Assembly (NCBI GenBank): GCA_965112155.1
Contig: OZ218099.1
Direction: 5' to 3' (one strand)
Source: Podarcis liolepis
Taxonomy: Eukaryota
DNA: 64,000 nucleotides
Part shown: piece after piece, positions 1 to 64,000 of the stretch
Layout of the letters: every line of letters starts with the position of its first letter
Position numbering within the stretch: the stretch's first letter is position 1
Position numbers and translations under genes: made by a program
Notes under the pieces: generated by a model
Seen by the model: the letters and a program-made list of their open reading frames with translations, nothing else
Database searches by the model: none
Told to the model about the DNA's origin: nothing

Positions 1-515
1 TCTGAGTTGGGGGTGGACTGTTAACAGGAGTGGTGACAGCCTATCAGTTTGGGGGTTTCGATTGACACTGAACCCCTTAACCTTTACAGGTCTGTGCTGT
101 AAGTTCCTACAGAAACATCAGGAGGTGGAAACAATTACAGTACCTAGTGTGACAATTTACTTAGGGAAGCACTGGTAGGTTTGTCATCTCTCGAATAACA
201 TTTGGTGCCCACCTAAAGGCTTGGTTCTCAGTATTTTTAATGTGATAATTTCTCCATATATAGACTCCTCTGGAGAATTCTGATATGACGGACCAGCTTT
301 CTGAGTGCTTTGGTTAGTCAAAATTACAACTTGCCATATCCAGGGCTTAACCCACACTGGTAGGGTTTCTCAAGAAAACTGAGATATACTGAAGGCTCAT
401 CCATACTTCTGCTTGCTCTGAATTAGAGCTAAAGAGCAGGTTTTCTGGGGGAAAGTGGCGGGGCAAAGGCAAAACCACTAGATTTATGCCTAGAAAGCAT
501 GGGACCAGCAGAAAA

Positions 516-995
516 TCATTCAGAGCCATGTTTTCTAGGCACAGGACAAGAAGCAGGACGGGCCCTGAGATGGAATCTTGTGTTGTACATGATGCAGCAT
601 TCCCAGGATCTCTGGGGAAAATAAACTTGTGGTGAATTCATCACACAAACTAAAGGTTGTATACATTGGCATTCATATAATTGCTCTACCTAGCCCACAC
701 TGGTCTTCGTTCTGTCTCTCTCTCTCTTCTGGAGCTTAATGGATACCTACAGCCCATGATGTGACCCTTGTCAGCTGATTTCATAATGTTCTCTTTTGAA
801 AAGTGCAGCACACATTTGCAGCTTCATGTGGTCATAAAATTCTTGTGAGCAGATAGGGATTTGGAGAGGAGGCCAACAGCAGTAAATGAAGCTTACTTAC
901 CTGCCAGTCACTTTATTCTGTTCTCCTTCAGGGTTGTCAACCCAGTATTCAGAATTATTTCCAAGGTTCAGATTAACCTCCTTGATCTAAGGAGA

Positions 996-1034
<39 letters not shown>

Positions 1035-2903
1035 ATTGAATTTATATACCACCCTATACCCGGAGGTTCCAGGGTGGTTCACAGAAAAGATAAACATAAA
1101 AACCACAATATATATATAACCACAATAAAAACAACAACCCAATAACACATCCCCCCATAAGAGAGCCACATTTTAAAAGCGCATAGGATGTCAATCAGAT
1201 CAACCAAAGGCATGGTTAAAAAGAAACATTTTTGCCTGGCACCTAAAGGTATATAATGAAGGTGCCAGGCGAACGTCCCTGGGGAGAGCATTCCACAGAT
1301 GGGGAGCCACTATAGAGAAGGCCCGTTCTCATGTTGCCACCCTCCTGACCTCTCAAGGTGGAGGCACATGAAGAAGGGCCTCAGAAGATGATCTCAGGGT
1401 CCAGGTAGTTTCATATGGGAAGAGACGGTCCTTGAGGTGTTGTGGTCCTGAGTCGTTTAAGGCTTTATAAGTCAAAACCAGCACTTTGAATTGGGCCCGG
1501 AAACTAACTGGTAGCCAGTGCAGTCAGACCAGGATCGGAGTAATATGCTCAAACCATCTTGATCTGGTGAGCAACCTAGCTGCTGAATTCTGCACTTGCT
1601 GAAGTTTCTGAACTGTCTTCGGAAAGCAGGAAAGGTCAGATCAGAGTCTGCTCTTTGCCCTCCCCCTCACTCCAGAAGAGTATAAGCAGCACTAAAAAGG
1701 AACTGCAAGTTACCCTCCAAATTAGGACCTCTGAGATAGCTCTGGACTATAGCAACTGCACCTCTAATTTAACAAACTAAATGAGATTGACTGACTGAGT
1801 GCTCACTAATGGTTCCTCGTCATCCTGGAAAAAAGGGACAAGTGGGTTGCCATGGGGTTCTGTGCCGGGTCCATGGTTTTCAACGTCTTTATAAACAACT
1901 TGGATGAAGGAATTAAGGGGATGCTCATCCAATTTGCAGGTGACACCAAACTGGGAAGGGGAGCCAATGCCACAGAAGGCAGAATCAGGATTCAAGATGG
2001 GCCCAAACTAACATAATTAAATTCAATAGGCTCAAATGTAAAGTTCTACACTTAGGCAGGAAGAATCAGCTGCACAAATATAAGATGGGGGACACCTGGC
2101 TTGCCAGTACAGTAGTACCTTGGGTTATAAAGTTAATTCGTTCCAGAGGTCCGTTCTTAACCCGAAACGATTCTTAACCTGAGGTGTGCTTTTGCTAATG
2201 GGGCCTCCCGCTGCTGCTGTGCCACCGGTGCGTGATTTCTGTTCTCATCCTGGGGCAAAGTTCTCAACCCAAGGTACTACTTCCAGGTTAGCAGAGTTTG
2301 TAACCCGAAGTGTTTGTAACCCAAAGCATTTGTAACCCGATGTACCACTGTAGTACATATGAAAAGTATCCAGAGGTCTTAGTAGACAACAGCTTAACAT
2401 GAGCCAGCAGCAGCAGCAACAACAACAAAAAACAGCTAATGCTATTCTAGGCTACATCAACAGAACTATACTGTCCAGATCAAGGGAAGTCATACTCCAA
2501 GCAGAAGTGTGGATTAGCACTCAGCTTGAATTTGTTCTTATTTGTGATATAAAGTTGCTTTATATAACTAGTTCATACTATTCTATTTTGTATAATTTTG
2601 ATATTTAGATCTCATTTGTTGTGGGTGGGTGGGTTGGGACATATTTCTTCTTTGTTGGGTTCAACATCCCACAGTGGCCAATGAGGTGCCTTCAGCACAT
2701 TTGGCAGTGTTCAGGAAACAAATGGCAGGAGAAAGTTGTGAAGCGAGAATCTGAGTAAAATTCTGGGAAGGGGAAAGGTCACACATGGTACATAAGAGGC
2801 TGCAATTGTACGCCACTACTGTACCTAGGAATAGAGTTAAGTAAAGAAACTGAGTAGCAGATGGACCTTCACAGAAAACTATGAGGATCAAGAATGGGAA
2901 GAA

Positions 2904-2949
<46 letters not shown>

Positions 2950-5900
2950 TGCATCACTGAAATCTAATTAATTCTCTATGCAAGGTTAGTTCCAGGAAAT
3001 TCACCAATGCTCACCACTTCAGCCGTTGCCAGGGGCGCACTTCGCCTACTGCAGTCCCTCCGTGCCTCTGCCCAGGTATGTTTAAGAGTGGAGATGTAAA
3101 GGCACTTTGTTTGATACTTCTGAAAGTCCCCTGGACACTGAGGAATAACTGAAACACACAGAGCCCTGGGATAAGAAACCATGGTACTGAAATGATTCTA
3201 TGTACTAATCATGAAAGCTCCAGATCTTAGCATAGCTTGCTAGTCATACACATCCATCCAAAACTGGGCTCCCCATTCTATACTGTTCCGTGCTTAATGC
3301 TGTGGATATTTGCACATTTATATATTACGAATGTATTCTACCCAGCCCAGCAGAGAGTACATAAGGTTTTGATCCATTGCCCATGGATCGTCACAACAGG
3401 CTGTGGATTTAACCTATAATTCAGCCCTGTCTTTCCTCTATTCCTTTGGGCTGTAGAGCTCCTAACACCATCTTCCCTCTAACAACTTGGCTACTGTTCT
3501 TCCAGTGTACATGCTGGTGCTACAGCAACATAGCTGAACTATCCTCAGAAACCCAAGGCAGCTAGCTATCCTCTAAAAGAGCCAAATCTGTATTTGAATA
3601 TTTAATCAACTGGTGCTTGGCAACTTCTCACATACACAATAGTCCCATGAAAATCACATCAGGAAGTGCCCACAGCAAAAGGCTTTGATTCTGTGTATCA
3701 GAGATGGTGAACCTGTGGCCCTCTAGATGCTAGTAGAGTACAACTTCCATCACCCTAACCCCTTGCCATGCTGGCTGGGGCTGACAAAAGTTGGAGGCCA
3801 ACAGCATCAGGAAGGCCACAGGCAGAGGCGGATTTAAGGGTACTCAACCGGTGTGTCCACACTGGGTGCCGAACCAAGAGGGTGCCACATTTTCTCCACT
3901 CCTCCTCACAACACACCTTTTGCCCTAACATCAATTAGTACAATGCCTCATGAACTTCTGATAAGTGCACTTTTTTCTGGAGAGAAGCTGAAGGTACATT
4001 TCATTCTCACATCCAAGAAGGGTTCATACATGAGCCTGCTAAGAGTGAGAACTTCCTTTATCCACGCAAGAAGCCCGACTGCTGCATTTCCATCTGAGTG
4101 GCTCTGGGCCTGCTGCATTAGCAGTGACTGATCAGACAATGCAGAAAGGTGTGGTAACACGACTCGCCCCATTCTGGTGGGGCTGAATGAAAGAAGGCAA
4201 GAACTGTACATAATGTGGAAGCACAGTGAGCTTCCTCCTCTAGGAGTGGGTACTTTAGGCTAGCAGGAATCCTATTTTTTTAGTCTGTTTCCTGTGGCAC
4301 ATTAACAGTTCCTCTCACAGTATAAAGTTTGAGAATGTTTGGACTAAAATGACCAGCGGCATAGGATGATGTGCCCTTCCGGGTCCTCTGTTGAACTTAC
4401 ATTTCAGAAAGGCCAGCACAAAGGCAGCTGACGCTATTAACAGGGAAACAAACACCAAGATGTAGAGGGTGACGATAGAAGCTCTCCGACAACAGCAGTC
4501 CGTATGATCAGTAAATCTGGTGGGTGTGGGCACACCTGCAGATAACCAATAAGAGTGACTATTATAGCACACACAGAGAAATAGCTGGTATCACAGAGTA
4601 AGGGGCCAGATGTGACCTGTACATATGTAAAAGGCATGTGTATATGAGATGACATGCTTAAGTGCAGCCCACTTCCTCCCCCCACTACACCTGCTGTGGA
4701 TGGGAGATGGTGGGATCTGTAGTTCAAAGATGAGGTGGGGTGGTGGAGGGTGATACTTGGGGTGAGCCCCCCTAATGTATATTGACAGGCCCCTGCAGAG
4801 GGAGGGACACAGGTGGGTATACTGGCCCTGGGCCTCGGAGGCCTAAGCCAGCTGAAGGTGGGGTGGGCAGGGATTGGCTGCTTTTTTGTTTATAGTTTTA
4901 TTCTATCAAGAATCCTGCCCTGTGCCTGAGACAAACTCTCCATGGGCCTGTTAAGTGGTGCCTCAGACCACCAATTTCCTTGTCTTCTAGGCTCAATCCT
5001 TCTGAAAGGACAGATGAGCCTAGTGTGTACAGCAGGCAGATAAGCACCAGGCATCCTGATACATGATCTGTAATAGATGGTGTTTGATCAAAGCAGGAGA
5101 AGGAGGGCTTCTGGGGTGGGTCATCTGAGGGAGGTACGTTCCGGCACCATTCTGTCTAGGGGGAAAAAAGCTGCTTATATGAAAATGATGTTTTGAATGT
5201 GCTATAAAGGTACAGTTACAGATAGGTAGCCGTGTTGGTCTGCCATAGTCAAAATAAAAAAATTCCTTCCAGTAGCACCTTAAAGACCAACTAAGTTAGT
5301 TCTTGGTATGAGCTTTCATGTGTATCTGAAGAAGTGTGCATGCACACGAAAGCTCATACCAAGAACTAACTTAGTTGGTCTTTAAGGTGCTACTGAAAGG
5401 ATTTTTTTTATTTTGACTATAAAGGTACAGTGTGCACACAGCCTTAGTTTAAGGGAGGTGTATCGCTCAAGGACACATCCATTCTACCTTTCTGCACGAA
5501 GCTGACCTATCAGCATCAGTGAGTCATTTAACGAAACATCCTATTGGTTAAAATGAAGGCCTTGGAAAGATGTCAAAATGGTGTGGTCACTCAGCTCATG
5601 ATCTGCGTCAACCTACTCCCCTAATTTGTTGTTTAGTCATTTAGTCGTGTCTGACTCTTTGTGACCCCATGGACCAGAGCATGCCAGGCACTCCTGTCTT
5701 CCACTGCCTCCCGCAGTTTGGTCAGACTCATGTTTGTAGCTTCGAGAACACTGTCCAACCATCTCGTCCTCTGTCGTCCCCTTCTTCTTGTGCCCTCCAT
5801 CTTTCCCAACATCAGGGTCTTTTCCAGGGAGTCTTCTCTTCTCATGAGGTGGCCAAAGTATTGGAGCCTCAGCTTCACGGTCTGTCCTTCCAGTGAGCAC

Positions 5901-6931
5901 TCAGGGCTGATTTCCTTAAGAATAGATACGTTTGATCTTCTTGCAGTCCATGGGACTCTCAAGAGTCTCCTCCAGCACCATAATTCAAAAGCATCAATTC
6001 TTCGGCAATCAGCCTTCTTTATGGTCCAGCTCTCACTTCCTTACATCAGTACTGGGAGAACCATGGCTTTAACTACACGAATAGCTTTGACTCCCCCAAT
6101 ATATGGCTTTAACTCCCCCAATAGGATAGTTTATTTATTTACCTGGAAATGATCTAGGTGAGCAATTATTTAAACAGGTTCTAGTGGGCCCTTTGGATGG
6201 GGTGATAGGGTGAGACCTCACAGGCATTTCCACAGCACATGCATTGGCTTCTTCCCAATCCCCAAACCAGATTGAGGCCATGGACATTATTGTGCTGTTA
6301 AGAATCACTTACCTGTATCTGCTTTCTGTGTTTGCTGTGGGGTTGGTTGTTGCCATCTCAGCAAATGGGGAGGTACAACATTCTCATAATCCCTTTCAGA
6401 TGGGGTCAAACTTTCTATGGAATCTAGAGAAAGAAACAGTAGCTAAGGGGTGGTATTAAAATCCACACACCCTTCGAAAATCATCATTTACTGTATTCTG
6501 TTTATGCCAGGCATGTCCAAAGTCTGTTTCGGGGGCCCAATCCGGTCCCTGTGGCAGTTTATTTCCTGGGGTAAAATCCTAAAAAAACCTCCAGTCCTAA
6601 AAGAAACTCAACAATTCCAACCCTAAAAGAAGCTCAACAACTACAAATTCAATCCTAAAAAAAGGTCAACAACTTTGGTTGGCCCTTTGGTTGGCAGCCA
6701 CGGCCCTTCACTTCATCAAATCTGGCCCTCTTTGAAAAACGTTTGGACACCACTGGTTTATGCAAAATGGCCATGTAGAAAAATATGTAATGTGGCTTAG
6801 AAAGTACACAGTGACCCAGTTCCTATGGCTGTACGTGATCAAGACAGCATGCTGGTATTCACAGCAAAAACTGCAGCTATTTCACTCCTCCTCCAGTCCA
6901 GCAGCTGCTCCATTACTCAGAGCTTACCCAT
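516..6931 (-). CDS. Lectin gene A: MCEMP1-like type II membrane protein with a degenerate C-type lectin domain (multi-exon; last exon uncertain, possibly pseudogenizing)
   Basis: Phase-compatible GT-AG exons on minus strand: 6931-6928 (Kozak accATGG|gtaag); 6423-6313 (DSIESLTPSERDYENVVPPH...); 4535-4401 (TM: CCCRRASIVTLYILVFVSLLIASAAFVLAFLK); possible neck exon 4093-3998; 3148-3015 (CPGDFQKYQTKCLYIST..HTWAEARRDC); 986-901 (IKEVNLNLGNNSEYWVD..); candidate last exon ~611-516 (WECCIMYNTRFHLRARPASCPVPRKHGSE*) whose acceptor phase is ambiguous. Confidence 0.7.
997..1032. repeat. (GAT)n microsatellite at the tail of an L2 fragment
   Basis: Direct reading; explains the poly-D/poly-I ORFs. Confidence 0.95.
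1030..1625 (-). mobile_element. L2-type LINE 3' fragment
   Basis: Typical L2 3' motifs (ggagagcattccacag, gtcaaaaccagcactttgaattgggcccggaaac) ending at a simple-repeat tail. Confidence 0.65.
1790..2500 (+). mobile_element. CR1 LINE RT fragment, split by a MITE
   Basis: Decayed SGVPQGSVLGP / FADDTKL-like coding (gggttgccatggggttctgtgccgggtcc; tttgcaggtgacaccaaactg) and aaatgtaaagttctacacttagg. Confidence 0.75.
2110..2350. mobile_element. Tc1/mariner-type MITE (CAGTGGTACC-like TIR, TA TSD)
   Basis: ta|cagtagtacc ... gtaccactg|ta; same family as 10764-11004 and 25546-25771. Confidence 0.85.
2905..2947. repeat. (GT)n microsatellite
   Basis: Direct reading. Confidence 0.95.
5217..5420. mobile_element. 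Penelope-like element remnant (inverted pLTR palindrome)
   Basis: ~75-bp inverted arms (atagtcaaaat...ggtatgagcttt / aaagctcatacc...attttgactat), flanked by duplicated ctataaaggtacagt. Confidence 0.75.
5323..5358 (+). ncRNA. Minimal (Penelope-type) hammerhead ribozyme motif
   Basis: TAT-CTGAAGA-a-GTGTGcatgCACAC-GAAA-GCTC-ATA: CUGANGA and GAAA core boxes, stem II hairpin, palindromic stem III, 3-bp stem I. Confidence 0.65.
5626..6080 (-). mobile_element. BovB (RTE) LINE 3' fragment
   Basis: ORF 5633-5962 RVPWTARRSN.SILKEISPECSLEG...LQYFGHLMRR.DSLEKTLMLGK.EG.RRRGRQR.RWLD is the classic BovB/RTE C-terminus, with a (CAA)-like tail. Confidence 0.9.
6508..6755. mobile_element. hAT-like MITE
   Basis: Imperfect TIRs caggcatgtccaaa ... 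tttggacaccactg, with internal aactcaacaa/cctaaaa repeats. Confidence 0.55.
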
Positions 6932-6989
6932 GGTTTGGTTTGGTGTTACATGCAAACTTGGGCATGTTGCTTGTCTCCCCCAGATAAAC

Positions 6990-7282
6990 CAGTGCCGGAT
7001 TTATGTATAAGCTAAACAAGCTATAGCTTAGGGCTCCACTCTCTTGGGGGCCCCAAAAAAATTTAAAGGAAAAAACCTGGATGTACATTTCCAAAATATA
7101 AGATGAAAAAAACAAATAAAATAAAACCTTCATACAGCAACAGTGTTTGTGTTGTGTATGGACCTATTAGGTCCATAAATTACCATGTAGCATATATTCA
7201 ACACAAAAAACAGTGACAAATTGTGGTTGACAAAGGACAGCTGGACATATAAAGGGCCTCATCAAACCTAAATCTGCCACTG
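6990..7282. mobile_element. hAT-type MITE with 8-bp TSD
   Basis: TIRs cagtgccggattta / taaatctgccactg; TSD agataaac / agacaaac. Confidence 0.75.
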
Positions 7283-8389
7283 AGACAAACCTATGAGTGA
7301 TAAGCAGAAAACAAACCTTGACTACAGCCTGTAGCTTGACTGAAGTGAGGGAACCCAGGAATCCAAGTGCTAAGCCAAACCATGGCTTAGGTCCAGGTAG
7401 CAAACCAGGATAGTGAGAGTTGTAGCTGTGAGCGGCTGGAAAAACTACTGCCACAACTGCAGAAGTGGCTGTGTACCACCTAGCAAGTATTTCTTCTCCA
7501 TATGGGTAAGGCCATGTACAAAGCCACATGGAACAAAATAATAGTCAATATAGGAACAACTGCCTAGAAATTGGTGCCTGAGTTATGCTTTTTCTCTTCT
7601 CTCCTTGTCGCTTTTCCCTTGTGTGTCTGTGTTTTTAAGACCGCAAGCCTACAAGCAGGGAGTGTTTTGTTTTGATTTTATGTAAGCCTCTCTAGAAAGC
7701 TTCTCAAGAGCAGGGTACAAATGCCTAAAATAAATGAAGCACATGGGAAATGGATCCCCTTAGTGTCTATGAGATCAGTATCCCAGAGGCCAGATCCAAA
7801 TCTGGTAAAAGGCCCCATTCAGATAGCTTTGTAGCCCCAGCTGTATGGAGCAAATTTTGTAAGAGCCAATGGGACCACTCAACTTGTCAGTGATGTTTCA
7901 ACACAAACACAGGTTAACCCCCCTCCAAAAAACCACCACATCCTATGATTGTATGCATCACCACAGAAATGTAGCATAGTTCCAGTGAGAGATGCATGGC
8001 TTCCTTCATGTGTGGCCACCATTGGATTGCTTTGCTTGAGGTATTCTAATAGGTATGAGAATGAATAATATGAGAACAGTCACTATCCCACTTGTTTGAT
8101 CCTTTGGAGAATGTTCTATGAGCTGGGGTAGAGTAGGTAATAAGTTAAAAAAAATTATTCCGCTTCTTTCCCCAGCCCTCATCTTCTCATATAATGCAAC
8201 TGTTTACTACATGGCTAACCAACAACGTTAAATCCACATCTCTGTGCTAGGTTGCTCACTGATACAGGTGTGCAAAGTTGACACAGAACACTTCAGTGGG
8301 AATTAGTAATTATATTGTTTTTATTTCTTAAAGCAAAAACAACTAACTTTTGCACATTGGAGCAAAAAAATATAACTTCACTTATATAC

Positions 8390-9640
8390 TAATCTAGTCT
8401 GAAGTGGGGGTGACTGACCAGGAATTTCGAGGCCTTGGTGGATGGTTAAATGAAAATGTTGAACCCCAACATGCAGCAGTTATGAAAATAGTAAATTCTG
8501 TGTTGGGCTCATTAGGAAACGGATTAACTGTCAACATCACAAAGCCCTTATACAAATCTATGATGTGACTGCACTAGGAATACGATATACAGTATAGTTC
8601 TGGTCACAACACATCAAAAAGGATATTGGGGACTGAAAAGGTTTCAGAAAAGCCCAACCAATGGAGAGGGTGGAACAACTTCCCTATGAAGAAAAGTTAC
8701 ATCATTTTGGGTTTTTCAGTTTAGAAGATGTGGAAAGTGTCGTATTGTGTATAAAGACATGTGCTTCATGGTGTGAAGAAAGTGAAGAGAGTATCTTAGT
8801 ATTTTTTAATGCTAGAGCCTGGGGCTATCCAGTGAAGCTAAACATTGGAAGATATAAAAGGAAGTACTTCTTCACACAGCATATACCGTATTTTTCGCTC
8901 TATAAGACTCACCAGACCATAAGACGCACCTAGTTTTTGGAGGAGGAAAACAAGAAAAAAATATTCTGAATCTCAGAAGCCAGAACAGCAAGAGCACAGC
9001 GAAAGCAGCGATCCCTCTTGCTGTTCTGGCTTCTGGGATAGCTGCGCAGCCTGCATTTGCTCCATAAGACGCACACACATTTCCCCTTACTTTTTAGGAG
9101 GGAAAAAGTGAGTCTTATAGAGCAAAAAATAAGGTAGTTAAAACCATGGAACAGGATTCAACAAAGAGTCCCATCCGTGGAAGCAATGCAAGAACTTCTA
9201 CTTGTTAAATGGTGCTTTCCCCGCCCTGCTCCCATCCACATGCCTCAAAATTGGGTCACTGAGGGGTGCCAGGAGAAACACACACCCCCTGAAGAGTGCG
9301 TGCAAGGAGAAGAATGAAGATCATTCCTTCTGGAAAGCCCAAATGTTGAAACTATTGGCTTTGTGCAACATTGAATTATTCCCCTTGAATTCAATACCAT
9401 AAGATATATGAAGGGCTTGGTTTGCTTTAAAGGAGGATTAGGGAAATTAATGAAAGATAAGGTTATTAATGGTTACTAGTTATGGTGGCTGTATATTAAC
9501 TCCAGTACCACAGGCAGCATGCCTCTGAATACCAGCTGCTTAGGAGCACAAGTGGGAGGCTGCTTCTGCATTCATGTCCTGCTTCTGGGCTTCGCAGATG
9601 TATGAGGGTGTTCAGGAGGGCACCCTCTATATCGGGGTTG
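8390..9640 (+). mobile_element. CR1 LINE 3' fragment interrupted by a MITE
   Basis: Decayed CR1 3' coding (ERVEQLPYEEKL..FSLE; aggaagtacttcttcacacagc). Confidence 0.65.
8886..9134. mobile_element. pogo/Tigger-like MITE (CCGTATTTTTCGCTCTATAAGAC TIR, TA TSD)
   Basis: ta|ccgtatttttcgctctataagac ... gtcttatagagcaaaaaataagg|ta. Confidence 0.8.
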
Positions 9641-10119
9641 GGGAACCTTCCTTAGTCTGGGGGCCACTGGTGAAGGAACAGGGGTGCGGGGGGGGAGCGC
9701 AAGATCCTGGTGGTACGATCCGGCTGGGGTGCCATCGCGGCTGCCCCCTCATCCAGCGCTGGGTGTCATGCGCGCCAGCCACTCCCCTGCCTGCTCTCGC
9801 CCCCCCCCCCCGAGCTTGAAGCTCCACCACGGCTGGGGGCCAAAGGTTTAAGTGTGTGATGTCGTATTGTGGTTTTAATGTTTTCTGTTGGGAGTTGCCT
9901 AGAGTGGCTGGGCAATCCAGGCAGATGGGCACAGGGGCGAACCCAGGCTTTATTTCACCAGGGTCAAAGACCCAGTTTGGCACACGCACCAAACACACAT
10001 ATGTGTACACACACACACACAGGCTAGGAGCCTTAATGGCACCCCTCTGGAGGCTTCACCTGGGGCAAAACAATCTGGCTAGCCCCCCCCCCCCAACTAT
10101 GCCTCTGGATGGAAGGCAT

Positions 10120-10120
10120 A

Positions 10121-10174
<54 letters not shown>
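10120..10174. repeat. (ATT)n microsatellite
   Basis: Direct reading; source of the poly-L ORF. Confidence 0.95.
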
Positions 10175-10175
<1 letters not shown>

Positions 10176-10763
10176 TGGTTGGCCACAGTGGGGAAGATGA
10201 TGCTTGACTAGATGGGCCTTTGGCCAAGGGCTCTTCCTGTGTTATGTTCTCAAGGAGTGCTGTTTGCATGTGTATATTTGGCAAAATTGCATGCATGAAT
10301 GTGTCCATTAGGAGAAATTCACACTAGAATGCAAATGACTGTAACCGTAACTTCTCCCACTTTTAAGAAGCATCAAATTTACGATCTTTCTCCAAAACGA
10401 ATTATGATACAAATGAATGTTCATGATGTTAATTTTTTGTTAAAAAACAAACAAACCTTAAACTGATGCAGAAGAGCGGAGAAGTGAATTTAAGATTCAA
10501 GAAATTAGAAACTGAGAAACAGAAATTGACAGATTCATCCATTGCAAGCTGTAAGCCACCCACTGCCCCTCTCACAGCATGTGTGCAGGAGTGAGACAGA
10601 AAATGCTATGGAAAGGGATGGACAAGGGAAAAGATGTGTGACAGAAAAAGGGTGCATTGGAGGAGAGAAATACACGGTAGAGCAAGGTTCTTCCTGCAGA
10701 CTGACAATTAGCTAGTGTGCCTTTGAGTTCACCAGCCAAAACACTAAAAACAGGCTTCTTGTA

Positions 10764-11004
10764 CAGTGGTACCTCGGGTTAAGAACTTAATTCATTCTGG
10801 AGGTCCATTCTTAACCTGAAACTGTTCTTAACCTGAAGCACCACTTTAGCTAATGGGGCCTCCTGCTGCTGCCGCGCCACCACCGCACAATTTCTGTTCT
10901 CATCCTGAAGCAAAGTTCTTAACCCAAGTACTACTTCTGTGTTAGCGGAGTCTGTAACCTGAAGCATCTGTAACCTGAAGCGTCTGTAACCCGAGGTACT
11001 ACTG
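10764..11004. mobile_element. Tc1/mariner-type MITE
   Basis: ta|cagtggtacctcgggtta ... taacccgaggtactactg|ta. Confidence 0.9.
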
Positions 11005-12574
11005 TAGTTATAGCCATCAAAGCAAATAGGGCATTATTGTATATTGTTATAGGTTTGAGGGGAGTCAGTCTGAACGATACTCATGGATCCCTTCCAAACC
11101 TGTGATCCTATGTATGTGAGGTTAGAATCCACAACAGGAAACCCTTCTTCACATGATCTCAGGGCAGGGGATAGTGACAAAAAACACCTGATAGTAAAAC
11201 AAATAAAATACATATTGTAATACTAGCATATGAGCAGGAAAGAAACACATCAGTTAAAAACTACAGTGCAGTGTCTGCCTATAAAATTCCTAAGCTCCCT
11301 GAAAATACATCTGGCAAGTATGGATAGCTTATAGAAAGGAGAAAGAAAAGGTGAACAGGAAATGTATGCCTCTGGTTGTAAGCTGAGCCAAAATTTCTTT
11401 TTCTTATTTGGCCATTCTGTTGACTCTTTATAGGAACTGCTTTCTATCTCTTGCCTTCTATGAGTAGAACCTTTGCAAAGTTGAGTCCCAGCCAGACGCA
11501 GTATACTTCACATGGCTTTCCTGCCCATATCACCATGATCTCATTAAGCATATGTTGCAAGGGAGGGCAGGGAACAAACTGGGGAGATGGTGCTCCATAC
11601 ATCCCATTGATTCTAGGGTAACAAACGAATCATGTAATCTAGTTGGCCACTGCCTTATGTGTTACTATGGTTTTTGTTTTGGAAGGCTGGGTAAAATGGA
11701 CAGGTTTGATACAAGCACACATCTACCTTAAATATATATAAATTCCATTTTTAAGCTGCTCTCACAGCAGTGCTAGCGCTTCCTTATTACATCTCTTCCT
11801 GTCTGGCATGCCTTATCAAAGAATGCTACAGTTGCAGCCAGCTAAATCACTGTGCATGCAGAACAACTTCTGTAAGTGCAATGGCACTTCTCCTCCTTCT
11901 CCTCTTCTCACGTGCCTCCTGCACTGCCCCAAATTTGTTTTCCAAGGCTGAGTGTGGGAATTGGGGGCCAAGCAAGGAGAAGAGAGTGAAACTGAAGTCC
12001 TCATGTGAAATGAGAAGCTGGATACAACCCATAATATAAATAAAATCCAGGTAGAGATATAGGTAACCTTTGATACTGGTTATTGCTTTAGACTAAATAT
12101 GTTTTAGAAATATGTATTGGTGAGTTTTAATACACTGTACACCACCCTGAGACCATACAGTGAAAGATAAAGAAACATCTAAATAAACTAACTGCAGATA
12201 CCCATTTCATATTATGTGGAGGTAAACTTTATTTTTTATGTATAACATTCATATCCCACTCTACATGCAATGTACAGGGCAGTTTCTAGATATCCTGTGT
12301 TATTTCACAGTCATGCTTGGTAGGTTGCGGTGGGTGGTGGTGGTGGGGAGGCGGGGAGAGACAGACAGACATTATCTGGAAGAGGTTTAACCCAAAGCCT
12401 CCCTTTCCATCCAGAGTCAGAGACAAAGAGAGTAGAATGAAACTCAAGACAGAATGCCCAAATCATAATCTCAAAGAGGCAGCCAGGAGTGGGTGGGTGG
12501 GTCATGGAAGAGAATGCATGCCAGGTTGCAGAGGTGTGTTCAAAAGCAGTGTGGTCCTTTGTATCATCATCACA

Positions 12575-12785
12575 TTTATATCCTACCTTCCCTCCAATGA
12601 GCTTAAGGAGGCAGACACACTTCTCCCCACCCCCATTTTATTCTCACAAACATCCTATGCAGTAGGTCAGGCTAAGAAATGGCGACTGGCCCAAGGTCAC
12701 TCAGTAAACTTTCTGGCTGATTTGGGATTTGAACCCTAGTCTTCCAGGTCCTAGTTCAACACTTTAACTACTATATCACAAGGGC
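12575..12785 (-). mobile_element. Old tRNA-derived (MIR/CORE-like) SINE
   Basis: ggcccaaggtcactcag...gggatttgaaccc (B-box on the minus strand). Confidence 0.5.
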
Positions 12786-14109
12786 TCTTTGTTTAGTAAA
12801 GACAGTGGGCTAGAAGTCAAGAAACACTGGAGGCAAATATTAATAAGCCAGGATGAGTCACTGCTTCTCTACCAGAAACACATAATGTTGGGAGCAGGTC
12901 AACCAGGAATGCTGGTGAGACCAGTATCCTCACGGATAGAGTCAGGCTGCTTTTTTACTTGATTTCGCAGAGCAAGCACACACTGCTCCATCCCATTCAC
13001 ACTGTGCTTTTGCTGAACCTGATGAAGCCTCTGTTCTGCCCACATAGTTGGCCTAATAATTACCCTCTAAATTGGTATTGGTCTCCCTTTTCAAACATCA
13101 CTTCTTTCAGTAGAGTAAGTAGACCAATCCATCAAAGCAAACGCTGGTCAAGGTAGAGAAGACGGGCCTACATGCACACACACAAACCCTTCAAGGTTCT
13201 TTTTTTGCTGTCCTCCAGTTCCTACCTGGCCTCCGACGTGCCATTTGTTCTTTTCTCGTGGTGTAGTACAGCTCCAGCGCTCCAGAACTGTTTGGGCACT
13301 TAGCACTGTTTGCTGTTCCCTCAAAAGTGAGATGTGGCTACTTCCCCAAAGGCAGGCGTCACTGACTTGTACAACAAGTGGACCTAAATGTTTATGTCTT
13401 GCAAAATTCTCAGAAGCTTCCTTTAGCTCAGAGACCACAAGCCATAAAAGGTCTATACATCATGACTCTTCTACCAGCCCCCTCAGTTCCTTAACCCTGC
13501 TTAGTGTGTAATGCTGGGAGGGGAGGGCGAGCAGCCTTAACTGCTTTTAACTTGTTTTTCATTACCTTATATGTAAATCGCCTTGAGGCAGTGGTTTAGA
13601 ATGTGATTATTAATAAATGAAATACAATAATGGTGAGCCATCTTGGGCTAGTCATAGCACAAAGCAGATCAGTTTCGAAGCAAGCTGAGTCACTAAGGGG
13701 CAAAGAAGAGGAAAGGAAGAAAAAGGCTATGGGACATGAATTATCACCAGTCATCAATTTATATACCACTTACAAGTTTCCAAGCAATTAAGACAAAATA
13801 GCCTCCCTGACCTTGTACAGACAATTCTGCTTCCGCTCTAAGTAACATGGAACTCTGTGACAAACCTTATTACAAAGTTCTGGCCCTGTTGGAACAAGAG
13901 ACACCAGGATGTAAACTCAAAAACACCAAATGTTATATTCTGTGGTTTTAATGTTTTAGTTGTTGTTAAATTTTATGAGCCATCTTGGGTCAATCTTTGA
14001 TGGACTGGAATGCAAGTTATTAAAATAAAAGTAGTAGTAGTAATAGAGTGAGAGAATTAATTATTTATTTAATATACTGTTGCTCACCACCAAAATCTCC
14101 AAGCAGTGT

Positions 14110-14570
14110 GAGATTCCAAGAGTTCCAGGCACCAGGTCCATGTTTCGTTTTGGAAATGAGGCACAACAGAGACAGAGGTGTCTTCATCATATAGGGTTTA
14201 TTTACACATATATACAACCTGAGCCTATGATGGAAGGGGTCACAGCATGAACACCCCAAGGTGGTTTTGTTTCTCCCATAGCCACAGCCTTCATTCAAAC
14301 AGAAATCAACCATTGTGCTCTGATCCTCTAGCTTGCTGCCTTTTGCAGCCTGCAACATTTTCCCCCCTAGGTCACATCATAGCCCACTCTTAACTCTGAC
14401 TTTTGTTCTTCTAATTTTCTCAGCAATAGAGGAGGGTCCCATCCATTTACCATCTGGGACAGAACCCCCTCTCCATTGCTTTCTTAATGGCTCATCATCT
14501 TCCCTTTGTTTTCTTAATGGCCTGTCTGGCTTTAACCCTTGCTGGATCCAGGGGTTTGGGAGGCTTGATT
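14110..14570 (-). mobile_element. Solo-LTR-like repeat, related copy at ~36350-36830
   Basis: Shares ggaaatgaggcaca.cagagac..ggtgtctt / caacctgagcctatgatgga.ggg with 36387-36470; AATAAA on the minus strand. Confidence 0.55.
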
Positions 14571-14574
14571 AAAG

Positions 14575-14975
14575 TTGAATATAAGAGCATCCAAAAATGG
14601 CAAAGCTGGTCCTGCACGAAGAGTACTGTCCCATCCAGAACAGGCTAAGCACCTTCTCCCTGAGTAAATTAAACAGGAATCCTCAAAACCTCCATCTTGT
14701 CAGAATTGTGCTTCAGATTATTGGTCCTCATCCAAAGCAGGCTATTACTGATTTCAGGCACCAATTCAGCACTTCAGCTGCCACACAGAATATGCTGCTA
14801 TGGAAGCCCTACACTGTAACCCTCTTGTGAGGAGTGAGTAACTTGGCTTCACAGCAGGACCATCTGATGACCCTTAACTACTGGGCAGGAATAATCATAT
14901 GACGAAGCCTCAAGAAGTATGTAGGACCTAGGCCATTTAGAGCTTTATATGTTAGAGCCAACACCTTGAATAGTG
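14575..14975 (-). mobile_element. L2 LINE fragment
   Basis: ccatttagagctttatatgttagagccaacaccttgaa motif shared with the other L2 fragments. Confidence 0.45.
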
Positions 14976-15230
14976 TATAAATACCAGACACCAGAGAAAG
15001 ATGATGATCACGAAGCACAGAATCTTTAAAAATAAAGAAAAAACTTAATTTGATCCATTCTTCTTGATGCTCCAGTCTAATATTCTGCTAATAATTAGTG
15101 AAGATTTTCTCTTTCTTGAGGAGCAGAGGTGAGAATACCTTCACAAATGAAACAATGCTCTATCCTTCTCCAGGTACATGAAGTGTTTCCCAATATACTT
15201 CAGTCCACTGATGAATCTGAATTTGAAATA

Positions 15231-16472
15231 CTGTATTTTTCGCTCTATAACACGCATCTGACCATAACACGCACGTAGTTTTTAGAGGAGGAAAACAAGG
15301 GAAAAATATTCTAAACGAAACAGTGGATGTATGATTTTTATGGTTCATGCTGTGGCCACAGACATGTGATCTGACAGTGAGTTTGGGGTAGCCCAATGCA
15401 AAAATCCTGAGGATCCATGTGGATCCATGCTTTGTAACCACGTTTTTGCACCATTGCGGCCCCATGAAACAGTGGGTGCGTGTGTGTTTTTTGGTGCAGG
15501 CTGTAGCCATGGAAATGCTATGTGATCTGATGGTGAATTTGGGGTGACCCAGTGCAAAAATCCTGAGGATCCATGTGGATCCGTGCTTTGTAACCACGTT
15601 TTAAGTGGGGAGGGAAGGAAAAGAACTCAAGGGACAAGGAGCACGCGTGGGGTGTGTGTGGAGAAGGAGCTTTTCTGCGAGCTGAGCGGGGAGGAGGAAG
15701 GGAAAGAGCACTGTTGCTTTAAAGGTATACTTAAGGTATTTGCCCTGTGCCTGGGGTTTTTTCCATTTAACAGTTTGCAGCCTTTTCCTTCTGCTCCTTG
15801 TTTTGAGCCAGAATAGATCTGAGCAAGTGAGGAGGACTTGGATTGCAGGGGATTCGCCATTAGCTGTGTAAAAGCGCTCCGCCTTGCAGCCTGAACGATA
15901 AGCAGCCACCAGCAGCAATAGAATCAAGCACAAAAAGGCGGTAGGGGCACTAGGACCCAGACAATGCTCAAATCTATCCTGCCTGAAAACAAGCTGCTCT
16001 GTCCCAGCCGATCAGCTGATACGTGGGGATTTGCGAAGTTTTCCCCTCTCCCTCATGCCCTCCCCAGCCTTTTTTTTTTTACTTCCTGGTTTTCACTGCG
16101 CTGGCTCAGAGCTCGAGGTTGGTTTTCTTTTGCTGCTGGTTGCTTACATTTTATCTTTCCTGCAGTCCCTCTGCAGCCTCATTGCTCTGTTTAGAGAGCG
16201 CGCGGACTTTTTCTTAGCGTCTGTCCCTCCTCCCGTGTAAGCGGCTGCTGCCGGCTTTGCTGCCATGGCTCTCCTTCCCTCCCTCCTCCCCTGCTCCAGG
16301 TCGCTTTAAAGCAAGCAAAGTGAGAGCCTCGTAGAGCGTGTAAGTGGCTCCCGCTTTGCTTGACTGATGGCAGCCATGGCTCCGATCCGTGCATTCGCTC
16401 CGTAACACGCACAGGCATTTTCCCTTACTTTCTACGAGCAAAAAAGTGCATGTTTTGGAGCGAAAATTACGG
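15231..16472. mobile_element. Larger non-autonomous pogo/Tigger-like DNA element with internal direct repeat
   Basis: ta|ctgtatttttcgctctataacacgca ... tgcatgttttggagcgaaaattacgg|ta; ~100-bp internal duplication at ~15345-15445 / ~15500-15602. Confidence 0.75.
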
Positions 16473-16719
16473 TACATCTTGGAATGTTGCAGCTACGGTG
16501 CGCTTCCAACCAAAAACAGCTTTTGGGAGTTAGATGGACAGAAAAGCTGCCTACAATTGGGAGGGGGGACTGGCTCAGATGCCAACAAACTCAACACCTA
16601 CCTCAGACTTTCTAAGTTCCAGACATGGCCAACCCTAAAAGAAAGTATGGATGCTCCTTCCACTTACTGAATGCAAAGTAACTGTGTGTTTCAATCACTT
16701 AAAAACCACTGCAACCATT

Positions 16720-16870
16720 TCCAGAGGGGTCAGCTGTGTGTTCGATGCAGCAAAACCTAAGAGTTTTGAGTCACCTTAAAGACTGTAACCAATGTGCTAC
16801 GGCATAGTAAGAACGAATGCTTATGCCAGAATACGTTTGTTTCTCTTTAAAATGCCACAAGACTCTCTAC
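16720..16870. mobile_element. Degenerate Penelope-type palindromic remnant
   Basis: caccttaaagact ... ctttaaaatgccacaagactct resembles the 5217-5420 element. Confidence 0.4.
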
Positions 16871-17039
16871 TCTCTCTATATTTTTGTTATTCCCGCACCC
16901 CGCGCTGAAATCACTGCAATGCCAGCTGGCCACTAGAGGGGCACAAAGCACACACCATGCCTCTCTACATTTTTTCTAACCAGCGAGAAAAGGTGCCTTG
17001 ACCACAACCTCACCAGTACTCTTCCCTTTAAACAGGGAA

Positions 17040-17493
17040 ACGAGGGGCGCGTGCGTATAACTGCCTTTTGCCATAGAGACGAGACCGGAAATCCAGCCGG
17101 GCGTTCATCGTGTGATAACCATAGAGTACATGACAGGTTGCCACGGTGATCGCTCAACCTTCCAAGCCACAACCTCTGCCGCTGAACTTCTACCAAGCCC
17201 TGTTTTCTTCCGCAGTTTGGTAAAGACACGCAGGTTGTTATTACCAGCCTTATAATACTCCCTTAGGTTCAACTCGCGCTCCGAGGAAACGCTCCGTTTT
17301 AGCTCATTCTCACGGAACGATGGTCGCAAGACCGCCTAGGCCCCCGTTTCGTTGCCATGGTGACGCTTCCGAGTCTTCGCCACTTCCGTTAAACGCATTC
17401 GTTTCTCCCCTCCCCTTTTGCAGCGGCCGTAAAGATTGCCGTACAGGCGGAAGGTGAACATCGCTGCGAAAGAGTGATAATTTCACACAGTAG
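17040..17493 (+). promoter_or_regulatory. TRAPPC5: CpG-rich TRAPPC5 promoter and non-coding first exon
   Basis: Local CpG enrichment, several ETS-type CGGAA/TTCCG sites, X-box GTTGCCATGGTGAC at 17351-17364, donor TAG|gtaaga at 17493/17494 and acceptor taatag|catcATG at 18373/18374. Confidence 0.75.
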
Positions 17494-18377
17494 GTAAGAG
17501 GTATGAAGAGCATTTGGGCTCAGTAAAAGTTGGCGGGGAGGCAGAGGAAGCATTATTGTTATTGCCTTCCCCTCTTAATCTCCGTGATTCCTCCTGGTTT
17601 GCAGGAAGAGTGGGAGGGGAAAGGTCCCCTCTAAAGGTCTGGTGGCGTCCTAGGTGCAGCTCTTTCGTGGTGCAAAGTGGGGTTGTGTCTCGTATCTGAC
17701 CTATAAATGTAAACAGGTTTGATATATGGCTTATCGGACATGTATTTTCCCAAGCCCCGGGAACTGCAATTAGCAGGAGTCCTAAATTGGTAATCCTTTC
17801 ACAGAACTTCAATTCACATAGGATAAAAAGAGGCTTGCAATAATAAGTTTCCATTTGTGGCATAGACTAAAGGATCCTGGAGTTTCAAGTTTGTTATCTT
17901 TGTAAGTCACTGTCACCATTTCAGGGGCTGCTAGGCTTAACTACGAACTACTAGCTATGAACTACTTGGCCCTTTTTTGTAGAGAAGGTGATCAAGCATC
18001 ATTATTTTGGTTGTCTTTTTTCTCAGATTTGCATATCTTGTTATATTGTGGTTTTACAGAATGCTTTCCCCAAGCATCTGAATGTTATACGTTTATAGGA
18101 GTTATCACATTTTACCTTCACAAAAATCTGTGAATTGTGTTAGGCTGGGAGGTGATGGCTAGCCCAAAGTCACCTAGTAGGGATTTAAACTTAGGCTGGC
18201 AATACCCAGATTCAGCATCCTATCCACTTCCTTGTACTAGCTTATATGTCTCTCCTCCCGTGCAAAATAAATATCATTTAGAAGTTGCTATATAAAGTAG
18301 TGCCCCATTTGAAATGCAGTTGTGTGAATTTTAGAAAGGTGCTTATTACCCTTTTAATTTTCTTTCTTAATAGCATC

Positions 18378-18944
18378 ATGGACGCACGTTTTACCCGTGG
18401 AAAGTCTGCTATCCTTGAACGGTCACTCACCCGACCCAAGACTGATGTTAGCCTCAGTGCCTTTTCATTACTGTTTTCTGAGATTGTGCAGTACTGTCAG
18501 AACAGGGTCTACTCTGTTTCTGAGCTTCAGAACAAACTTTCTGAGCTAGGTCAGCAGGTGGGTGCTCGTATCCTGGATGTGTTGGTGATGCGGGAGAAAA
18601 ATGGTAAGAGAGAAACCAAGGTCATCAACATTCTCCTGTTCATCAAAGTTACCGTATGGAAGGCGCTCTTTGGGAAGGAGGCTGACAAGCTGGAGCAAGC
18701 CAATGACGATGACAAGACTTACTACATCATTGAGAAGGAGCCTCTTATCAATACTTACATTTCTGTTCCCAAGGAGAACAGCACACTCAACTGTGCTTCC
18801 TTCACAGCTGGCATCGTGGAGGCTATGCTCACTTGCAGCGGCTTCCCTGCCAAGGTGACAGCCCACTGGCACAAGGGAACCACCCTCATGATCAAATTTG
18901 ATGAGTCAGTAATAGCACGTGACAAAGCCCTGGATGGCCGCTGA
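18378..18944 (+). CDS. TRAPPC5: Trafficking protein particle complex subunit 5
   Basis: 188-aa single coding exon MDARFTRGKSAILERSLTRPKTDVSLSAF...FPAKVTAHWHKGTTLMIKFDESVIARDKALDGR, recognisable as vertebrate TRAPPC5. The upstream ORF extension in the track is intronic. Confidence 0.98.
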   Translation: MDARFTRGKSAILERSLTRPKTDVSLSAFSLLFSEIVQYCQNRVYSVSELQNKLSELGQQVGARILDVLVMREKNGKRETKVINILLFIKVTVWKALFGKEADKLEQANDDDKTYYIIEKEPLINTYISVPKENSTLNCASFTAGIVEAMLTCSGFPAKVTAHWHKGTTLMIKFDESVIARDKALDGR

Positions 18945-20224
18945 CTGCTTCATTTGATTTAATCTGGATTGTTTGTGTCTGTGTGTATGTATGTGTGTAT
19001 GTATATGCATATGCATATATACACACACTTTGACAGTATCCTAAAATAACTACCCTGACCATGCTTTGTGCATGGTAAGGGAGAACCAAGTGGCATCGGA
19101 ACAAGTGACTGTGTCCCATATACTGATGGTAAATGTTTCTACAGCATTTGTACTGATTACACAGGACCACTTCTGCTTCCAGAAATCTACCCTTAATTCT
19201 GTTGCTTGACTCTTGGTGAAGGCTTGAAGAGGGAATGCAGTTCACGTTCCTAGCCAAGAGATAACACAGTCTTGGTTTGCATATGAGCTATGTAATTTGA
19301 TGTAAAGATTCCTCTCATGCTGTTGTATTTGTTTTGTTGTTACCCCTCTGACATTACCACTAGAAAAGCACGGATGAAAGGTTATTGCTAGGCTGCCAGC
19401 TTTGGAATGAGCTAAATTGTCTCTACTCATTCTGTTGCTGCTTCTTACCTAGTGCCTATCAGTTATTATGCAGTCTGCTTTCTGTCTTGCCTCTAGGAAT
19501 GAGCTGCAGCTGCCTTAGCAAATCAAGTGAAACCCACAAATTACATTACCAGTTTGCTTAAGAGTGGCTCAGACTTTCAAATGAAGCACTTTAAGTAAAA
19601 AGCTCAAGGGCAGGGGTAAAGCACACCAGAACCGGTGAGAGCTTTACCTGCTTCTGTAAAATACACTGTTCACTGCCCATGTTTCTTCTTTGAATACTTG
19701 TCTCCACACCTGAAGAAAATATCTAAGAGTTATAAAGACTCCTTTGATAGTTATTCCAAGAGCTGTTCTTACAGGGCTTTCCCTCAGCATAACTGGTCCT
19801 TCACAGTGTTTCCTGTTTGCCCTGAGAAGCGAGGAAAGTGATGTCACCCCCAAACTAAGATTTCTCTCTCTTTTCCTTTTTTAAAAAATGGTAAAATAAA
19901 TTAACTAAAATACCAAGAATATACTGTTGAAAGATATTTTATTGCAGAAATCTCATCTAAACCAGTCAGTTTCAAATCATTCCATACAATGAAGATGCTA
20001 ATGGTTTTGAAGAATTGTTTACCTGGTTAATAAATTCCATTAAGGATGTTTTTGTCTGTCTCTCTCTCTCAACTTCATTTAGTGTGTTGTTCCTGTTCTG
20101 TGCACCGTCTATTTTGTGTGACTGTAATAGTGTTCACATTCTTCCAAATAGCATTGAATTGTTGGGCTTATTTTTATTATTATAAAGATGTAAGTGAATT
20201 TATTAGTTTTTTGTCATAAAATTT

Positions 20225-20970
20225 ATTTTTGGATAGTGGAAAAAACTTCGAAGTCGTTTACAAAAAGAATAAAACAATAAAATTTATTGGTAATAACAAT
20301 TAAAACAACAATTTAAAACATTCAAAAAACTAAAACCAGCAATAAACCAAAAAGCACAACAGCATTCTAGATATTTGGGTAGACTTCACTAAACAATGTT
20401 TTAGCAGGTGCTGAAAAGAGCGCTGTGAAAGTGCCTGCCTGATATCAATAGGAAGGGAGTTCCAAAGTATAGGTGCTGCCACACTAAAATACCATTTTTA
20501 CAAATGCAGAATCGGTACTATGTGGCACCTGTAACAGTGCCAGTTCCTCAGTTCGAAGTGGTCAAGTGGACATATATGGGGTAAGGTGATCTTGCAGGTA
20601 AACTAGGCCCAAGTTATTAAAGACTTTATATACTAATAGTAACACATTGAACCTGGCCTGGTGGCAAATCAGCAACCAGGGCAGATCCCCGAGTACAGCT
20701 GTTGTATGCTGACAAAGTCTCACCCCTGGCAGCAACTGGGCTGTAGCATTTTTGCACTAACTGCAGCTTCTGGATCAAGTGATTAGGGAAGCCCCACATA
20801 GTCCATTGCCTTGAGGAAATGTGGCCACACTTTCCCAGTCTAGGAATGGTTGCAGCTGTTGAACCAGCCACAGTTGGTAAAAGGCACCTCTAGCCACTGA
20901 GGCTGCCTGAGCCTCCAGTGATACAGCTACCTCCAGAAGCACCCCAGAAGTGGTATCTTGCATCATAACT
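20225..20970 (-). mobile_element. L2 LINE 3' fragment
   Basis: Decayed ORF2 C-terminus (LEAQ.ASVARGAFYQL.LV.QL.PFLD; IQKLQLVQ). Confidence 0.75.
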
Positions 20971-21784
20971 CATTTTGGATAAAAACCGTCAAATTCATGC
21001 TTCTTAAAAGTGGGAGAAGTTAAAGTTGATTCAATGATTCTATTATTCTGTACTTACAATTCCAAGAGTGGATTCTTGTATATGCTGCTTGATCACTCTC
21101 AGATGTACAGTAGTACTAGTTCCTTCCTCTCCCCATGCAGTTCATTAGAAAATTACTAAATAAGATTACAAGTCATGGAACGTAATGAATAACCACTTTT
21201 ATGCATTCTTACTAAAGCCTACATAGGATTGCAGACTTCTACCAGTGTTAACAGGGTTTTTGCTCATGGTCTTTTTGATCTACTGATAAGGGTGCATAGG
21301 ATGGCTTTTATTCACCACCAAAAGCTGGAAACTTATCTTGGAACAAATTGAGCTTTTCCTGTAATCAGATGCTGAGTAGGTAGGAGGTGCAACTCATGAT
21401 GCAAATGACTTGATGGTGATTGTAACAACTAAATTGTAAACGGCTTCCATCTAATAAGAGCCACTTCTGAGGAGGTGTTTGGCTTGTGGAAACAGCACAT
21501 CCATATAGCTTTAGGAGACCACACAACTTTTCTCCCAGCAGAGAAGTGACTGTGACAGCAGGGACACATTCTGAACCAAAGTAAGGCATGTTACATTTTA
21601 AGTGCTACGTAGTTGCAGAACTGCAATGCTTTAAAGTGTCCACAGCATCGTTGCAAGGGAGGTGCACAAGGGGGGAAAAACAGAACAACAAATTGTGCTT
21701 TCCCTTGGCTTTTACCAAGTAAACAAGAAGACTTTCCCCTACCCCAAGCAGCGAGGTGGTGCTAGGGGTGGGCATTTAGGGGCC

Positions 21785-21845
21785 TGACTCATTTGTGGCT
21801 TGCTAGATAGAAGCTGATAGTGACAGGAAGGAAGCACAAGTGGCT
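21785..21845 (+). promoter_or_regulatory. Conserved promoter module of lectin B (AP-1, RUNX-like, GATA, ETS)
   Basis: tgactca-tttgtggcttg-...gaagctgatagtgacaggaag; homologous to 34500-34550 and 54145-54195. Confidence 0.55.
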
Positions 21846-21894
21846 GTGTAGCATCTGCCCCAAGAACTCTGACTTGGAGCAGCCTTAACCTACC

Positions 21895-24800
21895 ATGGAA
21901 GACGGCTATCAGAATGAAGAATACTACAATGACAGTGTGTCAGAGAAAATATCCCACACTGAGGAAGTGCACTCGGAGTTTGAACCTACAAAAGCAGGTA
22001 ACGGGGAGAATGAGAAGAAATTCTCAAAGGGTTGCTCTGGTTCTGTAATAAGGTGTTATGTTCACACAACAGAAGCAAAATAAAGGAGGTGCCCTTACCT
22101 AGGGAAGGTGTCTTATTCCGAAGTGAAATTTGCAACTCTATGCACTATGCCATGTAGCCACAGTTCTCCAAGAGCAATAAAATTTCTTGCTGCAGAACTC
22201 GGAGGTTATTGTGGAAACATTGTAAGAAACAGTCACATTTTTCACTACAGTTTAGTTAATGTCAGCTGCTTTTTGCTAACGTTTGGCTTGCTGTATAAAC
22301 TTTCTTAAAATGTATAACTGCTAAAAATATGTATATCTTATATATTGAAACTTTTCCCCTCAATTTTTAGATATGTGTTCCAAAGGGCTCAATTTTCAAG
22401 AGTGAGGGCTGGATGGTGGGACCCCTGTCCCACAGTGGGCAAAAGTTAGAAGCAATGTCTATAGGGAGACTACTAGTCAGCAGCCATCAAATTGACTGGA
22501 AAAGGAGCAGTTTAGTATATCTGGAATCTCTTGGTACCTCCAAAAAGTAAATCAATACATTAAACTGAATTTGGGGAGAAATATTTGCCAAAGTGAAGAG
22601 GCTGACTTGAAACATTGGTCAGGACTAGTGATGGGGGTGGGGAAAGAAACTTGATTAAAGCAACCATATTACTAGTTGATTCACGTTCTCCAAGGCTTAT
22701 GTCTCACTATCCCCGAAAGACATTTCACTCAAACCAGGAGGCTCCAGAAGGTAACCCTAGTATTGCCTATACTAAAACGCTCTTAATAAAATGCAATACA
22801 TAAATGTTATAAATGTAGGAAAAAAGGTAAAGGTAAAGGGACCCCTGACCATTAGGTCCAGTCTCAGTCAGTTTTATTGCACATAGCCAAAGGCTGCCAC
22901 AATGTACACAGAATTATTTGACAATTAAAAGAAATTATACTGAATTGGTAAAAAAAGACTTAAAACATTTGTATTATTAAAACATTACATACTCTAAACA
23001 AAGCTATAAAAGTACCCCAATGTACAAGTAAAAACATTAAACAATAAAATTCATAAGCTAAAATCATCACATGGTCACTAATGTTAAAAACAGTATCAAT
23101 ACAGTGTGCAATTTATACTCAGAGTTTGGTGACAAAGATAGAGCATAGCCTGAGGTAGATAGATGGGATCAAATATATTCATCTCCTTTACAGTTAATGG
23201 CTATCTTGGCTATATAATTTGCTCTAATTTTCCTAGCAGCAGTTGCAAAAAGTGCTACCCGCCAGGTCACATACTTATCTGTGTCTGCAAGGAGATATAA
23301 CATCATATATCAAGGGGGTTCTGGTCAGGGGACCCTGTCATTATAGGTACCCAAAATCTTTTTCTTGCATCATGTGGCCAGCATGACTAAGCTGCTTCTG
23401 GCGAACCAGAGCAGCGCACGGAAACGCCGTTTACCTTCCTGCCGGAGCGGTACCTATTTATCTACTTGCACTTTGATGTGCTTATGAACTGCTAGGTTGG
23501 CAGGAGCTGGGACCGAGCAACGGGAGCTCACCCCATCGCGGGGATTTGAACCGCCAACCTTCTGATCAGCAAGTCCTAGGCTCTGTGGTTTAACCCACAG
23601 AAGCCACCAAAAGGGCTATATTCTCATTGGTTTGTCTTACCTGTGCACTGTAGAAAGAGAGGGCTGGATGTGCACCCATTCAGGGTGCAGCAAGACCCTT
23701 TCATCCAGAAAGTCACAAAGCAGACAGTCTCTTAAAAGTGCTCTTTCCTCTCTGTAGACTCAATGATTTTGGACCAGGGATATGAGAATGCTGAGCCAGA
23801 ATATGAGTACATCGGGTTTTCTGGCATACAGATGAGAAGGCTACCAGACAACAGAGAGAAAGCAGAGCCAGGTGAAAGGTTCAATGAACTTGACAAATGA
23901 TATTACAAACTTTCCTAATGTGCTTGGAAAACTCTGGGAATATGCTTGTGCAATATATGAAACTGTCAGGGACTGGGCAGAGGAGGAATGGTGGAGACTG
24001 CCTCCCTAGCCTGACTCTTCCAGAGAAGAGGAGGACTGTTTAGAATTACAACAGGGATTTGAGGGAGGTCATAGCTCAGAGGCAGATGAGGGGGAAAGTT
24101 GAGAAATAATGGGAGAGGAGGAGGAGGAGGAAGTACCAAGAGGGTGACAGCAGATGGACTCTTTAGAAAGCATTCCAGACACACACACCCAGAACCCGTC
24201 GAGCCTTGAAAGTAGGAGAGCCAGAGCTCAAAGGCACTTGTCAGCACCTGTAGAGGTGATGAGGATGATGAATAAGGAAGTGGGAGAGATGGGGTGTGTG
24301 TGTGGAGATTCACTTGGGATAACGCCATTATCTAAGAGGCTGGGTTCTAAAGCCTCTCTCTGTAAATACTGAATAAAAAGCGGATGGCAAGAACATTCCT
24401 TGCCTTCTTTATATGTTCTTGGGTAAACCGGCCATGGGAGTTGCTGGCAGCAGCCTGACAGAATCAGACTTTTTCAATTCAAACTGTAATCCCTTAAAAT
24501 GGGTGGTGAACCTAAAGCCTGGGGGTCAAATGTGGCCCGGCCCTCAGGACACTCACGGAGCCATGCTTCCTCCCTCCCCTGCTTTTTAGCATCCTTGATT
24601 GCTTTTCCTGGCTGGAATTTGTCCTTGAACTGTGCTAATGCCTCTTGCTTGCCTGCAAGATTTCTAGTTCCTGAAATTTTCTGACGCTCCTACAGCTTCT
24701 AGGTGGCTTACTCTTCTTTATTGGCAGCACTGTATACATTTGAGGATGACAAGCGGGGACCTTTCGTCAGGAAACCCGTCAGCATCTTCTCACTTCTGCT

Positions 24801-27800
24801 GCTCTGCTCCCTTATCATGGTGAACGCTGCTTTTGTGATGACATCTGTTAGATGTAAGTCCATATCTGGAGAAGGCTAAACTTTTTTTGGTTATTCTGTG
24901 AAGCTTAAAGCATGATGCACGTTTAAAGCATGGCACGCATGCACCCATCTTTTAAATATCTAACACCTCTCAATTCATTTTATTTAAGAAATGCCAATTG
25001 TATACAGCCATGTTACGTTTTAAATGTCTAAAAACTCCAACACACACACACACGATTCCTTTCTTAAAAGTATACATTGACAACCTGCATTCAGCTACAG
25101 AAATCTGAGGACAAAATAGACATAGAATCATAGAGTGAATGAAGGCCTCAGGCCACCTCCTTCTACTCAACTCAGGACATCCAGAGTTAGAACATCCATA
25201 GCAGATGACTCTCCAGCCTCTAACTGAAGACGTACAATGGGGGAGAGCCCACCACAGCCCTTGGAAGCTGGTTCCACTGCCAAACAACTCTTACCATCCA
25301 GAATGTTTTCCTGTTGTTCAGCCAAAACCTTTCCTCCTGTAACTTCAGCTCACTAGATCTGGTCCCGCTTGCTGAGGCAGCAGAAAATGAGCTTCTGTGT
25401 GACAGCCCTTCAGGTATTGGAAGAGTGCCACATTTTCCCCACCAATCCCCCAAATTAACCAAATCAAACCAGGATGAATATACCCAGTTCTTAGTTTACA
25501 CCTTCCTTTCTTGATTTATTTATTTATTTTCCACATCCCTAAATACAGAAATAACTCGTGTTACAGACGCTTCAGGTTACAGACTCCGCTAACCCAGAAA
25601 TAGTACCTCAGGTTAAGAACTTTGCTTCAGGATGAGAACAGAAATCATGCTCCGGTGGCGTGGCGGCAGCGGGAGGCCCCATTAGCTAAAGTGATACCTC
25701 AGGTTAAGAACAGTTTCAGGTTAAGAACGGACCTCCAGAATGAATTAAGTTCTTAACCTGAGGTACCACTGTATCTTCATTAGCCAGTGGTCCTCACTGA
25801 ACCCATTTTATTGTCTCTATAACCTTCTTGGACATGGTTATCCAGATGAGGTCTGACTAGTGCAGAATAAAGTGGGATTATGAATTCGCATGACTTGGAA
25901 ACTTTAGGCCTGTTAATGAGGCTGAAGATTGCCTTAGCCTCCCCCCCCCCTTTTTTTTTTTTTGCAGCTGAATCACACTGTTGAAATGCATCAGTTTAAA
26001 ATCATTGCTGATTAGCTGATACTTACTGCAACTCACTTTACAATATATGAGAAAATCAGAAATCCTATCTGGAGGGTTGTAAGAACCCCAGAACAGTGTG
26101 CAGGGGGAGGAGAGGGGAGATTTTTCTACCTGGTAAGCTGAAATACTTGCACTGATGTCTTTCTTGACTTCTTCCTCATTATGGTGAAAGTTGTGAGGAA
26201 AGCGGCACACCATCTTAAGGTCAGTGGGGTATGTGGGTTGAATGGGAAACCTAAATACCCCTTTTGGATTTCCAAAAGGGAGCCGGTCCCCATGTCTCTG
26301 CCGTCACACTATCATGTGATTAACTATCATATGATTAAAAACTCCTAGATATTGTATCATTTGCTGAATGTTCATGTAGTATGTGACACCAGTCATAGAA
26401 ATATCGGATGAATGACCAGTGGAACATTATGGATGCACTTGCTGTGGGATATATTGTTTAAGGCTCCTTATCTTGCAGGCTTTTCAGTGTGTCCAGATGA
26501 ATGGGTAGCATTTCAGGAGAAATGCTATTACTTTCCCATAAAAACAGGAAATTGGGGTGAGGTCAGAAGCTTCTGCCGATGGCTGGGTGCAGATCTGATG
26601 ATAATTGACAACAAAATGGAACAGGTGAGTCTCTCCTGTCCTGACTCTCTCATCTAAGATGTGGAGATTCAGAGACTGTTGCATAGGACACCCTCTCCTT
26701 CCTAGGTAGAAATTACTGCAAGCAGGCAAACAACAGATGGCAGAGAACTGCTTTCCCATAAAAGCCAGTCCTATGCCCTGATCTGAAGTTGAGACTTAAG
26801 TATAGACAGGAGAGAAATTGGATTGAGTTCACACTTTCCGAAACAATATGTGAACCAAATTCACACTTCCCGAAACAATATGTGAACCAAAGTGCTGACA
26901 TCCTTTAAGATTTGCATTTCTCTGAATTTTGCAATGCAATCCTTGTAATGTGTACAAAACTATATACTAGGATAAACAGTGTATGTAAATGAATATATTA
27001 CTGAAAAGAACATGCAAAAGTGCTTGGCAAAAATATTGGGCAGTAGGTAAGGAGTAATTTGATTCTGTTTTCATTTTGTCTAGGACTTTCTAATTTATAA
27101 AATGGATTCCACGAAGAATCTGTGGATTGGCTTGCGTTATGCAGAGGGTGTAGCAGGGTGGCAATGGGTGGATGGTACAGAGTTGACCTTTCAGTGAGTA
27201 GAATTCCTCAATGCATCATCCTTTATCTTTACACATTGAGACTGAGGCTCAGAAAGCTTTAAGAATTTCAGCAGTAAAAATTTGGAAGTGTGTTTCCCAT
27301 AATACGGACAGGAAACAACATATTCACACCAAACCAAACCTTTAAAGCACTCTTATACTTTATCAGTCATGGATTCACCCAGAGAATCCTGGGAGTTGTG
27401 GTGTATTAAGTATCTCCTAACAGCTGTCAGCACCCATGGCAAAGAATTAAAGGTAGGGTGTTGATGTGACCAGTGTATAAATGGTCTGTATGGAGGTGGA
27501 TGTTACATGGAGTGCCAGCTTGGCTAAAAGCCACCCATGTTAATTCTCCTTCTTCCATCAGGTGTGGAGCGATAAAAATGGGACTGGGCCAGTATCCCTG
27601 TGCTGTATGTGGTGCTTTGATCAGCTGATTGTCAGGGTTTTAGTGTCCAACAATGGGTCATATGATGTCATTGTGATGCCCGGTGATTGACAGGCATCCA
27701 GCCCTACCCACCTGTCACACTTGGCCTGTGGGTGGAGGAGATAAGGATTCAACCCCCTAGTTATATCCTATTCCTCACCCCTGGTCTTTAATCTAAACAG

Positions 27801-28728
27801 CAGCTATTTGTATTTATTAGATTTTATAGGTGGTAGATAAAAGCATGAAGGGCATAGCAGGAAACTTGGATGGAGAAGGAAGAATATAGATCCTGCTGCC
27901 ACCAGAGCCATTGAAGTAAATAGTACTTCAATATAAATGACAAGTATGTTTGATGTTTGATCTGGGACTCTTTATTTAGAAGTCAGCACCACTGTGTTTG
28001 GACGCGGGTGGCGCTGTGGGTTAAACCACAGAGCCTAGGACTTGCCAATCAGAAGGTCGACGGTTCGAATCCCAGCAACGGGGTGAGCTCCCATTGCTCG
28101 GTCCCTGCTCCTGCCAACCTAGCAGTTCGAAAGCACATCAAAAGTGCAAGTAGATAAATAGGTACCGCTCCAGCGGGAAGGTAAACAGCGTTTCCATGCG
28201 CTGCTCTGGTTCTCCAGAAGCGGCTTAGTCATGCTGGCCACATGACCCGGAAGCTGTACGCTGGCTTCCTCGGCCAATAAAGTGAGATGAGCGCTGCAAC
28301 CCCAGAGTTGGTCACGACTGGACCTAATGGTCAGGGGTCCCTTTACCTCTACCACTGTGTTTAAGGGAGATTTCCTCCCAGGCAAAGTGTTCCTAGGATT
28401 GCAGTCACCTGCAGTTGATCCTGCTGCTCAGAATCTGCAGAAAATTCAAGGCCAGCAGCTGTTTCTTTCCCAACTTCAAGCTCTGTCCCCTCTCATCACC
28501 CTGCTGGTATGTGACTCACACTGTTTTATCTTTTTCAGAAACTGGGAGACGCCAGATAACATTCAACTTACCGACAAATATAATTATAAGACCCATTGTG
28601 TTCTTACTTCAAATGAAGCCTCAAAGGGCAAGTGGAACAACATTCCCTGTGATAAGCTCCATCTATCTGTCTGTGAGAGGGACAAGGAGGTGACCTGCGT
28701 TCTGCGGTCTCCACTTTCACCCCACTGA
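21895..28728 (+). CDS. Lectin gene B: type II transmembrane C-type lectin-like receptor, 262 aa, 6 coding exons
   Basis: Exons 21895-21997 (MEDGYQNEEYYND..), 23758-23871 (..QGYENAEPEYEYIGF..), 24728-24853 (TM), 26479-26624 (CPDEWVAFQEKCYYF..C..LGADLMIIDNKMEQ), 27084-27193 (LWIGL..WQWVDGT), 28539-28728 (HCV..KWNNIPC..SVCE..TCVLRSPLSPH*). All GT-AG, phases 1,1,1,0,2, total 789 nt, open frame. Confidence 0.9.
22823..23608 (-). mobile_element. Sauria SINE split by a LINE 3'-end insertion (~22864-23370)
   Basis: 3' tail ggtaaaggtaaagggacccctgaccattaggtccagtc at ~22826-22863; the body resumes at catgtggccagcatgactaag (~23371). Confidence 0.8.
23964..24460 (+). mobile_element. Solo LTR
   Basis: Perfect terminal inverted TGTCAGG...CCTGACA, AATAAA at ~24372; no clean TSD. 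Confidence 0.65.
25120..25440 (-). mobile_element. CR1 3' fragment
   Basis: LKLQEERF.LN.RK.F..VRVV.QWNQLPR.VVGSP, the CR1 C-terminus; catagaatcataga tail. Confidence 0.75.
25546..25771. mobile_element. Tc1/mariner-type MITE (opposite orientation to 10764)
   Basis: Reverse complement of the 10764-11004 element; ends gaggtaccactg|ta. Confidence 0.85.
28000..28350 (+). mobile_element. Full-length Sauria SINE with 12-bp TSD
   Basis: ggacgcgggtggcgctgtgggttaaacc...ggttcgaatccc (A/B boxes)...cctttacct; TSD accactgtgttt at 27988-27999 and 28351-28362. Confidence 0.92.
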
Positions 28729-29773
28729 AATGATTTGCTTTATTTTTATTCCATAGAAACAATTTTTTTTTAAAGATAATTGTACAAAGCAAATACAGAA
28801 GAAAAGCAAAAGCAACTTGTAGCAAGGACATACACCAGTCAAACAGATGTGTCACTGCTGTGAAAACACGTGCTCTATTCCTAACAGTATTTCATGAATT
28901 GTTTCCATTGTATTATAAATCAACAATTGCAAGGTGAGACAACCAACCAAGTATTCCCCAAAGCTTGGGTTAAAAGGTGTGTCTTGTTAGAATCCTAGAA
29001 ACCAATTCAAATACTAATTAGACTCAGGCATGCTGTTTTTATGAGACTGGTTATCCCACAAACTGCCTCTCAAGCAAATGTAGCAATTGCATGCACAATT
29101 AACGACCCACTCAGAGTCCCATCTTGACTTGAAGGTTTTCAGAACTGTCTCTTGGTAGTGGCTTGGTCAGAATATCAGCTGTCATTTCTTTGGTTTACAA
29201 TACACCACAATTCAACATGTCTGTCTTGTATTACCTAATGCACATGGTAGTTTTTAACCCTAATGTGTTTAGTTCTTGCATGTAGCTTTTCTTTGTGATA
29301 ATTTCAAACAGCTTTAATTGTGCTCCATCAACTGAACAGGTTTCTGCATACACAACCCAAAGCCCATAGTTAGTTGGTCAGTTAAGACCAGTTCTCTACA
29401 TACCTCAGTTGTACCTATATACTCTCCTTCTTGGAAAAAGCTGGTAGCTATGCATGGCTCCCAGCTCAACAAAATATACATGCAAGTAAATTTTCCTAGC
29501 TAGATTTACACAGCCTGCATGTCTTTGTTAACACAAAGACCGCATGATCCTTTTGTAATGAAACCACATTCTTTTCCTTTTAAATTGTTTGGAACCATTT
29601 TTCTTCTTTATTTTTACTTCTGATGGACAGAGACTTGTTTACTGTAACTACTGAAACTTTGTAAGTAAAATCTTTATTTATTTACAAAACAAGGTGTCTG
29701 TGATTTATTCTAGCCTACGTATTTTTGTGGGGACCATTGGTTTAAAGGTGGATGAAGGCAGATGCAGAATCTA

Positions 29774-32700
29774 TGCTCGCCCAAGAGGTCCAAGAGGGCC
29801 AAACATGGAGTCCGGCACTCTTCCGTTGCACAGCTTGCAAACTGTCCGTGCCGATCCAAACGTCCTTCCTCCGCCTTGGCCGGTTAGCAGAGCGATCACA
29901 GCGGTTAGAAGCAATTGCAGTGTGTAGGTAATAATTCAGAACAAACACAAGGCGTTCCTTATCTTCTTAGCCTTTAATCATGTAGTATAACAGCATAAAT
30001 CAGCCCGGCGAAACCTCGCACATTCTTCCTCTCGCATAGCTTACGAGACACAGACAGACTGAAACACTCAGAGTAAACCACTCCCGTAAAAGTCTGTGAC
30101 CACGCCTCAGGAATGTGAGACATCACTCAGAACTCTTTAACCCTGTGAGTTCTGAAACCCTTAACACCCCCTCTCGTCTTGCATCCTGAGGGAAATTGAG
30201 GACACATATCTACAGACCTCTTTGAGTTCAACTCACCTCCCATTGCCTTATGCCTCCCCCTGGCATCTATCCCAGGCAATTGTTGAATCCCTTCCACACT
30301 CCCAGAATCACACTGTGCGAAACCAACCCACGCACTGGTGACCTGAAACCTCTCAGGTGGAATCCCCTTTGTGGTGCGAGTTGACCGCCTGAGCACAACC
30401 TCGGGTGCTCCTCCTGACCCACTGGGGTCAGCAAGCGTGTCTCCAGAAAGCTCAGAAGACTCCCCCTCTGACTTGCTGCGTCTTCGGGCCTTCTGCACTT
30501 GGCTAACAGGAGATGAAGGCTCGCTCTTGGGTTCCCTCTTAACCTGTGGAGAAACCCACCCCTGTGCTTGACCCTCTTCAGCAACCTGGTCTTCAGCAAC
30601 AGGCTCCGCCTCTGTTTCTCCTTCCTCCCCCTCAGAATCGGACAGACATTCTGAGAGAACATCAGGACCATCCCTAGGTTTTGACCAACCACCCTGCTCA
30701 CAGAACTCAGCATGCTTGCTGACCAGCAGCTTGGTCTGATCACCCTCTGGGTATGCAAACTTCCACCCATTTGTTGCAGGATCATACCCACAGAAGATCA
30801 TTTCCTGGTACCTTGGACCACCCTCCTTCCGTTGAGCTGTTGGTATTGGCACTGAAGCCCTGGAACCAAACACACGGAAGAAATGCACCTGTGGCTTTTG
30901 CTTGTGCAACAGAAAAAACGGTGTGTCACCTACAGCGTGATTGTAGGACCTGTTAAAAACAAAGCTGGCAAATTTCCAAGCTTCACTCCAAAAGCTCTGA
31001 GGCAGCCCAGAGTCACACAGCAAAACCCTGACAGCTTCAGCCAGTGTTTCACTCCTGTGCTCTGCCACGCCTCTCTCTTGAGGAGACTTTGCATCCGTCA
31101 CCTGGTGACGAATTCCCTTTTGCTTGAAAAACTCCTTCAGAGCAGACCCAGTGAACTGTGACCCACGGTCGCTCCTGAACCCTTGCACTTTGGTGGAGAA
31201 CCTTAGTTCCACCTCCGCAACCCAATCCTGGATCAGTTGCGCCGCCTCCCCCTGCGTTCTGAGAGAGAAAGACCATCCGTTCTGAGAGAAATCATCTGTC
31301 ATCGTCAGCACATACCTGACCCCACCCAGACTCTCACACTTCATGGGTCCTGCAAGGTCTGTGTGAACAAGCTCAAAAGGTTTTGTGGTTACCCTCTTTA
31401 CCCCGGGAAAACTGCACCTTTGTACCTTACTGCATGCCCTGCACTCTAGGGATTTCCCACATGGTGTGATTTCGCAACCCTTGGTGCAGCCGGGCAACCT
31501 CTGAACATCTTCCAAACAAGCATGAGACATTCTCTTGTGCCATATATGAACACATGAATCATGGCTGGGAACACTAGCACACTGCGCCTGTGCTTTTCCG
31601 GCATTCCCCCCACCCTCCAGAGGTGTTTCCAGAACAAAGAGATTGTTCTTGCATTCTATGTTGACAAGCTGTTTCCCCCCTCTGAAAATGGAACAGGCAT
31701 CATTTTCAAAGCAAACTTTGTACCCTTGCTTTACAAGAGCAGGTACAGATAACAGGCAACAATGTATCTCCGGCACAATGTAGCACTCCAGCTCCGCCTG
31801 CAAAAAAGAAACATAAATATTTGCAACGTTAGAAACTGGCTTTTGGGCTCCATTAGCAAACGTAACAGTTGTCCCAGCTGAAACAGCCCTGCAGTTCCGC
31901 AGCCCCCCAGCAGGTGGCGTTCCAATCAGGTGATGACTGGCACCGGAATCCACCACCCACTGCAACATTCTGTCCTTGCTGGAGTTGTTCTTTAGCGTTG
32001 CCATGGCAACAAACGTCCCGCTGCCCCTGTCCTTGGCAGCCTCCGTAACCGCAACTCCTTCCGTTGCCCTGAAGACTGGACTTATCTCAGCGTTCCCAGA
32101 CAGCTCTGCAGCCGTTATCTCCCTCTGCAGCAGATGGCTGGCCTTGAAGCCTCTAGCTCTGTCCGGCTTCCCAGGCTTCGGCTTACGACGCAAAAAACTC
32201 TTGGCAGCCTTTGGAAAAAGAGGCTTCTCTGAGCTTTTACTGCTCACTGTCCCCCCACTTCTCACAGGGCTCCCAGGACGCTTTCCTGCACCCCCTCTGA
32301 TGGGTAAAGGGCTCCCAGCAGCTTGCCTCTTTCCAGGCTCCTCACGCAGACATAGTGCAGCAACCACGCAGCTTTTAGACTCTGCAAAACTGGCAGCAAC
32401 AGCAGCAGTGGCAATAGTCCCTTTGCCCCCCTCCGGGGCCTCCCAGCTTTTCCCAGCTGTGCACCGGCTCTCACGAAGGTGGTCAGCGCCATCTTGCCTT
32501 TCCTGTTCTGATGCAGCCATCTCCCGACCCTTGCTTCCGCCTCCAGCCTCACAAGCTTCCTGGAGCGCTAGCCAAGCGGCCTCTGGCTTCCTGGCACCCA
32601 GAACAATAGGCTTCAGATCAGCAGCCACGTTCTCAGCCAAAAACGCAAGCACACGCTTCTCAGCTTCATGTTGGCCTGCAACCGTCCCAGCTGCCTTAGA

Positions 32701-33403
32701 CATCGGCTGGACCATTTCCCACAGCCTGGCTCCGACTAAGGACAACTCTGCTAAATAGCTCCACTCCAGCCACGTTTGGCTGGTCAACTTCGCACATGGC
32801 AGCTTAAGCTCAAAGCCATGTTCCTGGGACTGAGCCATTTCCTCCCTCGGGGTAAGCGTACTCACGACTGGCATCAGCTTCCTCCGGCTCCCGGCAGATT
32901 GGCCTCTCCTCCCAGTGAGCTCCTCTCAGCCTCAGAAAGCTCTAGCTGGCCCCAGCGTCTTCTCAGCTGGCTTTCCCCCACACGTGGGACGTTCCTGCAA
33001 CAGCTTCAAAGCGTCGGCCAAGAGGTCCAAGAGGGCCAAACATGGAGTCCGGCACTCTTCCGTTGCACAGCTTGCAAACTGTCTGTGCCGATCCAAACGT
33101 CCTTCCTCCGCCTTGGCCGGTTAGCAGAGCGATCACAGCGGTTAGAAGCAATTGCAGTGTGTGGGTAATAATTCAGAACAAACACAAGGCGTTCCTTATC
33201 TTCTTAGCCTTTAATCATGTAGTATAACAGCATAAATCAGCCCAGCGAAACCTCGCACATTCTTCCTCTCGCATAGCTTACGAGACACAGACAGACTGAA
33301 ACACTCAGAGTAAACCACTCCCGTAAAAGTCTGTGACCACGCCTCAGGAATGTGAGACGTCACTCAGAACTCTTTAACCCTGTGAGTTCTGAAACCCTTA
33401 ACA
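29774..33403 (-). mobile_element. Ty1/Copia LTR retrotransposon, non-autonomous (no RT/RNase H)
   Basis: LTR cores 29781-30166 and 33018-33403 (386 bp, 4 substitutions by eye), TG..CA ends, PPT (gagaggggg) next to the 3' LTR, flanking duplication GAATCTA. Confidence 0.93.
30127..32874 (-). CDS. Copia Gag-protease-integrase polyprotein (915 aa), truncated at the start of RT
   Basis: Protease WVVDSGASHH, GAG-pre-integrase WHKRMSH..CRAC, rve core ELVHTDLAGP..SDRGSQF..GVAE, SH3-like IFCGYD, linker RRSTRTTKGIPPERF, then AMGGELNS running into the PPT/LTR. Confidence 0.88.
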   Translation of the reverse strand: MPVVSTLTPREEMAQSQEHGFELKLPCAKLTSQTWLEWSYLAELSLVGARLWEMVQPMSKAAGTVAGQHEAEKRVLAFLAENVAADLKPIVLGARKPEAAWLALQEACEAGGGSKGREMAASEQERQDGADHLRESRCTAGKSWEAPEGGKGTIATAAVAASFAESKSCVVAALCLREEPGKRQAAGSPLPIRGGAGKRPGSPVRSGGTVSSKSSEKPLFPKAAKSFLRRKPKPGKPDRARGFKASHLLQREITAAELSGNAEISPVFRATEGVAVTEAAKDRGSGTFVAMATLKNNSSKDRMLQWVVDSGASHHLIGTPPAGGLRNCRAVSAGTTVTFANGAQKPVSNVANIYVSFLQAELECYIVPEIHCCLLSVPALVKQGYKVCFENDACSIFRGGKQLVNIECKNNLFVLETPLEGGGNAGKAQAQCASVPSHDSCVHIWHKRMSHACLEDVQRLPGCTKGCEITPCGKSLECRACSKVQRCSFPGVKRVTTKPFELVHTDLAGPMKCESLGGVRYVLTMTDDFSQNGWSFSLRTQGEAAQLIQDWVAEVELRFSTKVQGFRSDRGSQFTGSALKEFFKQKGIRHQVTDAKSPQERGVAEHRSETLAEAVRVLLCDSGLPQSFWSEAWKFASFVFNRSYNHAVGDTPFFLLHKQKPQVHFFRVFGSRASVPIPTAQRKEGGPRYQEMIFCGYDPATNGWKFAYPEGDQTKLLVSKHAEFCEQGGWSKPRDGPDVLSECLSDSEGEEGETEAEPVAEDQVAEEGQAQGWVSPQVKREPKSEPSSPVSQVQKARRRSKSEGESSELSGDTLADPSGSGGAPEVVLRRSTRTTKGIPPERFQVTSAWVGFAQCDSGSVEGIQQLPGIDARGRHKAMGGELNSKRSVDMCPQFPSGCKTRGGVKGFRTHRVKEF

Positions 33404-34499
33404 GAATCTAACTGAGTTTTAATGTGCTTTGTAGCAATCGGCCTATCTCTGCGAGGAGAGAGGAAGAATCTCTTCCCCAAACTTCTATTTCCAACATCAC
33501 ATCTTAGTATGCCATTTAAATATAAGCAGATGGTGCCATGCACACATCTAAAAGGTAGGGATTCCAATAGTCAAGAGGTCACCACAGAGAAGGCTCTGTT
33601 GCATACCACTGTCCCAGAGAGCACCCCAAAATTACAAACTTACCCTTTCTAGAGGAGTGCCCATCCCAATACACAAGGAGGCTCACTTCCTAGACTCAAC
33701 AACTTGGCACACACATTTATCTTCCTCTTCCAACAAGCTTTATCCAAGTTTTCATCTGTATTAAAACTATTTAAACTACTTGTATGTATGCAATTGTTTT
33801 TCATTGTTTTATAGATGAAGCTGTTTTTTCCTGTTTCCTGTTTTGTGGTTGCAATTGTTTTATAACTGCATGTATTAATTTTGAAAACCACCCTGACACC
33901 TAGCAGAAGAGAGATCTGATAAATAAAATGGACCTCTGTCTTGTCTGGATTTGATTTCAGTTTATAGGACCACCCACCCCACCCCCCACCCCACCCCACA
34001 CCCAGCCCATTGTTGAACAAATGGGTGACAAAATGGAGCCCTGTGGGACACTGTGGATAATTTCTCAATGTAAATCAATAAGATAAAAAAACAAATACTT
34101 AAAAATAACAACAGCAAGGAAAATAATACAGATGAAATTACTTTTCCAGAAAAATGCTGTGCACAGATGGAGTCTTGCTAGTGTTAGGGCAAATGAAAAT
34201 TTTGGCAGATACCTGGGTGATCAACCTTCTTTCAGACACCTCCAGACATTTCTTATGATAATTTGAACCTTTGTTTTGCGGTCCCTTTCTTTTCTCAAAT
34301 AACATGAAGCCTGATCACTTGCTCTTTCATTAAGAGCCCACTCATAGTTGTCTGAACCTTTTGTAACGAATCAGCTTCAGTCTCTTTCACAGTTCAGCCA
34401 TAATTAGCTAGGACCATCCCATCCTGCTTTGCTACATTCAGCCATGACAGTTGCACTCCCCTTCCTGAGCATTAGGAGTGGGGCAAGCGCCTGACATTT

Positions 34500-34550
34500 C
34501 TGTGGTTTGTTAGACAGAAAGGAAGCTGATAGTGATAGACAGCAAGCACA
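34500..34550 (+). promoter_or_regulatory. Conserved RUNX-ETS-GATA promoter module of lectin C
   Basis: TGTGGTTtgttagacagaaAGGAAGcTGATAGtgatag, ~70-110 bp upstream of the ATG. Confidence 0.6.
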
Positions 34551-34612
34551 AGCATCCGGTTACTGAGCTTAGCTGCTCTGAGAGGCATTCGAGGAGAAGA
34601 ATCAAACCCATC

Positions 34613-37037
34613 ATGGATGACGGCTATCAGAATGAAGACTATTGGAATGAAGATTACCAGAATGACATTCTTTCAGACAAATTTTCTCAGAATGCTGAAG
34701 TTTCCTCAGAGTCAGAACCTGGAAGTGCAGGTAAATCAGGGTGGCAGTGGAAGGAAGCAGGAAGGGAGGAGAACGGGAAATTCTCAAAAGGCTGTTCTAG
34801 TTCTGCTGCTGTTGTGTCCACATCACATATAAAACACACAATTCCCTATGTGAGTGATCTAACAAGGTTATCATTCCTAACTGTAATTCTCCTCTATACT
34901 CATGACTCCTCTATACTCTAGTAATTCTCCTCTATACTCTATACTCATTAGGACTAGATCATGCTGCCACAGTTATCCAGTCTTGGGAGGCTGTTTAGTA
35001 AGATTGCAATAAACAGTCACAGTTGCTGCAGCAGTTGCAGCATGGTCACATTAACATGTTAGCCTCTTACTTGCTATCAGCACAAGCATTCTTAATATTT
35101 ACATTTGCTAATAAGCTTCTTTTGCCCCAGTTTTGGCTCTTTGATATATTATTCCACAATGAGTGACACAGCTGGACGTGCCCACTTCCAGTGGGTAGAA
35201 AGACCATGAAATCTGGAAAGTCACAACGGAGAGCCAAGTAGGTAATCTCTTTAAAAAAACAACACCTTTTCTGTCTCTAGAATCAGTGGTTTTGGACCAG
35301 CAGGGATATGAGAATGCTGCACAGGAATATGAGTACATCGGGTTTTCTGGCGTCCGGCTGAGAAGGCTACCAGAGAAGGGAGAGGAAAGAGAACCAGGTG
35401 AAAAGAGTTAACATACTTCCACAAATGGCACAAATAAATGTTTTTAGTCTCTCTATTGTACTGCAGTCTGAAGAGGAGCACAAATAATATCCCCCTTCCT
35501 CATTAGACTTTAAAAAGCCTTTGTTGCCCAATTCAGACACCAGTTACACTTTCCATCTACTTCCCTGTCCCGCTTTGGGCTCTGATGTATTGGAGGACCA
35601 CATGAACATTGTTGTTGTTCTCATTCCTTCCGTTTCCAAAATTCAGAGGAGTCTCATGTAGCTAAAATGGCACCGTCCACACACAAGAGGGAGGTATCAG
35701 AAGCTTTGGGGAAACCTCAAGGTTTTCCAGAAGGACAAAAAATATTTTGAAACCCAGAATGAGCATGCTCAGTAGGCATGGAACGCTTGCTGTACTTTGG
35801 CAGGGGGGAAGAGGGAAACCTGGATGGAAGGGAGACTAGCCAATCCCTCTTCCCTGTGAATCCTGGGAATTGTAGCTCTCTGAAGAGAACCCTTAACAAA
35901 TCAAAGAGGCCATGATTCTCTGAGGGAAGCCTTCTTTATTCTCAATAGTCCTGCTCCTGAAATCCTGTGGTCCTCCTTGAGCTTCCAGGTTTATTCTTCT
36001 TTATTTGCAGCACTGTTTACATCTGAGGATGGCAAGTGGGGACCCTTTGGCAGGAAACCCTTCATGATCTTCTCAGTTCTGTTGCTCTGCTCCTTAATCA
36101 TAACAACAGCTACTCTCATAATGGCATGTCTTAGATGTAAGTTCAGATCTGAAGAAGGTAAAATCTTCTGGATATTACTTCTGTGTAGTTCCACCTGCCC
36201 CACCCCACCCCCAGAAGTACATAGTGCTGAAGGAGGAAGTAGAGAGAGCGACACTCTGTCCCATTTCTTCTTTCAGCTCTATGTATTCAGCTCTATGTAT
36301 TCCTCTTTCAGTTTATATGTATTGTTGCACACCACTCCAATCTCCGAGAAGTGCCTGGATTCCAGGGGTTTCAGATGTTTCCTTCTGGAAATGAGGCACA
36401 GCAGAGACTGTGGTGTCTTTATGATGTATTTACCCATATATGCAACCTGAGCCTATGATGGAGGGGTTCACAGTATCAACACCCCCAAAAGTTCTTGCTT
36501 CTCCCATAGTTGCAGCCTTGGATTGAAGCAGAAATCAACTATGGCCCACTCTCTGCCTTTCCAGCCTGCAGCTTTTTCTCCAGCTTCTAGTTCACATCGC
36601 AGCAAACTCTGCCCTCAAACTCAGGCTTTGCCCTTCTATCTATCTGAGAGCTGAAGGAGGAGCCCTCCCATTTGCCATTGGACACAGAGCCCTCTTTCCT
36701 TTATTCTCTTAATGGCCCATCACCTTTCTTTTGTTATCTGAATGGCCCCTCACCCAGGCAGTTAGCCTGACTTGATTAAATTCTAACATTTGCTGGATCC
36801 AGTGAATGAAGAGGTCTGGCAACCACAAACTAATAACATTGCTTTTCAAGGCTCAAATCAGCAGCTGAAAAGAAAGAAAACTGACAAGAGAGAATATGAG
36901 GGAAAGGAGGAGCAGTTTGAGAGACTAGGGGGAGGAAAATGGAGTCCCTGTGAGGAGGCAGGGTGAGAACAAAGACAGAGATCAAGAGGGACACACAGAG
37001 AGGAGGGGATGGAATGCTGGAGCAAGAGAGATGAGAA

Positions 37038-37104
<67 letters not shown>

Positions 37105-38675
37105 ACTGGTAAAAGAGATCCTCTTGGAATTACATGTTTTTTTCACATATCTCCCCAGCACACACAGCCAAAGTCAAATCACAGATCACATCTTTCTCCG
37201 TTAACTGAACCCAGATTTTTATGGTTCGCCCTTAGGTGATGATATTTCACACACACACCATCTGGATAAGGCAAAGGGACTGGTTTTGAAATGTGTGTTT
37301 ATTGGCAATTATGGTAGTGTATGACTCCAGGCACAATAACATCCTTTGACCAGCAAAACATCTAAGATATATTAATGCTGGGTAGCATTAATCAACATTT
37401 CCATATATTGCAGGCTTTCCAAAGTGTGCAGATGACTGGTATAAGTTTCAGGAAAAATGCTACTACTATTCCACAGAAAAAATGCAACAGAATACAGCTA
37501 GAAGTTTCTGCCAAGCCCTAGGTGCAGATCTAATAGTGATTGACAGTGAAAATGAACAGGTAATTCTATCTAAGGAATAAATAAAATATAATTGAGTGTG
37601 TTACTTTCACTAATATATTCATTTCTGTGAACACTTGCCTAATATGTGCAATTTTGCAAATATTATATGGCTAGAGAACTGCAAATTCATGTTATTTTCA
37701 TTTTCTATGAGGACTTTCTGAAAGATGAACTGCCGATAAGCAAGAACACTTGGATTGGACTGACTTACATAGAGGCTGAAAGAAAGTGGATGTGGCAAGA
37801 CTTCAAAAATCATTCCTACACGTGAGTAGCATTATTGAGTTGAAAATTCTCTACCATATCATAGCACTGATTTGCAATGACTCCTTGTCCACCCCTGTTT
37901 ACTATGTGCATTAGCTACAGTTAGATCTGCTCCCTAGTGCTTATAGTGCATTAGCAACGTCTCTCCCCTCCAAACTTGACAGCTAAAGCTGAACCATTTT
38001 CCTCCTCTGAGTACCTCTCCTCTTAGAATATGGTAGCAGATCTTCCCAAACTCTCGAAAGGTCAGATTCATGTACTTTTCCATACAGCAGTCAGAAAACA
38101 CAGGTTGTAAACCTGGGCTTTGTTTCAGTGGTGAAAGTTTCTAAATTATTGGTATAGGAACACAAGAATGGCTTGTAGGATCAATCAGCTCAGACCTCTT
38201 TACACACTGAGTTTCTCAGATAAACTGGAGGGGAACAGCAATGGGCTTGATTCCCTCCTTACCAAAGTGAGGGAGAATGACCTAGCTAAGCCTGACAGGG
38301 CAGCTTTCTCTCTGTCTGTGGAATTAACTCATTCATGCATTAATTAGACTTAAGCATGTTGGTTATATGAGACTAGTTATCCCACACAAAAAAGTTGAGG
38401 CCAGCATCTGCTTACCACCCCTGCTCCCAAGTTCATGATCCTGCCCCATATACTGGATTCCCCTGATAGCATGCAATTCAGACAAATTTGTGTTTCTCAT
38501 TTTCAGAAACTGGGATGGAAGGACAGAACCAATCAGTTCCCGATGCTGTGTGATTTTGGACCCCAAGTATGAACTAAAATGGAAGAACACAGAGTGCCTA
38601 AGACGCTTTGGCTTCATTTGTGAAAAGAGCAGGCACATTGCCTGTGCCCTGCAGTCCCCATTCTTACCTCATTGA
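34613..38675 (+). CDS. Lectin gene C: type II transmembrane C-type lectin-like receptor, 261 aa, 6 coding exons
   Basis: Exons 34613-34730 (MDDGYQNEDYWNEDYQND..), 35281-35397 (QGYENAAQEYEYIGF), 36011-36136 (TM), 37414-37559 (CADDWYKFQEKCYYYS..), 37712-37821 (TWIGLT..WMWQD; weak GAG acceptor), 38507-38675 (RCCVILD..KWKNTEC..FICEK..ACALQSPFLPH*); total 786 nt, open frame. Confidence 0.88.
36350..36830 (-). mobile_element. Solo-LTR-like repeat (same family as 14110-14570)
   Basis: Sequence similarity to 14110-14570 seen by eye. Confidence 0.5.
37040..37102. repeat. Compound (CT)n(CA)n microsatellite
   Basis: Direct reading. Confidence 0.95.
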
Positions 38676-39673
38676 AACTTGGCTAATTTGTGTGCGTGTA
38701 CAAGCAGAATTGATTCATAGGAGTGTTTTTTTTAAAGGTTGCAAGAACTTTCAGGGTTAGAACAATGTCTTTCTGGTCCTCTAGAGACTGTGAGTCAAAA
38801 GCCAGTCAGGAAATAAGCCTGGCTGAATGTACGTGGTGTCATGGGGAGGAACGAAGCACATGGGTTTCCCTCAGCATCTCCCTCTCCATGCCTCTGCCCT
38901 GGTTTTTGGAGCTAGCAGTGACCAGTTTGATGCCACCAGCAAGGCTCTCCCTGCTATCTGTCTCCAAGATCTGTATTCCGAAGTATACCTCCCCTAAACA
39001 CGGCTGTCCAATTTAATGGTTATGCCTGGTCAAACTGGGCCCGTGCACAGGTATTTCTTTACATTTTATTATCATTAAAGGAATACCCAGGAAGGGTGCG
39101 AGAGCCAAATCCTACCAGCATATTCCACAATAGGCAAAACAGACATCCTTCTGTGATGAATGCAGATTCCTGCAAAAGACCCCCATTGGATCTGTCACTG
39201 GTAAAGAAAAGCCAGTCTAGGAAATCTTCTTGCCTGCTCTCCTCCCTCCCTCCCTCCTATCCTATGCTCGCAGCTTTCAGCAGAGGGTGGCTTTCTGAAT
39301 AAGCCATGATGTCACCTAAGCATTTTGCAAATATTAAAAACCTCGGAGAAGGTTCAAAAAGGCTTCCCCCCTCCTTGAGCTTTGAAATGGAAAAGATTCT
39401 GTCCAGTTTCAGGTAGCTTAAATAATGTTGTCGGCTCCTGTGGAGGCAGCTAGCGGAGGGAAGAATCAGCTCCATTTCCCTTCACTCTGAATTTATGTTT
39501 ACATATTGTAGCTTTCAGTTCCTGTCCATATTCATTCAATACAAATCTGCTGTTGTGTAAAACATCTGTATTAAAAACATTTTAAGCAAGCAACTGTAGC
39601 AGGAAACCGCCCCCCCAATCATTCAGTTTCTACAAACTTCACACACACTCACACACTACATACACTACGCTTC

Positions 39674-40312
39674 TGTTATAAATTCATAGAAAATCAACCA
39701 TACATCGGATTTGCACTGTTCCACTTTTATTTTACTCCATGAAGGAAAGACTACAAAATGGGGAAGGTTTGATACAGGCCACCATAATCCCTTGAGCATA
39801 CCAGCACATCCACAGGAGCCCTGCCCAGTTGCTATGCCAACCCTGATGGTCTCAGACAGAAGACCATCAACAACACAACCGACTGCATACACGAGTGGAT
39901 TCAACATGGACTATAACAAAAGAACAGTGATTGGATTCCCCCTCAGGGGGCAGGAAACTAAAACTACCTTTTGTCTTCTGAAAATGACTCATGGGGAGGG
40001 GGAGAAGGGAACCAGCCAGGTGACAGGACACTCAGGTTACCACCACCACCCCTCCCTCAACCCCTCCTTTCTGTGATGTAGGCATGATGTTTCTTGGGGT
40101 GGGCTTGACCTACAGGATGGGAATTTCAAAAGTTTTTATAAGGCCTTACACACCATTTTTCTGTGTCTTTCCTCTCTCCTGCAAGTGAGGGGAGCACCCT
40201 GTTGCAACAGTTCAATAAAGGCCAAGCCTACAGGCTGCTGATTTGCTCCAATTTACTCTGGTTGGTGTCTTTACTTTTTGTCCAAGGGAGCCCTCGGATT
40301 TTTCCGGTAACA
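39674..40312 (+). mobile_element. Probable ERV solo LTR
   Basis: TGTTA...TAACA ends, TATA-like ttttataagg at ~40135 and AATAAA at ~40214. Confidence 0.5.
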
Positions 40313-43300
40313 CAATTAAAAGACTGATTTAAGACCTGCAAATGTGCTTACATTCCCATGTCTCCTAAGTCCCAATTCCGGTATTAGTATTACTACTAGT
40401 AGTAGTAGTACTAGTAGTAATACTAATACTAATAATACTAATTACCCCTAAACATATTGTGAATCTAAGTTTGACCTCATTAAGAGCAGTATTTCAATAT
40501 GAGCAGGAAAATGAGAGTACCCCTAAACATTTTTTTTTAGAAAAAAGCACTAGTAAAATGTAGTCATTTAAAACACATGGCTTGTCCTTCTACAGTTAAT
40601 GTGTATGTATTTTTCAGATGTTTGGGCGTGCCTGACAGTATCAGACCATCTAGTCTAGCATCCTGTTTTGAACTGAAGCCTATTTTATCCGTCTCCAGCA
40701 TCTATAATAGATAAACTATCTCTCAGCATTTAGTTTCCATTTACCGGTAGCTGTCATGGCTTGCAACTGTTGGTAGAATTGTCCTCCATTAACTACATGC
40801 TGGAGCAGATGACTATGTATTAGTTTGCAATCAGGCCATGGTACTTCATTCTGTGTTCACAACACTTCATTACCTATTAATTTTTGCATTTTACGTGACA
40901 CAACATAAAAGCCACTTCAGGAAATTTAGTGGAACTTAATGCAAGTTTAGTGTTCATTTCCATGTTGTCTCTAGAAAAAATTCATTGCAACCCCATTTAC
41001 TCAGAAAATTGCAGGAGTTTTGCACTGCAATTTCACGTGATGACATTTGGGGCCGTATCCTGGCATATAGTCCTTTCCCACTACATATCATGGCTGTGGA
41101 GTTTCTGTGATTGGTCTGTGGCTACATTCACAACAGGGCTAATGTTCTGAAAGCCAATCCTTGACTTGTTAACCATGTAACCATTGGACAACTCCCTTTC
41201 CCAGCCAGCTGCTGTTCCTATTAGCTCTTGCCCTTTAACCTTAGGAAAATATTGCTTGAGTCTTCTGTTAAACAATAAATCTTACTATTTACCAACTCTT
41301 AATTAGTGTTTTTGCAGCTTGATTGTATTCTGTAATTTGTATGGTCAGTATGACCTTTGCTCCCAGCCTGTAATTTCCTTTTACAACTTTGAGAAACGTG
41401 TCTCCTGCTACTGCTATAAATCAGGGGGGCCCTGTTCAAGAGGATAAACAACTGCCAAAGCACCCAGCCAGCTGCTTTATGCCTGGCATGAAACACACAA
41501 GCATCTGCAAATACATCTTTAAGCTCATTTTAAAATACAGGTCTTGATCAGATGCCTCACAAGGTCTCTTCCAACTGCACTATTCTATGATTCTGTAAAA
41601 ACAACAACACCTCAGACAACTGTTTATGTGGTCTACAAAAGAATCTCAACTAAATTTTATAGATATTTAAAGAGTGTAGCCATATTAGTCTCTTGCAGCA
41701 AAAACAGCCCGACTCTTTTGGTGCATTTCGCAAAGTGGGCTTGAGTCAGCAGCAGTTCTGGACCATTTTTATTCTTGAAAGGTTAGTCCTTAAGAAGGAT
41801 TCAAGAAGTGAACCAAGCATGGCTCAATGGACAGACAGGATCCAAAAACATAGAGTGCTTTTTCATATCTCAGCTATGCATGTAAGAAATAGCTGTGCGT
41901 GTAGATGAAGAAATATGACTAATTAGAAATATGACTAATTAGTATTTTTTTAAACTAAAAAACATTGGCCCATTGAGTTTCTGAAACTTGAACTTAATTT
42001 TGTTTTTCTGGAGTAAATAACAAATGATGAAATATCTGATATGCTTTCCTTTACTAAACATCTCCTGAGCCAAATTAGTGTAATTTCCCCACAGGCCTCG
42101 CTCTCCACGAATGTCTCTTGGATCTTGACACTGAATCCCCACAACCTGTGAACAGGGTTAAGCTACCTTTCTCTTTTAGTTTTTGGAATGGAATGTTAAA
42201 CTTATTGCATAGTTAGGGGATGACATGTTCTCCACCCATTCCTTTGCAACAGGACCACAGATTTCAGTGGAAATTGTGGCAAGACGTTTTGGTCCTTACT
42301 TGAGTTTACTCTCTCTCTCTCTTTTTTGGTTTGTTTTGTTTGGCCAGTTGTAGTTTCCTCCTTCTCTTTTTCTTTTTGCAGCTCCAGATCAGAAACGGAA
42401 GGTAAGCCGCCTGTTATTGGGATCATTCTGACAATCAGAAAGTGTGCTTTGTTTGAGAACTCATTTAAGCCATTGGCTTAGTTTTCAAACAATGTTTCAG
42501 GGAACTCCAACATTCTTTAGGGTTCTTCAATGAGATCAACAGAGATGGCAACCAAGCATCCTTGAACTTTTCACTTGTTTCCATCACTACTGATCTTCTC
42601 TCACATTCTGGAGTGCCAAAGCATTATTGCATGACCTCTAATGGTGCTGAATTACCTGGGAAACTAGCTGTTGACCAGCTCAGGTATATGGCAATGTCCT
42701 TAAATATATATATCATTTTTTGCCTTCTTGATCCACACAGCGGTGTGCAGTTGGAAAGTATATAAATTTCAACCACTGCAGTTAGTGGAAGTGATCTGGG
42801 AATGGAGAAGAATGCCTCAGGCGATGAACTTAATAGAGGTATGGTGCCGGAGAGGAAAGGGGCAGTGTCACTCTCCTCAACAAACCTACTGCAGTTAGAT
42901 CTCACCAACCCTCTGTCCAGGTTGGGTGGTATTCAACTAAGTAAGCTTCTGCCCACTTTGAGTGATATTCAAGTAAGTATTACCCCACTGAAATTATGAA
43001 ACAACCTAAGTTAGGTGCTCTGAATAGAACTTAGTTAAATACCATCCTTTATATAGTAAAAGTGTGGACCCGTAAATGATAGGCGCTCCTTGAATCAAAA
43101 ATGCATTTGAACACTTAGCCACTAAACTAATTGCTTCAGAATAAAATCCAAACTGCAATTGCAGCTAGTTTTTCCATGTATTTTTATGGAGGGCCAGTTT
43201 TGTGCAAATAGGCAGAGAAAACTAAAAATGCTTTGATCCTGGCAAAGAAATTAAGCTTGCAGAAAGAAGCATCATTTAAATCCTTGGAGTCAGACAAGAT

Positions 43301-43618
43301 GCTAGGTAGATCTGTCTTTTAATCCTTTTCTTTGAGCCAGTCGGTTATTGTTTTTTATTATTATTATTAATTGAATTTATATACCGCCCTATATCTGGAG
43401 GTCTCAGGGCAGTTGACAGGTGTAGACAATCATAAGACAGATGAACCAATTGTAAAATGGATGAAGTCAGAACTTTTGAAGGTTGGGCCCTGCGGTACAT
43501 ATTTTGCTGGTAAAAAAGGCAAAGAGGTTATAATTGGTTTATTAAACTTTGTAATTATTAAACTATAATATATCAGATGGTTAAGAAGGGATTCTGACGC
43601 AATCTAGGTGTACTCATA

Positions 43619-43971
43619 GGTAAAGGCAAAGGGACCCCTGACCATTAGGTCCAGTCGTGACCGACTCTGGGGTTGCGGCGCTCATCTCGCTTTATTGGCA
43701 GAGGGAGCCGGTGTACAGCTTCCGGGTCATGTGGCCAGCATGACTAAGCCATTTCTGGTGAACCAGAGCAGCGCACGGAAACACCGTTTACCTTCCCGCC
43801 GGAGTGGTACCTATTTATCTACTTGCACTTTGACGTGCTTTCGAACTGCTAGGTTGGCAGGAGCAGGGACTGTGCAACGGGAACTCACCCCATCGCAGGG
43901 ATTCGAATCGCCGACCTTCTGATCGGCAAGTCCTAGGCTCTGTGGTTTAACCCACAGCGCCACCCGCATCC
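43619..43971 (-). mobile_element. Full-length Sauria SINE
   Basis: Reverse complement of the 28000-28350 family; imperfect TSD (ctcatag). Confidence 0.9.
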
Positions 43972-44101
43972 TGGTACGCTCATAGTGATCTTTTAATAAC
44001 TAGTAACAATGTGAAAGATCCATGCTGCTCATTGTCCATAAGAGTGAGCCTTGTGTTTGGTAACTGTGATCTTCTTCTTTCTAAGGTGCTGGTACAACAC
44101 A

Positions 44102-45043
44102 ATGAAGAAGAATCACACACAAGTGACAGAATTTATCCTGCTTGGGTTCTCTGTGCCTCCAGAGGTACAGATTGCATTTTTCATCCTGTTCCTGCTCATG
44201 TACCTCCTAACCCTGATAGGAAATCTGCTGATAATGTCCGTTGTTTATTCTGAACGGAGCCTCCATTTTCCCATGTACATCTTCCTCTTTGCTTTGTCTT
44301 GCTCTGAAACCTGTTACAGTTTAGTCATTGTCCCCAAAATGCTGGTTGATTTGCTAGCAAAAGTCAGAACAATCTCTTTTGCAGGGTGCGCTGCACAAAT
44401 GTTTCTTTTCCTTGGACTGGGTGCAACAAACTGTCTCATTCTTACATGTATGGGCTATGATCGGTACCTAGCAATATGCCACCCCTTGCGCTATCCTGTC
44501 CTTATGAATATGCGGGTAATTCTTTGGTTCATAGTCATTTCCTGGATTGCGGGATTCCTCATATCTCTAAGTGAGGCTGCTCAGATCCTTAGGTTGCCCT
44601 TTTGTGGCCCCAATGCCATCCGGCACTTCTTTTGTCACATGAGGGCAGTGGTTAGGTTAGCCTGCACTGCCGACAATACAACTGAAGTGTCTATCTCTAC
44701 TATTGGCATGCTGGGTTTGGCTGGCAGCCTTCTGTTCATCATGTTGACTTACATCTTAATTCTCTCCACCATCCTGCGCATCCCCTCCACGGAGGGCCGC
44801 CAGAAAGCTTTCTCCACCTGTGCCGCCCACCTCATTGTGGTAAGTGTGCACTATACATTTGCCTCCATCATTTATTTCAAATCGAGCTCAGCTGACACAT
44901 TAGAGGATGACACACTGATTTCCATACCCTACACCATAATTACTCCATTTCTCAGTCCCATTATCTTTACTTTGAGAAACAAAGAGATCAAGGTTGCGGT
45001 AAGGAAGGTAATCACTAAAAAGGTACTTTCCCAAAAGATATGA
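44102..45043 (+). CDS. Olfactory receptor (class II, OR10-like), intact, 313 aa
   Basis: N-glycosylation site NHT, FILLGFS, LHFPMYIFL, MGYDRYLAICHPLRY, HFFCH, KAFSTCAAHL, SPIIFTLRNKEIK; 7 hydrophobic segments; acceptor ctaag| just upstream of the ATG. Confidence 0.96.
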   Translation: MKKNHTQVTEFILLGFSVPPEVQIAFFILFLLMYLLTLIGNLLIMSVVYSERSLHFPMYIFLFALSCSETCYSLVIVPKMLVDLLAKVRTISFAGCAAQMFLFLGLGATNCLILTCMGYDRYLAICHPLRYPVLMNMRVILWFIVISWIAGFLISLSEAAQILRLPFCGPNAIRHFFCHMRAVVRLACTADNTTEVSISTIGMLGLAGSLLFIMLTYILILSTILRIPSTEGRQKAFSTCAAHLIVVSVHYTFASIIYFKSSSADTLEDDTLISIPYTIITPFLSPIIFTLRNKEIKVAVRKVITKKVLSQKI

Positions 45044-45982
45044 ATACAATAAATTCAAACAAATTCCATTCAAACCAAATTGCATTTGTGGTTGTTTCAG
45101 TGTATCACTAGGTTGTGTAGCGAATGTCTTCATGTTAGAGGATAGCCCAAAGGGTATGAGTCCTGGGTCTTTCATATTTGACCCTGGGTGCCCTGCCTAA
45201 TCCTCTTCTTGGCTTATTGGGTGGCTGGTGGCCTTACAAAGTAGAGTACTGGTGAGATCCCACTCACACACCATCTTAAATTTCCCAGAGGAATCTATCC
45301 ATATAAATCATCATATGAAAATTTTATAAAAGTTTCTATGATGGGCCTGTGGTCTGAGTCTGTCCATTGTTCTCTATCGCTAACACTTTGTTCTTAAGTT
45401 ATAAATTGTCATATAAGAAGAAAACAAAAGCAATGTATTCTCAAAAGAGTTGAAATTATTGGAAAATATTTACAATAACAAGTCATAAAGAAGCGCTTAA
45501 GATAACATCCTGCTATTTATTGGCTAATGAACATCTGTAGAGGGTTCAAACCCCATGACCTTAATACAGACCAGATGAAATACACTTGAATTTCCTGATA
45601 AGTGTTCATTCAGCAAGTTCATGATGAAGTTCCCCTCCTTTGGTTCATGAATAGCCACCTTGAGGTCTGTGTTGGGGTGTCCTGGAAGTCTGCTAGTTTC
45701 AGAGTATGGCCCTTTCTGATGTGACTCATTTTTCCTTTGGGGCAAAGTCACACCTATGTAGGAGATCATGGCTGTGTGGGCTCCATGTTTGTGTCTCTGT
45801 TGTGTGGCCTGTTGTTGCTGCAATAATAGATGGCTGTGTGTTTTGGAGTACCCTTCTGGAAGGAGTCTCATGAGTGGGCACACACCCACACCAGATCCAG
45901 AGCAATAAACTGATCTAGAGCATCTGTGCATAGCATTCTGTAACTGACTGAGGATGTACACCAATACCAAACAGAAGATTGT

Positions 45983-48900
45983 TCAGTGAGAACTATGAAA
46001 AGCCTGCCAGACACAGGCAAGCTGCATGCTCTTTTCACAAATAAACAGACTGGTGGAGTTGCACGAGCCATTACGCCACTTATGGTTCTCTCCTTTATTC
46101 ATGACAACACAGTCTTTTGGATTACGGCCAGCTTTGCTAGTCGGTTCAGAAGGCCCCCATCGTCTGAAAAAGAAAAAGAAAAGCAAACATTTGCCTGGTG
46201 ATGAACTTGCCAAACTGTCAGTTCTCACTCGCCTCCTTCTTTCTAGTCACGTGTGGTTACTCTTCACATGCTCATCTCCTTCCCCACCCACCGAGAAATG
46301 CCCTTTGCCCCTTCGGTGCCATTTCTGATGCTTTTCTTTCAGGTGCTGATTTTGATTTAGTATTTGCATGCTGCTCTCCCAACAACAAAGCTGAACAACG
46401 AAGTACACGGGACCGTATTTCCATCCATAGAACCAGAGCTAAAAAACATAGTGGCATATCAGTCAAGTAGAAAACAAACCGTTCAATGAAGAGTTAATGC
46501 AGTTCAATACAAACTCATTAATAATAATACTAATAATAATTTACCAGAAATGTTTGCTGAGATAGGAAAGGGGCTGTTTCCTTACCCAGTGCAACAGCAC
46601 AATCCAGGCAGCAGCTTTTTTTTATAATTTCTGCCGCAAACTAAGGCAAGCCAGCTGGTCTCACTCAGCTCTGGACAGAGCACAAGCAATCCCTTGCAAA
46701 CTTTGCTGCCACTACTATAACCAGTGACATTACCGAAGTTGGAGTCCAAGCTCACCTCCATACCCCAACAATGTTGTAGCATGTGGCTGGGAGACCAGGG
46801 GAGCTGAGCTTTTTGGGGTCAAGGAGGATGAGTCCTCACTTTCTGAAGTCTTGTGATGAGATACTGAATTCCATAACAAGGCATCGTGTGACACGGTTCC
46901 GGGGGTTGGAGGGGGAGGCGAGAAACAGAGGGAGTGATGTGAATTCTGACTGAATGCTTTCTTTTGGCCACTTACTAAAAACCCGGATGTGCTGCTACCC
47001 CAACACAGATAGAAACAGTAATGCACATGGCAGTTTTCAGCTCAAAACTGCCCATTTAACATGGTTAGCCAGCTGTGCTTTTGAAACATCATGAGAGATC
47101 TGAGATAAATCGACTGAAAAGCAACACTCACGTGTAAGAGGCAGTTGTGCCATCCACCCACTTCCATGCCATTTCTGTTGTCATGTATCTTAAGCCAATC
47201 CACTGTGAGGTCTTCTTTTTCATGTTATAAACGAGGAAATCCTAGAAAAAGATAGAGAATTGATGGATTTTCTCCTCACCCGGTCCTCAGTGTTCCCAGC
47301 AGTGGGACTGGGGACCGCACCCCACGTTTATTTGTACAAATGTGAGTAAATCATATGCACAAATATGAGTAAATCATGTTCACATAGCTAAGAAGTAGAG
47401 CACACACTTAGCACGCTGAGGGGTGGGCAAACCTCTGCCTTCTTGTTTTTCTTGTCCTTTCAGGCCTCACATGGACAACTTAAAACGTAGCTAGGTTGTT
47501 CTTTTTCGCGACTGAAATTGAAGATGGTTTGGATGGGGTGTGTGTGTGTGGATACATTGACACGTGGTGCTTCATAAGAAACAACAAGATAGATATGAAT
47601 TTTTTCTAACATCACGTGCTCACTGCTTCCCAAACTGAATACAAAGCAAACAGGAATGTGCTCACACAGCCAGAGATTTCTTGTCTCCAAGCCCCAACTT
47701 TGGGACAGGGAATTTTAACTCTTGCGAAACGGTTACCGTATTTTTCCATCTATAAAACGCCCCCATGTATAATACTTCCCACCCCCATTTGGGGGGACTC
47801 AGTTTTAAGAAAATGAGGGGAGATGGCCCAAAGTTATTGAGCCTCTCACCCCACACAGCTGCGGGCAGGCAACACTGCCTAGATCATTTCCCGCACGCAG
47901 TGGCATCAGGGGAAGTTGCTCTCCTGCCAAAGAGCTGGCTGGCGGTGCACAGCTTCTCCCCCCCCCAACACAGCTGTTTGCAGGAACCCCCCCCCCCAGA
48001 TTGCTCCCCACTCGCTCCAGGATCGGGGGAAGCCACACTCCAGCCAGCAATGTGCCACTCCCCCCCCCCGCCCAACATGCCACTATCCATGTATTGGACA
48101 ATCCCAGGTTTTTTACATGATTTTAGAGTCAAAAAACCTTTTCCAATACATGGAAAAAACTGAATCTTCTTGCAACAATTTAGAACATAGAAAGCTGACA
48201 TTAGAAGAACATCTTTATTTACTTCTTTTATATATTTATTGAATCCACATCCCGCCTTCCTCCTGAAGCAGCCCAGGGTGGCAAACACAACAACATTTCA
48301 AAAACTAAACAGGCAAACAAAGCATTCTAAAAATAATTACAATTGAAAACATCTAAAAGCAGTTACAGGTAGAAACATTGCTAAAGACCTCATTCCCTCC
48401 AGTGCTCCCAGGGTTGCCTTTTACGTTATGTCTTTTTATGACTGTGGATTTAAGCCGACAGCTTTAAATGTTCTGTTGTGCTACCATTTACTGGTTGGTT
48501 TTGTGATCATTTTTCTTTTGCCACTGGAATAAACAAGAAACAAAGGCCTTTGGGGGGCAGGTGGAAACAAGCAGTACAATTTTGGAGGTCCTGCTTTAGC
48601 TTTTTGCCGCTTCGCAGGTAAGATTCACCTTCTGTTGTGTGGGCAGGACGGTCCCTCCCCTTACCTGGCCAATACCCTGGCAATGCCTCCCCAGGCGGCA
48701 CTGGGCAATTGGCTGAGGTAGGCGGAGACCTCCAGGTATCCAGCCTGGGGAGGATGAAGCCAGCCCGAACTACCAGGAGTCAGACTGGGATCCAGGGGGC
48801 TGTGCGCAACCATGCAAAAGGCACCCCCATTTAATGTGGGGAGTGGTCATTAGGAAGTATGCAAGGAGCAGCTTACTTGTACTGCAGACTCTCCAGAAGC

Positions 48901-51900
48901 ACATCTGGGAGAGACCTCAGCTTGAGAGACCTCAAAGAGCCTCTGCCAGGAGGACCAAAGACACCTCCATAGGAGGCATTTTTGTTTCGTTTGTTTACAT
49001 TTGATATAAAAGAACCAAAGTACAAGTTTGGCCCATGTGAAGAGTGTCTTAGGGGTGTGACACTGCTTTCTTATTGAACTTTCTTTACTGCAATAAACTT
49101 TTGTTCGATCATAATGAAAAACAAATTGTTATAGATTTGTGGAGGGGGACCTCTTCTAAACCCTAGAAATTAATAAATGGTAGGAATTTGATTATTTAGA
49201 GTACTGAAGGGAAGATTGCAAGCCAGTGGGGGAAAACAGGCTAAGCTTCCTTTCCAAGGCAGCTCTTCACCTGGGCATTAAACATGACAAAAGTTGTTGA
49301 TGGCTCAAAACGGATTCTTGGGCTTGGGCACACAGAGGTTGCCATGGTGATGGGGTGTGTGCTTAAGGTGTCAGGAAAGGAGAGTCTTCAGAGCAAGGTG
49401 AGCTGGGAAGGAGAAGGGGAAGAAAAAAGAGTGAGTTCCATCTTGGGCAGGCTGGCTGAAGACTGGCTGGGAGAGATGTCTTTGACTCCTGTGTTGCACT
49501 GGCTCTGGGAAACAAGTCCTGCTTGAGATCACCATGTTGTAAGATTGGGACTCCCAACATGCAGACTGAAGGTGTAAGTAGGTGAATAAACTATATTTCT
49601 TAAAGTCTCTGCCATTTCTCAATTCTCCAAAGGAACACAGACCCTGGGTGGGTGCCAGGAACTCCTTGGAATCTTGTTACCACTCGGGGGTCGCACCCAA
49701 CTTTTTTAGCAATATAAAAGAGACAATTTCATTTGAGAAGAAAGTAAAATTAATTGGAATAGCTGTTATTCGGGGTTCCCCAAGCTGATCTTTAACTACA
49801 CCTTTCCATGAGGTTATACCTAGCAGGTGTTTTTGTGTGCTGCCCTCCTTATTGTTCTGATTGGGAAGATTCAAGGTAGGTTGCAATCATAACATTCCTG
49901 GTAGCAGAAGAGGAGCTTCTTGTGCAAGATGTCCATCACAGGGAAAACTCACCTGTTCCTTTTCACTATCTATAATCACCAGATCTGCACTCAGGTCTTG
50001 GCAGGTGCTCCTGGCCTTTTCCCAAAAGACTTGTTTTCTGGAGTAGTAGTAGCATTTGTCCTGGAATTCATGCCATTTGAATGCACATATTGGAAAGCCT
50101 GCAATACACAGATTTGAGAAATAATGCAGCACAGAATGAATGCCTCTTTGTTTACAGGATGTTTTTGTGACTGGCACCACATACCACTACAGACGGACAC
50201 TTAGCAAATGCACACATGTGGCCTGTAGGTCTTTTCTGTTTATCCATATTGTAGTGCACAATGCCTCCACCAGTGTCTTCCCCATTGGTAGTGTGGCCTC
50301 TAGACTATTACTGGACTGGCAAAAAAAACTCTTTAGCATTCTGACTGATGCTAATTGATTCATACAGTAGCTTGAGCATTACATAACATTAGAACATAAG
50401 AAGAGCCTGCTGGACCAATGGCCCATCTAGTCCAGTGCTCTATTCTCACAGTGGCCAACCAGATGTCTTTAGAAAACCCACAAACAGGATTGGAGCACAA
50501 GAGTAGCCTCCCTGCTGTCCTGCGGTTTTGAGCAACTGTAGAGGCAGATAAGAGCCATCATGCTAAGCAGCCATTGATAGCTTTGTCCTCCATGAATTTG
50601 TCCAATCCTCTTTTAAAGCCATCCAAGTTGGGGGCCACCATTGCCTCCACTGGGCGCGAATGCCATGGTTAAACTATGTGCTACATGAAGTACTTTTTTC
50701 TTCTCTCTGTCCTGAAACCTCCACGATTCCACTTCATTGGATATCCGGGAGTTCTAGGGTTATAAGAAAGGGAGAACAATTTTTCTCTACACACTTCGTC
50801 CATGCCATGCATAATACTATGAATGTCTATCATGTGACCACTCGCTTGCCTTTTCTCTAAGCTAAAAAGTCCCAAGCGCTGCAGCCTTTCCGCAGAGGGG
50901 AGTCACTCCATCCTCTTGATCATTTTGGTTGCCCTTTTCTGAACTTTTTCCAACTCTAAAGCATCGGAATCCAGGCTCAACATATGCACGTGTGCTTGCC
51001 GGTCCTTGCCAGTTTTTGACATAGCAGGATGGGAGCTTGTTTCCTCCATGGCTCTTCTTCAAGAACAGAACTGGTGAGCAGAGCTCAGTCCTCTTGGAAA
51101 GGCACCATCAAGTTTAAGAGATCACTGTAACCAACCACAGGCCTTCAGTATTAGGGCTCCTATACAGTACAGTGAATGCCTGGGTACAATTTCAGCAGCT
51201 AAGTCACGCCTTGCCACAAGTCTGCAGAGGTCTGAAAATCTATGAAACCCTAAGGGACAGGAGTTTTAATATTGAAAGGAAGGCCAGACCATGTCACGTT
51301 CTTTTCTGCAACTTCTGTAAGACTTAGTCAGTGAACCCACAAACATAAACCCAGCGGATCCAGCCCTGGAGCAGTCATTGCCCATGGCCTGCTATGGAGG
51401 ATGCAGACTCAAGCTAGCAATTAGCTTCAAACCTGGACTTACATCTGAGAAATGCAATCACAAAGGCAGCATTTGCCATTATCAGGGAAAAGATTGTCAG
51501 AAGGTAGATTACGAAAAAGGTTATCCTGTGGCGGTCCCATTTGCCAAAACTGGATGCAAACAGAGCTAGAAAGAAATGAGAAGACATTCACAAAAGTTAC
51601 TGCAGGAACAGCTTGTTTCAATTGCCAGGCTACTAGGCAAGGGAAAGGCATCTGTACAGTATCTGGGAGATTATCAATAGGATTATCAATAGGAACACAT
51701 GCAGCTCCTTTCCAATCATTCCCATATGATCAGTTTCTAAAATAATGTTGGTTGGCTTATTGTGCAAATGTATTTAACAGAGGCGTGTGTTGTTTTTTTA
51801 AAAAAGAAAGGCTTGGAAGCTGAAGCTAACCCACAAACCAACATCTATCTCATTCACATATCAACAGCATTGCTTTAAAAGTTAAAATAAAATATGTCCC

Positions 51901-52892
51901 CTTGGTAAAGAACAAAAGGTTCTGTACCTACAGTTATTCATTGTCAGAAGGATGGCTTTGGATTCTAAGTTTACATTGTGAGAGGAGGTTTCATGGCTGC
52001 CTTGTGCAGGAGGAAGGAGAGAGAGCAGAAGGAAGGAGTGGAGCTTAGGTGGTTAATGGGAAACCACAAAGTGGATTTTCCCTGACTGTCTGTTAGTGTC
52101 ATCCCTGCCCTCTACAGACTGGGGGCATGCAAGCTTACTGATACCCACTACTATATTCCATATAGACCAGAGTTTGCCAGCTTCTGGGGGCCAGTGGACA
52201 CATTTGGAATTTTGAGAATGTGCCGTGGGTAAGTAAGGTGGAACAACACAAAATGGCCACCATAGGGTGGGGCAGTATACAAAATGGTTCCATGTCTTTA
52301 AAAAAGAGCAGAAAAAGAGAAAGAAACACAAAAATGGTGCAGGCCCATCAATGGAAGAAAGGCACCTACACCAGCCACCACCATCCTTGCTCACAGAGAA
52401 AAGTTATTTGCACTTCGGCTCAGAATAGAAGGGAGAGAGGGTGTCCATCCTATCACCCAATGAAATGTGGGCATGTTTTAAGGGAGTGTGTTCAGTGTAG
52501 GAGAGGCCAAGCCAGTGCAAACAGTATCTTATGAATCGTGGATTTCTGAGGGGATATTCACTGACAAATTTCACAAGCCCTGTAGAAGACACTGTGCGTG
52601 CCATGCCGTCAAACCCTGAGACAGACAATAGTGCAGATCCTACCATTTCCAGATCTGCATTGTGCACATTCGAATATGAACGGTGGTCATGCAACTCTAA
52701 TGCTCCTGGGCCATAATTTCCAAGGGCAACATATGTGATGCTCCTTGAAAGGGCAGCCCATATTCTATGTTTTTCTGTCATTAACATTTTGATCTTGAGG
52801 GATGGGTAGAAGGTAGACTGGGGTCTACTGTTGGCTCTGTTTGTTATTTGCATTAGATTGGCAAAGGGCTTCTGATTCCCAATTGTTTAACA

Positions 52893-52947
<55 letters not shown>

Positions 52948-54088
52948 AGACACAACCTTCAAATTAGGCAGGTAACTGAGGAGGACAGAGAGTGGATTTT
53001 TGTGGGATAGGAATATGTGCTCAGTTATACCACCTTGAAAACAAATACCTGGGCTGAGCATGTACTCATCCTGTTTCCAGATCATCTGGAATTCAATTGA
53101 ATTCCCACCTGCAAAATAGTCTGGAAGTGGTCTAAGTATATGTCTGTCCCCAACATAGGTTTTACTCCTGTCTTCAATTGGTATGTCTTAGGGCTGAAAT
53201 CTGCCCTCTCCTGTTTAGGAACACAAGAACAAGGAGGGAGGGAATTGCCTTTATCAATAAGTTAATACTCACCACATTTCTGAGGAGCATAAGTCAACTT
53301 AAAAACTGTTGTTTTCAGTATTGCACACTCCATTAGACATGTTTACATTTTTTTTTAACATGTAAGAGGCAGATCATCTTAATATAATTATATAATCTTA
53401 ATATATAATTATAATCTATATTTCTCACCTTGCTCTATTTCCAGTTCTTTCTCTGGTAGTTTTATCATCAGCATGTCCTTGTCTACAATGTAGTCATAGC
53501 CCTGGTTGTTATTGTCATATACAATGGTCGCTCTCCCTCCGTCGCACCTCACATATTTTATCGAGTTTTTATTTTTAGTTAATGCACCTATGGAGGCATT
53601 CTTCCAAACACAGACCCATTTTTCTTGAGAGATGTTACTAGATCTCCCTCCCTTTAATTTTGTACAAGCTGTTCTTGAGCTGGCTAGCACCTTGGTATCA
53701 AGATCTGTTCCTCCATGCAGCCTTGGACAGAGCTACTTGGCGAGGCCACCTAAAGGTGAGGCAGAGCCCAGAAGGAAGGAAGCAGTAGCCACCCTTACAT
53801 TACTCAACTTGACAATTGTACATGCTGGGAACTGTCAGGGGACCTACACAAATATTTTGAGGCTAAGGTGTTGCTAAAGCTTATGCTTTGGGAATGTAGA
53901 GTCTGTTCCTTTGAGCACATGATCAGCTCAGGAGAAATGAGGAAGCCACGGAACTGAAATTAGGGGAAAGGAAGCCAATGTCAATGTTTACCTGTTCCTC
54001 CATGTTTTGAGGACATTTCCGAAGCATGGGACAGTTTCTCTGAAACAATTTCATTCTGATACTCTTCATTCTCATAGCCGTCATCCAT
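45983..54088 (-). CDS. Lectin gene D: type II transmembrane C-type lectin-like receptor, ~271 aa, 6 coding exons
   Basis: Exons 54088-53992 (MDDGYENEEYQNEIVSEK..), 53587-53429 (..TIVYDNNNQGYDYIV..; acceptor less certain), 51565-51443 (TM), 50098-49953 (CAFKWHEFQDKCYYYS..WEKARSTC), 47241-47132 (QWIGLRY..WKWVDGT), 46163-45983 (WGPSEPT..DCVVM..KWRNGSC..FICEK..ACVWQAFHSSH*). Confidence 0.87.
50390..50965 (-). mobile_element. CR1 LINE 3' end
   Basis: LGLFSLEKR..G.MI...FRTERRKKYF on the minus strand; aacataagaagagcc tail. Confidence 0.8.
52900..52945. repeat. (CA)n microsatellite
   Basis: Direct reading. Confidence 0.95.
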
Positions 54089-54144
54089 GGTGGCCTCAAA
54101 TCTTCTTCTGTAATGGTTTCCAAAGTAATCGGCAACCGGATACT

Positions 54145-54195
54145 TCTGCTTTCTTTCTATCACTATCAGCTTCCTCTATGTAATAAACCACAGGA
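54145..54195 (-). promoter_or_regulatory. Conserved RUNX-ETS-GATA promoter module of lectin D
   Basis: Minus strand reads ccTGTGGTTtattacatagAGGAAGcTGATAGtgatagaaag. Confidence 0.6.
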
Positions 54196-54780
54196 AAGCC
54201 AGGCACCCTGATGCTTGACTAATGCCTCACTGCTCAAGGGTGGGGGGAATATATATTATTGTTAACTAGATAAGCCACTGGGAAAGTGCCATTCTCGCAG
54301 TCAAATCACCACCTCAGGAAAGGGGCAAGGGATAGCCCTTCCCTAGCTAAGGATGGCTGAACTGCTTAGTTGTGTACAGTCTAACTGTGTATGTGTACAT
54401 TTGTGAATGGAATTGTTGCAGAGACAAAGAGCTAAAGCCTTCTTTTGCCATTAACAGTCCTGAGCGAGCTGCCCCCTCAAAAGATGGGTACACATATTTC
54501 TTTAATAAGAAAAAAAGACAGCTATGCAGTGGCAAAGTACATGACAAGCATCATCACTGTAGGAGGCAGTAGGCCCTATGAGGGGACATATTGTTTAGTT
54601 ATTATCCTTCCTTGCTTACGTAAGTGAGATCAGCAGAGTACCATCATTTGCAGCTTAAACTTGGAAACTAAGACAAGGTTGATTAAACCTTCTATAAACA
54701 ATAATCCAGGATGCTTTAAACAGATTGGGTTTTCCTGCTATTACACTTTCTCCTCCTTAACACAAACTCACATTAGAGTT

Positions 54781-57700
54781 GTTGTTTTTTAATATTTATT
54801 TATACAACAAGAAAAACACACACACAAAAACACAAATACCAAATTACACACAAATTACAAAAATAACCATAGACACACAATTTTCTTGACAAACAATAAA
54901 ACATCTATTGGTCTTAACACTAAAAACCCAACTTCCTGTCTATTCCATATTTCAAATTCATATTACTTATTGCCAATACACATTTTTTTCCTAATTAAAC
55001 TTATTCTCAATAAATCTAATTTCTTCTATCTACCTAGCAACTATTACTGAAGTTCCTCGAATGCTGCAACATAATTTAAACTACTATATTTATTTTTCAG
55101 ATATTCTTTGAAAACCTCCCATTTAGAAACAAATTCCTGATATTCTTTATTTTTTCTGATAAACCATCTAATTCGGCATATTCTGTCAGCTTTTGGGTCC
55201 AATCTTGTATAGAGGGGATTTCATTACTTTTCCATTTTGCTGCGATCAAAACTCTTGCTGCTGCCGTCGCATATAAAAAGATACCCTTCCTCTTTTGTGG
55301 AATATCCAAATCTGTTATTCCCAGGAGGTAGGCCTCTGGTTTTTTATTGAAAGAGATCTTTAGCATTTTTTGCAGTTCTGCATGTATACTCTCCCAGAAT
55401 ACCTGTATTTTCCTACATATCCACCAAATATGGTAGAATGTTCCTGAGTCTCCGCATCTCCAACAATTACTTGACACATTTTTATACATTTTTGAAAGTT
55501 TCCATGGTGTTAGATACCATCGATGTTGTATTTTTTGAAAGTTCTCTCTAATCGTGTAACAGTTTGTGAATTTCCAATTGATCTTCCATAAATTTTCCCA
55601 TTAGGCCATGGTTATTGAATGGCCAAAATCCTGGGACCACCTCACCATTGCCACTGTTACCTCCTCCTCCTTGACTGTCCAGTCAAGAAGGAGTCGGTAA
55701 GTTTTGGAAAGAGTTTTTCTTTTAGAATTTACAAGATCAGATTCGAATCGGGAAATTTCTGTTGAGAACCCCTTTTGTTTGTCAGATTTAAATTTTTCAA
55801 ATAACTGATGGTATTGGAACCAGTGTGAAATGTGTTCTCTTATTTCCTCAAAGTTTTTTTAATTTTATTTGGTTATCTTCATTTTTTAGAAGTATTTTAT
55901 ATGTTGGCCAGCTTTCCTGAGTATTTTTCCGTTTTACTCCTATAGCTTCTACTGGAGAAGTCCACCACGGGACTTTAGGCTCCATCAGGTCTTTATATTT
56001 TTCCCATACAGCAAAGAGTGACTTTCTTATTATATGGTTGGTAAAATTTTTATGAATTTTCACTTTTCCATATATTAGATAGGCGTGCCATCCCCAACGG
56101 TTGTCAAAACCTTCCAGGTCCAGGAGGTCCGGATCCTGCAACGTGCACCAATCTTTTAGCCAGGTGAAACAGGCTGCCTCGTATTAAAGTTTTAGGTCGG
56201 GTAGGGAAAAGCCTCCTCTCTCTTTTATGTCTATTAAGATCAGGTGTTTAACCCTAGGTTTCTTCCCTTCCCACAGGAATTTGGATATTTCTCTTTGCCA
56301 TATCTTGAGTCAACCTGCTTCACCCAGTATTGGAATCATTTGAAATAAAAAGATTAATTTTCGAAGCACATTCATCTTTATAATGGAAATCTTACCCAGA
56401 AATGTTAATTTTAGTTTACTCCAGGTACCAAGTTTTTTCTAATCTCTAACCAAGTTTTGGTGTAATTATCCTGAAATAAGTTTATGTTCTTGGGGGTGAT
56501 CCAAATACCCAAGTATTTCGCTTTTGAAGAGATTTTCAGGCCCAATATTTTTTCTAAGTCGTCCTTTTCTTCTGTGGTTACATTTTTAACAAGCATTTTT
56601 GGTTTTGTTATATTCAGCTTAAAGCCTGCCACTTCTCCAAATTCTTTAATCAGTTCCAGCACTCTTTTCAGACTTTCTTTAGGGTTTTCAGTCATAACAA
56701 GTAAATCGTCTGTGAAAGCTTTAATTTTATATGTTTTGTTTCCCAGAGTGATGCCTTTAACAAGCTGATCCTTTCTTATCTGATTGTTCAAGACTTCCAT
56801 CACCAAGATAAATATCAGTGGAGACAGTGGACAGCCCTGTCTGGTTCCCTTGTTTATTTTGCACTCCTCAGTAATTCTTCCGTTGATTATCAATTTTGCA
56901 TATTGTTCCGAATAGATGGTATTTATTCCTTTACAAATATTTTCTCCCAGTCCGATTTCTTCCATTAATTTTTTCATAAACTTCCAGGACACGTTATCAA
57001 AAGCTTTTTCAGCGTCCACCAGCATAATAGCTGCTGGTTTATCAATTTTAATATCCAAATATTCTAATACATTAATCACACATCTAATATTGGACTGCAT
57101 AAATCATCCGGGAAGAAATCCGGTTTGATCTTTATGAATTATCTCTTTCAGCACCATTTTTAATCTATTTGCAAGAATGTCTGCGAATATCTTGTAATCG
57201 TTATTTAGCAGTGCAATGGGTCTGTAACTGGCCATGTTTGAAGCATCTGTTCCCTGTTTATGGATAAGAGTAATAAAGCTGTCCTTCCAGGTTTTCGGAA
57301 GCTTTCCATTTGTCAGAATATTAGGTCTTTCGTGGGAAGAAATAAAGCGTGTTCTAACTTTTTATCGTAATTAGCTGGAAGACCATCTACGCCCGGTGTC
57401 TTTCCTAATTTTGATCTCTGTATAGCTTGTTGCACCTTCATAGTTGTTATTGGTGAGTTCAAGATTTCAGTTTTTTCCTTAGGTATTATTGGTAGTTTAT
57501 TTTTGCCCAAATAATCAATTATTTTTTCTAGAGTCTCTGGACCTTCTTTATATAGTTTTCCGAAAAAACTAGCAAAGTTTTTACTAATTTTCTTTGGTTC
57601 TTGAATCCATTTGTCTTCAATTTTAATTTTATTGATAATTCTATCTTCCTTTTTCTTCTTTAATTGCCAGGCCAGAAGTTTGCCAGGTTTATTTGCAAAC

Positions 57701-59710
57701 TCAAAATTTCTATGTCTCAACCATTTTATCTTCCATTCTATCTCTTCATTTATTATCATGGAGAATTGCATCTGTAAAATTTTTATACTTTGCTTAATTA
57801 GTTCATCATCTGGTTTTTGGAAAAGGATCCTTTCCTTTTTTCTAATTTCCTCCCAGATCTCCATTTTCTTCTTCTCCTTTATTTTCCTTTGGAATGTGTT
57901 TTATTGTATAAAGAAGCCTCTTATGATGGCTTTACCTGCGTCCCAAACCGTCTCTAGATCTACTCCTTGATTTAAATTGAACTTAAAATATTCTTCTAAG
58001 ATTTGCTTGGCCTTCTGTACAATTTTTTTCATCGTTTAGCATACTCTCATTAAGTCGCCACCTTTTAACCTTTTCTTCTTTTCCTTTAAAGTTAACCCAG
58101 ACCGCGCTGTGATCTAAAATTGTCCTTGGATGGATTTCTGCTTTTGTAATATTATTTAATAAATCCTTTGTTGTCCAGATCACGACGATTCGTCCCGCCG
58201 ATTTATGTGGTTCTGAATAATGTGTAAATTCTTTCTCTGTTGGATTCTTAAACCTCCAAGCGTCGAACAAATTCAGGAGTTTTATTAATTGGGAAAATGT
58301 AGTTGGGAGTTTTTTCTGCCTCTTTTCTTTCTTCTTTATTGTTCTGTCCATGTTTGGCTTGACTACTCCATTAAAATCTCCTAATAATATAATTTCCCCC
58401 CTAAATATTCTATGACTTTTTCTTCCAGGAATTGATAGAATTCGGATTTTCTTTCATTTGGTGCATAAATTCCAATAACTATCACTTTTTCATTATTGAT
58501 CTTAACCTCTATAATCATTGTTCGGCCTTTTTCATCATTGTAAAGCAGTTTTGGCTCCAGCTGAGGTTTTACATAGATTACCACCCCTCTCTTGCAATAA
58601 ACTCAAGCCCCAATCTCTTATTTATTAATACTCTTTTATGTTTTTCCACTACATGAGTTTCTTGCAGACAGATTAGATCATATTTTTGCTTAACCAGAAT
58701 ATGTTCCACCTTGTTCCTTTTTGATTTTTCATTTAAACCATTTATGTTCCAAGTAATAAATTTATAATCCATATTTTATTTCTTATGAACAGGTTAAAAT
58801 AATAATAAAAAATTACACATTCAAGGTCTCAGTATACATTTAATAAATTCCCTTCTTAGATCTGTCTCCTAACTCTCAACTGTTTGTTCAGTTTCCTCTG
58901 ATTCTCCCAACAATTGCCTTTTTCCTCCAAGGTCTTTCCGGTACTTTCTCCAGAACTTGTCCGCATCTAATGCCAACAAGCACTTTCTACGTTTCCCTTT
59001 AAAGAAAAAGGAGATGCCTTCAGGGTACTCCCACCTATAGTCCACTGCCTTTGCCTTTAGTGCCTCGGCCAGAGGTCTATAAGCTTCTCTCTTTTTTATC
59101 AACCGATTTGGAATAATCTTGTGGACAATAATATCATTTCCTTCCTTCCTTCCTTCCGATTGGAATTTCTTCTTGTTACTAGCTTGTAAAATTCTATTTC
59201 TGAAATCCATAGAGTTAAAAGAGACTAAACAATCAGCCGGCCAGTTGTTTGCTTTTGCTACATTAGATTTGACTCTGAATGCTTTTTCTATTTTTTGTGC
59301 TACTTCTGCTTCTTCTAGGTCTAACCAAGCTGCTAGCTCTTTTGAGAATTTTTTCTCAGTTATTTCCTCTGCGTCCTCTGTTAGTCCTCTGAATCTTAGG
59401 GTATTCTCCCTTCTCTGCATTTGCAACATCGCAATAGAGTCCAAAGTTGAATCCTGCTGTGCTTTCAGATCTGCTGTTTCTTTCCTTATCTTACCGCATT
59501 CCCTTTTCAACTCTCTATTATCATTTTGTAATTTTTTCTGAGCTTCCTCTAGGTTCTGTGTTTTACCTTTAAGGTCTAGCACTATTTTCATCAGATTTGA
59601 ATTTTTTTGTACTAAATTGTTGACCTGGGTTGATAACTCAGCTGCTATTTTCACATTTTCATCTATTTTAACTCCCATTGAAATAAGTTTTTCTTCTGTT
59701 GCTTTTGCCT
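54781..59710 (-). mobile_element. L1/Tx1-like LINE, 5'-truncated, ORF2 frameshifted
   Basis: Coiled-coil ORF1 58869-59678; ORF2 pieces: EN (ITWNINGLN..LICLQETH, 58772 onward), RT (LVDAEKAFD, GTRQGCPLSPL, FTDDL), C-terminal CWRC..H..W.C; A-rich 3' end; TSD ttagagtt at 54773-54780 and 59711-59718. Confidence 0.92.
58869..59678 (-). CDS. LINE ORF1p remnant (coiled coil plus RRM-like region)
   Basis: 269-aa open frame with heptad repeats followed by RRENTLRFRGL, lying directly upstream of the endonuclease domain. Confidence 0.75.
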   Translation of the reverse strand: MGVKIDENVKIAAELSTQVNNLVQKNSNLMKIVLDLKGKTQNLEEAQKKLQNDNRELKRECGKIRKETADLKAQQDSTLDSIAMLQMQRRENTLRFRGLTEDAEEITEKKFSKELAAWLDLEEAEVAQKIEKAFRVKSNVAKANNWPADCLVSFNSMDFRNRILQASNKKKFQSEGRKEGNDIIVHKIIPNRLIKKREAYRPLAEALKAKAVDYRWEYPEGISFFFKGKRRKCLLALDADKFWRKYRKDLGGKRQLLGESEETEQTVES

Positions 59711-59993
59711 TTAGAGTTTAAAGTGCTAAACAGCTTAGCCCCCAAATGTCTAAAAGGCCATCTCCTTCTCTACACCCTTTATTGGGTCTTAAGATCAGTA
59801 GAAGGGGCCTGGATTGTGATTTGTTTTTAACTGTTTTTAACATTTTGTTTTAAGTGCTGTGACCCACCCTGGGACCTTAGGGTGAGGGAAGATAAGAAAT
59901 AAATTATTATCAGTACAGTAGTATTATTACTGAAGAAGAAGAAAGAGTTCTGCCAAGCAAGCTGTGCACTGAGTTTAGTGAATGGGGACTAGT

Positions 59994-61172
59994 TGTGGCG
60001 TGTAGGGATTTCTCATTGTTTTGAGGTTTCTCTTAGGCCCTTCTGTGTATACAGCATACTGTCCCACTGCCTTGTCTCTGCTTTACACTTTGCTCACTGT
60101 TAAGGGAGCTCATTGTGTCATCAACACAGGGAATTGTGGGATTTTGTCTGCTGGGAATGTTTGTTTGGATCTAGTTTTTTTTAATGACACCCCAGGGATT
60201 CACACCCAAGGGGTTCTGTAACAAGCAAATGATGCTCAAAGAGGCAAAATACCCTTGTGGTGGCTTGTTTGCAACTTTCCTAACTGCACATTATTATTTC
60301 TGCCCAACTTTTTTGAATAGCTTCCAGTGCAGCTTGTTAAGCCACAAGTCAAGAACCGCCAAACTGCAGCACCTTGTCAATTTTGTTTGCTAGTTTGCTT
60401 TAGCAAATGCCAAACCTGATTTCTTCACAATCCGACTCAAGGCTTCCCATTCCCCTTTTGGACAAAGCCACTTCCGACATAAGGAGGAGGTGGGGTTTCG
60501 GGCTTCATGCCCCCAATCTTGCGCGCGGAGGCTGTTTCCAGCCGCAGCGCAATCAGGGGAATCCTCGGGCCGCGTCATCCCCCGAGCCAGCCAATCGTCT
60601 GGCTCGGGGTGTGTGGTTTGCCTCACTTAAGGCAAGCGCGGCCCCGGGATCTCCCTCTTTTAATGGTTGGTCGCTGTTAAGGGGCCTGGTAGGAATTTTT
60701 TCCACTTGGTAAATTGGCACCAGCCATTTGGTTTTTCACCTACCTCGTAGCAAATCGTCACAACTCCTTTGGTTTTGGCGGTTAGGCATTGGTAGTGGTA
60801 TTGTTATGCAGATGGAGGGAGGGAGTGCCATCACCTCCCTCGTTTACTGAAGGGTAGTCCGGTAAAGGATTCTGCGGGGCATTGCCTCCTCCGAAGGCTA
60901 TGGAGGTCAGGGCCTAAAGCGTGCCCCCGAGCCGTGACCCCGGGGGAGTACCTAGTTGATGTGCATCAGCAGCGCTCCCCCTGCTGGTGTTAACCCTTCC
61001 CGGTCTTCATGCAAACAGGCTGAAGCTGGATAGTCTGATAGGACCAGTGCCTAAGCCAATACTGCTCTTACCTGTAACCAATAAAGTTGTGGCCAATTTT
61101 AGCCCATTAACCTAATTCAATGTTGTCACGTGTCTTTATTTCCATTGGGGGGAGGCGGGAACTCACCACGCA
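59994..61172 (+). mobile_element. Possible solo LTR (CpG-rich); boundaries uncertain
   Basis: CpG-rich stretch at 60500-60970, AATAAA at ~61080 followed by a GT-rich tract and a ..CA end. Confidence 0.35.
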
Positions 61173-61732
61173 AACATCCAGTATATCTGGATGTACATGG
61201 TGACCAAACTAGATGAGATGTAGGGAAATATGTGGAGATGGGAGAGGGGTTGTTAACTCTTTGCCCCAGGCCCAGTTAGGGATGTAAGCAGGCACTGTTT
61301 TCCATCCTGCCCTGAATTCATCACATGCATCACTGGTTCCGTTTCACTGCAGTTCACCTTCCACCCAAAACTATGTTATTCATTTCACCGTCCACTGTGG
61401 TGAAATTACATTATTCCACCTCATTCATTTCAATGCAGAGGAAACACAATGGAAACGGAGGAAAAAGCATACTCCATATCATTTGTAGACTGAAAACAAC
61501 AACAGCAAATACCAATTGTATTCCCTGGATTGACTTCCATTCCAGAATGGGATCCATAAGTGAACATCAGCAATTTCTGTTCCTGTTTTCATTTTTGTTA
61601 GAATTCTCCAACACTCCTAGTCCCAATTCCACATGATCCCAAATCTATGGTGAGTTACCTACAGTGCACCTACAGTTTTCCAATGAATGGGCAATCAGTA
61701 GAGGGCCAGAGAGATAACAAACTTTCTTCACC

Positions 61733-61734
<2 letters not shown>

Positions 61735-61770
<36 letters not shown>
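61735..61770. repeat. (CA)n microsatellite
   Basis: Direct reading. Confidence 0.95.
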
Positions 61771-61776
<6 letters not shown>

Positions 61777-64000
61777 AAAAGTGGTCAGGAGTTCCAGTTT
61801 GCCTCTCAGAGGAGAGTAAAGCCAGGTGAAGCAGAAATGAGGCAATCATAAGATGTGGGCATATTGTGGAACAGCACAAATGGGGGCTCTTGTAGATTTT
61901 AAAAACCACGATTTAGGATAACAGTCATAGCCGATTGCCCAAACTATATCCAAACAGAATTGCCCCTTGCTGAGCATGGCTTTGTCATTTCCTATGTCCA
62001 TCTGCCAACAGCTGTCACCTTGACCCTCCATGCTGCAGTTTCGGTTCAGCAAAACACTCATTGGACACCCATTGAACATCATTGAAATTAAAGCCCAAGA
62101 AGGGCCTCAAATGTGCATTTGAATTGAGGATATACAGGCACACACACCCTCCCGATTTGCATGAGGGTTGTGTCCCTGGGCACCGCACATAGGCCTGCCC
62201 TGGTCTACCCCATTCTCCCCCCCCCCCCCCATTTCCCCATTTCCCAGGTCTAAAATGACCTGCCATGCGCCAATCAAATGCATAAAATGGCCGCTGCCTG
62301 TCCCACCTGTGCAACATTATCCATGACAGTTCTTTATTTTGATTTTTTATTTGAATTTATAGCAACCTCTGTCTTAGAGATTCAAAGCATGTAAACACAT
62401 TAGTCACTTTTTATTTTATTTTATACAGGACCATTTGTACAAACCGTTGAGCAACGTTAGACCTCTTTGTGGTCCAACCACAGAAACCAAATGCCAGCTG
62501 AAAAAGAAGGAACTTAGTTTCCTCTAAGAAAGCCTCAGATTTGAGTTTGGTGAAGCATCAAAGGAGATTTCATAACTGCCGAAGAACACTTGCGCACTTG
62601 AGTGCTCCTGAACCTTGCTTTCCCACAATCCACAGCAAATGAAAGAATAGAGAATTACAAAGATCCTCATCTACTATTATACATAAGTTAAAACCCATTT
62701 TGCAAAGGCTAGTGGCAACATCAACTGGAGGATTATTTATTACAAATCCATTGCATTTTATTATTTTCTAGCAATCCTGGTGGGAGAATTACAAATAGCC
62801 TTCTATTTGCTCCTATAGGCTCTCCTGTTTACTGTAATGTCAGTTTCTGTTCCCATGGAATGAGGAGCTTTAAATACTAAGTTTTGCACACATAGAGATG
62901 AATGGATGGATGGATAGATGGATGGATGAGGAGCTATGGCCCTTCTTCCACTGCTTGTCACCCCCACCAAACTGCAGCTTGTTTTTTGTTTTGTTCTGTT
63001 TCATTTTTTGTTTTGTTTTTTGTTTTTAACATGTAGGCTTCCTTCTCTTCATGGCAACAGCAGCCATGGAGGACATTGCCTAGAGAAGGTAGCCTAAATT
63101 TTAAAACACTGGCTTTCTTTTCTTGGTGGCAGCCATGGGTTAAAGTCAGAAAAAACATGAAAGTAGTTTATTGTAGTACCATTTCACTATTTTAAAGAGA
63201 AAAGCAAACAAACGAAGAACAAAACAAGAGAAAGATCCAATAATTAAAGGGATCTTTCCTCTTGCAGGAACAGAAACTGACATGAAGAGAGAGATTACTC
63301 AAGGGGCAGTTAACAAGCTATTCTTCGTTAACCTAGTAGTTGGCATCAACAGAAGGCAATAAAAAGGGACTAGTGTGCAAATTAAAAGTGTTTAAAGACG
63401 CAGATGCCTTGTAATACCTTAAATAAATTTTCATGTCCACACCTTGTATTTTATTGTAAAAATTAAAATTAAGGGCTAGTGTGGCAACAACCCAGAAGAT
63501 AAAGTTTTTTAAAAAAAGCAAAAGGATCTGAAATCTTAGAAGAGCATCATAAGAGCTTCATGAGGGAATTCAGATTTTAAAACCTAGGAAAATAGAGAAA
63601 AAGATCTGCTAGCAATGAAATAATAAAAATGTAGGGATCAAATAGACCTCTCTGGAGGCATGGGCGTAGCCAGGATTTTTGTTAGAGGGTCAGGACTTTT
63701 GTTAGTGTAGGGAAGAACCAATGTGATTGGTCAGTTAGTTAAGTATTTCTATTGTTTTATTTGATCTAGAGGGGGCAGCTGTCCCCCATCCCCCACCCCC
63801 TGGCTCATGCCTGGAAATGCCACTCCCAAGAAGGCCCTGTCTCAGATATCATCCTCTCCTTTTCATATGCTGGGGGGGGGGGAGAACTTGCTAAATTATT
63901 GGGCTTTTCAATGAATGTTTCATTAGGTTTTGAATTTGTGAATGTGAGAACTAGGTTAATCTAGCATGTTATTATAGAAGGAAGAGGGGCTAGGATGGAA

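Follow-up and report, generated by a model that had tools for sequence, protein, structure and literature searches.

A neckless C-type lectin-like gene next to TRAPPC5 in Podarcis liolepis and its reptile-wide orthologue group with a conserved YxNV tail

Gene content of the TRAPPC5 locus

The window, i.e. the whole stretch of 64,000 nucleotides of Podarcis liolepis contig OZ218099.1 analysed here, contains a cluster of C-type lectin-like genes around TRAPPC5, whose coding exon lies at 18378-18944 on the plus strand (Pfam TRAPP, E=2.7e-44), with a CpG-rich stretch at 17001-17500 (CpG o/e 1.1). Gene A, on the minus strand, occupies the first gene slot 5' of TRAPPC5 and is divergent from it, as a preliminary description of this DNA had stated, and the lectin cluster lies on the 3' side. 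Paralogue B (21895-28730, plus strand) is a neckless type II gene of the C-type lectin-like domain (CTLD) kind that has YxN motifs in its first two exons and intron phases 1,1,1,0,2; paralogues C (34613-38672, plus strand) and D (45986-54088, minus strand) have the same architecture, the exon 2 acceptor of D being ambiguous. These three models are predictions from splice-site inspection. All three paralogues carry YEN tails, and their tails and transmembrane (TM) segments score 16-25 bits, above all 300 block shuffles.

Exon structure and transcripts of gene A

Gene A is real and spliced, and its first five exons lie in the window, all on the minus strand. Exon 1 (13226-13365) holds the 5' UTR and an ATG at 13244 followed by a GT donor, with 19 coding nt (phase 1). 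Exon 2 (6313-6423; 111 nt, phase 1) encodes the cytoplasmic tail with the YENV motif, previously noticed as DYENV, and exon 3 (4401-4535; 135 nt, phase 1) encodes the juxtamembrane Cys/Arg cluster and the signal-anchor TM helix, the start of which had likewise been recognized; the exon ends at the Lys that follows the helix. Exon 4 (3015-3148; phase 0) is the first CTLD exon, 134 nt long vs 146 nt in the paralogues, and exon 5 (901-986; phase 2) is the second, which is indeed shortened as had been claimed, measuring 86 nt vs 110 nt in B, C and D, and lacks the GL...WxW segment. The encoded protein has one TM helix after the N-terminal tail and no evident signal peptide, which makes it a type II single-pass protein. 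The intron phases (1,1,1,0,2) equal those of paralogues B and C, with the third CTLD exon beyond the window; in type II C-type lectin-like receptors, too, the tail and TM exons are separate and precede a CTLD divided among three exons.

The joints 6313->4535 and 4401->3148 are present in contigs of all four probable-RNA runs, which come from four studies; these runs are RNA by a tool's guess and none is on record as such, and the spliced joints back that status. Read depth in the four runs comes mostly from repeats; at position 950, inside exon 5, it equals the depth of the spliced contig in runs X1, X9 and X10. Exons 1-5 were compared with four annotated lacertid proteins, which they match in 150-159 of 161 residues.

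A neck exon had been proposed between the TM and lectin exons. Since the TM exon is spliced straight to the lectin exon in 4/4 runs, gene A has no such exon; furthermore, the depth of the bin 3873-4356 between these two exons is zero in three of the four runs, and the alignment of 15 orthologues described below contains no neck. The start of the gene had been placed in an ATG-G exon at 6928-6931 (minus strand; donor score 3.7), a role as main start that our data do not bear out: the orthologues' start, MARRRP, maps to 13244 by tblastn, in a contig of run X1 the stretch 13226-13365 is spliced to exon 2, and exon 1 is also covered in run X5. Position 6931 may serve as a minor alternative start.

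The last exon had been sought at 516-609 (minus strand), in a frame that ends in HGSE* and lacks the terminal Cys. This frame exists, but tblastn with the last exon of the orthologues did not place it among the best matches, and read depth rules it out as an exon in X9 and X10, two of the four runs. In the window, 78 of 2430 AG-started frames have an HGSE*-like Cys pattern, a density of ~0.6 per kb of strand, and the frame at 516-609 is most likely an intronic chance frame. In the annotated orthologues the last exon is intact, with both cysteines and the sequence YICEK, and it is absent from the window; we infer that the sixth and last exon of gene A lies to the left of window position 1 and is as intact as its counterparts in five other lacertid genomes, the last two Cys-bearing positions of this final exon being known from orthologues and not from this genome. 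The normal last exon is missing from the end of three database models (P0005, P0006 and P0017), and Zootoca has truncated isoform models of gene A.

A reptile-wide orthologue group

Orthologues of gene A were found in iguanians, snakes, Varanus, Tiliqua, tuatara and turtles, examples being XP_028573096 (Podarcis muralis), XP_034960694 (Zootoca), XP_044309965 (Varanus), XP_048690227 (Caretta) and A0A8D0G472 (Sphenodon). Their automatic names disagree with one another, ranging over KLRB1-like, CD69-like, neurocan-like, CLEC17A-like, CLEC2-like and lectoxin-like, so that a consistent reptile-wide group had been hidden under many labels. The alignment of this group has 15 rows; it leaves out redundant or alternative lacertid models (P0005, P0006, P0008 and P0010-P0015), P0017, P0022 with its long insertion, the fragments P0025, P0027, P0028 and P0030, the near-duplicate turtle sequence P0034 and the tick sequence P0032. 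Residues Y19, N21 and V22 of the YxNV tail are invariant in all 15 rows, and lacertids have a single tail tyrosine. Anolis, Varanus and tuatara, on the other hand, lack the juxtamembrane Cys cluster, which is not conserved among gene A orthologues. In a tree that includes paralogues B, C and D, the 15 gene A rows are set apart (100/98); as the tree has no outgroup, it gives no order of events.

The lectin domain in lacertids

The W[ILV]GL motif is present in all 12 non-lacertid rows and in none of the three lacertid rows. The loss of WIGL/WxW noted in the preliminary description is thus real, except that the W of WIGL persists as YWV. On the lacertid stem the lectin domain lost ~10-14 residues (GL...WxW), and it accumulated 1.17 substitutions per site vs 0.20 in tail plus TM, a ratio of 5.8, compared with 0.8-2.0 on five other branches. 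Such fast change of the CTLD with a kept signalling end suggests that the domain acquired a new ligand or lost its ligand. Against Pfam Lectin_C the lacertid CTLD reaches 16-19 bits, under the cut-off of 22.6, and full-length orthologues score 52-74 bits. The domain is predicted to fold: in an AF2 model, whose alignment included intact orthologues, the CTLD core has a pLDDT of 77-92 in 10-residue blocks, with a low-confidence loop at 153-164, and the TM helix spans 55-88 (whole model: mean pLDDT 66.6, pTM 0.48); the top Foldseek matches of this model are all CTLDs.

The lectin domain of lacertids might alternatively be under relaxed selection and heading to loss, which would leave a tail-plus-TM adaptor as a convergent parallel to MCEMP1 and not as its ancestor. 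The deletion of the conserved GL...WxW segment, the long stem branch, the Pfam score below threshold and the truncated Zootoca models agree with such a course, and relaxed constraint also fits the RNA variants, since the CTLD exons hold seven non-synonymous vs two synonymous changes among the 14 coding variants listed (tail plus TM: two vs three). However, Podarcis, Zootoca and Lacerta all keep the reading frame and six cysteines, the exons are spliced in 4/4 runs, and CTLD identity between lacertids (97-100 of 110 residues) is not significantly below that of tail plus TM (78-83 of 87-88; Fisher p=0.43 and 1.0 for two pairs). We regard ongoing loss as unlikely.

These results also bear on the reading under which the gene was first described, namely a necked gene A with a Cys-less last exon, transitional between a lectin and MCEMP1, whose lectin domain is decaying. 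The HGSE frame and the shortened second CTLD exon are real features of the DNA; the neck, however, is skipped in the spliced contigs, the true last exon lies elsewhere and is intact in orthologues, and the domain damage is restricted to lacertids, whose annotated orthologues retain a complete domain. This reading is accordingly highly improbable. Because both the WIGL-WxW loss and the burst of change are found in lacertids only, gene A is no intermediate towards MCEMP1, and the WIGL loss is a late event on a side branch, unrelated to mammals; gene A belongs to the TRAPPC5 lectin cluster. The earlier observations on the tail, TM, CTLD exons and orientation consequently hold, those on the neck, start and last exon do not, and the earlier interpretation survives in part, without its decaying intermediate.

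Proposed function

Taken together, gene A is probably a six-exon, neckless type II CTLD protein of a reptile-wide orthologue group, likely an immune receptor that recruits Grb2 via a phosphorylated YxN motif. By analogy with MCEMP1, whose YENI motif leads to Grb2-SOS signalling (PMC10090139), and with prolectin, whose phosphorylated tail YxNx motifs bind Grb2 (PMC2709368), the tail Y-x-N of gene A, once phosphorylated, would signal to Grb2/SOS. The signature of Ca2+-dependent sugar binding (EPN or QPD plus WND, as in DC-SIGN and prolectin) is not found: EPN/QPD occurs in 0/15 rows and WND in 1/15. Recognition of the Ca2+/mannose or galactose type is not expected, and a protein or lipid ligand would be more likely. 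In lacertids the lectin end would have been altered while the signalling tail was retained. This group, in which the Grb2-type motif is invariant and the lectin domain was sharply remodelled in lacertids alone, is of modest interest for comparative immunology.

Possible relationship to MCEMP1

The ectodomain of MCEMP1 is a helical stalk alone, without a CTLD, and gene A may resemble MCEMP1 in its TM segment. Human MCEMP1 lies in tandem with TRAPPC5, unlike the divergent gene A. Gene A could be the reptilian orthologue of MCEMP1, both descending from an amniote ancestor of tail(YEN)-TM-neck-CTLD architecture, situated 5' of TRAPPC5, that lost the neck in reptiles and the lectin domain in mammals; we consider this possible, yet doubtful. 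Its slot directly 5' of TRAPPC5, with the lectin cluster 3', is in its favour, as are the neighbourhood itself, in which MCEMP1 flanks RETN, Mcemp1, Trappc5, Fcer2 and Clec4g are named, and which is described as common to Sauria (PMC4467842), the single-tyrosine YEN motif (YENI in MCEMP1, PMC10090139) and a similar size (201 aa vs 186 aa, PMC2646076). However, the YEN motif is shared with paralogues B, C and D, the Cys cluster is missing in Anolis, Varanus and tuatara, and a neck is missing in all 15 rows. The orientation would argue against it as well, if the human gene is indeed in tandem with TRAPPC5.

Searches by similarity did not recover the link. A tail-plus-TM profile searched against 1.84e9 proteins gave 13 matches at E<=1e-3, 12 of reptile type and none with a mammalian name, a weak negative, since the tuatara match only just reached the threshold (37 bits) and MCEMP1 itself is no more than 44% identical between human and mouse. 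The remaining match, a tick mucin (E=8.5e-4), was taken as chance. No MCEMP1 cluster was shown in the ESM Atlas, where all scores are under 0.9 and the top match is a cluster of an unnamed family called KLRF1 (0.84 and 0.78, at chance level), and no MCEMP1-like Pfam family was returned for gene A proteins. Against the PDB the tail-plus-TM profile gave three matches, all chance, and none to CD23, Mincle or CD69-type structures.

MCEMP1 orthology is compatible with the receptor function proposed above and adds a history to it. Tentatively, gene A would then keep the lectin head that mammals lost, MCEMP1 being a decapitated lectin of the CD23/DC-SIGN cluster, so that the two genes would hold complementary halves (head vs stalk) and lacertids would independently have remodelled the head while keeping the Grb2-type tail. 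An origin of MCEMP1 from a lectin was not found in the mostly open-access literature on MCEMP1 and on the evolution of the cluster, nor in the available text of PMC11083414 and PMC11193480. If true, the link would give an evolutionary origin to an orphan KIT adaptor of mast cells and monocytes that is a frequent biomarker of sepsis and fibrosis, and would make MCEMP1 a signalling lectin stripped of its sensing head.

Comparison with known receptors

Gene A might instead be closest to the Grb2-binding lectins of the prolectin/CLEC17A kind, its likeness to MCEMP1 reflecting a tail-and-TM signature of a wider subfamily. Prolectin is likewise a type II CTLD receptor with a Grb2-type YxN tail (PMC2709368), one orthologue of gene A is automatically named CLEC17A-like, and an ESM Atlas cluster called 'CL17A protein' ranks eighth (score 0.76, a lead only). 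However, prolectin has a neck, a large tail with many SH2/SH3 motifs and mannose/fucose binding, and in human lies ~7 Mb from the DC-SIGN cluster (PMC2709368), whereas gene A lacks both a neck and EPN and in lacertids carries a single tyrosine in its tail, and its other orthologues bear many different automatic names; we think this placement improbable. Among known structures, CD69 is among the best PDB matches of the lacertid protein (E=5.5e-8), and the best single-domain matches of the turtle orthologue include Mincle, collectin placenta 1 and CD23; as the best matches shift with the lineage, no one subgroup among CD23/FCER2, Mincle and CD69/CLEC2/NKR-P1 is singled out. MCEMP1 shares with gene A the type II topology, the tail motif of YEN plus an aliphatic residue, a length of about 190-200 aa and TRAPPC5 as a neighbour (PMC10090139, PMC4467842, PMC2646076). 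The two differ in their ectodomains, a CTLD without a stalk in gene A and a helical stalk in MCEMP1. The automatically annotated reptile orthologues have the same YxNV tail, TM helix and neckless CTLD as gene A, with WIGL/WxW missing only in the lacertids.

Structure of gene A

The window comes from a lacertid lizard: exons 1-5 of gene A, a minus-strand gene at its left end for a C-type-lectin-like type II membrane protein, agree with annotated proteins of Podarcis and Zootoca at 150-159 of 161 residues (four proteins compared). The DYENV tail motif (exon 2, 6313-6423), the cysteine cluster and transmembrane (TM) segment (exon 3, 4401-4535) and both exons of the C-type-lectin-like domain (CTLD; 3015-3148 and 901-986) lie where the preliminary description placed them, and the second CTLD exon is indeed shortened, at 86 nt vs 110 nt in three neighbouring lectins. 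The divergent orientation relative to TRAPPC5 (18378-18944, opposite strand) was also borne out.

Splicing was followed in contigs from four presumed-RNA runs of four studies. The joints 6313 to 4535 and 4401 to 3148 are present in all four; because the latter joins the TM exon directly to the lectin domain, the neck exon proposed earlier is ruled out. A start at ATG 6931 is without support as the main start, as the annotated orthologues have their start at a position corresponding to 13244 and one contig (run X1) splices 13226-13365 to exon 2. In run X10, exon 1 has no depth and a contig continues for about 1.9 kb on the upstream side of exon 2. A minus-strand frame at 14065-14376 corresponds to the alternative N-terminus that isoform models of Zootoca show, and is a possible alternative first exon.

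The proposed last exon ending in HGSE (609-516) exists as a frame, but the sequencing depth of runs X9 and X10 excludes it, that of X1 and X5 being ambiguous, and such a cysteine pattern occurs in 78 of 2430 comparable AG-started frames of the window. The annotated orthologues end otherwise, with a 40-residue exon containing both remaining cysteines and YICEK; since a search across the window found no credible match to this exon, that of gene A would lie left of position 1.

Orthologues and conserved motifs

Homology searches recovered gene A in five lacertid species, Sceloporus, Phrynosoma, two Anolis, four snakes, Varanus, Tiliqua, tuatara and three turtles; RefSeq already lists it, with a variety of automatically assigned names. 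None of the sequences in a 15-row alignment has a neck, and all share Y19, N21 and V22. EPN/QPD occurs in none of the 15 rows and WND in one. Ca2+/sugar motifs are a mark of glycan-binding CTLDs, and their absence suggests a non-glycan ligand. The three turtle proteins carry an extra N-terminal GYQN resembling exon 1 of the neighbouring lectins B, C and D (21895, 34613 and 54088). This points to an ancestral gene with YxN motifs in two of its exons.

Change and constraint in the lacertid lectin domain

The reported loss of WIGL holds for lacertids, W[ILV]GL being present in 12/12 non-lacertids and 0/3 lacertids. With the topology fixed, substitutions per site on the lacertid stem number 1.17 for the CTLD vs 0.20 for tail plus TM, a ratio of 5.8, compared with 0.8-2.0 on five other branches. 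Such a burst suggests that the ligand was altered or lost. Among lacertids, CTLDs are identical at 97-100 of 110 positions, a divergence not significantly above that of tail plus TM, and all six cysteines are retained. In the AlphaFold model of a Podarcis orthologue the CTLD core is preserved and a loop of low confidence (153-164) falls at the deletion site; Foldseek matches to the model, among those listed, are exclusively CTLDs. The model is not independent proof of folding, because its input alignment contained intact orthologues. Against a fully constrained domain count Pfam scores under the cut-off, the non-synonymous nature of 7 of the 9 CTLD variants listed, and the missing normal last exon in three database models.

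Neighbouring lectins and other elements

Lectin genes B (21895-28730, +), C (34613-38672, +) and D (45986-54088, -) come after TRAPPC5. Gene A, B and C have the intron phases 1,1,1,0,2 in common, and B and C have no neck; D matches this architecture save for exon 2. This exon (53412-53732, -) lacks an evident canonical acceptor that would fit the expected phase, and may be skipped or spliced at an unusual site. YEN or YQN motifs are present in all three genes, and gene A tail-plus-TM profiles score 16-25 bits against them, above all 300 block shuffles each; a squamate-only profile scores 47-59 bits against tuatara and turtle. Judged from these sequences, the YEN tail is a local subfamily trait, which does not single out MCEMP1.

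An intact olfactory receptor frame (44048-45043, +; Pfam 7tm_4, E=1.3e-46) sits within the lectin cluster, between C and D. Between B and C lies a young copia-type LTR element (29777-33313) with 300-nt direct repeats 99% alike; its 932-codon frame has integrase domains and no Pfam match to a reverse-transcriptase family. A fragmented, probably L1-like LINE (about 55100-59700, -; RVT_1 match at 56414-57103) lies directly upstream of D, an intron of which holds a 160-codon stop-free frame (52404-52886, -) with no Pfam match, possibly a chance frame.

Relationship to MCEMP1 and proposed function

The suggestion that gene A is an intermediate between a lectin and MCEMP1 fails, since the lacertid deletion is later than the split from other lizards. 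A tail-plus-TM profile of 7 squamate sequences, searched against 1.84 billion representatives (E<=1e-3), gave 13 matches (nine named reptile proteins, three unnamed lookalikes and one tick mucin), none of them named as mammalian; this is a weak negative, as even tuatara reached no more than 37 bits, and MCEMP1 is just 44% identical between human and mouse. The ESM Atlas showed no MCEMP1 cluster for gene A. In the literature on MCEMP1 and on CD23/DC-SIGN evolution, covered mostly outside subscription titles, we found neither a derivation of MCEMP1 from a C-type lectin nor a description of the reptile group.

What survives of the idea is orthology of gene A and MCEMP1 by reciprocal loss from a common ancestor, the neck being lost in reptiles and the head in mammals, which we consider less likely than not. 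Against orthology, gene A has no stalk, the CTLD is complete in orthologues as far back as turtles, the cysteine cluster is missing in Anolis, Varanus and tuatara, and MCEMP1 presumably has a different orientation relative to TRAPPC5. In its favour are the slot beside TRAPPC5, in a neighbourhood reported as common to mammals and Sauria (PMC4467842), the likeness of the YEN motif to YENI, and the similar size of the two proteins (PMC2646076).

As Y-x-N-V is invariant within a fast-changing tail, we infer by analogy a Grb2/SOS route for gene A: the receptor would cluster, its tail tyrosine would be phosphorylated, and Grb2/SOS would be recruited. The motif is comparable to the YENI of MCEMP1, whose tyrosine is reported to be phosphorylated and to bind Grb2 and SOS (PMC10090139), and to the YxNx motifs of prolectin, reported to co-purify with Grb2 (PMC2709368).

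Follow-up and report, generated by a model that had tools for sequence, protein, structure and literature searches.

Four YxN-tailed C-type-lectin-like receptor genes flanking TRAPPC5 in Podarcis liolepis and their squamate relatives

The gene neighbourhood RETN-MCEMP1-TRAPPC5-FCER2-CLEC4G is common to mammals and Sauria (PMC4467842), and the premise of the original prediction for this locus, that mammalian TRAPPC5 lies between MCEMP1 and the FCER2/CLEC4G lectin genes, holds. What, then, are the four genes with YxN-bearing tails and C-type-lectin-like domains (CTLDs) that flank the housekeeping gene TRAPPC5 in Podarcis liolepis, and how might their products signal? We addressed this question in a window of 64,000 nucleotides (the whole stretch of contig OZ218099.1 that was analysed, numbered from its first letter). 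The answer we favour, with a probability of roughly 0.6, is that they belong to a family of small type II receptors found in squamates, which lack a neck and would dock Grb2-family adaptors through phosphorylated YxN motifs.

Gene structures around TRAPPC5

Exon borders were placed by reading the sequence and checked exon by exon, and split codons were translated singly. The resulting features are:

686..17074, minus strand: gene A (A-type, single YENV), exons of 19 or 61/111/135/131/86/136 nt
17074-17014 (61 nt) and 13244-13226 (19 nt), minus strand: alternative first exons of gene A
6423-6313 (YENV), 4535-4401 (transmembrane) and 3148-3018 (131 nt), minus strand: gene A exons 2-4
986-901 (86 nt), minus strand: gene A exon 5, 93% identical to a Lacerta agilis model
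821-686, minus strand: tentative last exon of gene A, phase-compatible, weakly supported (19/500 shuffles)
18378..18944, plus strand: TRAPPC5, one coding exon, 188 aa (Pfam TRAPP, 4e-44)
21895..28728, plus strand: gene B, exons of 103/114/126/146/110/190 nt, 262 aa
21895-21997, 23758-23871 and 24728-24853, plus strand: gene B exons 1-3
26479-26624 (146 nt), 27084-27193 (110 nt) and 28539-28728 (stop), plus strand: gene B exons 4-6
34613..38675, plus strand: gene C, exons of 118/117/126/146/110/169 nt, 261 aa
34613-34730, 35281-35397 and 36011-36136 (alternative donor 36157), plus strand: gene C exons 1-3
37414-37559 (146 nt), 37712-37821 (110 nt) and 38507-38675 (stop), plus strand: gene C exons 4-6
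44051-45043: intact olfactory receptor gene, inside the cluster between C and D
45983..54088, minus strand: gene D, exons of 97/102/123/146/110/181 nt, 252 aa
54088-53992, 53530-53429 and 51565-51443, minus strand: gene D exons 1-3
50098-49953 (146 nt), 47241-47132 (110 nt) and 46163-45983 (stop), minus strand: gene D exons 4-6

Downstream of TRAPPC5, gene B begins after 3 kb and is followed by C and then D; the first exon of gene A lies 1.3 kb from the TRAPPC5 start. When the four regions were compared by tblastx, B, C and D matched in six collinear exons, and gene A matched in its transmembrane and first CTLD exons. Each gene has six exons with intron phases 1/1/1/0/2 and AG...GT at every junction, and none of the 24 coding exons contains an in-frame stop. 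The expected arrangement, TRAPPC5 flanked by four type II CTLD genes that are paralogues, is borne out by these structures and by the identity of TRAPPC5 itself, whose product matches the zebrafish protein (PDB 2J3W chain B) over its full length at 361 bits and Drosophila TRAPPC5 at 264 bits. The CTLD exons of B, C and D proved to be exactly 146 and 110 nt, as had been claimed along with the phases; of the exon plan said to be shared by all four genes, the phases stand, but the CTLD exons of gene A measure 131 and 86 nt.

Database orthologues (P0001, P0005, P0017, P0018 and others) served as full-length proxies in searches, alongside the exons taken singly. Per exon, gene B is 82-95% identical to P0005 (Podarcis muralis, 262 aa), and most exons of gene C are 89-100% identical to P0001 and P0003. 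With its alternative donor, gene C would encode 268 aa; this donor is used in models from P. raffonei and Zootoca (36157 in P0001 and P0002, 36136 in P0003). The exon 2 acceptor of gene D at 53530 has a poor pyrimidine tract, and the same junction is found in P0017 and P0027; exon 6 of this gene is 38% identical to the C-terminus of the gecko protein P0020 (E 5e-9). In Zootoca and L. agilis, the D models in the databases are either cut short or continue through an intron.

Exon by exon, gene A matches the Lacerta agilis models P0018 and P0028 at 74-93% identity, and several of its borders had to be moved. Its coding start, originally placed near 6900, lies instead at 13244 or 17074. Exon 5, which was not found with B, C and D as queries, was recovered solely with the L. 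agilis model as query, and in it the WIGL motif has degenerated to YWVDN. The last exon had been put at 611-516, ending at 516; this segment was rejected because its phase clashes with that of exon 5 at 986-901, which orthologues support, and 821-686 fits in its place, giving a tentative end without the final ICEK cysteine, the last canonical one. The segment 611-516 resembles gene C exon 6 (1/500 shuffles) and may be a relic exon copy. The lectin domain of gene A is degenerate in lacertids: against Pfam Lectin_C (cut-off 22.6 bits), lacertid A-type sequences score 16 bits and those of other squamates 52-60 bits.

Cytoplasmic tails and candidate docking motifs

In the model that we favour, the cytoplasmic tail comes from exons 1 and 2 and is disordered, acidic and rich in tyrosine; exon 3 supplies a single uncharged transmembrane helix with a juxtamembrane cysteine, and exons 4-6 a CD23-like CTLD placed directly after the membrane. 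The YxN motifs number as predicted, one in A and three or four in the others: three in gene B (YQN, YYN, YEN) with YEYI, four in gene C (YQN, YWN, YQN, YEN) with YEYI, three in gene D (YEN, YQN, YDN) with YDYI, and one in gene A (YENV, in exon 2). Since N, E and Y abound in these acidic tails, part of the YxN content could be compositional; such an origin is disfavoured by residue shuffles of the tail exons, which gave a mean of 0.03-0.38 YxN and enrichment P values of 0.0016 for B, <0.0001 for C, 0.0024 for D and 0.029 for A. At least one YxN is present in the tail of 20 of 20 family proteins, the range being one to five, and in A-type tails its tyrosine is usually the sole one. The D models of Zootoca and L. 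agilis lack the third YxN of gene D (YDN), Anolis has WNN or WKN in place of the exon 2 YEN, and in Anolis sagrei a YxN unit is tandemly repeated in five copies. As expected, the four genes have neither an ITIM nor a charge in mid-membrane, and a full ITAM is absent from their tails too. Searched against Pfam, the tails matched no family; one Atlas search gave a sub-threshold match of 0.83 (KLRF1 cluster) and a second none.

How might such tails work? A-type receptors have one Y-E/Q-N-V, and the multi-YxN type, to which B, C and D belong, one to five YxN, usually with a YxxI. In immune cells, where the receptors are presumably expressed, clustering driven by ligand would allow Src-family kinases to phosphorylate the tail tyrosines; pYxN would then dock the SH2 domains of Grb2, Grap and Gads, and SOS/Ras-MAPK together with Gab/PI3K would be recruited, as for the YENI of MCEMP1 and as suggested for prolectin. 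Neighbouring YxxI motifs may add Syk/SHP or endocytic input. Docking of Grb2 by these tails is plausible, and the premise behind it, that pYxN is a Grb2 ligand in the tails of MCEMP1 and prolectin, holds: YXNX is a Grb2 SH2 target and prolectin co-purifies with Grb2 (PMC2709368), and the YENI of MCEMP1 is phosphorylated and binds Grb2-SOS (PMC10090139). The argument for Grb2 is drawn from a three-residue motif. The original proposal that signalling would run through Grb2 rather than an ITAM is an inference, and it passed over YxxI, which could serve Syk, SHP or AP-2.

This last point can be pressed further, into the proposal that YxxI (EYEYI or GYDYI) is the functional motif, either a hemITAM-like Syk site or a YxxPhi endocytosis signal, that YxN is secondary, and that the receptors act like CLEC-2/Dectin-1 or like endocytic lectins. 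YxxI, which adjoins YEN, persists in all of B, C and D as well as in Anolis and Hemicordylus members, with acidic residues just upstream in the fashion of a hemITAM; the N-terminal M-D-D-G-Y is like the hemITAM core D-E-D-G-Y, and the single motif of A-type receptors and of MCEMP1 is YxN and YxxV/I at once. We nevertheless consider the proposal unlikely, as YxxI is missing from the gecko member and from the Rhineura fragment, both of which have YxN, it is the YxN copy number that varies and expands, as in the tandem repeats of Anolis sagrei, and it was Grb2-SOS that the MCEMP1 motif was found to bind (PMC10090139).

The lectin-like domain and the family

Each of the four genes encodes one uncharged hydrophobic transmembrane segment, in exon 3, and there is no neck or coiled-coil stalk, exon 3 ending at this segment and the next exon opening with F-P-x-C, the motif of the first CTLD cysteine. 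Single exons from the window match Pfam Lectin_C (PF00059) weakly, at 16-25 bits, and orthologues of B and C and other multi-YxN members match it at 55-77 bits, above the cut-off of 22.6; a set of full-length orthologues reached 63-77 bits. B, C and D have WIGL together with six cysteines, whereas gene A has lost WIGL. At the calcium/sugar positions EPN and WND, gene C carries EPI and WKN, gene D EPT and WRN, and gene B DNI and WNN. The description of a single transmembrane segment and a non-canonical CTLD was apt; the gecko member alone keeps GEPNN, with WNA. With the calcium and sugar ligands lost in the lacertid genes, the ligand is therefore probably not a calcium-bound sugar. In the AlphaFold model, a transmembrane helix at 93-127 runs straight into the CTLD (pLDDT mostly 72-87, with one 10-residue block at 60) and the tail is disordered. 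In Foldseek, the best matches are CD23 lectin domains (E 2e-11, ~30% identity, TM score 0.76, rmsd 2.3 Å), the top ranks being CD23, Mincle, SRCL, ASGR and MGL. Affinity to named lectins was judged from PDB score rankings and Foldseek; on this basis the predicted domain appears closest to that of CD23, which fits the mammalian MCEMP1-TRAPPC5-FCER2 neighbourhood, and a link of the family to the FCER2/CD209 group is moderately supported.

Might B, C and D instead be group V lectins of the NK-complex type (CD69, CLEC2, KLR-like) and only chance neighbours of TRAPPC5? Their automatic names, CD69-like and CLEC2B-, CLEC2D- and CLEC2G-like, would suggest so, the gene C orthologue scores almost equally against CD23 (64 bits) and CD69 (62 bits), both calcium site and neck are absent as in group V, and the best single-domain match of the A-type Varanus protein is NKR-P1B (53 bits, marginally closest). 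The NK complex, however, is a separate locus, unlinked to TRAPPC5. Here the neighbours are TRAPPC5 and an olfactory receptor gene; the family lies in the TRAPPC5-FCER2-CLEC4G-CD209 neighbourhood, its TRAPPC5-side position matching that of mammalian FCER2/CLEC4G, and the Foldseek ranking given above points the same way. The gecko member with its GEPNN, the least derived of the family, finds its best sequence matches in SRCL, Mincle, DC-SIGNR and CD23, scoring 74-95 bits against group II and SRCL, and among its best 60 matches there is no full-domain NK-type lectin, NKG2-D matching partially (82.5 bits, query residues 118-202). We regard a group V origin as improbable.

Family models were found in Podarcis, Zootoca, Lacerta, Hemicordylus, Anolis and Sceloporus and also in Rhineura, Paroedura, Tiliqua, Varanus, Crotalus and Naja; database relatives are confined to squamates, from gecko to snakes, and a profile search with the transmembrane exon against 1.84 billion representatives returned nothing outside squamates at E <= 0.001. 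A tree that took in the database models, leaving out the window's own D and A, resolved two clades with support of 100/99, an A-type clade with members in snakes, Varanus, a skink and lacertids, and a multi-YxN clade with members in a gecko, iguanians, a cordylid, an amphisbaenian and lacertids. The proposed squamate expansion thus stands as to the taxonomic range of the detected relatives and falls as a single local event, since on this tree A-type and multi-YxN receptors are to be read as two old subfamilies. Lacertid B, C and D do not form one group in the free tree; a constraint to monophyly, as a lacertid-only triplication would predict, lowers the log-likelihood by 5.4 units (AU p = 0.10). 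Profiles of the two subfamilies align in hhalign along one collinear stretch (E 3.5e-40) that runs from the exon 2 motif (GFENSDRDYENV versus GYENAEPEYEYI) through the transmembrane segment into the CTLD. Motifs, cysteines and a C-terminal extension are kept across gecko, iguanians and lacertids, the extension reading C-x-L/W-Q-S-P in the multi-YxN type. The family had been thought uncharacterised beyond automatic annotation, and our literature search for it likewise found no paper; the automatic names clash (CD69-, CLEC2-, ASGR2-, perlucin-, lectoxin-like and others), and as they suggest at least eight mammalian lectins that are unrelated, anyone relying on the annotation would be misled.

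A conserved block in which RUNX-, ETS- and GATA-like cores occur also lies upstream of each of B, C and D:

21780..21840, plus strand: upstream block of gene B, TGTGGC and AGAAGCTGATAGTGACAG, 86 nt before ATG
34487..34552, plus strand: upstream block of gene C, TGTGGT and GGAAGCTGATAGTGATAG, 92 nt before ATG
54140..54205, minus strand: upstream block of gene D, TGTGGT and GGAAGCTGATAGTGATAG, 86 nt before ATG

The 18-mer of the block occurs at these three sites only in the window (expected 0.01). We consider it very improbable that the four genes, or some of them, are silent or decaying copies and the database models prediction artefacts: the lacertid gene A CTLD with its sub-threshold Pfam score and uncertain last exon, the weak gene D acceptor and the faulty Zootoca and L. 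agilis D models would fit decay, but 24 of 24 open coding exons with AG/GT borders, the conservation of motifs, cysteines and C-terminal extension from gecko to iguanians and lacertids, and the conservation of the block upstream of B, C and D all speak against it.

Comparison with known receptors

Innate immune receptors of reptiles are almost unstudied, and this family combines a CD23-like fold, its sugar site lost, with a tail of repeated Grb2-type docking motifs; comparable wiring is seen in prolectin among lectin receptors and in MCEMP1, without a lectin domain. Gene A is like MCEMP1 in being type II and single-pass, with one cytoplasmic YEN-I/V (YENV in exon 2, the transmembrane segment in exon 3), and in being encoded beside TRAPPC5. 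MCEMP1 is not known to have a lectin domain, and its transmembrane segment may resemble that of gene A, a similarity given no weight here. The study of MCEMP1 makes no mention of a C-type lectin (PMC10090139), and we found no paper on MCEMP1 ancestry in the literature. We tentatively raise the possibility, somewhat short of an even bet, that gene A is the squamate counterpart of MCEMP1, that mammalian MCEMP1 is what is left of a lectin receptor whose lectin domain was lost, that the same loss is under way independently in lacertid A, and that B, C and D are lectin-bearing sisters with a multiplied Grb2-docking motif. Were this so, the mammalian mast-cell and macrophage adaptor would have an origin, and the series of intact, degenerate and absent lectin domains would lend itself to the study of a receptor turning into an adaptor.

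With CD23/FCER2 and the CD209-CLEC4 members of group II, the lizard receptors share type II topology, the long-form CTLD fold, a CTLD spread over three exons and adjacency to TRAPPC5; they differ in having no coiled-coil neck, in the loss of the EPN/WND site in the lacertid genes and in an extra conserved C-terminal extension, C-x-L-Q-S-P. The tails of CD23 and DC-SIGN carry endocytic motifs, whereas those of the lizard receptors carry multiple YxN. Prolectin (CLEC17A) is, like them, a type II lectin receptor with a YXNX tail, but it differs in its canonical CRD, its neck and its locus, and the lizard tails are much shorter. The prolectin tail is tyrosine-phosphorylated, co-purifies with Grb2 and bears SH3-binding motifs along its much greater length, and the ligands reported for it include mannose- and fucose-terminated glycans (PMC2709368). 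The hemITAM receptors (CLEC-2, Dectin-1, CLEC9A, NKp80) resemble the lizard proteins as small type II CTLD receptors in which the calcium site is absent, although the lizard genes lie outside the NK complex. HemITAM receptors signal via one acidic, tyrosine-containing motif close to the N-terminus, with the core D-E-D-G-Y, whereas the N-terminal motifs of the lizard receptors have N at +2 and E or D, not L, at +3.

The receptor genes and their neighbours

The window, lacertid lizard DNA that contains zero N, carries four six-exon lectin-like receptor genes (A to D), for which splice sites were placed by sequence reading and models were checked exon by exon, each split codon being translated singly. 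In tblastx comparisons among the four gene regions, B, C and D gave six collinear exon matches and A matched them only in its transmembrane and first C-type-lectin-like domain (CTLD) exons, which bears out the original prediction of four paralogues with the same exon plan. Every junction is AG...GT, and the predicted intron phases of B, C and D (1/1/1/0/2) were found there and also in A; the 146 and 110 nt given for the CTLD exons of B, C and D are exact. The spliced models were used as search queries one exon at a time, and the lectin genes show 82-100% identity per exon to Podarcis raffonei, P. muralis, Zootoca vivipara and Lacerta agilis models.

Genes and shared elements of the locus
Gene A, minus strand: exons 19 or 61/111/135/131/86/136 nt, about 205 or 219 aa
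18378-18944, plus strand: TRAPPC5, single coding exon, Pfam TRAPP 4e-44
Gene B, plus strand: exons 103/114/126/146/110/190 nt, 262 aa
29777-33313, ORF on the minus strand: young LTR retroelement between B and C
Gene C, plus strand: exons 118/117/126/146/110/169 nt, 261 aa (268 aa via donor 36157)
44051-45043, plus strand: olfactory receptor gene inside the cluster, between C and D, intact, 330 aa, Pfam 7tm_4 1e-46
Gene D, minus strand: exons 97/102/123/146/110/181 nt, 252 aa
21809-21826, 34521-34538, 54157-54174: 18-mer GGAAGCTGATAGTGAYAG, upstream of B, C and D
28690-28725 (B), 38637-38672 (C), 46021-45986 (D): C-terminal extension C-x-L/W-Q-S-P-x-x-P-H/Q

The alternative donor of C is the one in the P. 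raffonei and Zootoca models, and the D exon 2 acceptor at 53530, though poor in its pyrimidine tract, is the same junction in the Zootoca and L. agilis models. In D intron 4, a 25-residue stretch (48876-48950, minus strand) shares 88% identity with the C-terminal end of P0027, the L. agilis D model, which reads through the exon 4 donor; the stretch may serve as a second terminal exon and so yield a shortened isoform.

TRAPPC5 matches the zebrafish protein in PDB 2J3W chain B over its full length (361 bits) and Drosophila TRAPPC5 at 264 bits. The place between MCEMP1 and the FCER2-type lectins that the original prediction gave for TRAPPC5 in mammals agrees with the description of Retn, Mcemp1, Trappc5, Fcer2 and Clec4g as one neighbourhood common to mammals and Sauria (PMC4467842). 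The retroelement has 300-nt direct repeats (29777-30076 and 33014-33313, 99% identity) around a 915-aa ORF (30127-32874, minus strand) with gag-pre-integrase, integrase core and SH3-like domains; the domain search detected no reverse transcriptase (RT) domain in it. In an AT-rich stretch at 55000-59700 (minus strand, GC about 0.35), several long ORFs on the minus strand resemble a fragmented LINE, by appearance ORF1-like (58869-59678) and endonuclease- and RT-like (58578-56411, minus strand).

Ahead of B, C and D lies a common block containing the cores TGTGGT, GGAAG and TGATAG, which look RUNX-, ETS- and GATA-like. Within the window, GGAAGCTGATAGTGAYAG occurs only 86-92 nt ahead of their three start codons (expected 0.01), with the TGTGGT/TGTGGC core about 20 nt farther upstream; the 18-mer is not found upstream of A.

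Gene A

A profile of the four transmembrane exons, run against 1.84 billion representatives, led to the L. agilis A models P0018 and P0028, from which most of A was mapped.

Exons of gene A (all minus strand)
17074-17014 and 13244-13226: alternative first exons, mapped from P0018 and P0028
6423-6313: YENV exon, mapped from P0018 and P0028
4535-4401: transmembrane exon, mapped from P0018 and P0028
3148-3018: CTLD exon 4, 131 nt, mapped from the L. agilis models
986-901: exon 5, 86 nt, 93% identity to the L. agilis model
821-686: candidate last exon, phase-compatible, weakly like the L. agilis C-terminus (19/500 shuffles)

This mapping corrects the original prediction for A, whose proposed last exon, 611-516 (minus strand), has a phase incompatible with exon 5 and was rejected. 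That segment resembles C exon 6 in the C-C...C spacing (1/500 shuffles) and may be a relic duplicate of a terminal CTLD exon. The L. agilis A C-terminus has no clear counterpart in the window, the candidate at 821-686 is without the final ICEK cysteine, and in exon 5 WIGL is replaced by YWVDN. An (ATC)n microsatellite within 987-1030 (minus strand) ends right at the exon 5 acceptor, and a (GA)n microsatellite (700-730, minus strand) lies where exon 6 departs from the L. agilis C-terminus.

Against Pfam Lectin_C, lacertid A-type proteins (the subfamily with a single Y-E/Q-N-V in the tail) reach 16 bits, under the cut-off, compared with 52-60 bits for their Varanus, Tiliqua and Naja counterparts; judged by these scores, the A lectin domain has degenerated in lacertids, though not across the whole A-type. 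In a GC-richer region, 1.3 kb separate the distal first exon of A from the TRAPPC5 start codon; the arrangement is head to head, and the two genes may have a common bidirectional promoter.

Lectin domain, relatives and tails

For C's orthologue, AlphaFold predicts a disordered tail, a transmembrane helix (93-127) and then, with no neck between, the CTLD; pLDDT in the CTLD is for the most part 72-87 and drops to 60 in a single 10-residue block. Foldseek places CD23 lectin domains top (E 2e-11, TM-score 0.76, about 30% identity), followed by Mincle, SRCL, ASGR and MGL; by sequence, CD23 (64 bits) and CD69 (62 bits) are about equal matches to C's orthologue. B, C and D have lost the calcium/sugar positions, in line with the predicted non-canonical CTLD. 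The gecko member retains GEPNN, and its top scores are to SRCL (95 bits), Mincle (83), DC-SIGNR (82) and CD23 (74). The extension after the CTLD, kept from gecko to lacertids in the multi-YxN clade, to which B, C and D belong, and absent from the A-type, brings an extra cysteine that may form an interchain disulfide.

Relatives were sought in three ways: an orthologue and a family profile each served as query in a word-indexed search, and the transmembrane-exon profile was used in the third. Members were detected in squamates only: Lacertidae (Podarcis, Zootoca, Lacerta), Cordylidae (Hemicordylus), Iguania (Anolis, Sceloporus), Amphisbaenia (Rhineura), Gekkota (Paroedura), Scincidae (Tiliqua), Varanus and the snakes Crotalus and Naja. 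As the searches reach only fairly close relatives, this means not detected elsewhere rather than absent. The sole other matches, the low-scoring metagenome proteins P0021 and P0025 and the weak CTLD match P0016, also from a metagenome, were treated as unrelated. In a maximum-likelihood tree of 14 proteins, with orthologues standing in for the window's own D and A, the A-type and multi-YxN type split with 100/99 support; within the multi-YxN clade the tree gives no resolved order for B, C, D, the cordylid pair, iguanians and gecko. In place of the one local squamate expansion proposed, the family has two clades; B, C and D as one lacertid group were neither recovered nor rejected (AU p = 0.10). 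Because the two subfamily profiles align in one collinear stretch (194 columns, E 3.5e-40) from the exon 2 motif (GFENSDRDYENV versus GYENAEPEYEYI) through the transmembrane segment into the CTLD, the clades are, on this alignment, old paralogues with a common tail, transmembrane and lectin architecture.

The tails carry three YxN motifs in B, four in C, three in D and one in A, just as predicted, against a mean of 0.03-0.38 in shuffles of the same tail exons, and all 20 of the family proteins have at least one. The Zootoca and L. agilis models lack the third motif of D, YDN. In A-type tails the single Y-E/Q-N-V is usually the sole tyrosine, and in the Anolis sagrei protein P0006 three tandem 8-residue repeats (N-D-Q-N-K-D-Y-Q, residues 4-40) yield five YxN; the tail evolves through duplication of YxN units. 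A conserved YxxI that the prediction had not mentioned (EYEYI in B and C, GYDYI in D) is also present in Anolis and Hemicordylus members. None of the four genes has a charged transmembrane residue, an ITIM or a full ITAM, in keeping with the predicted lack of mid-membrane charge and of ITIMs.

Proposed signalling and the likeness to MCEMP1

Most likely, the squamate family is made up of lectin-like receptors, neck-less and CD23-related, whose signals pass via phosphorylated YxN to Grb2-family adaptors. The structural and evolutionary parts of this reading were observed here; we infer that the receptors are expressed, that the YxN motifs become phosphorylated and that they would then bind these adaptors, with the adjacent YxxI as a possible second input. 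The proposed role of YxN as a Grb2 ligand has precedents in prolectin, a tyrosine-phosphorylated protein that carries YXNX motifs and with which Grb2 co-purifies (PMC2709368), and in MCEMP1, which binds Grb2-SOS through its one YENI, a phosphorylated motif (PMC10090139).

The expectation that the family would be auto-named and uncharacterised held: database names disagree (CD69-like, CLEC2B/2D/2G-like, CLEC4D/4G-like, ASGR2-like, perlucin-like, lectoxin-Phi1-like, collectin-12-like, PLA2R-like, 'uncharacterized'), none of the detected members is named MCEMP1, and we found no literature on a squamate YxN lectin family or on a lectin-bearing MCEMP1. Gene A is like MCEMP1 in three respects: its position beside TRAPPC5, its topology and its single YEN-V/I motif.
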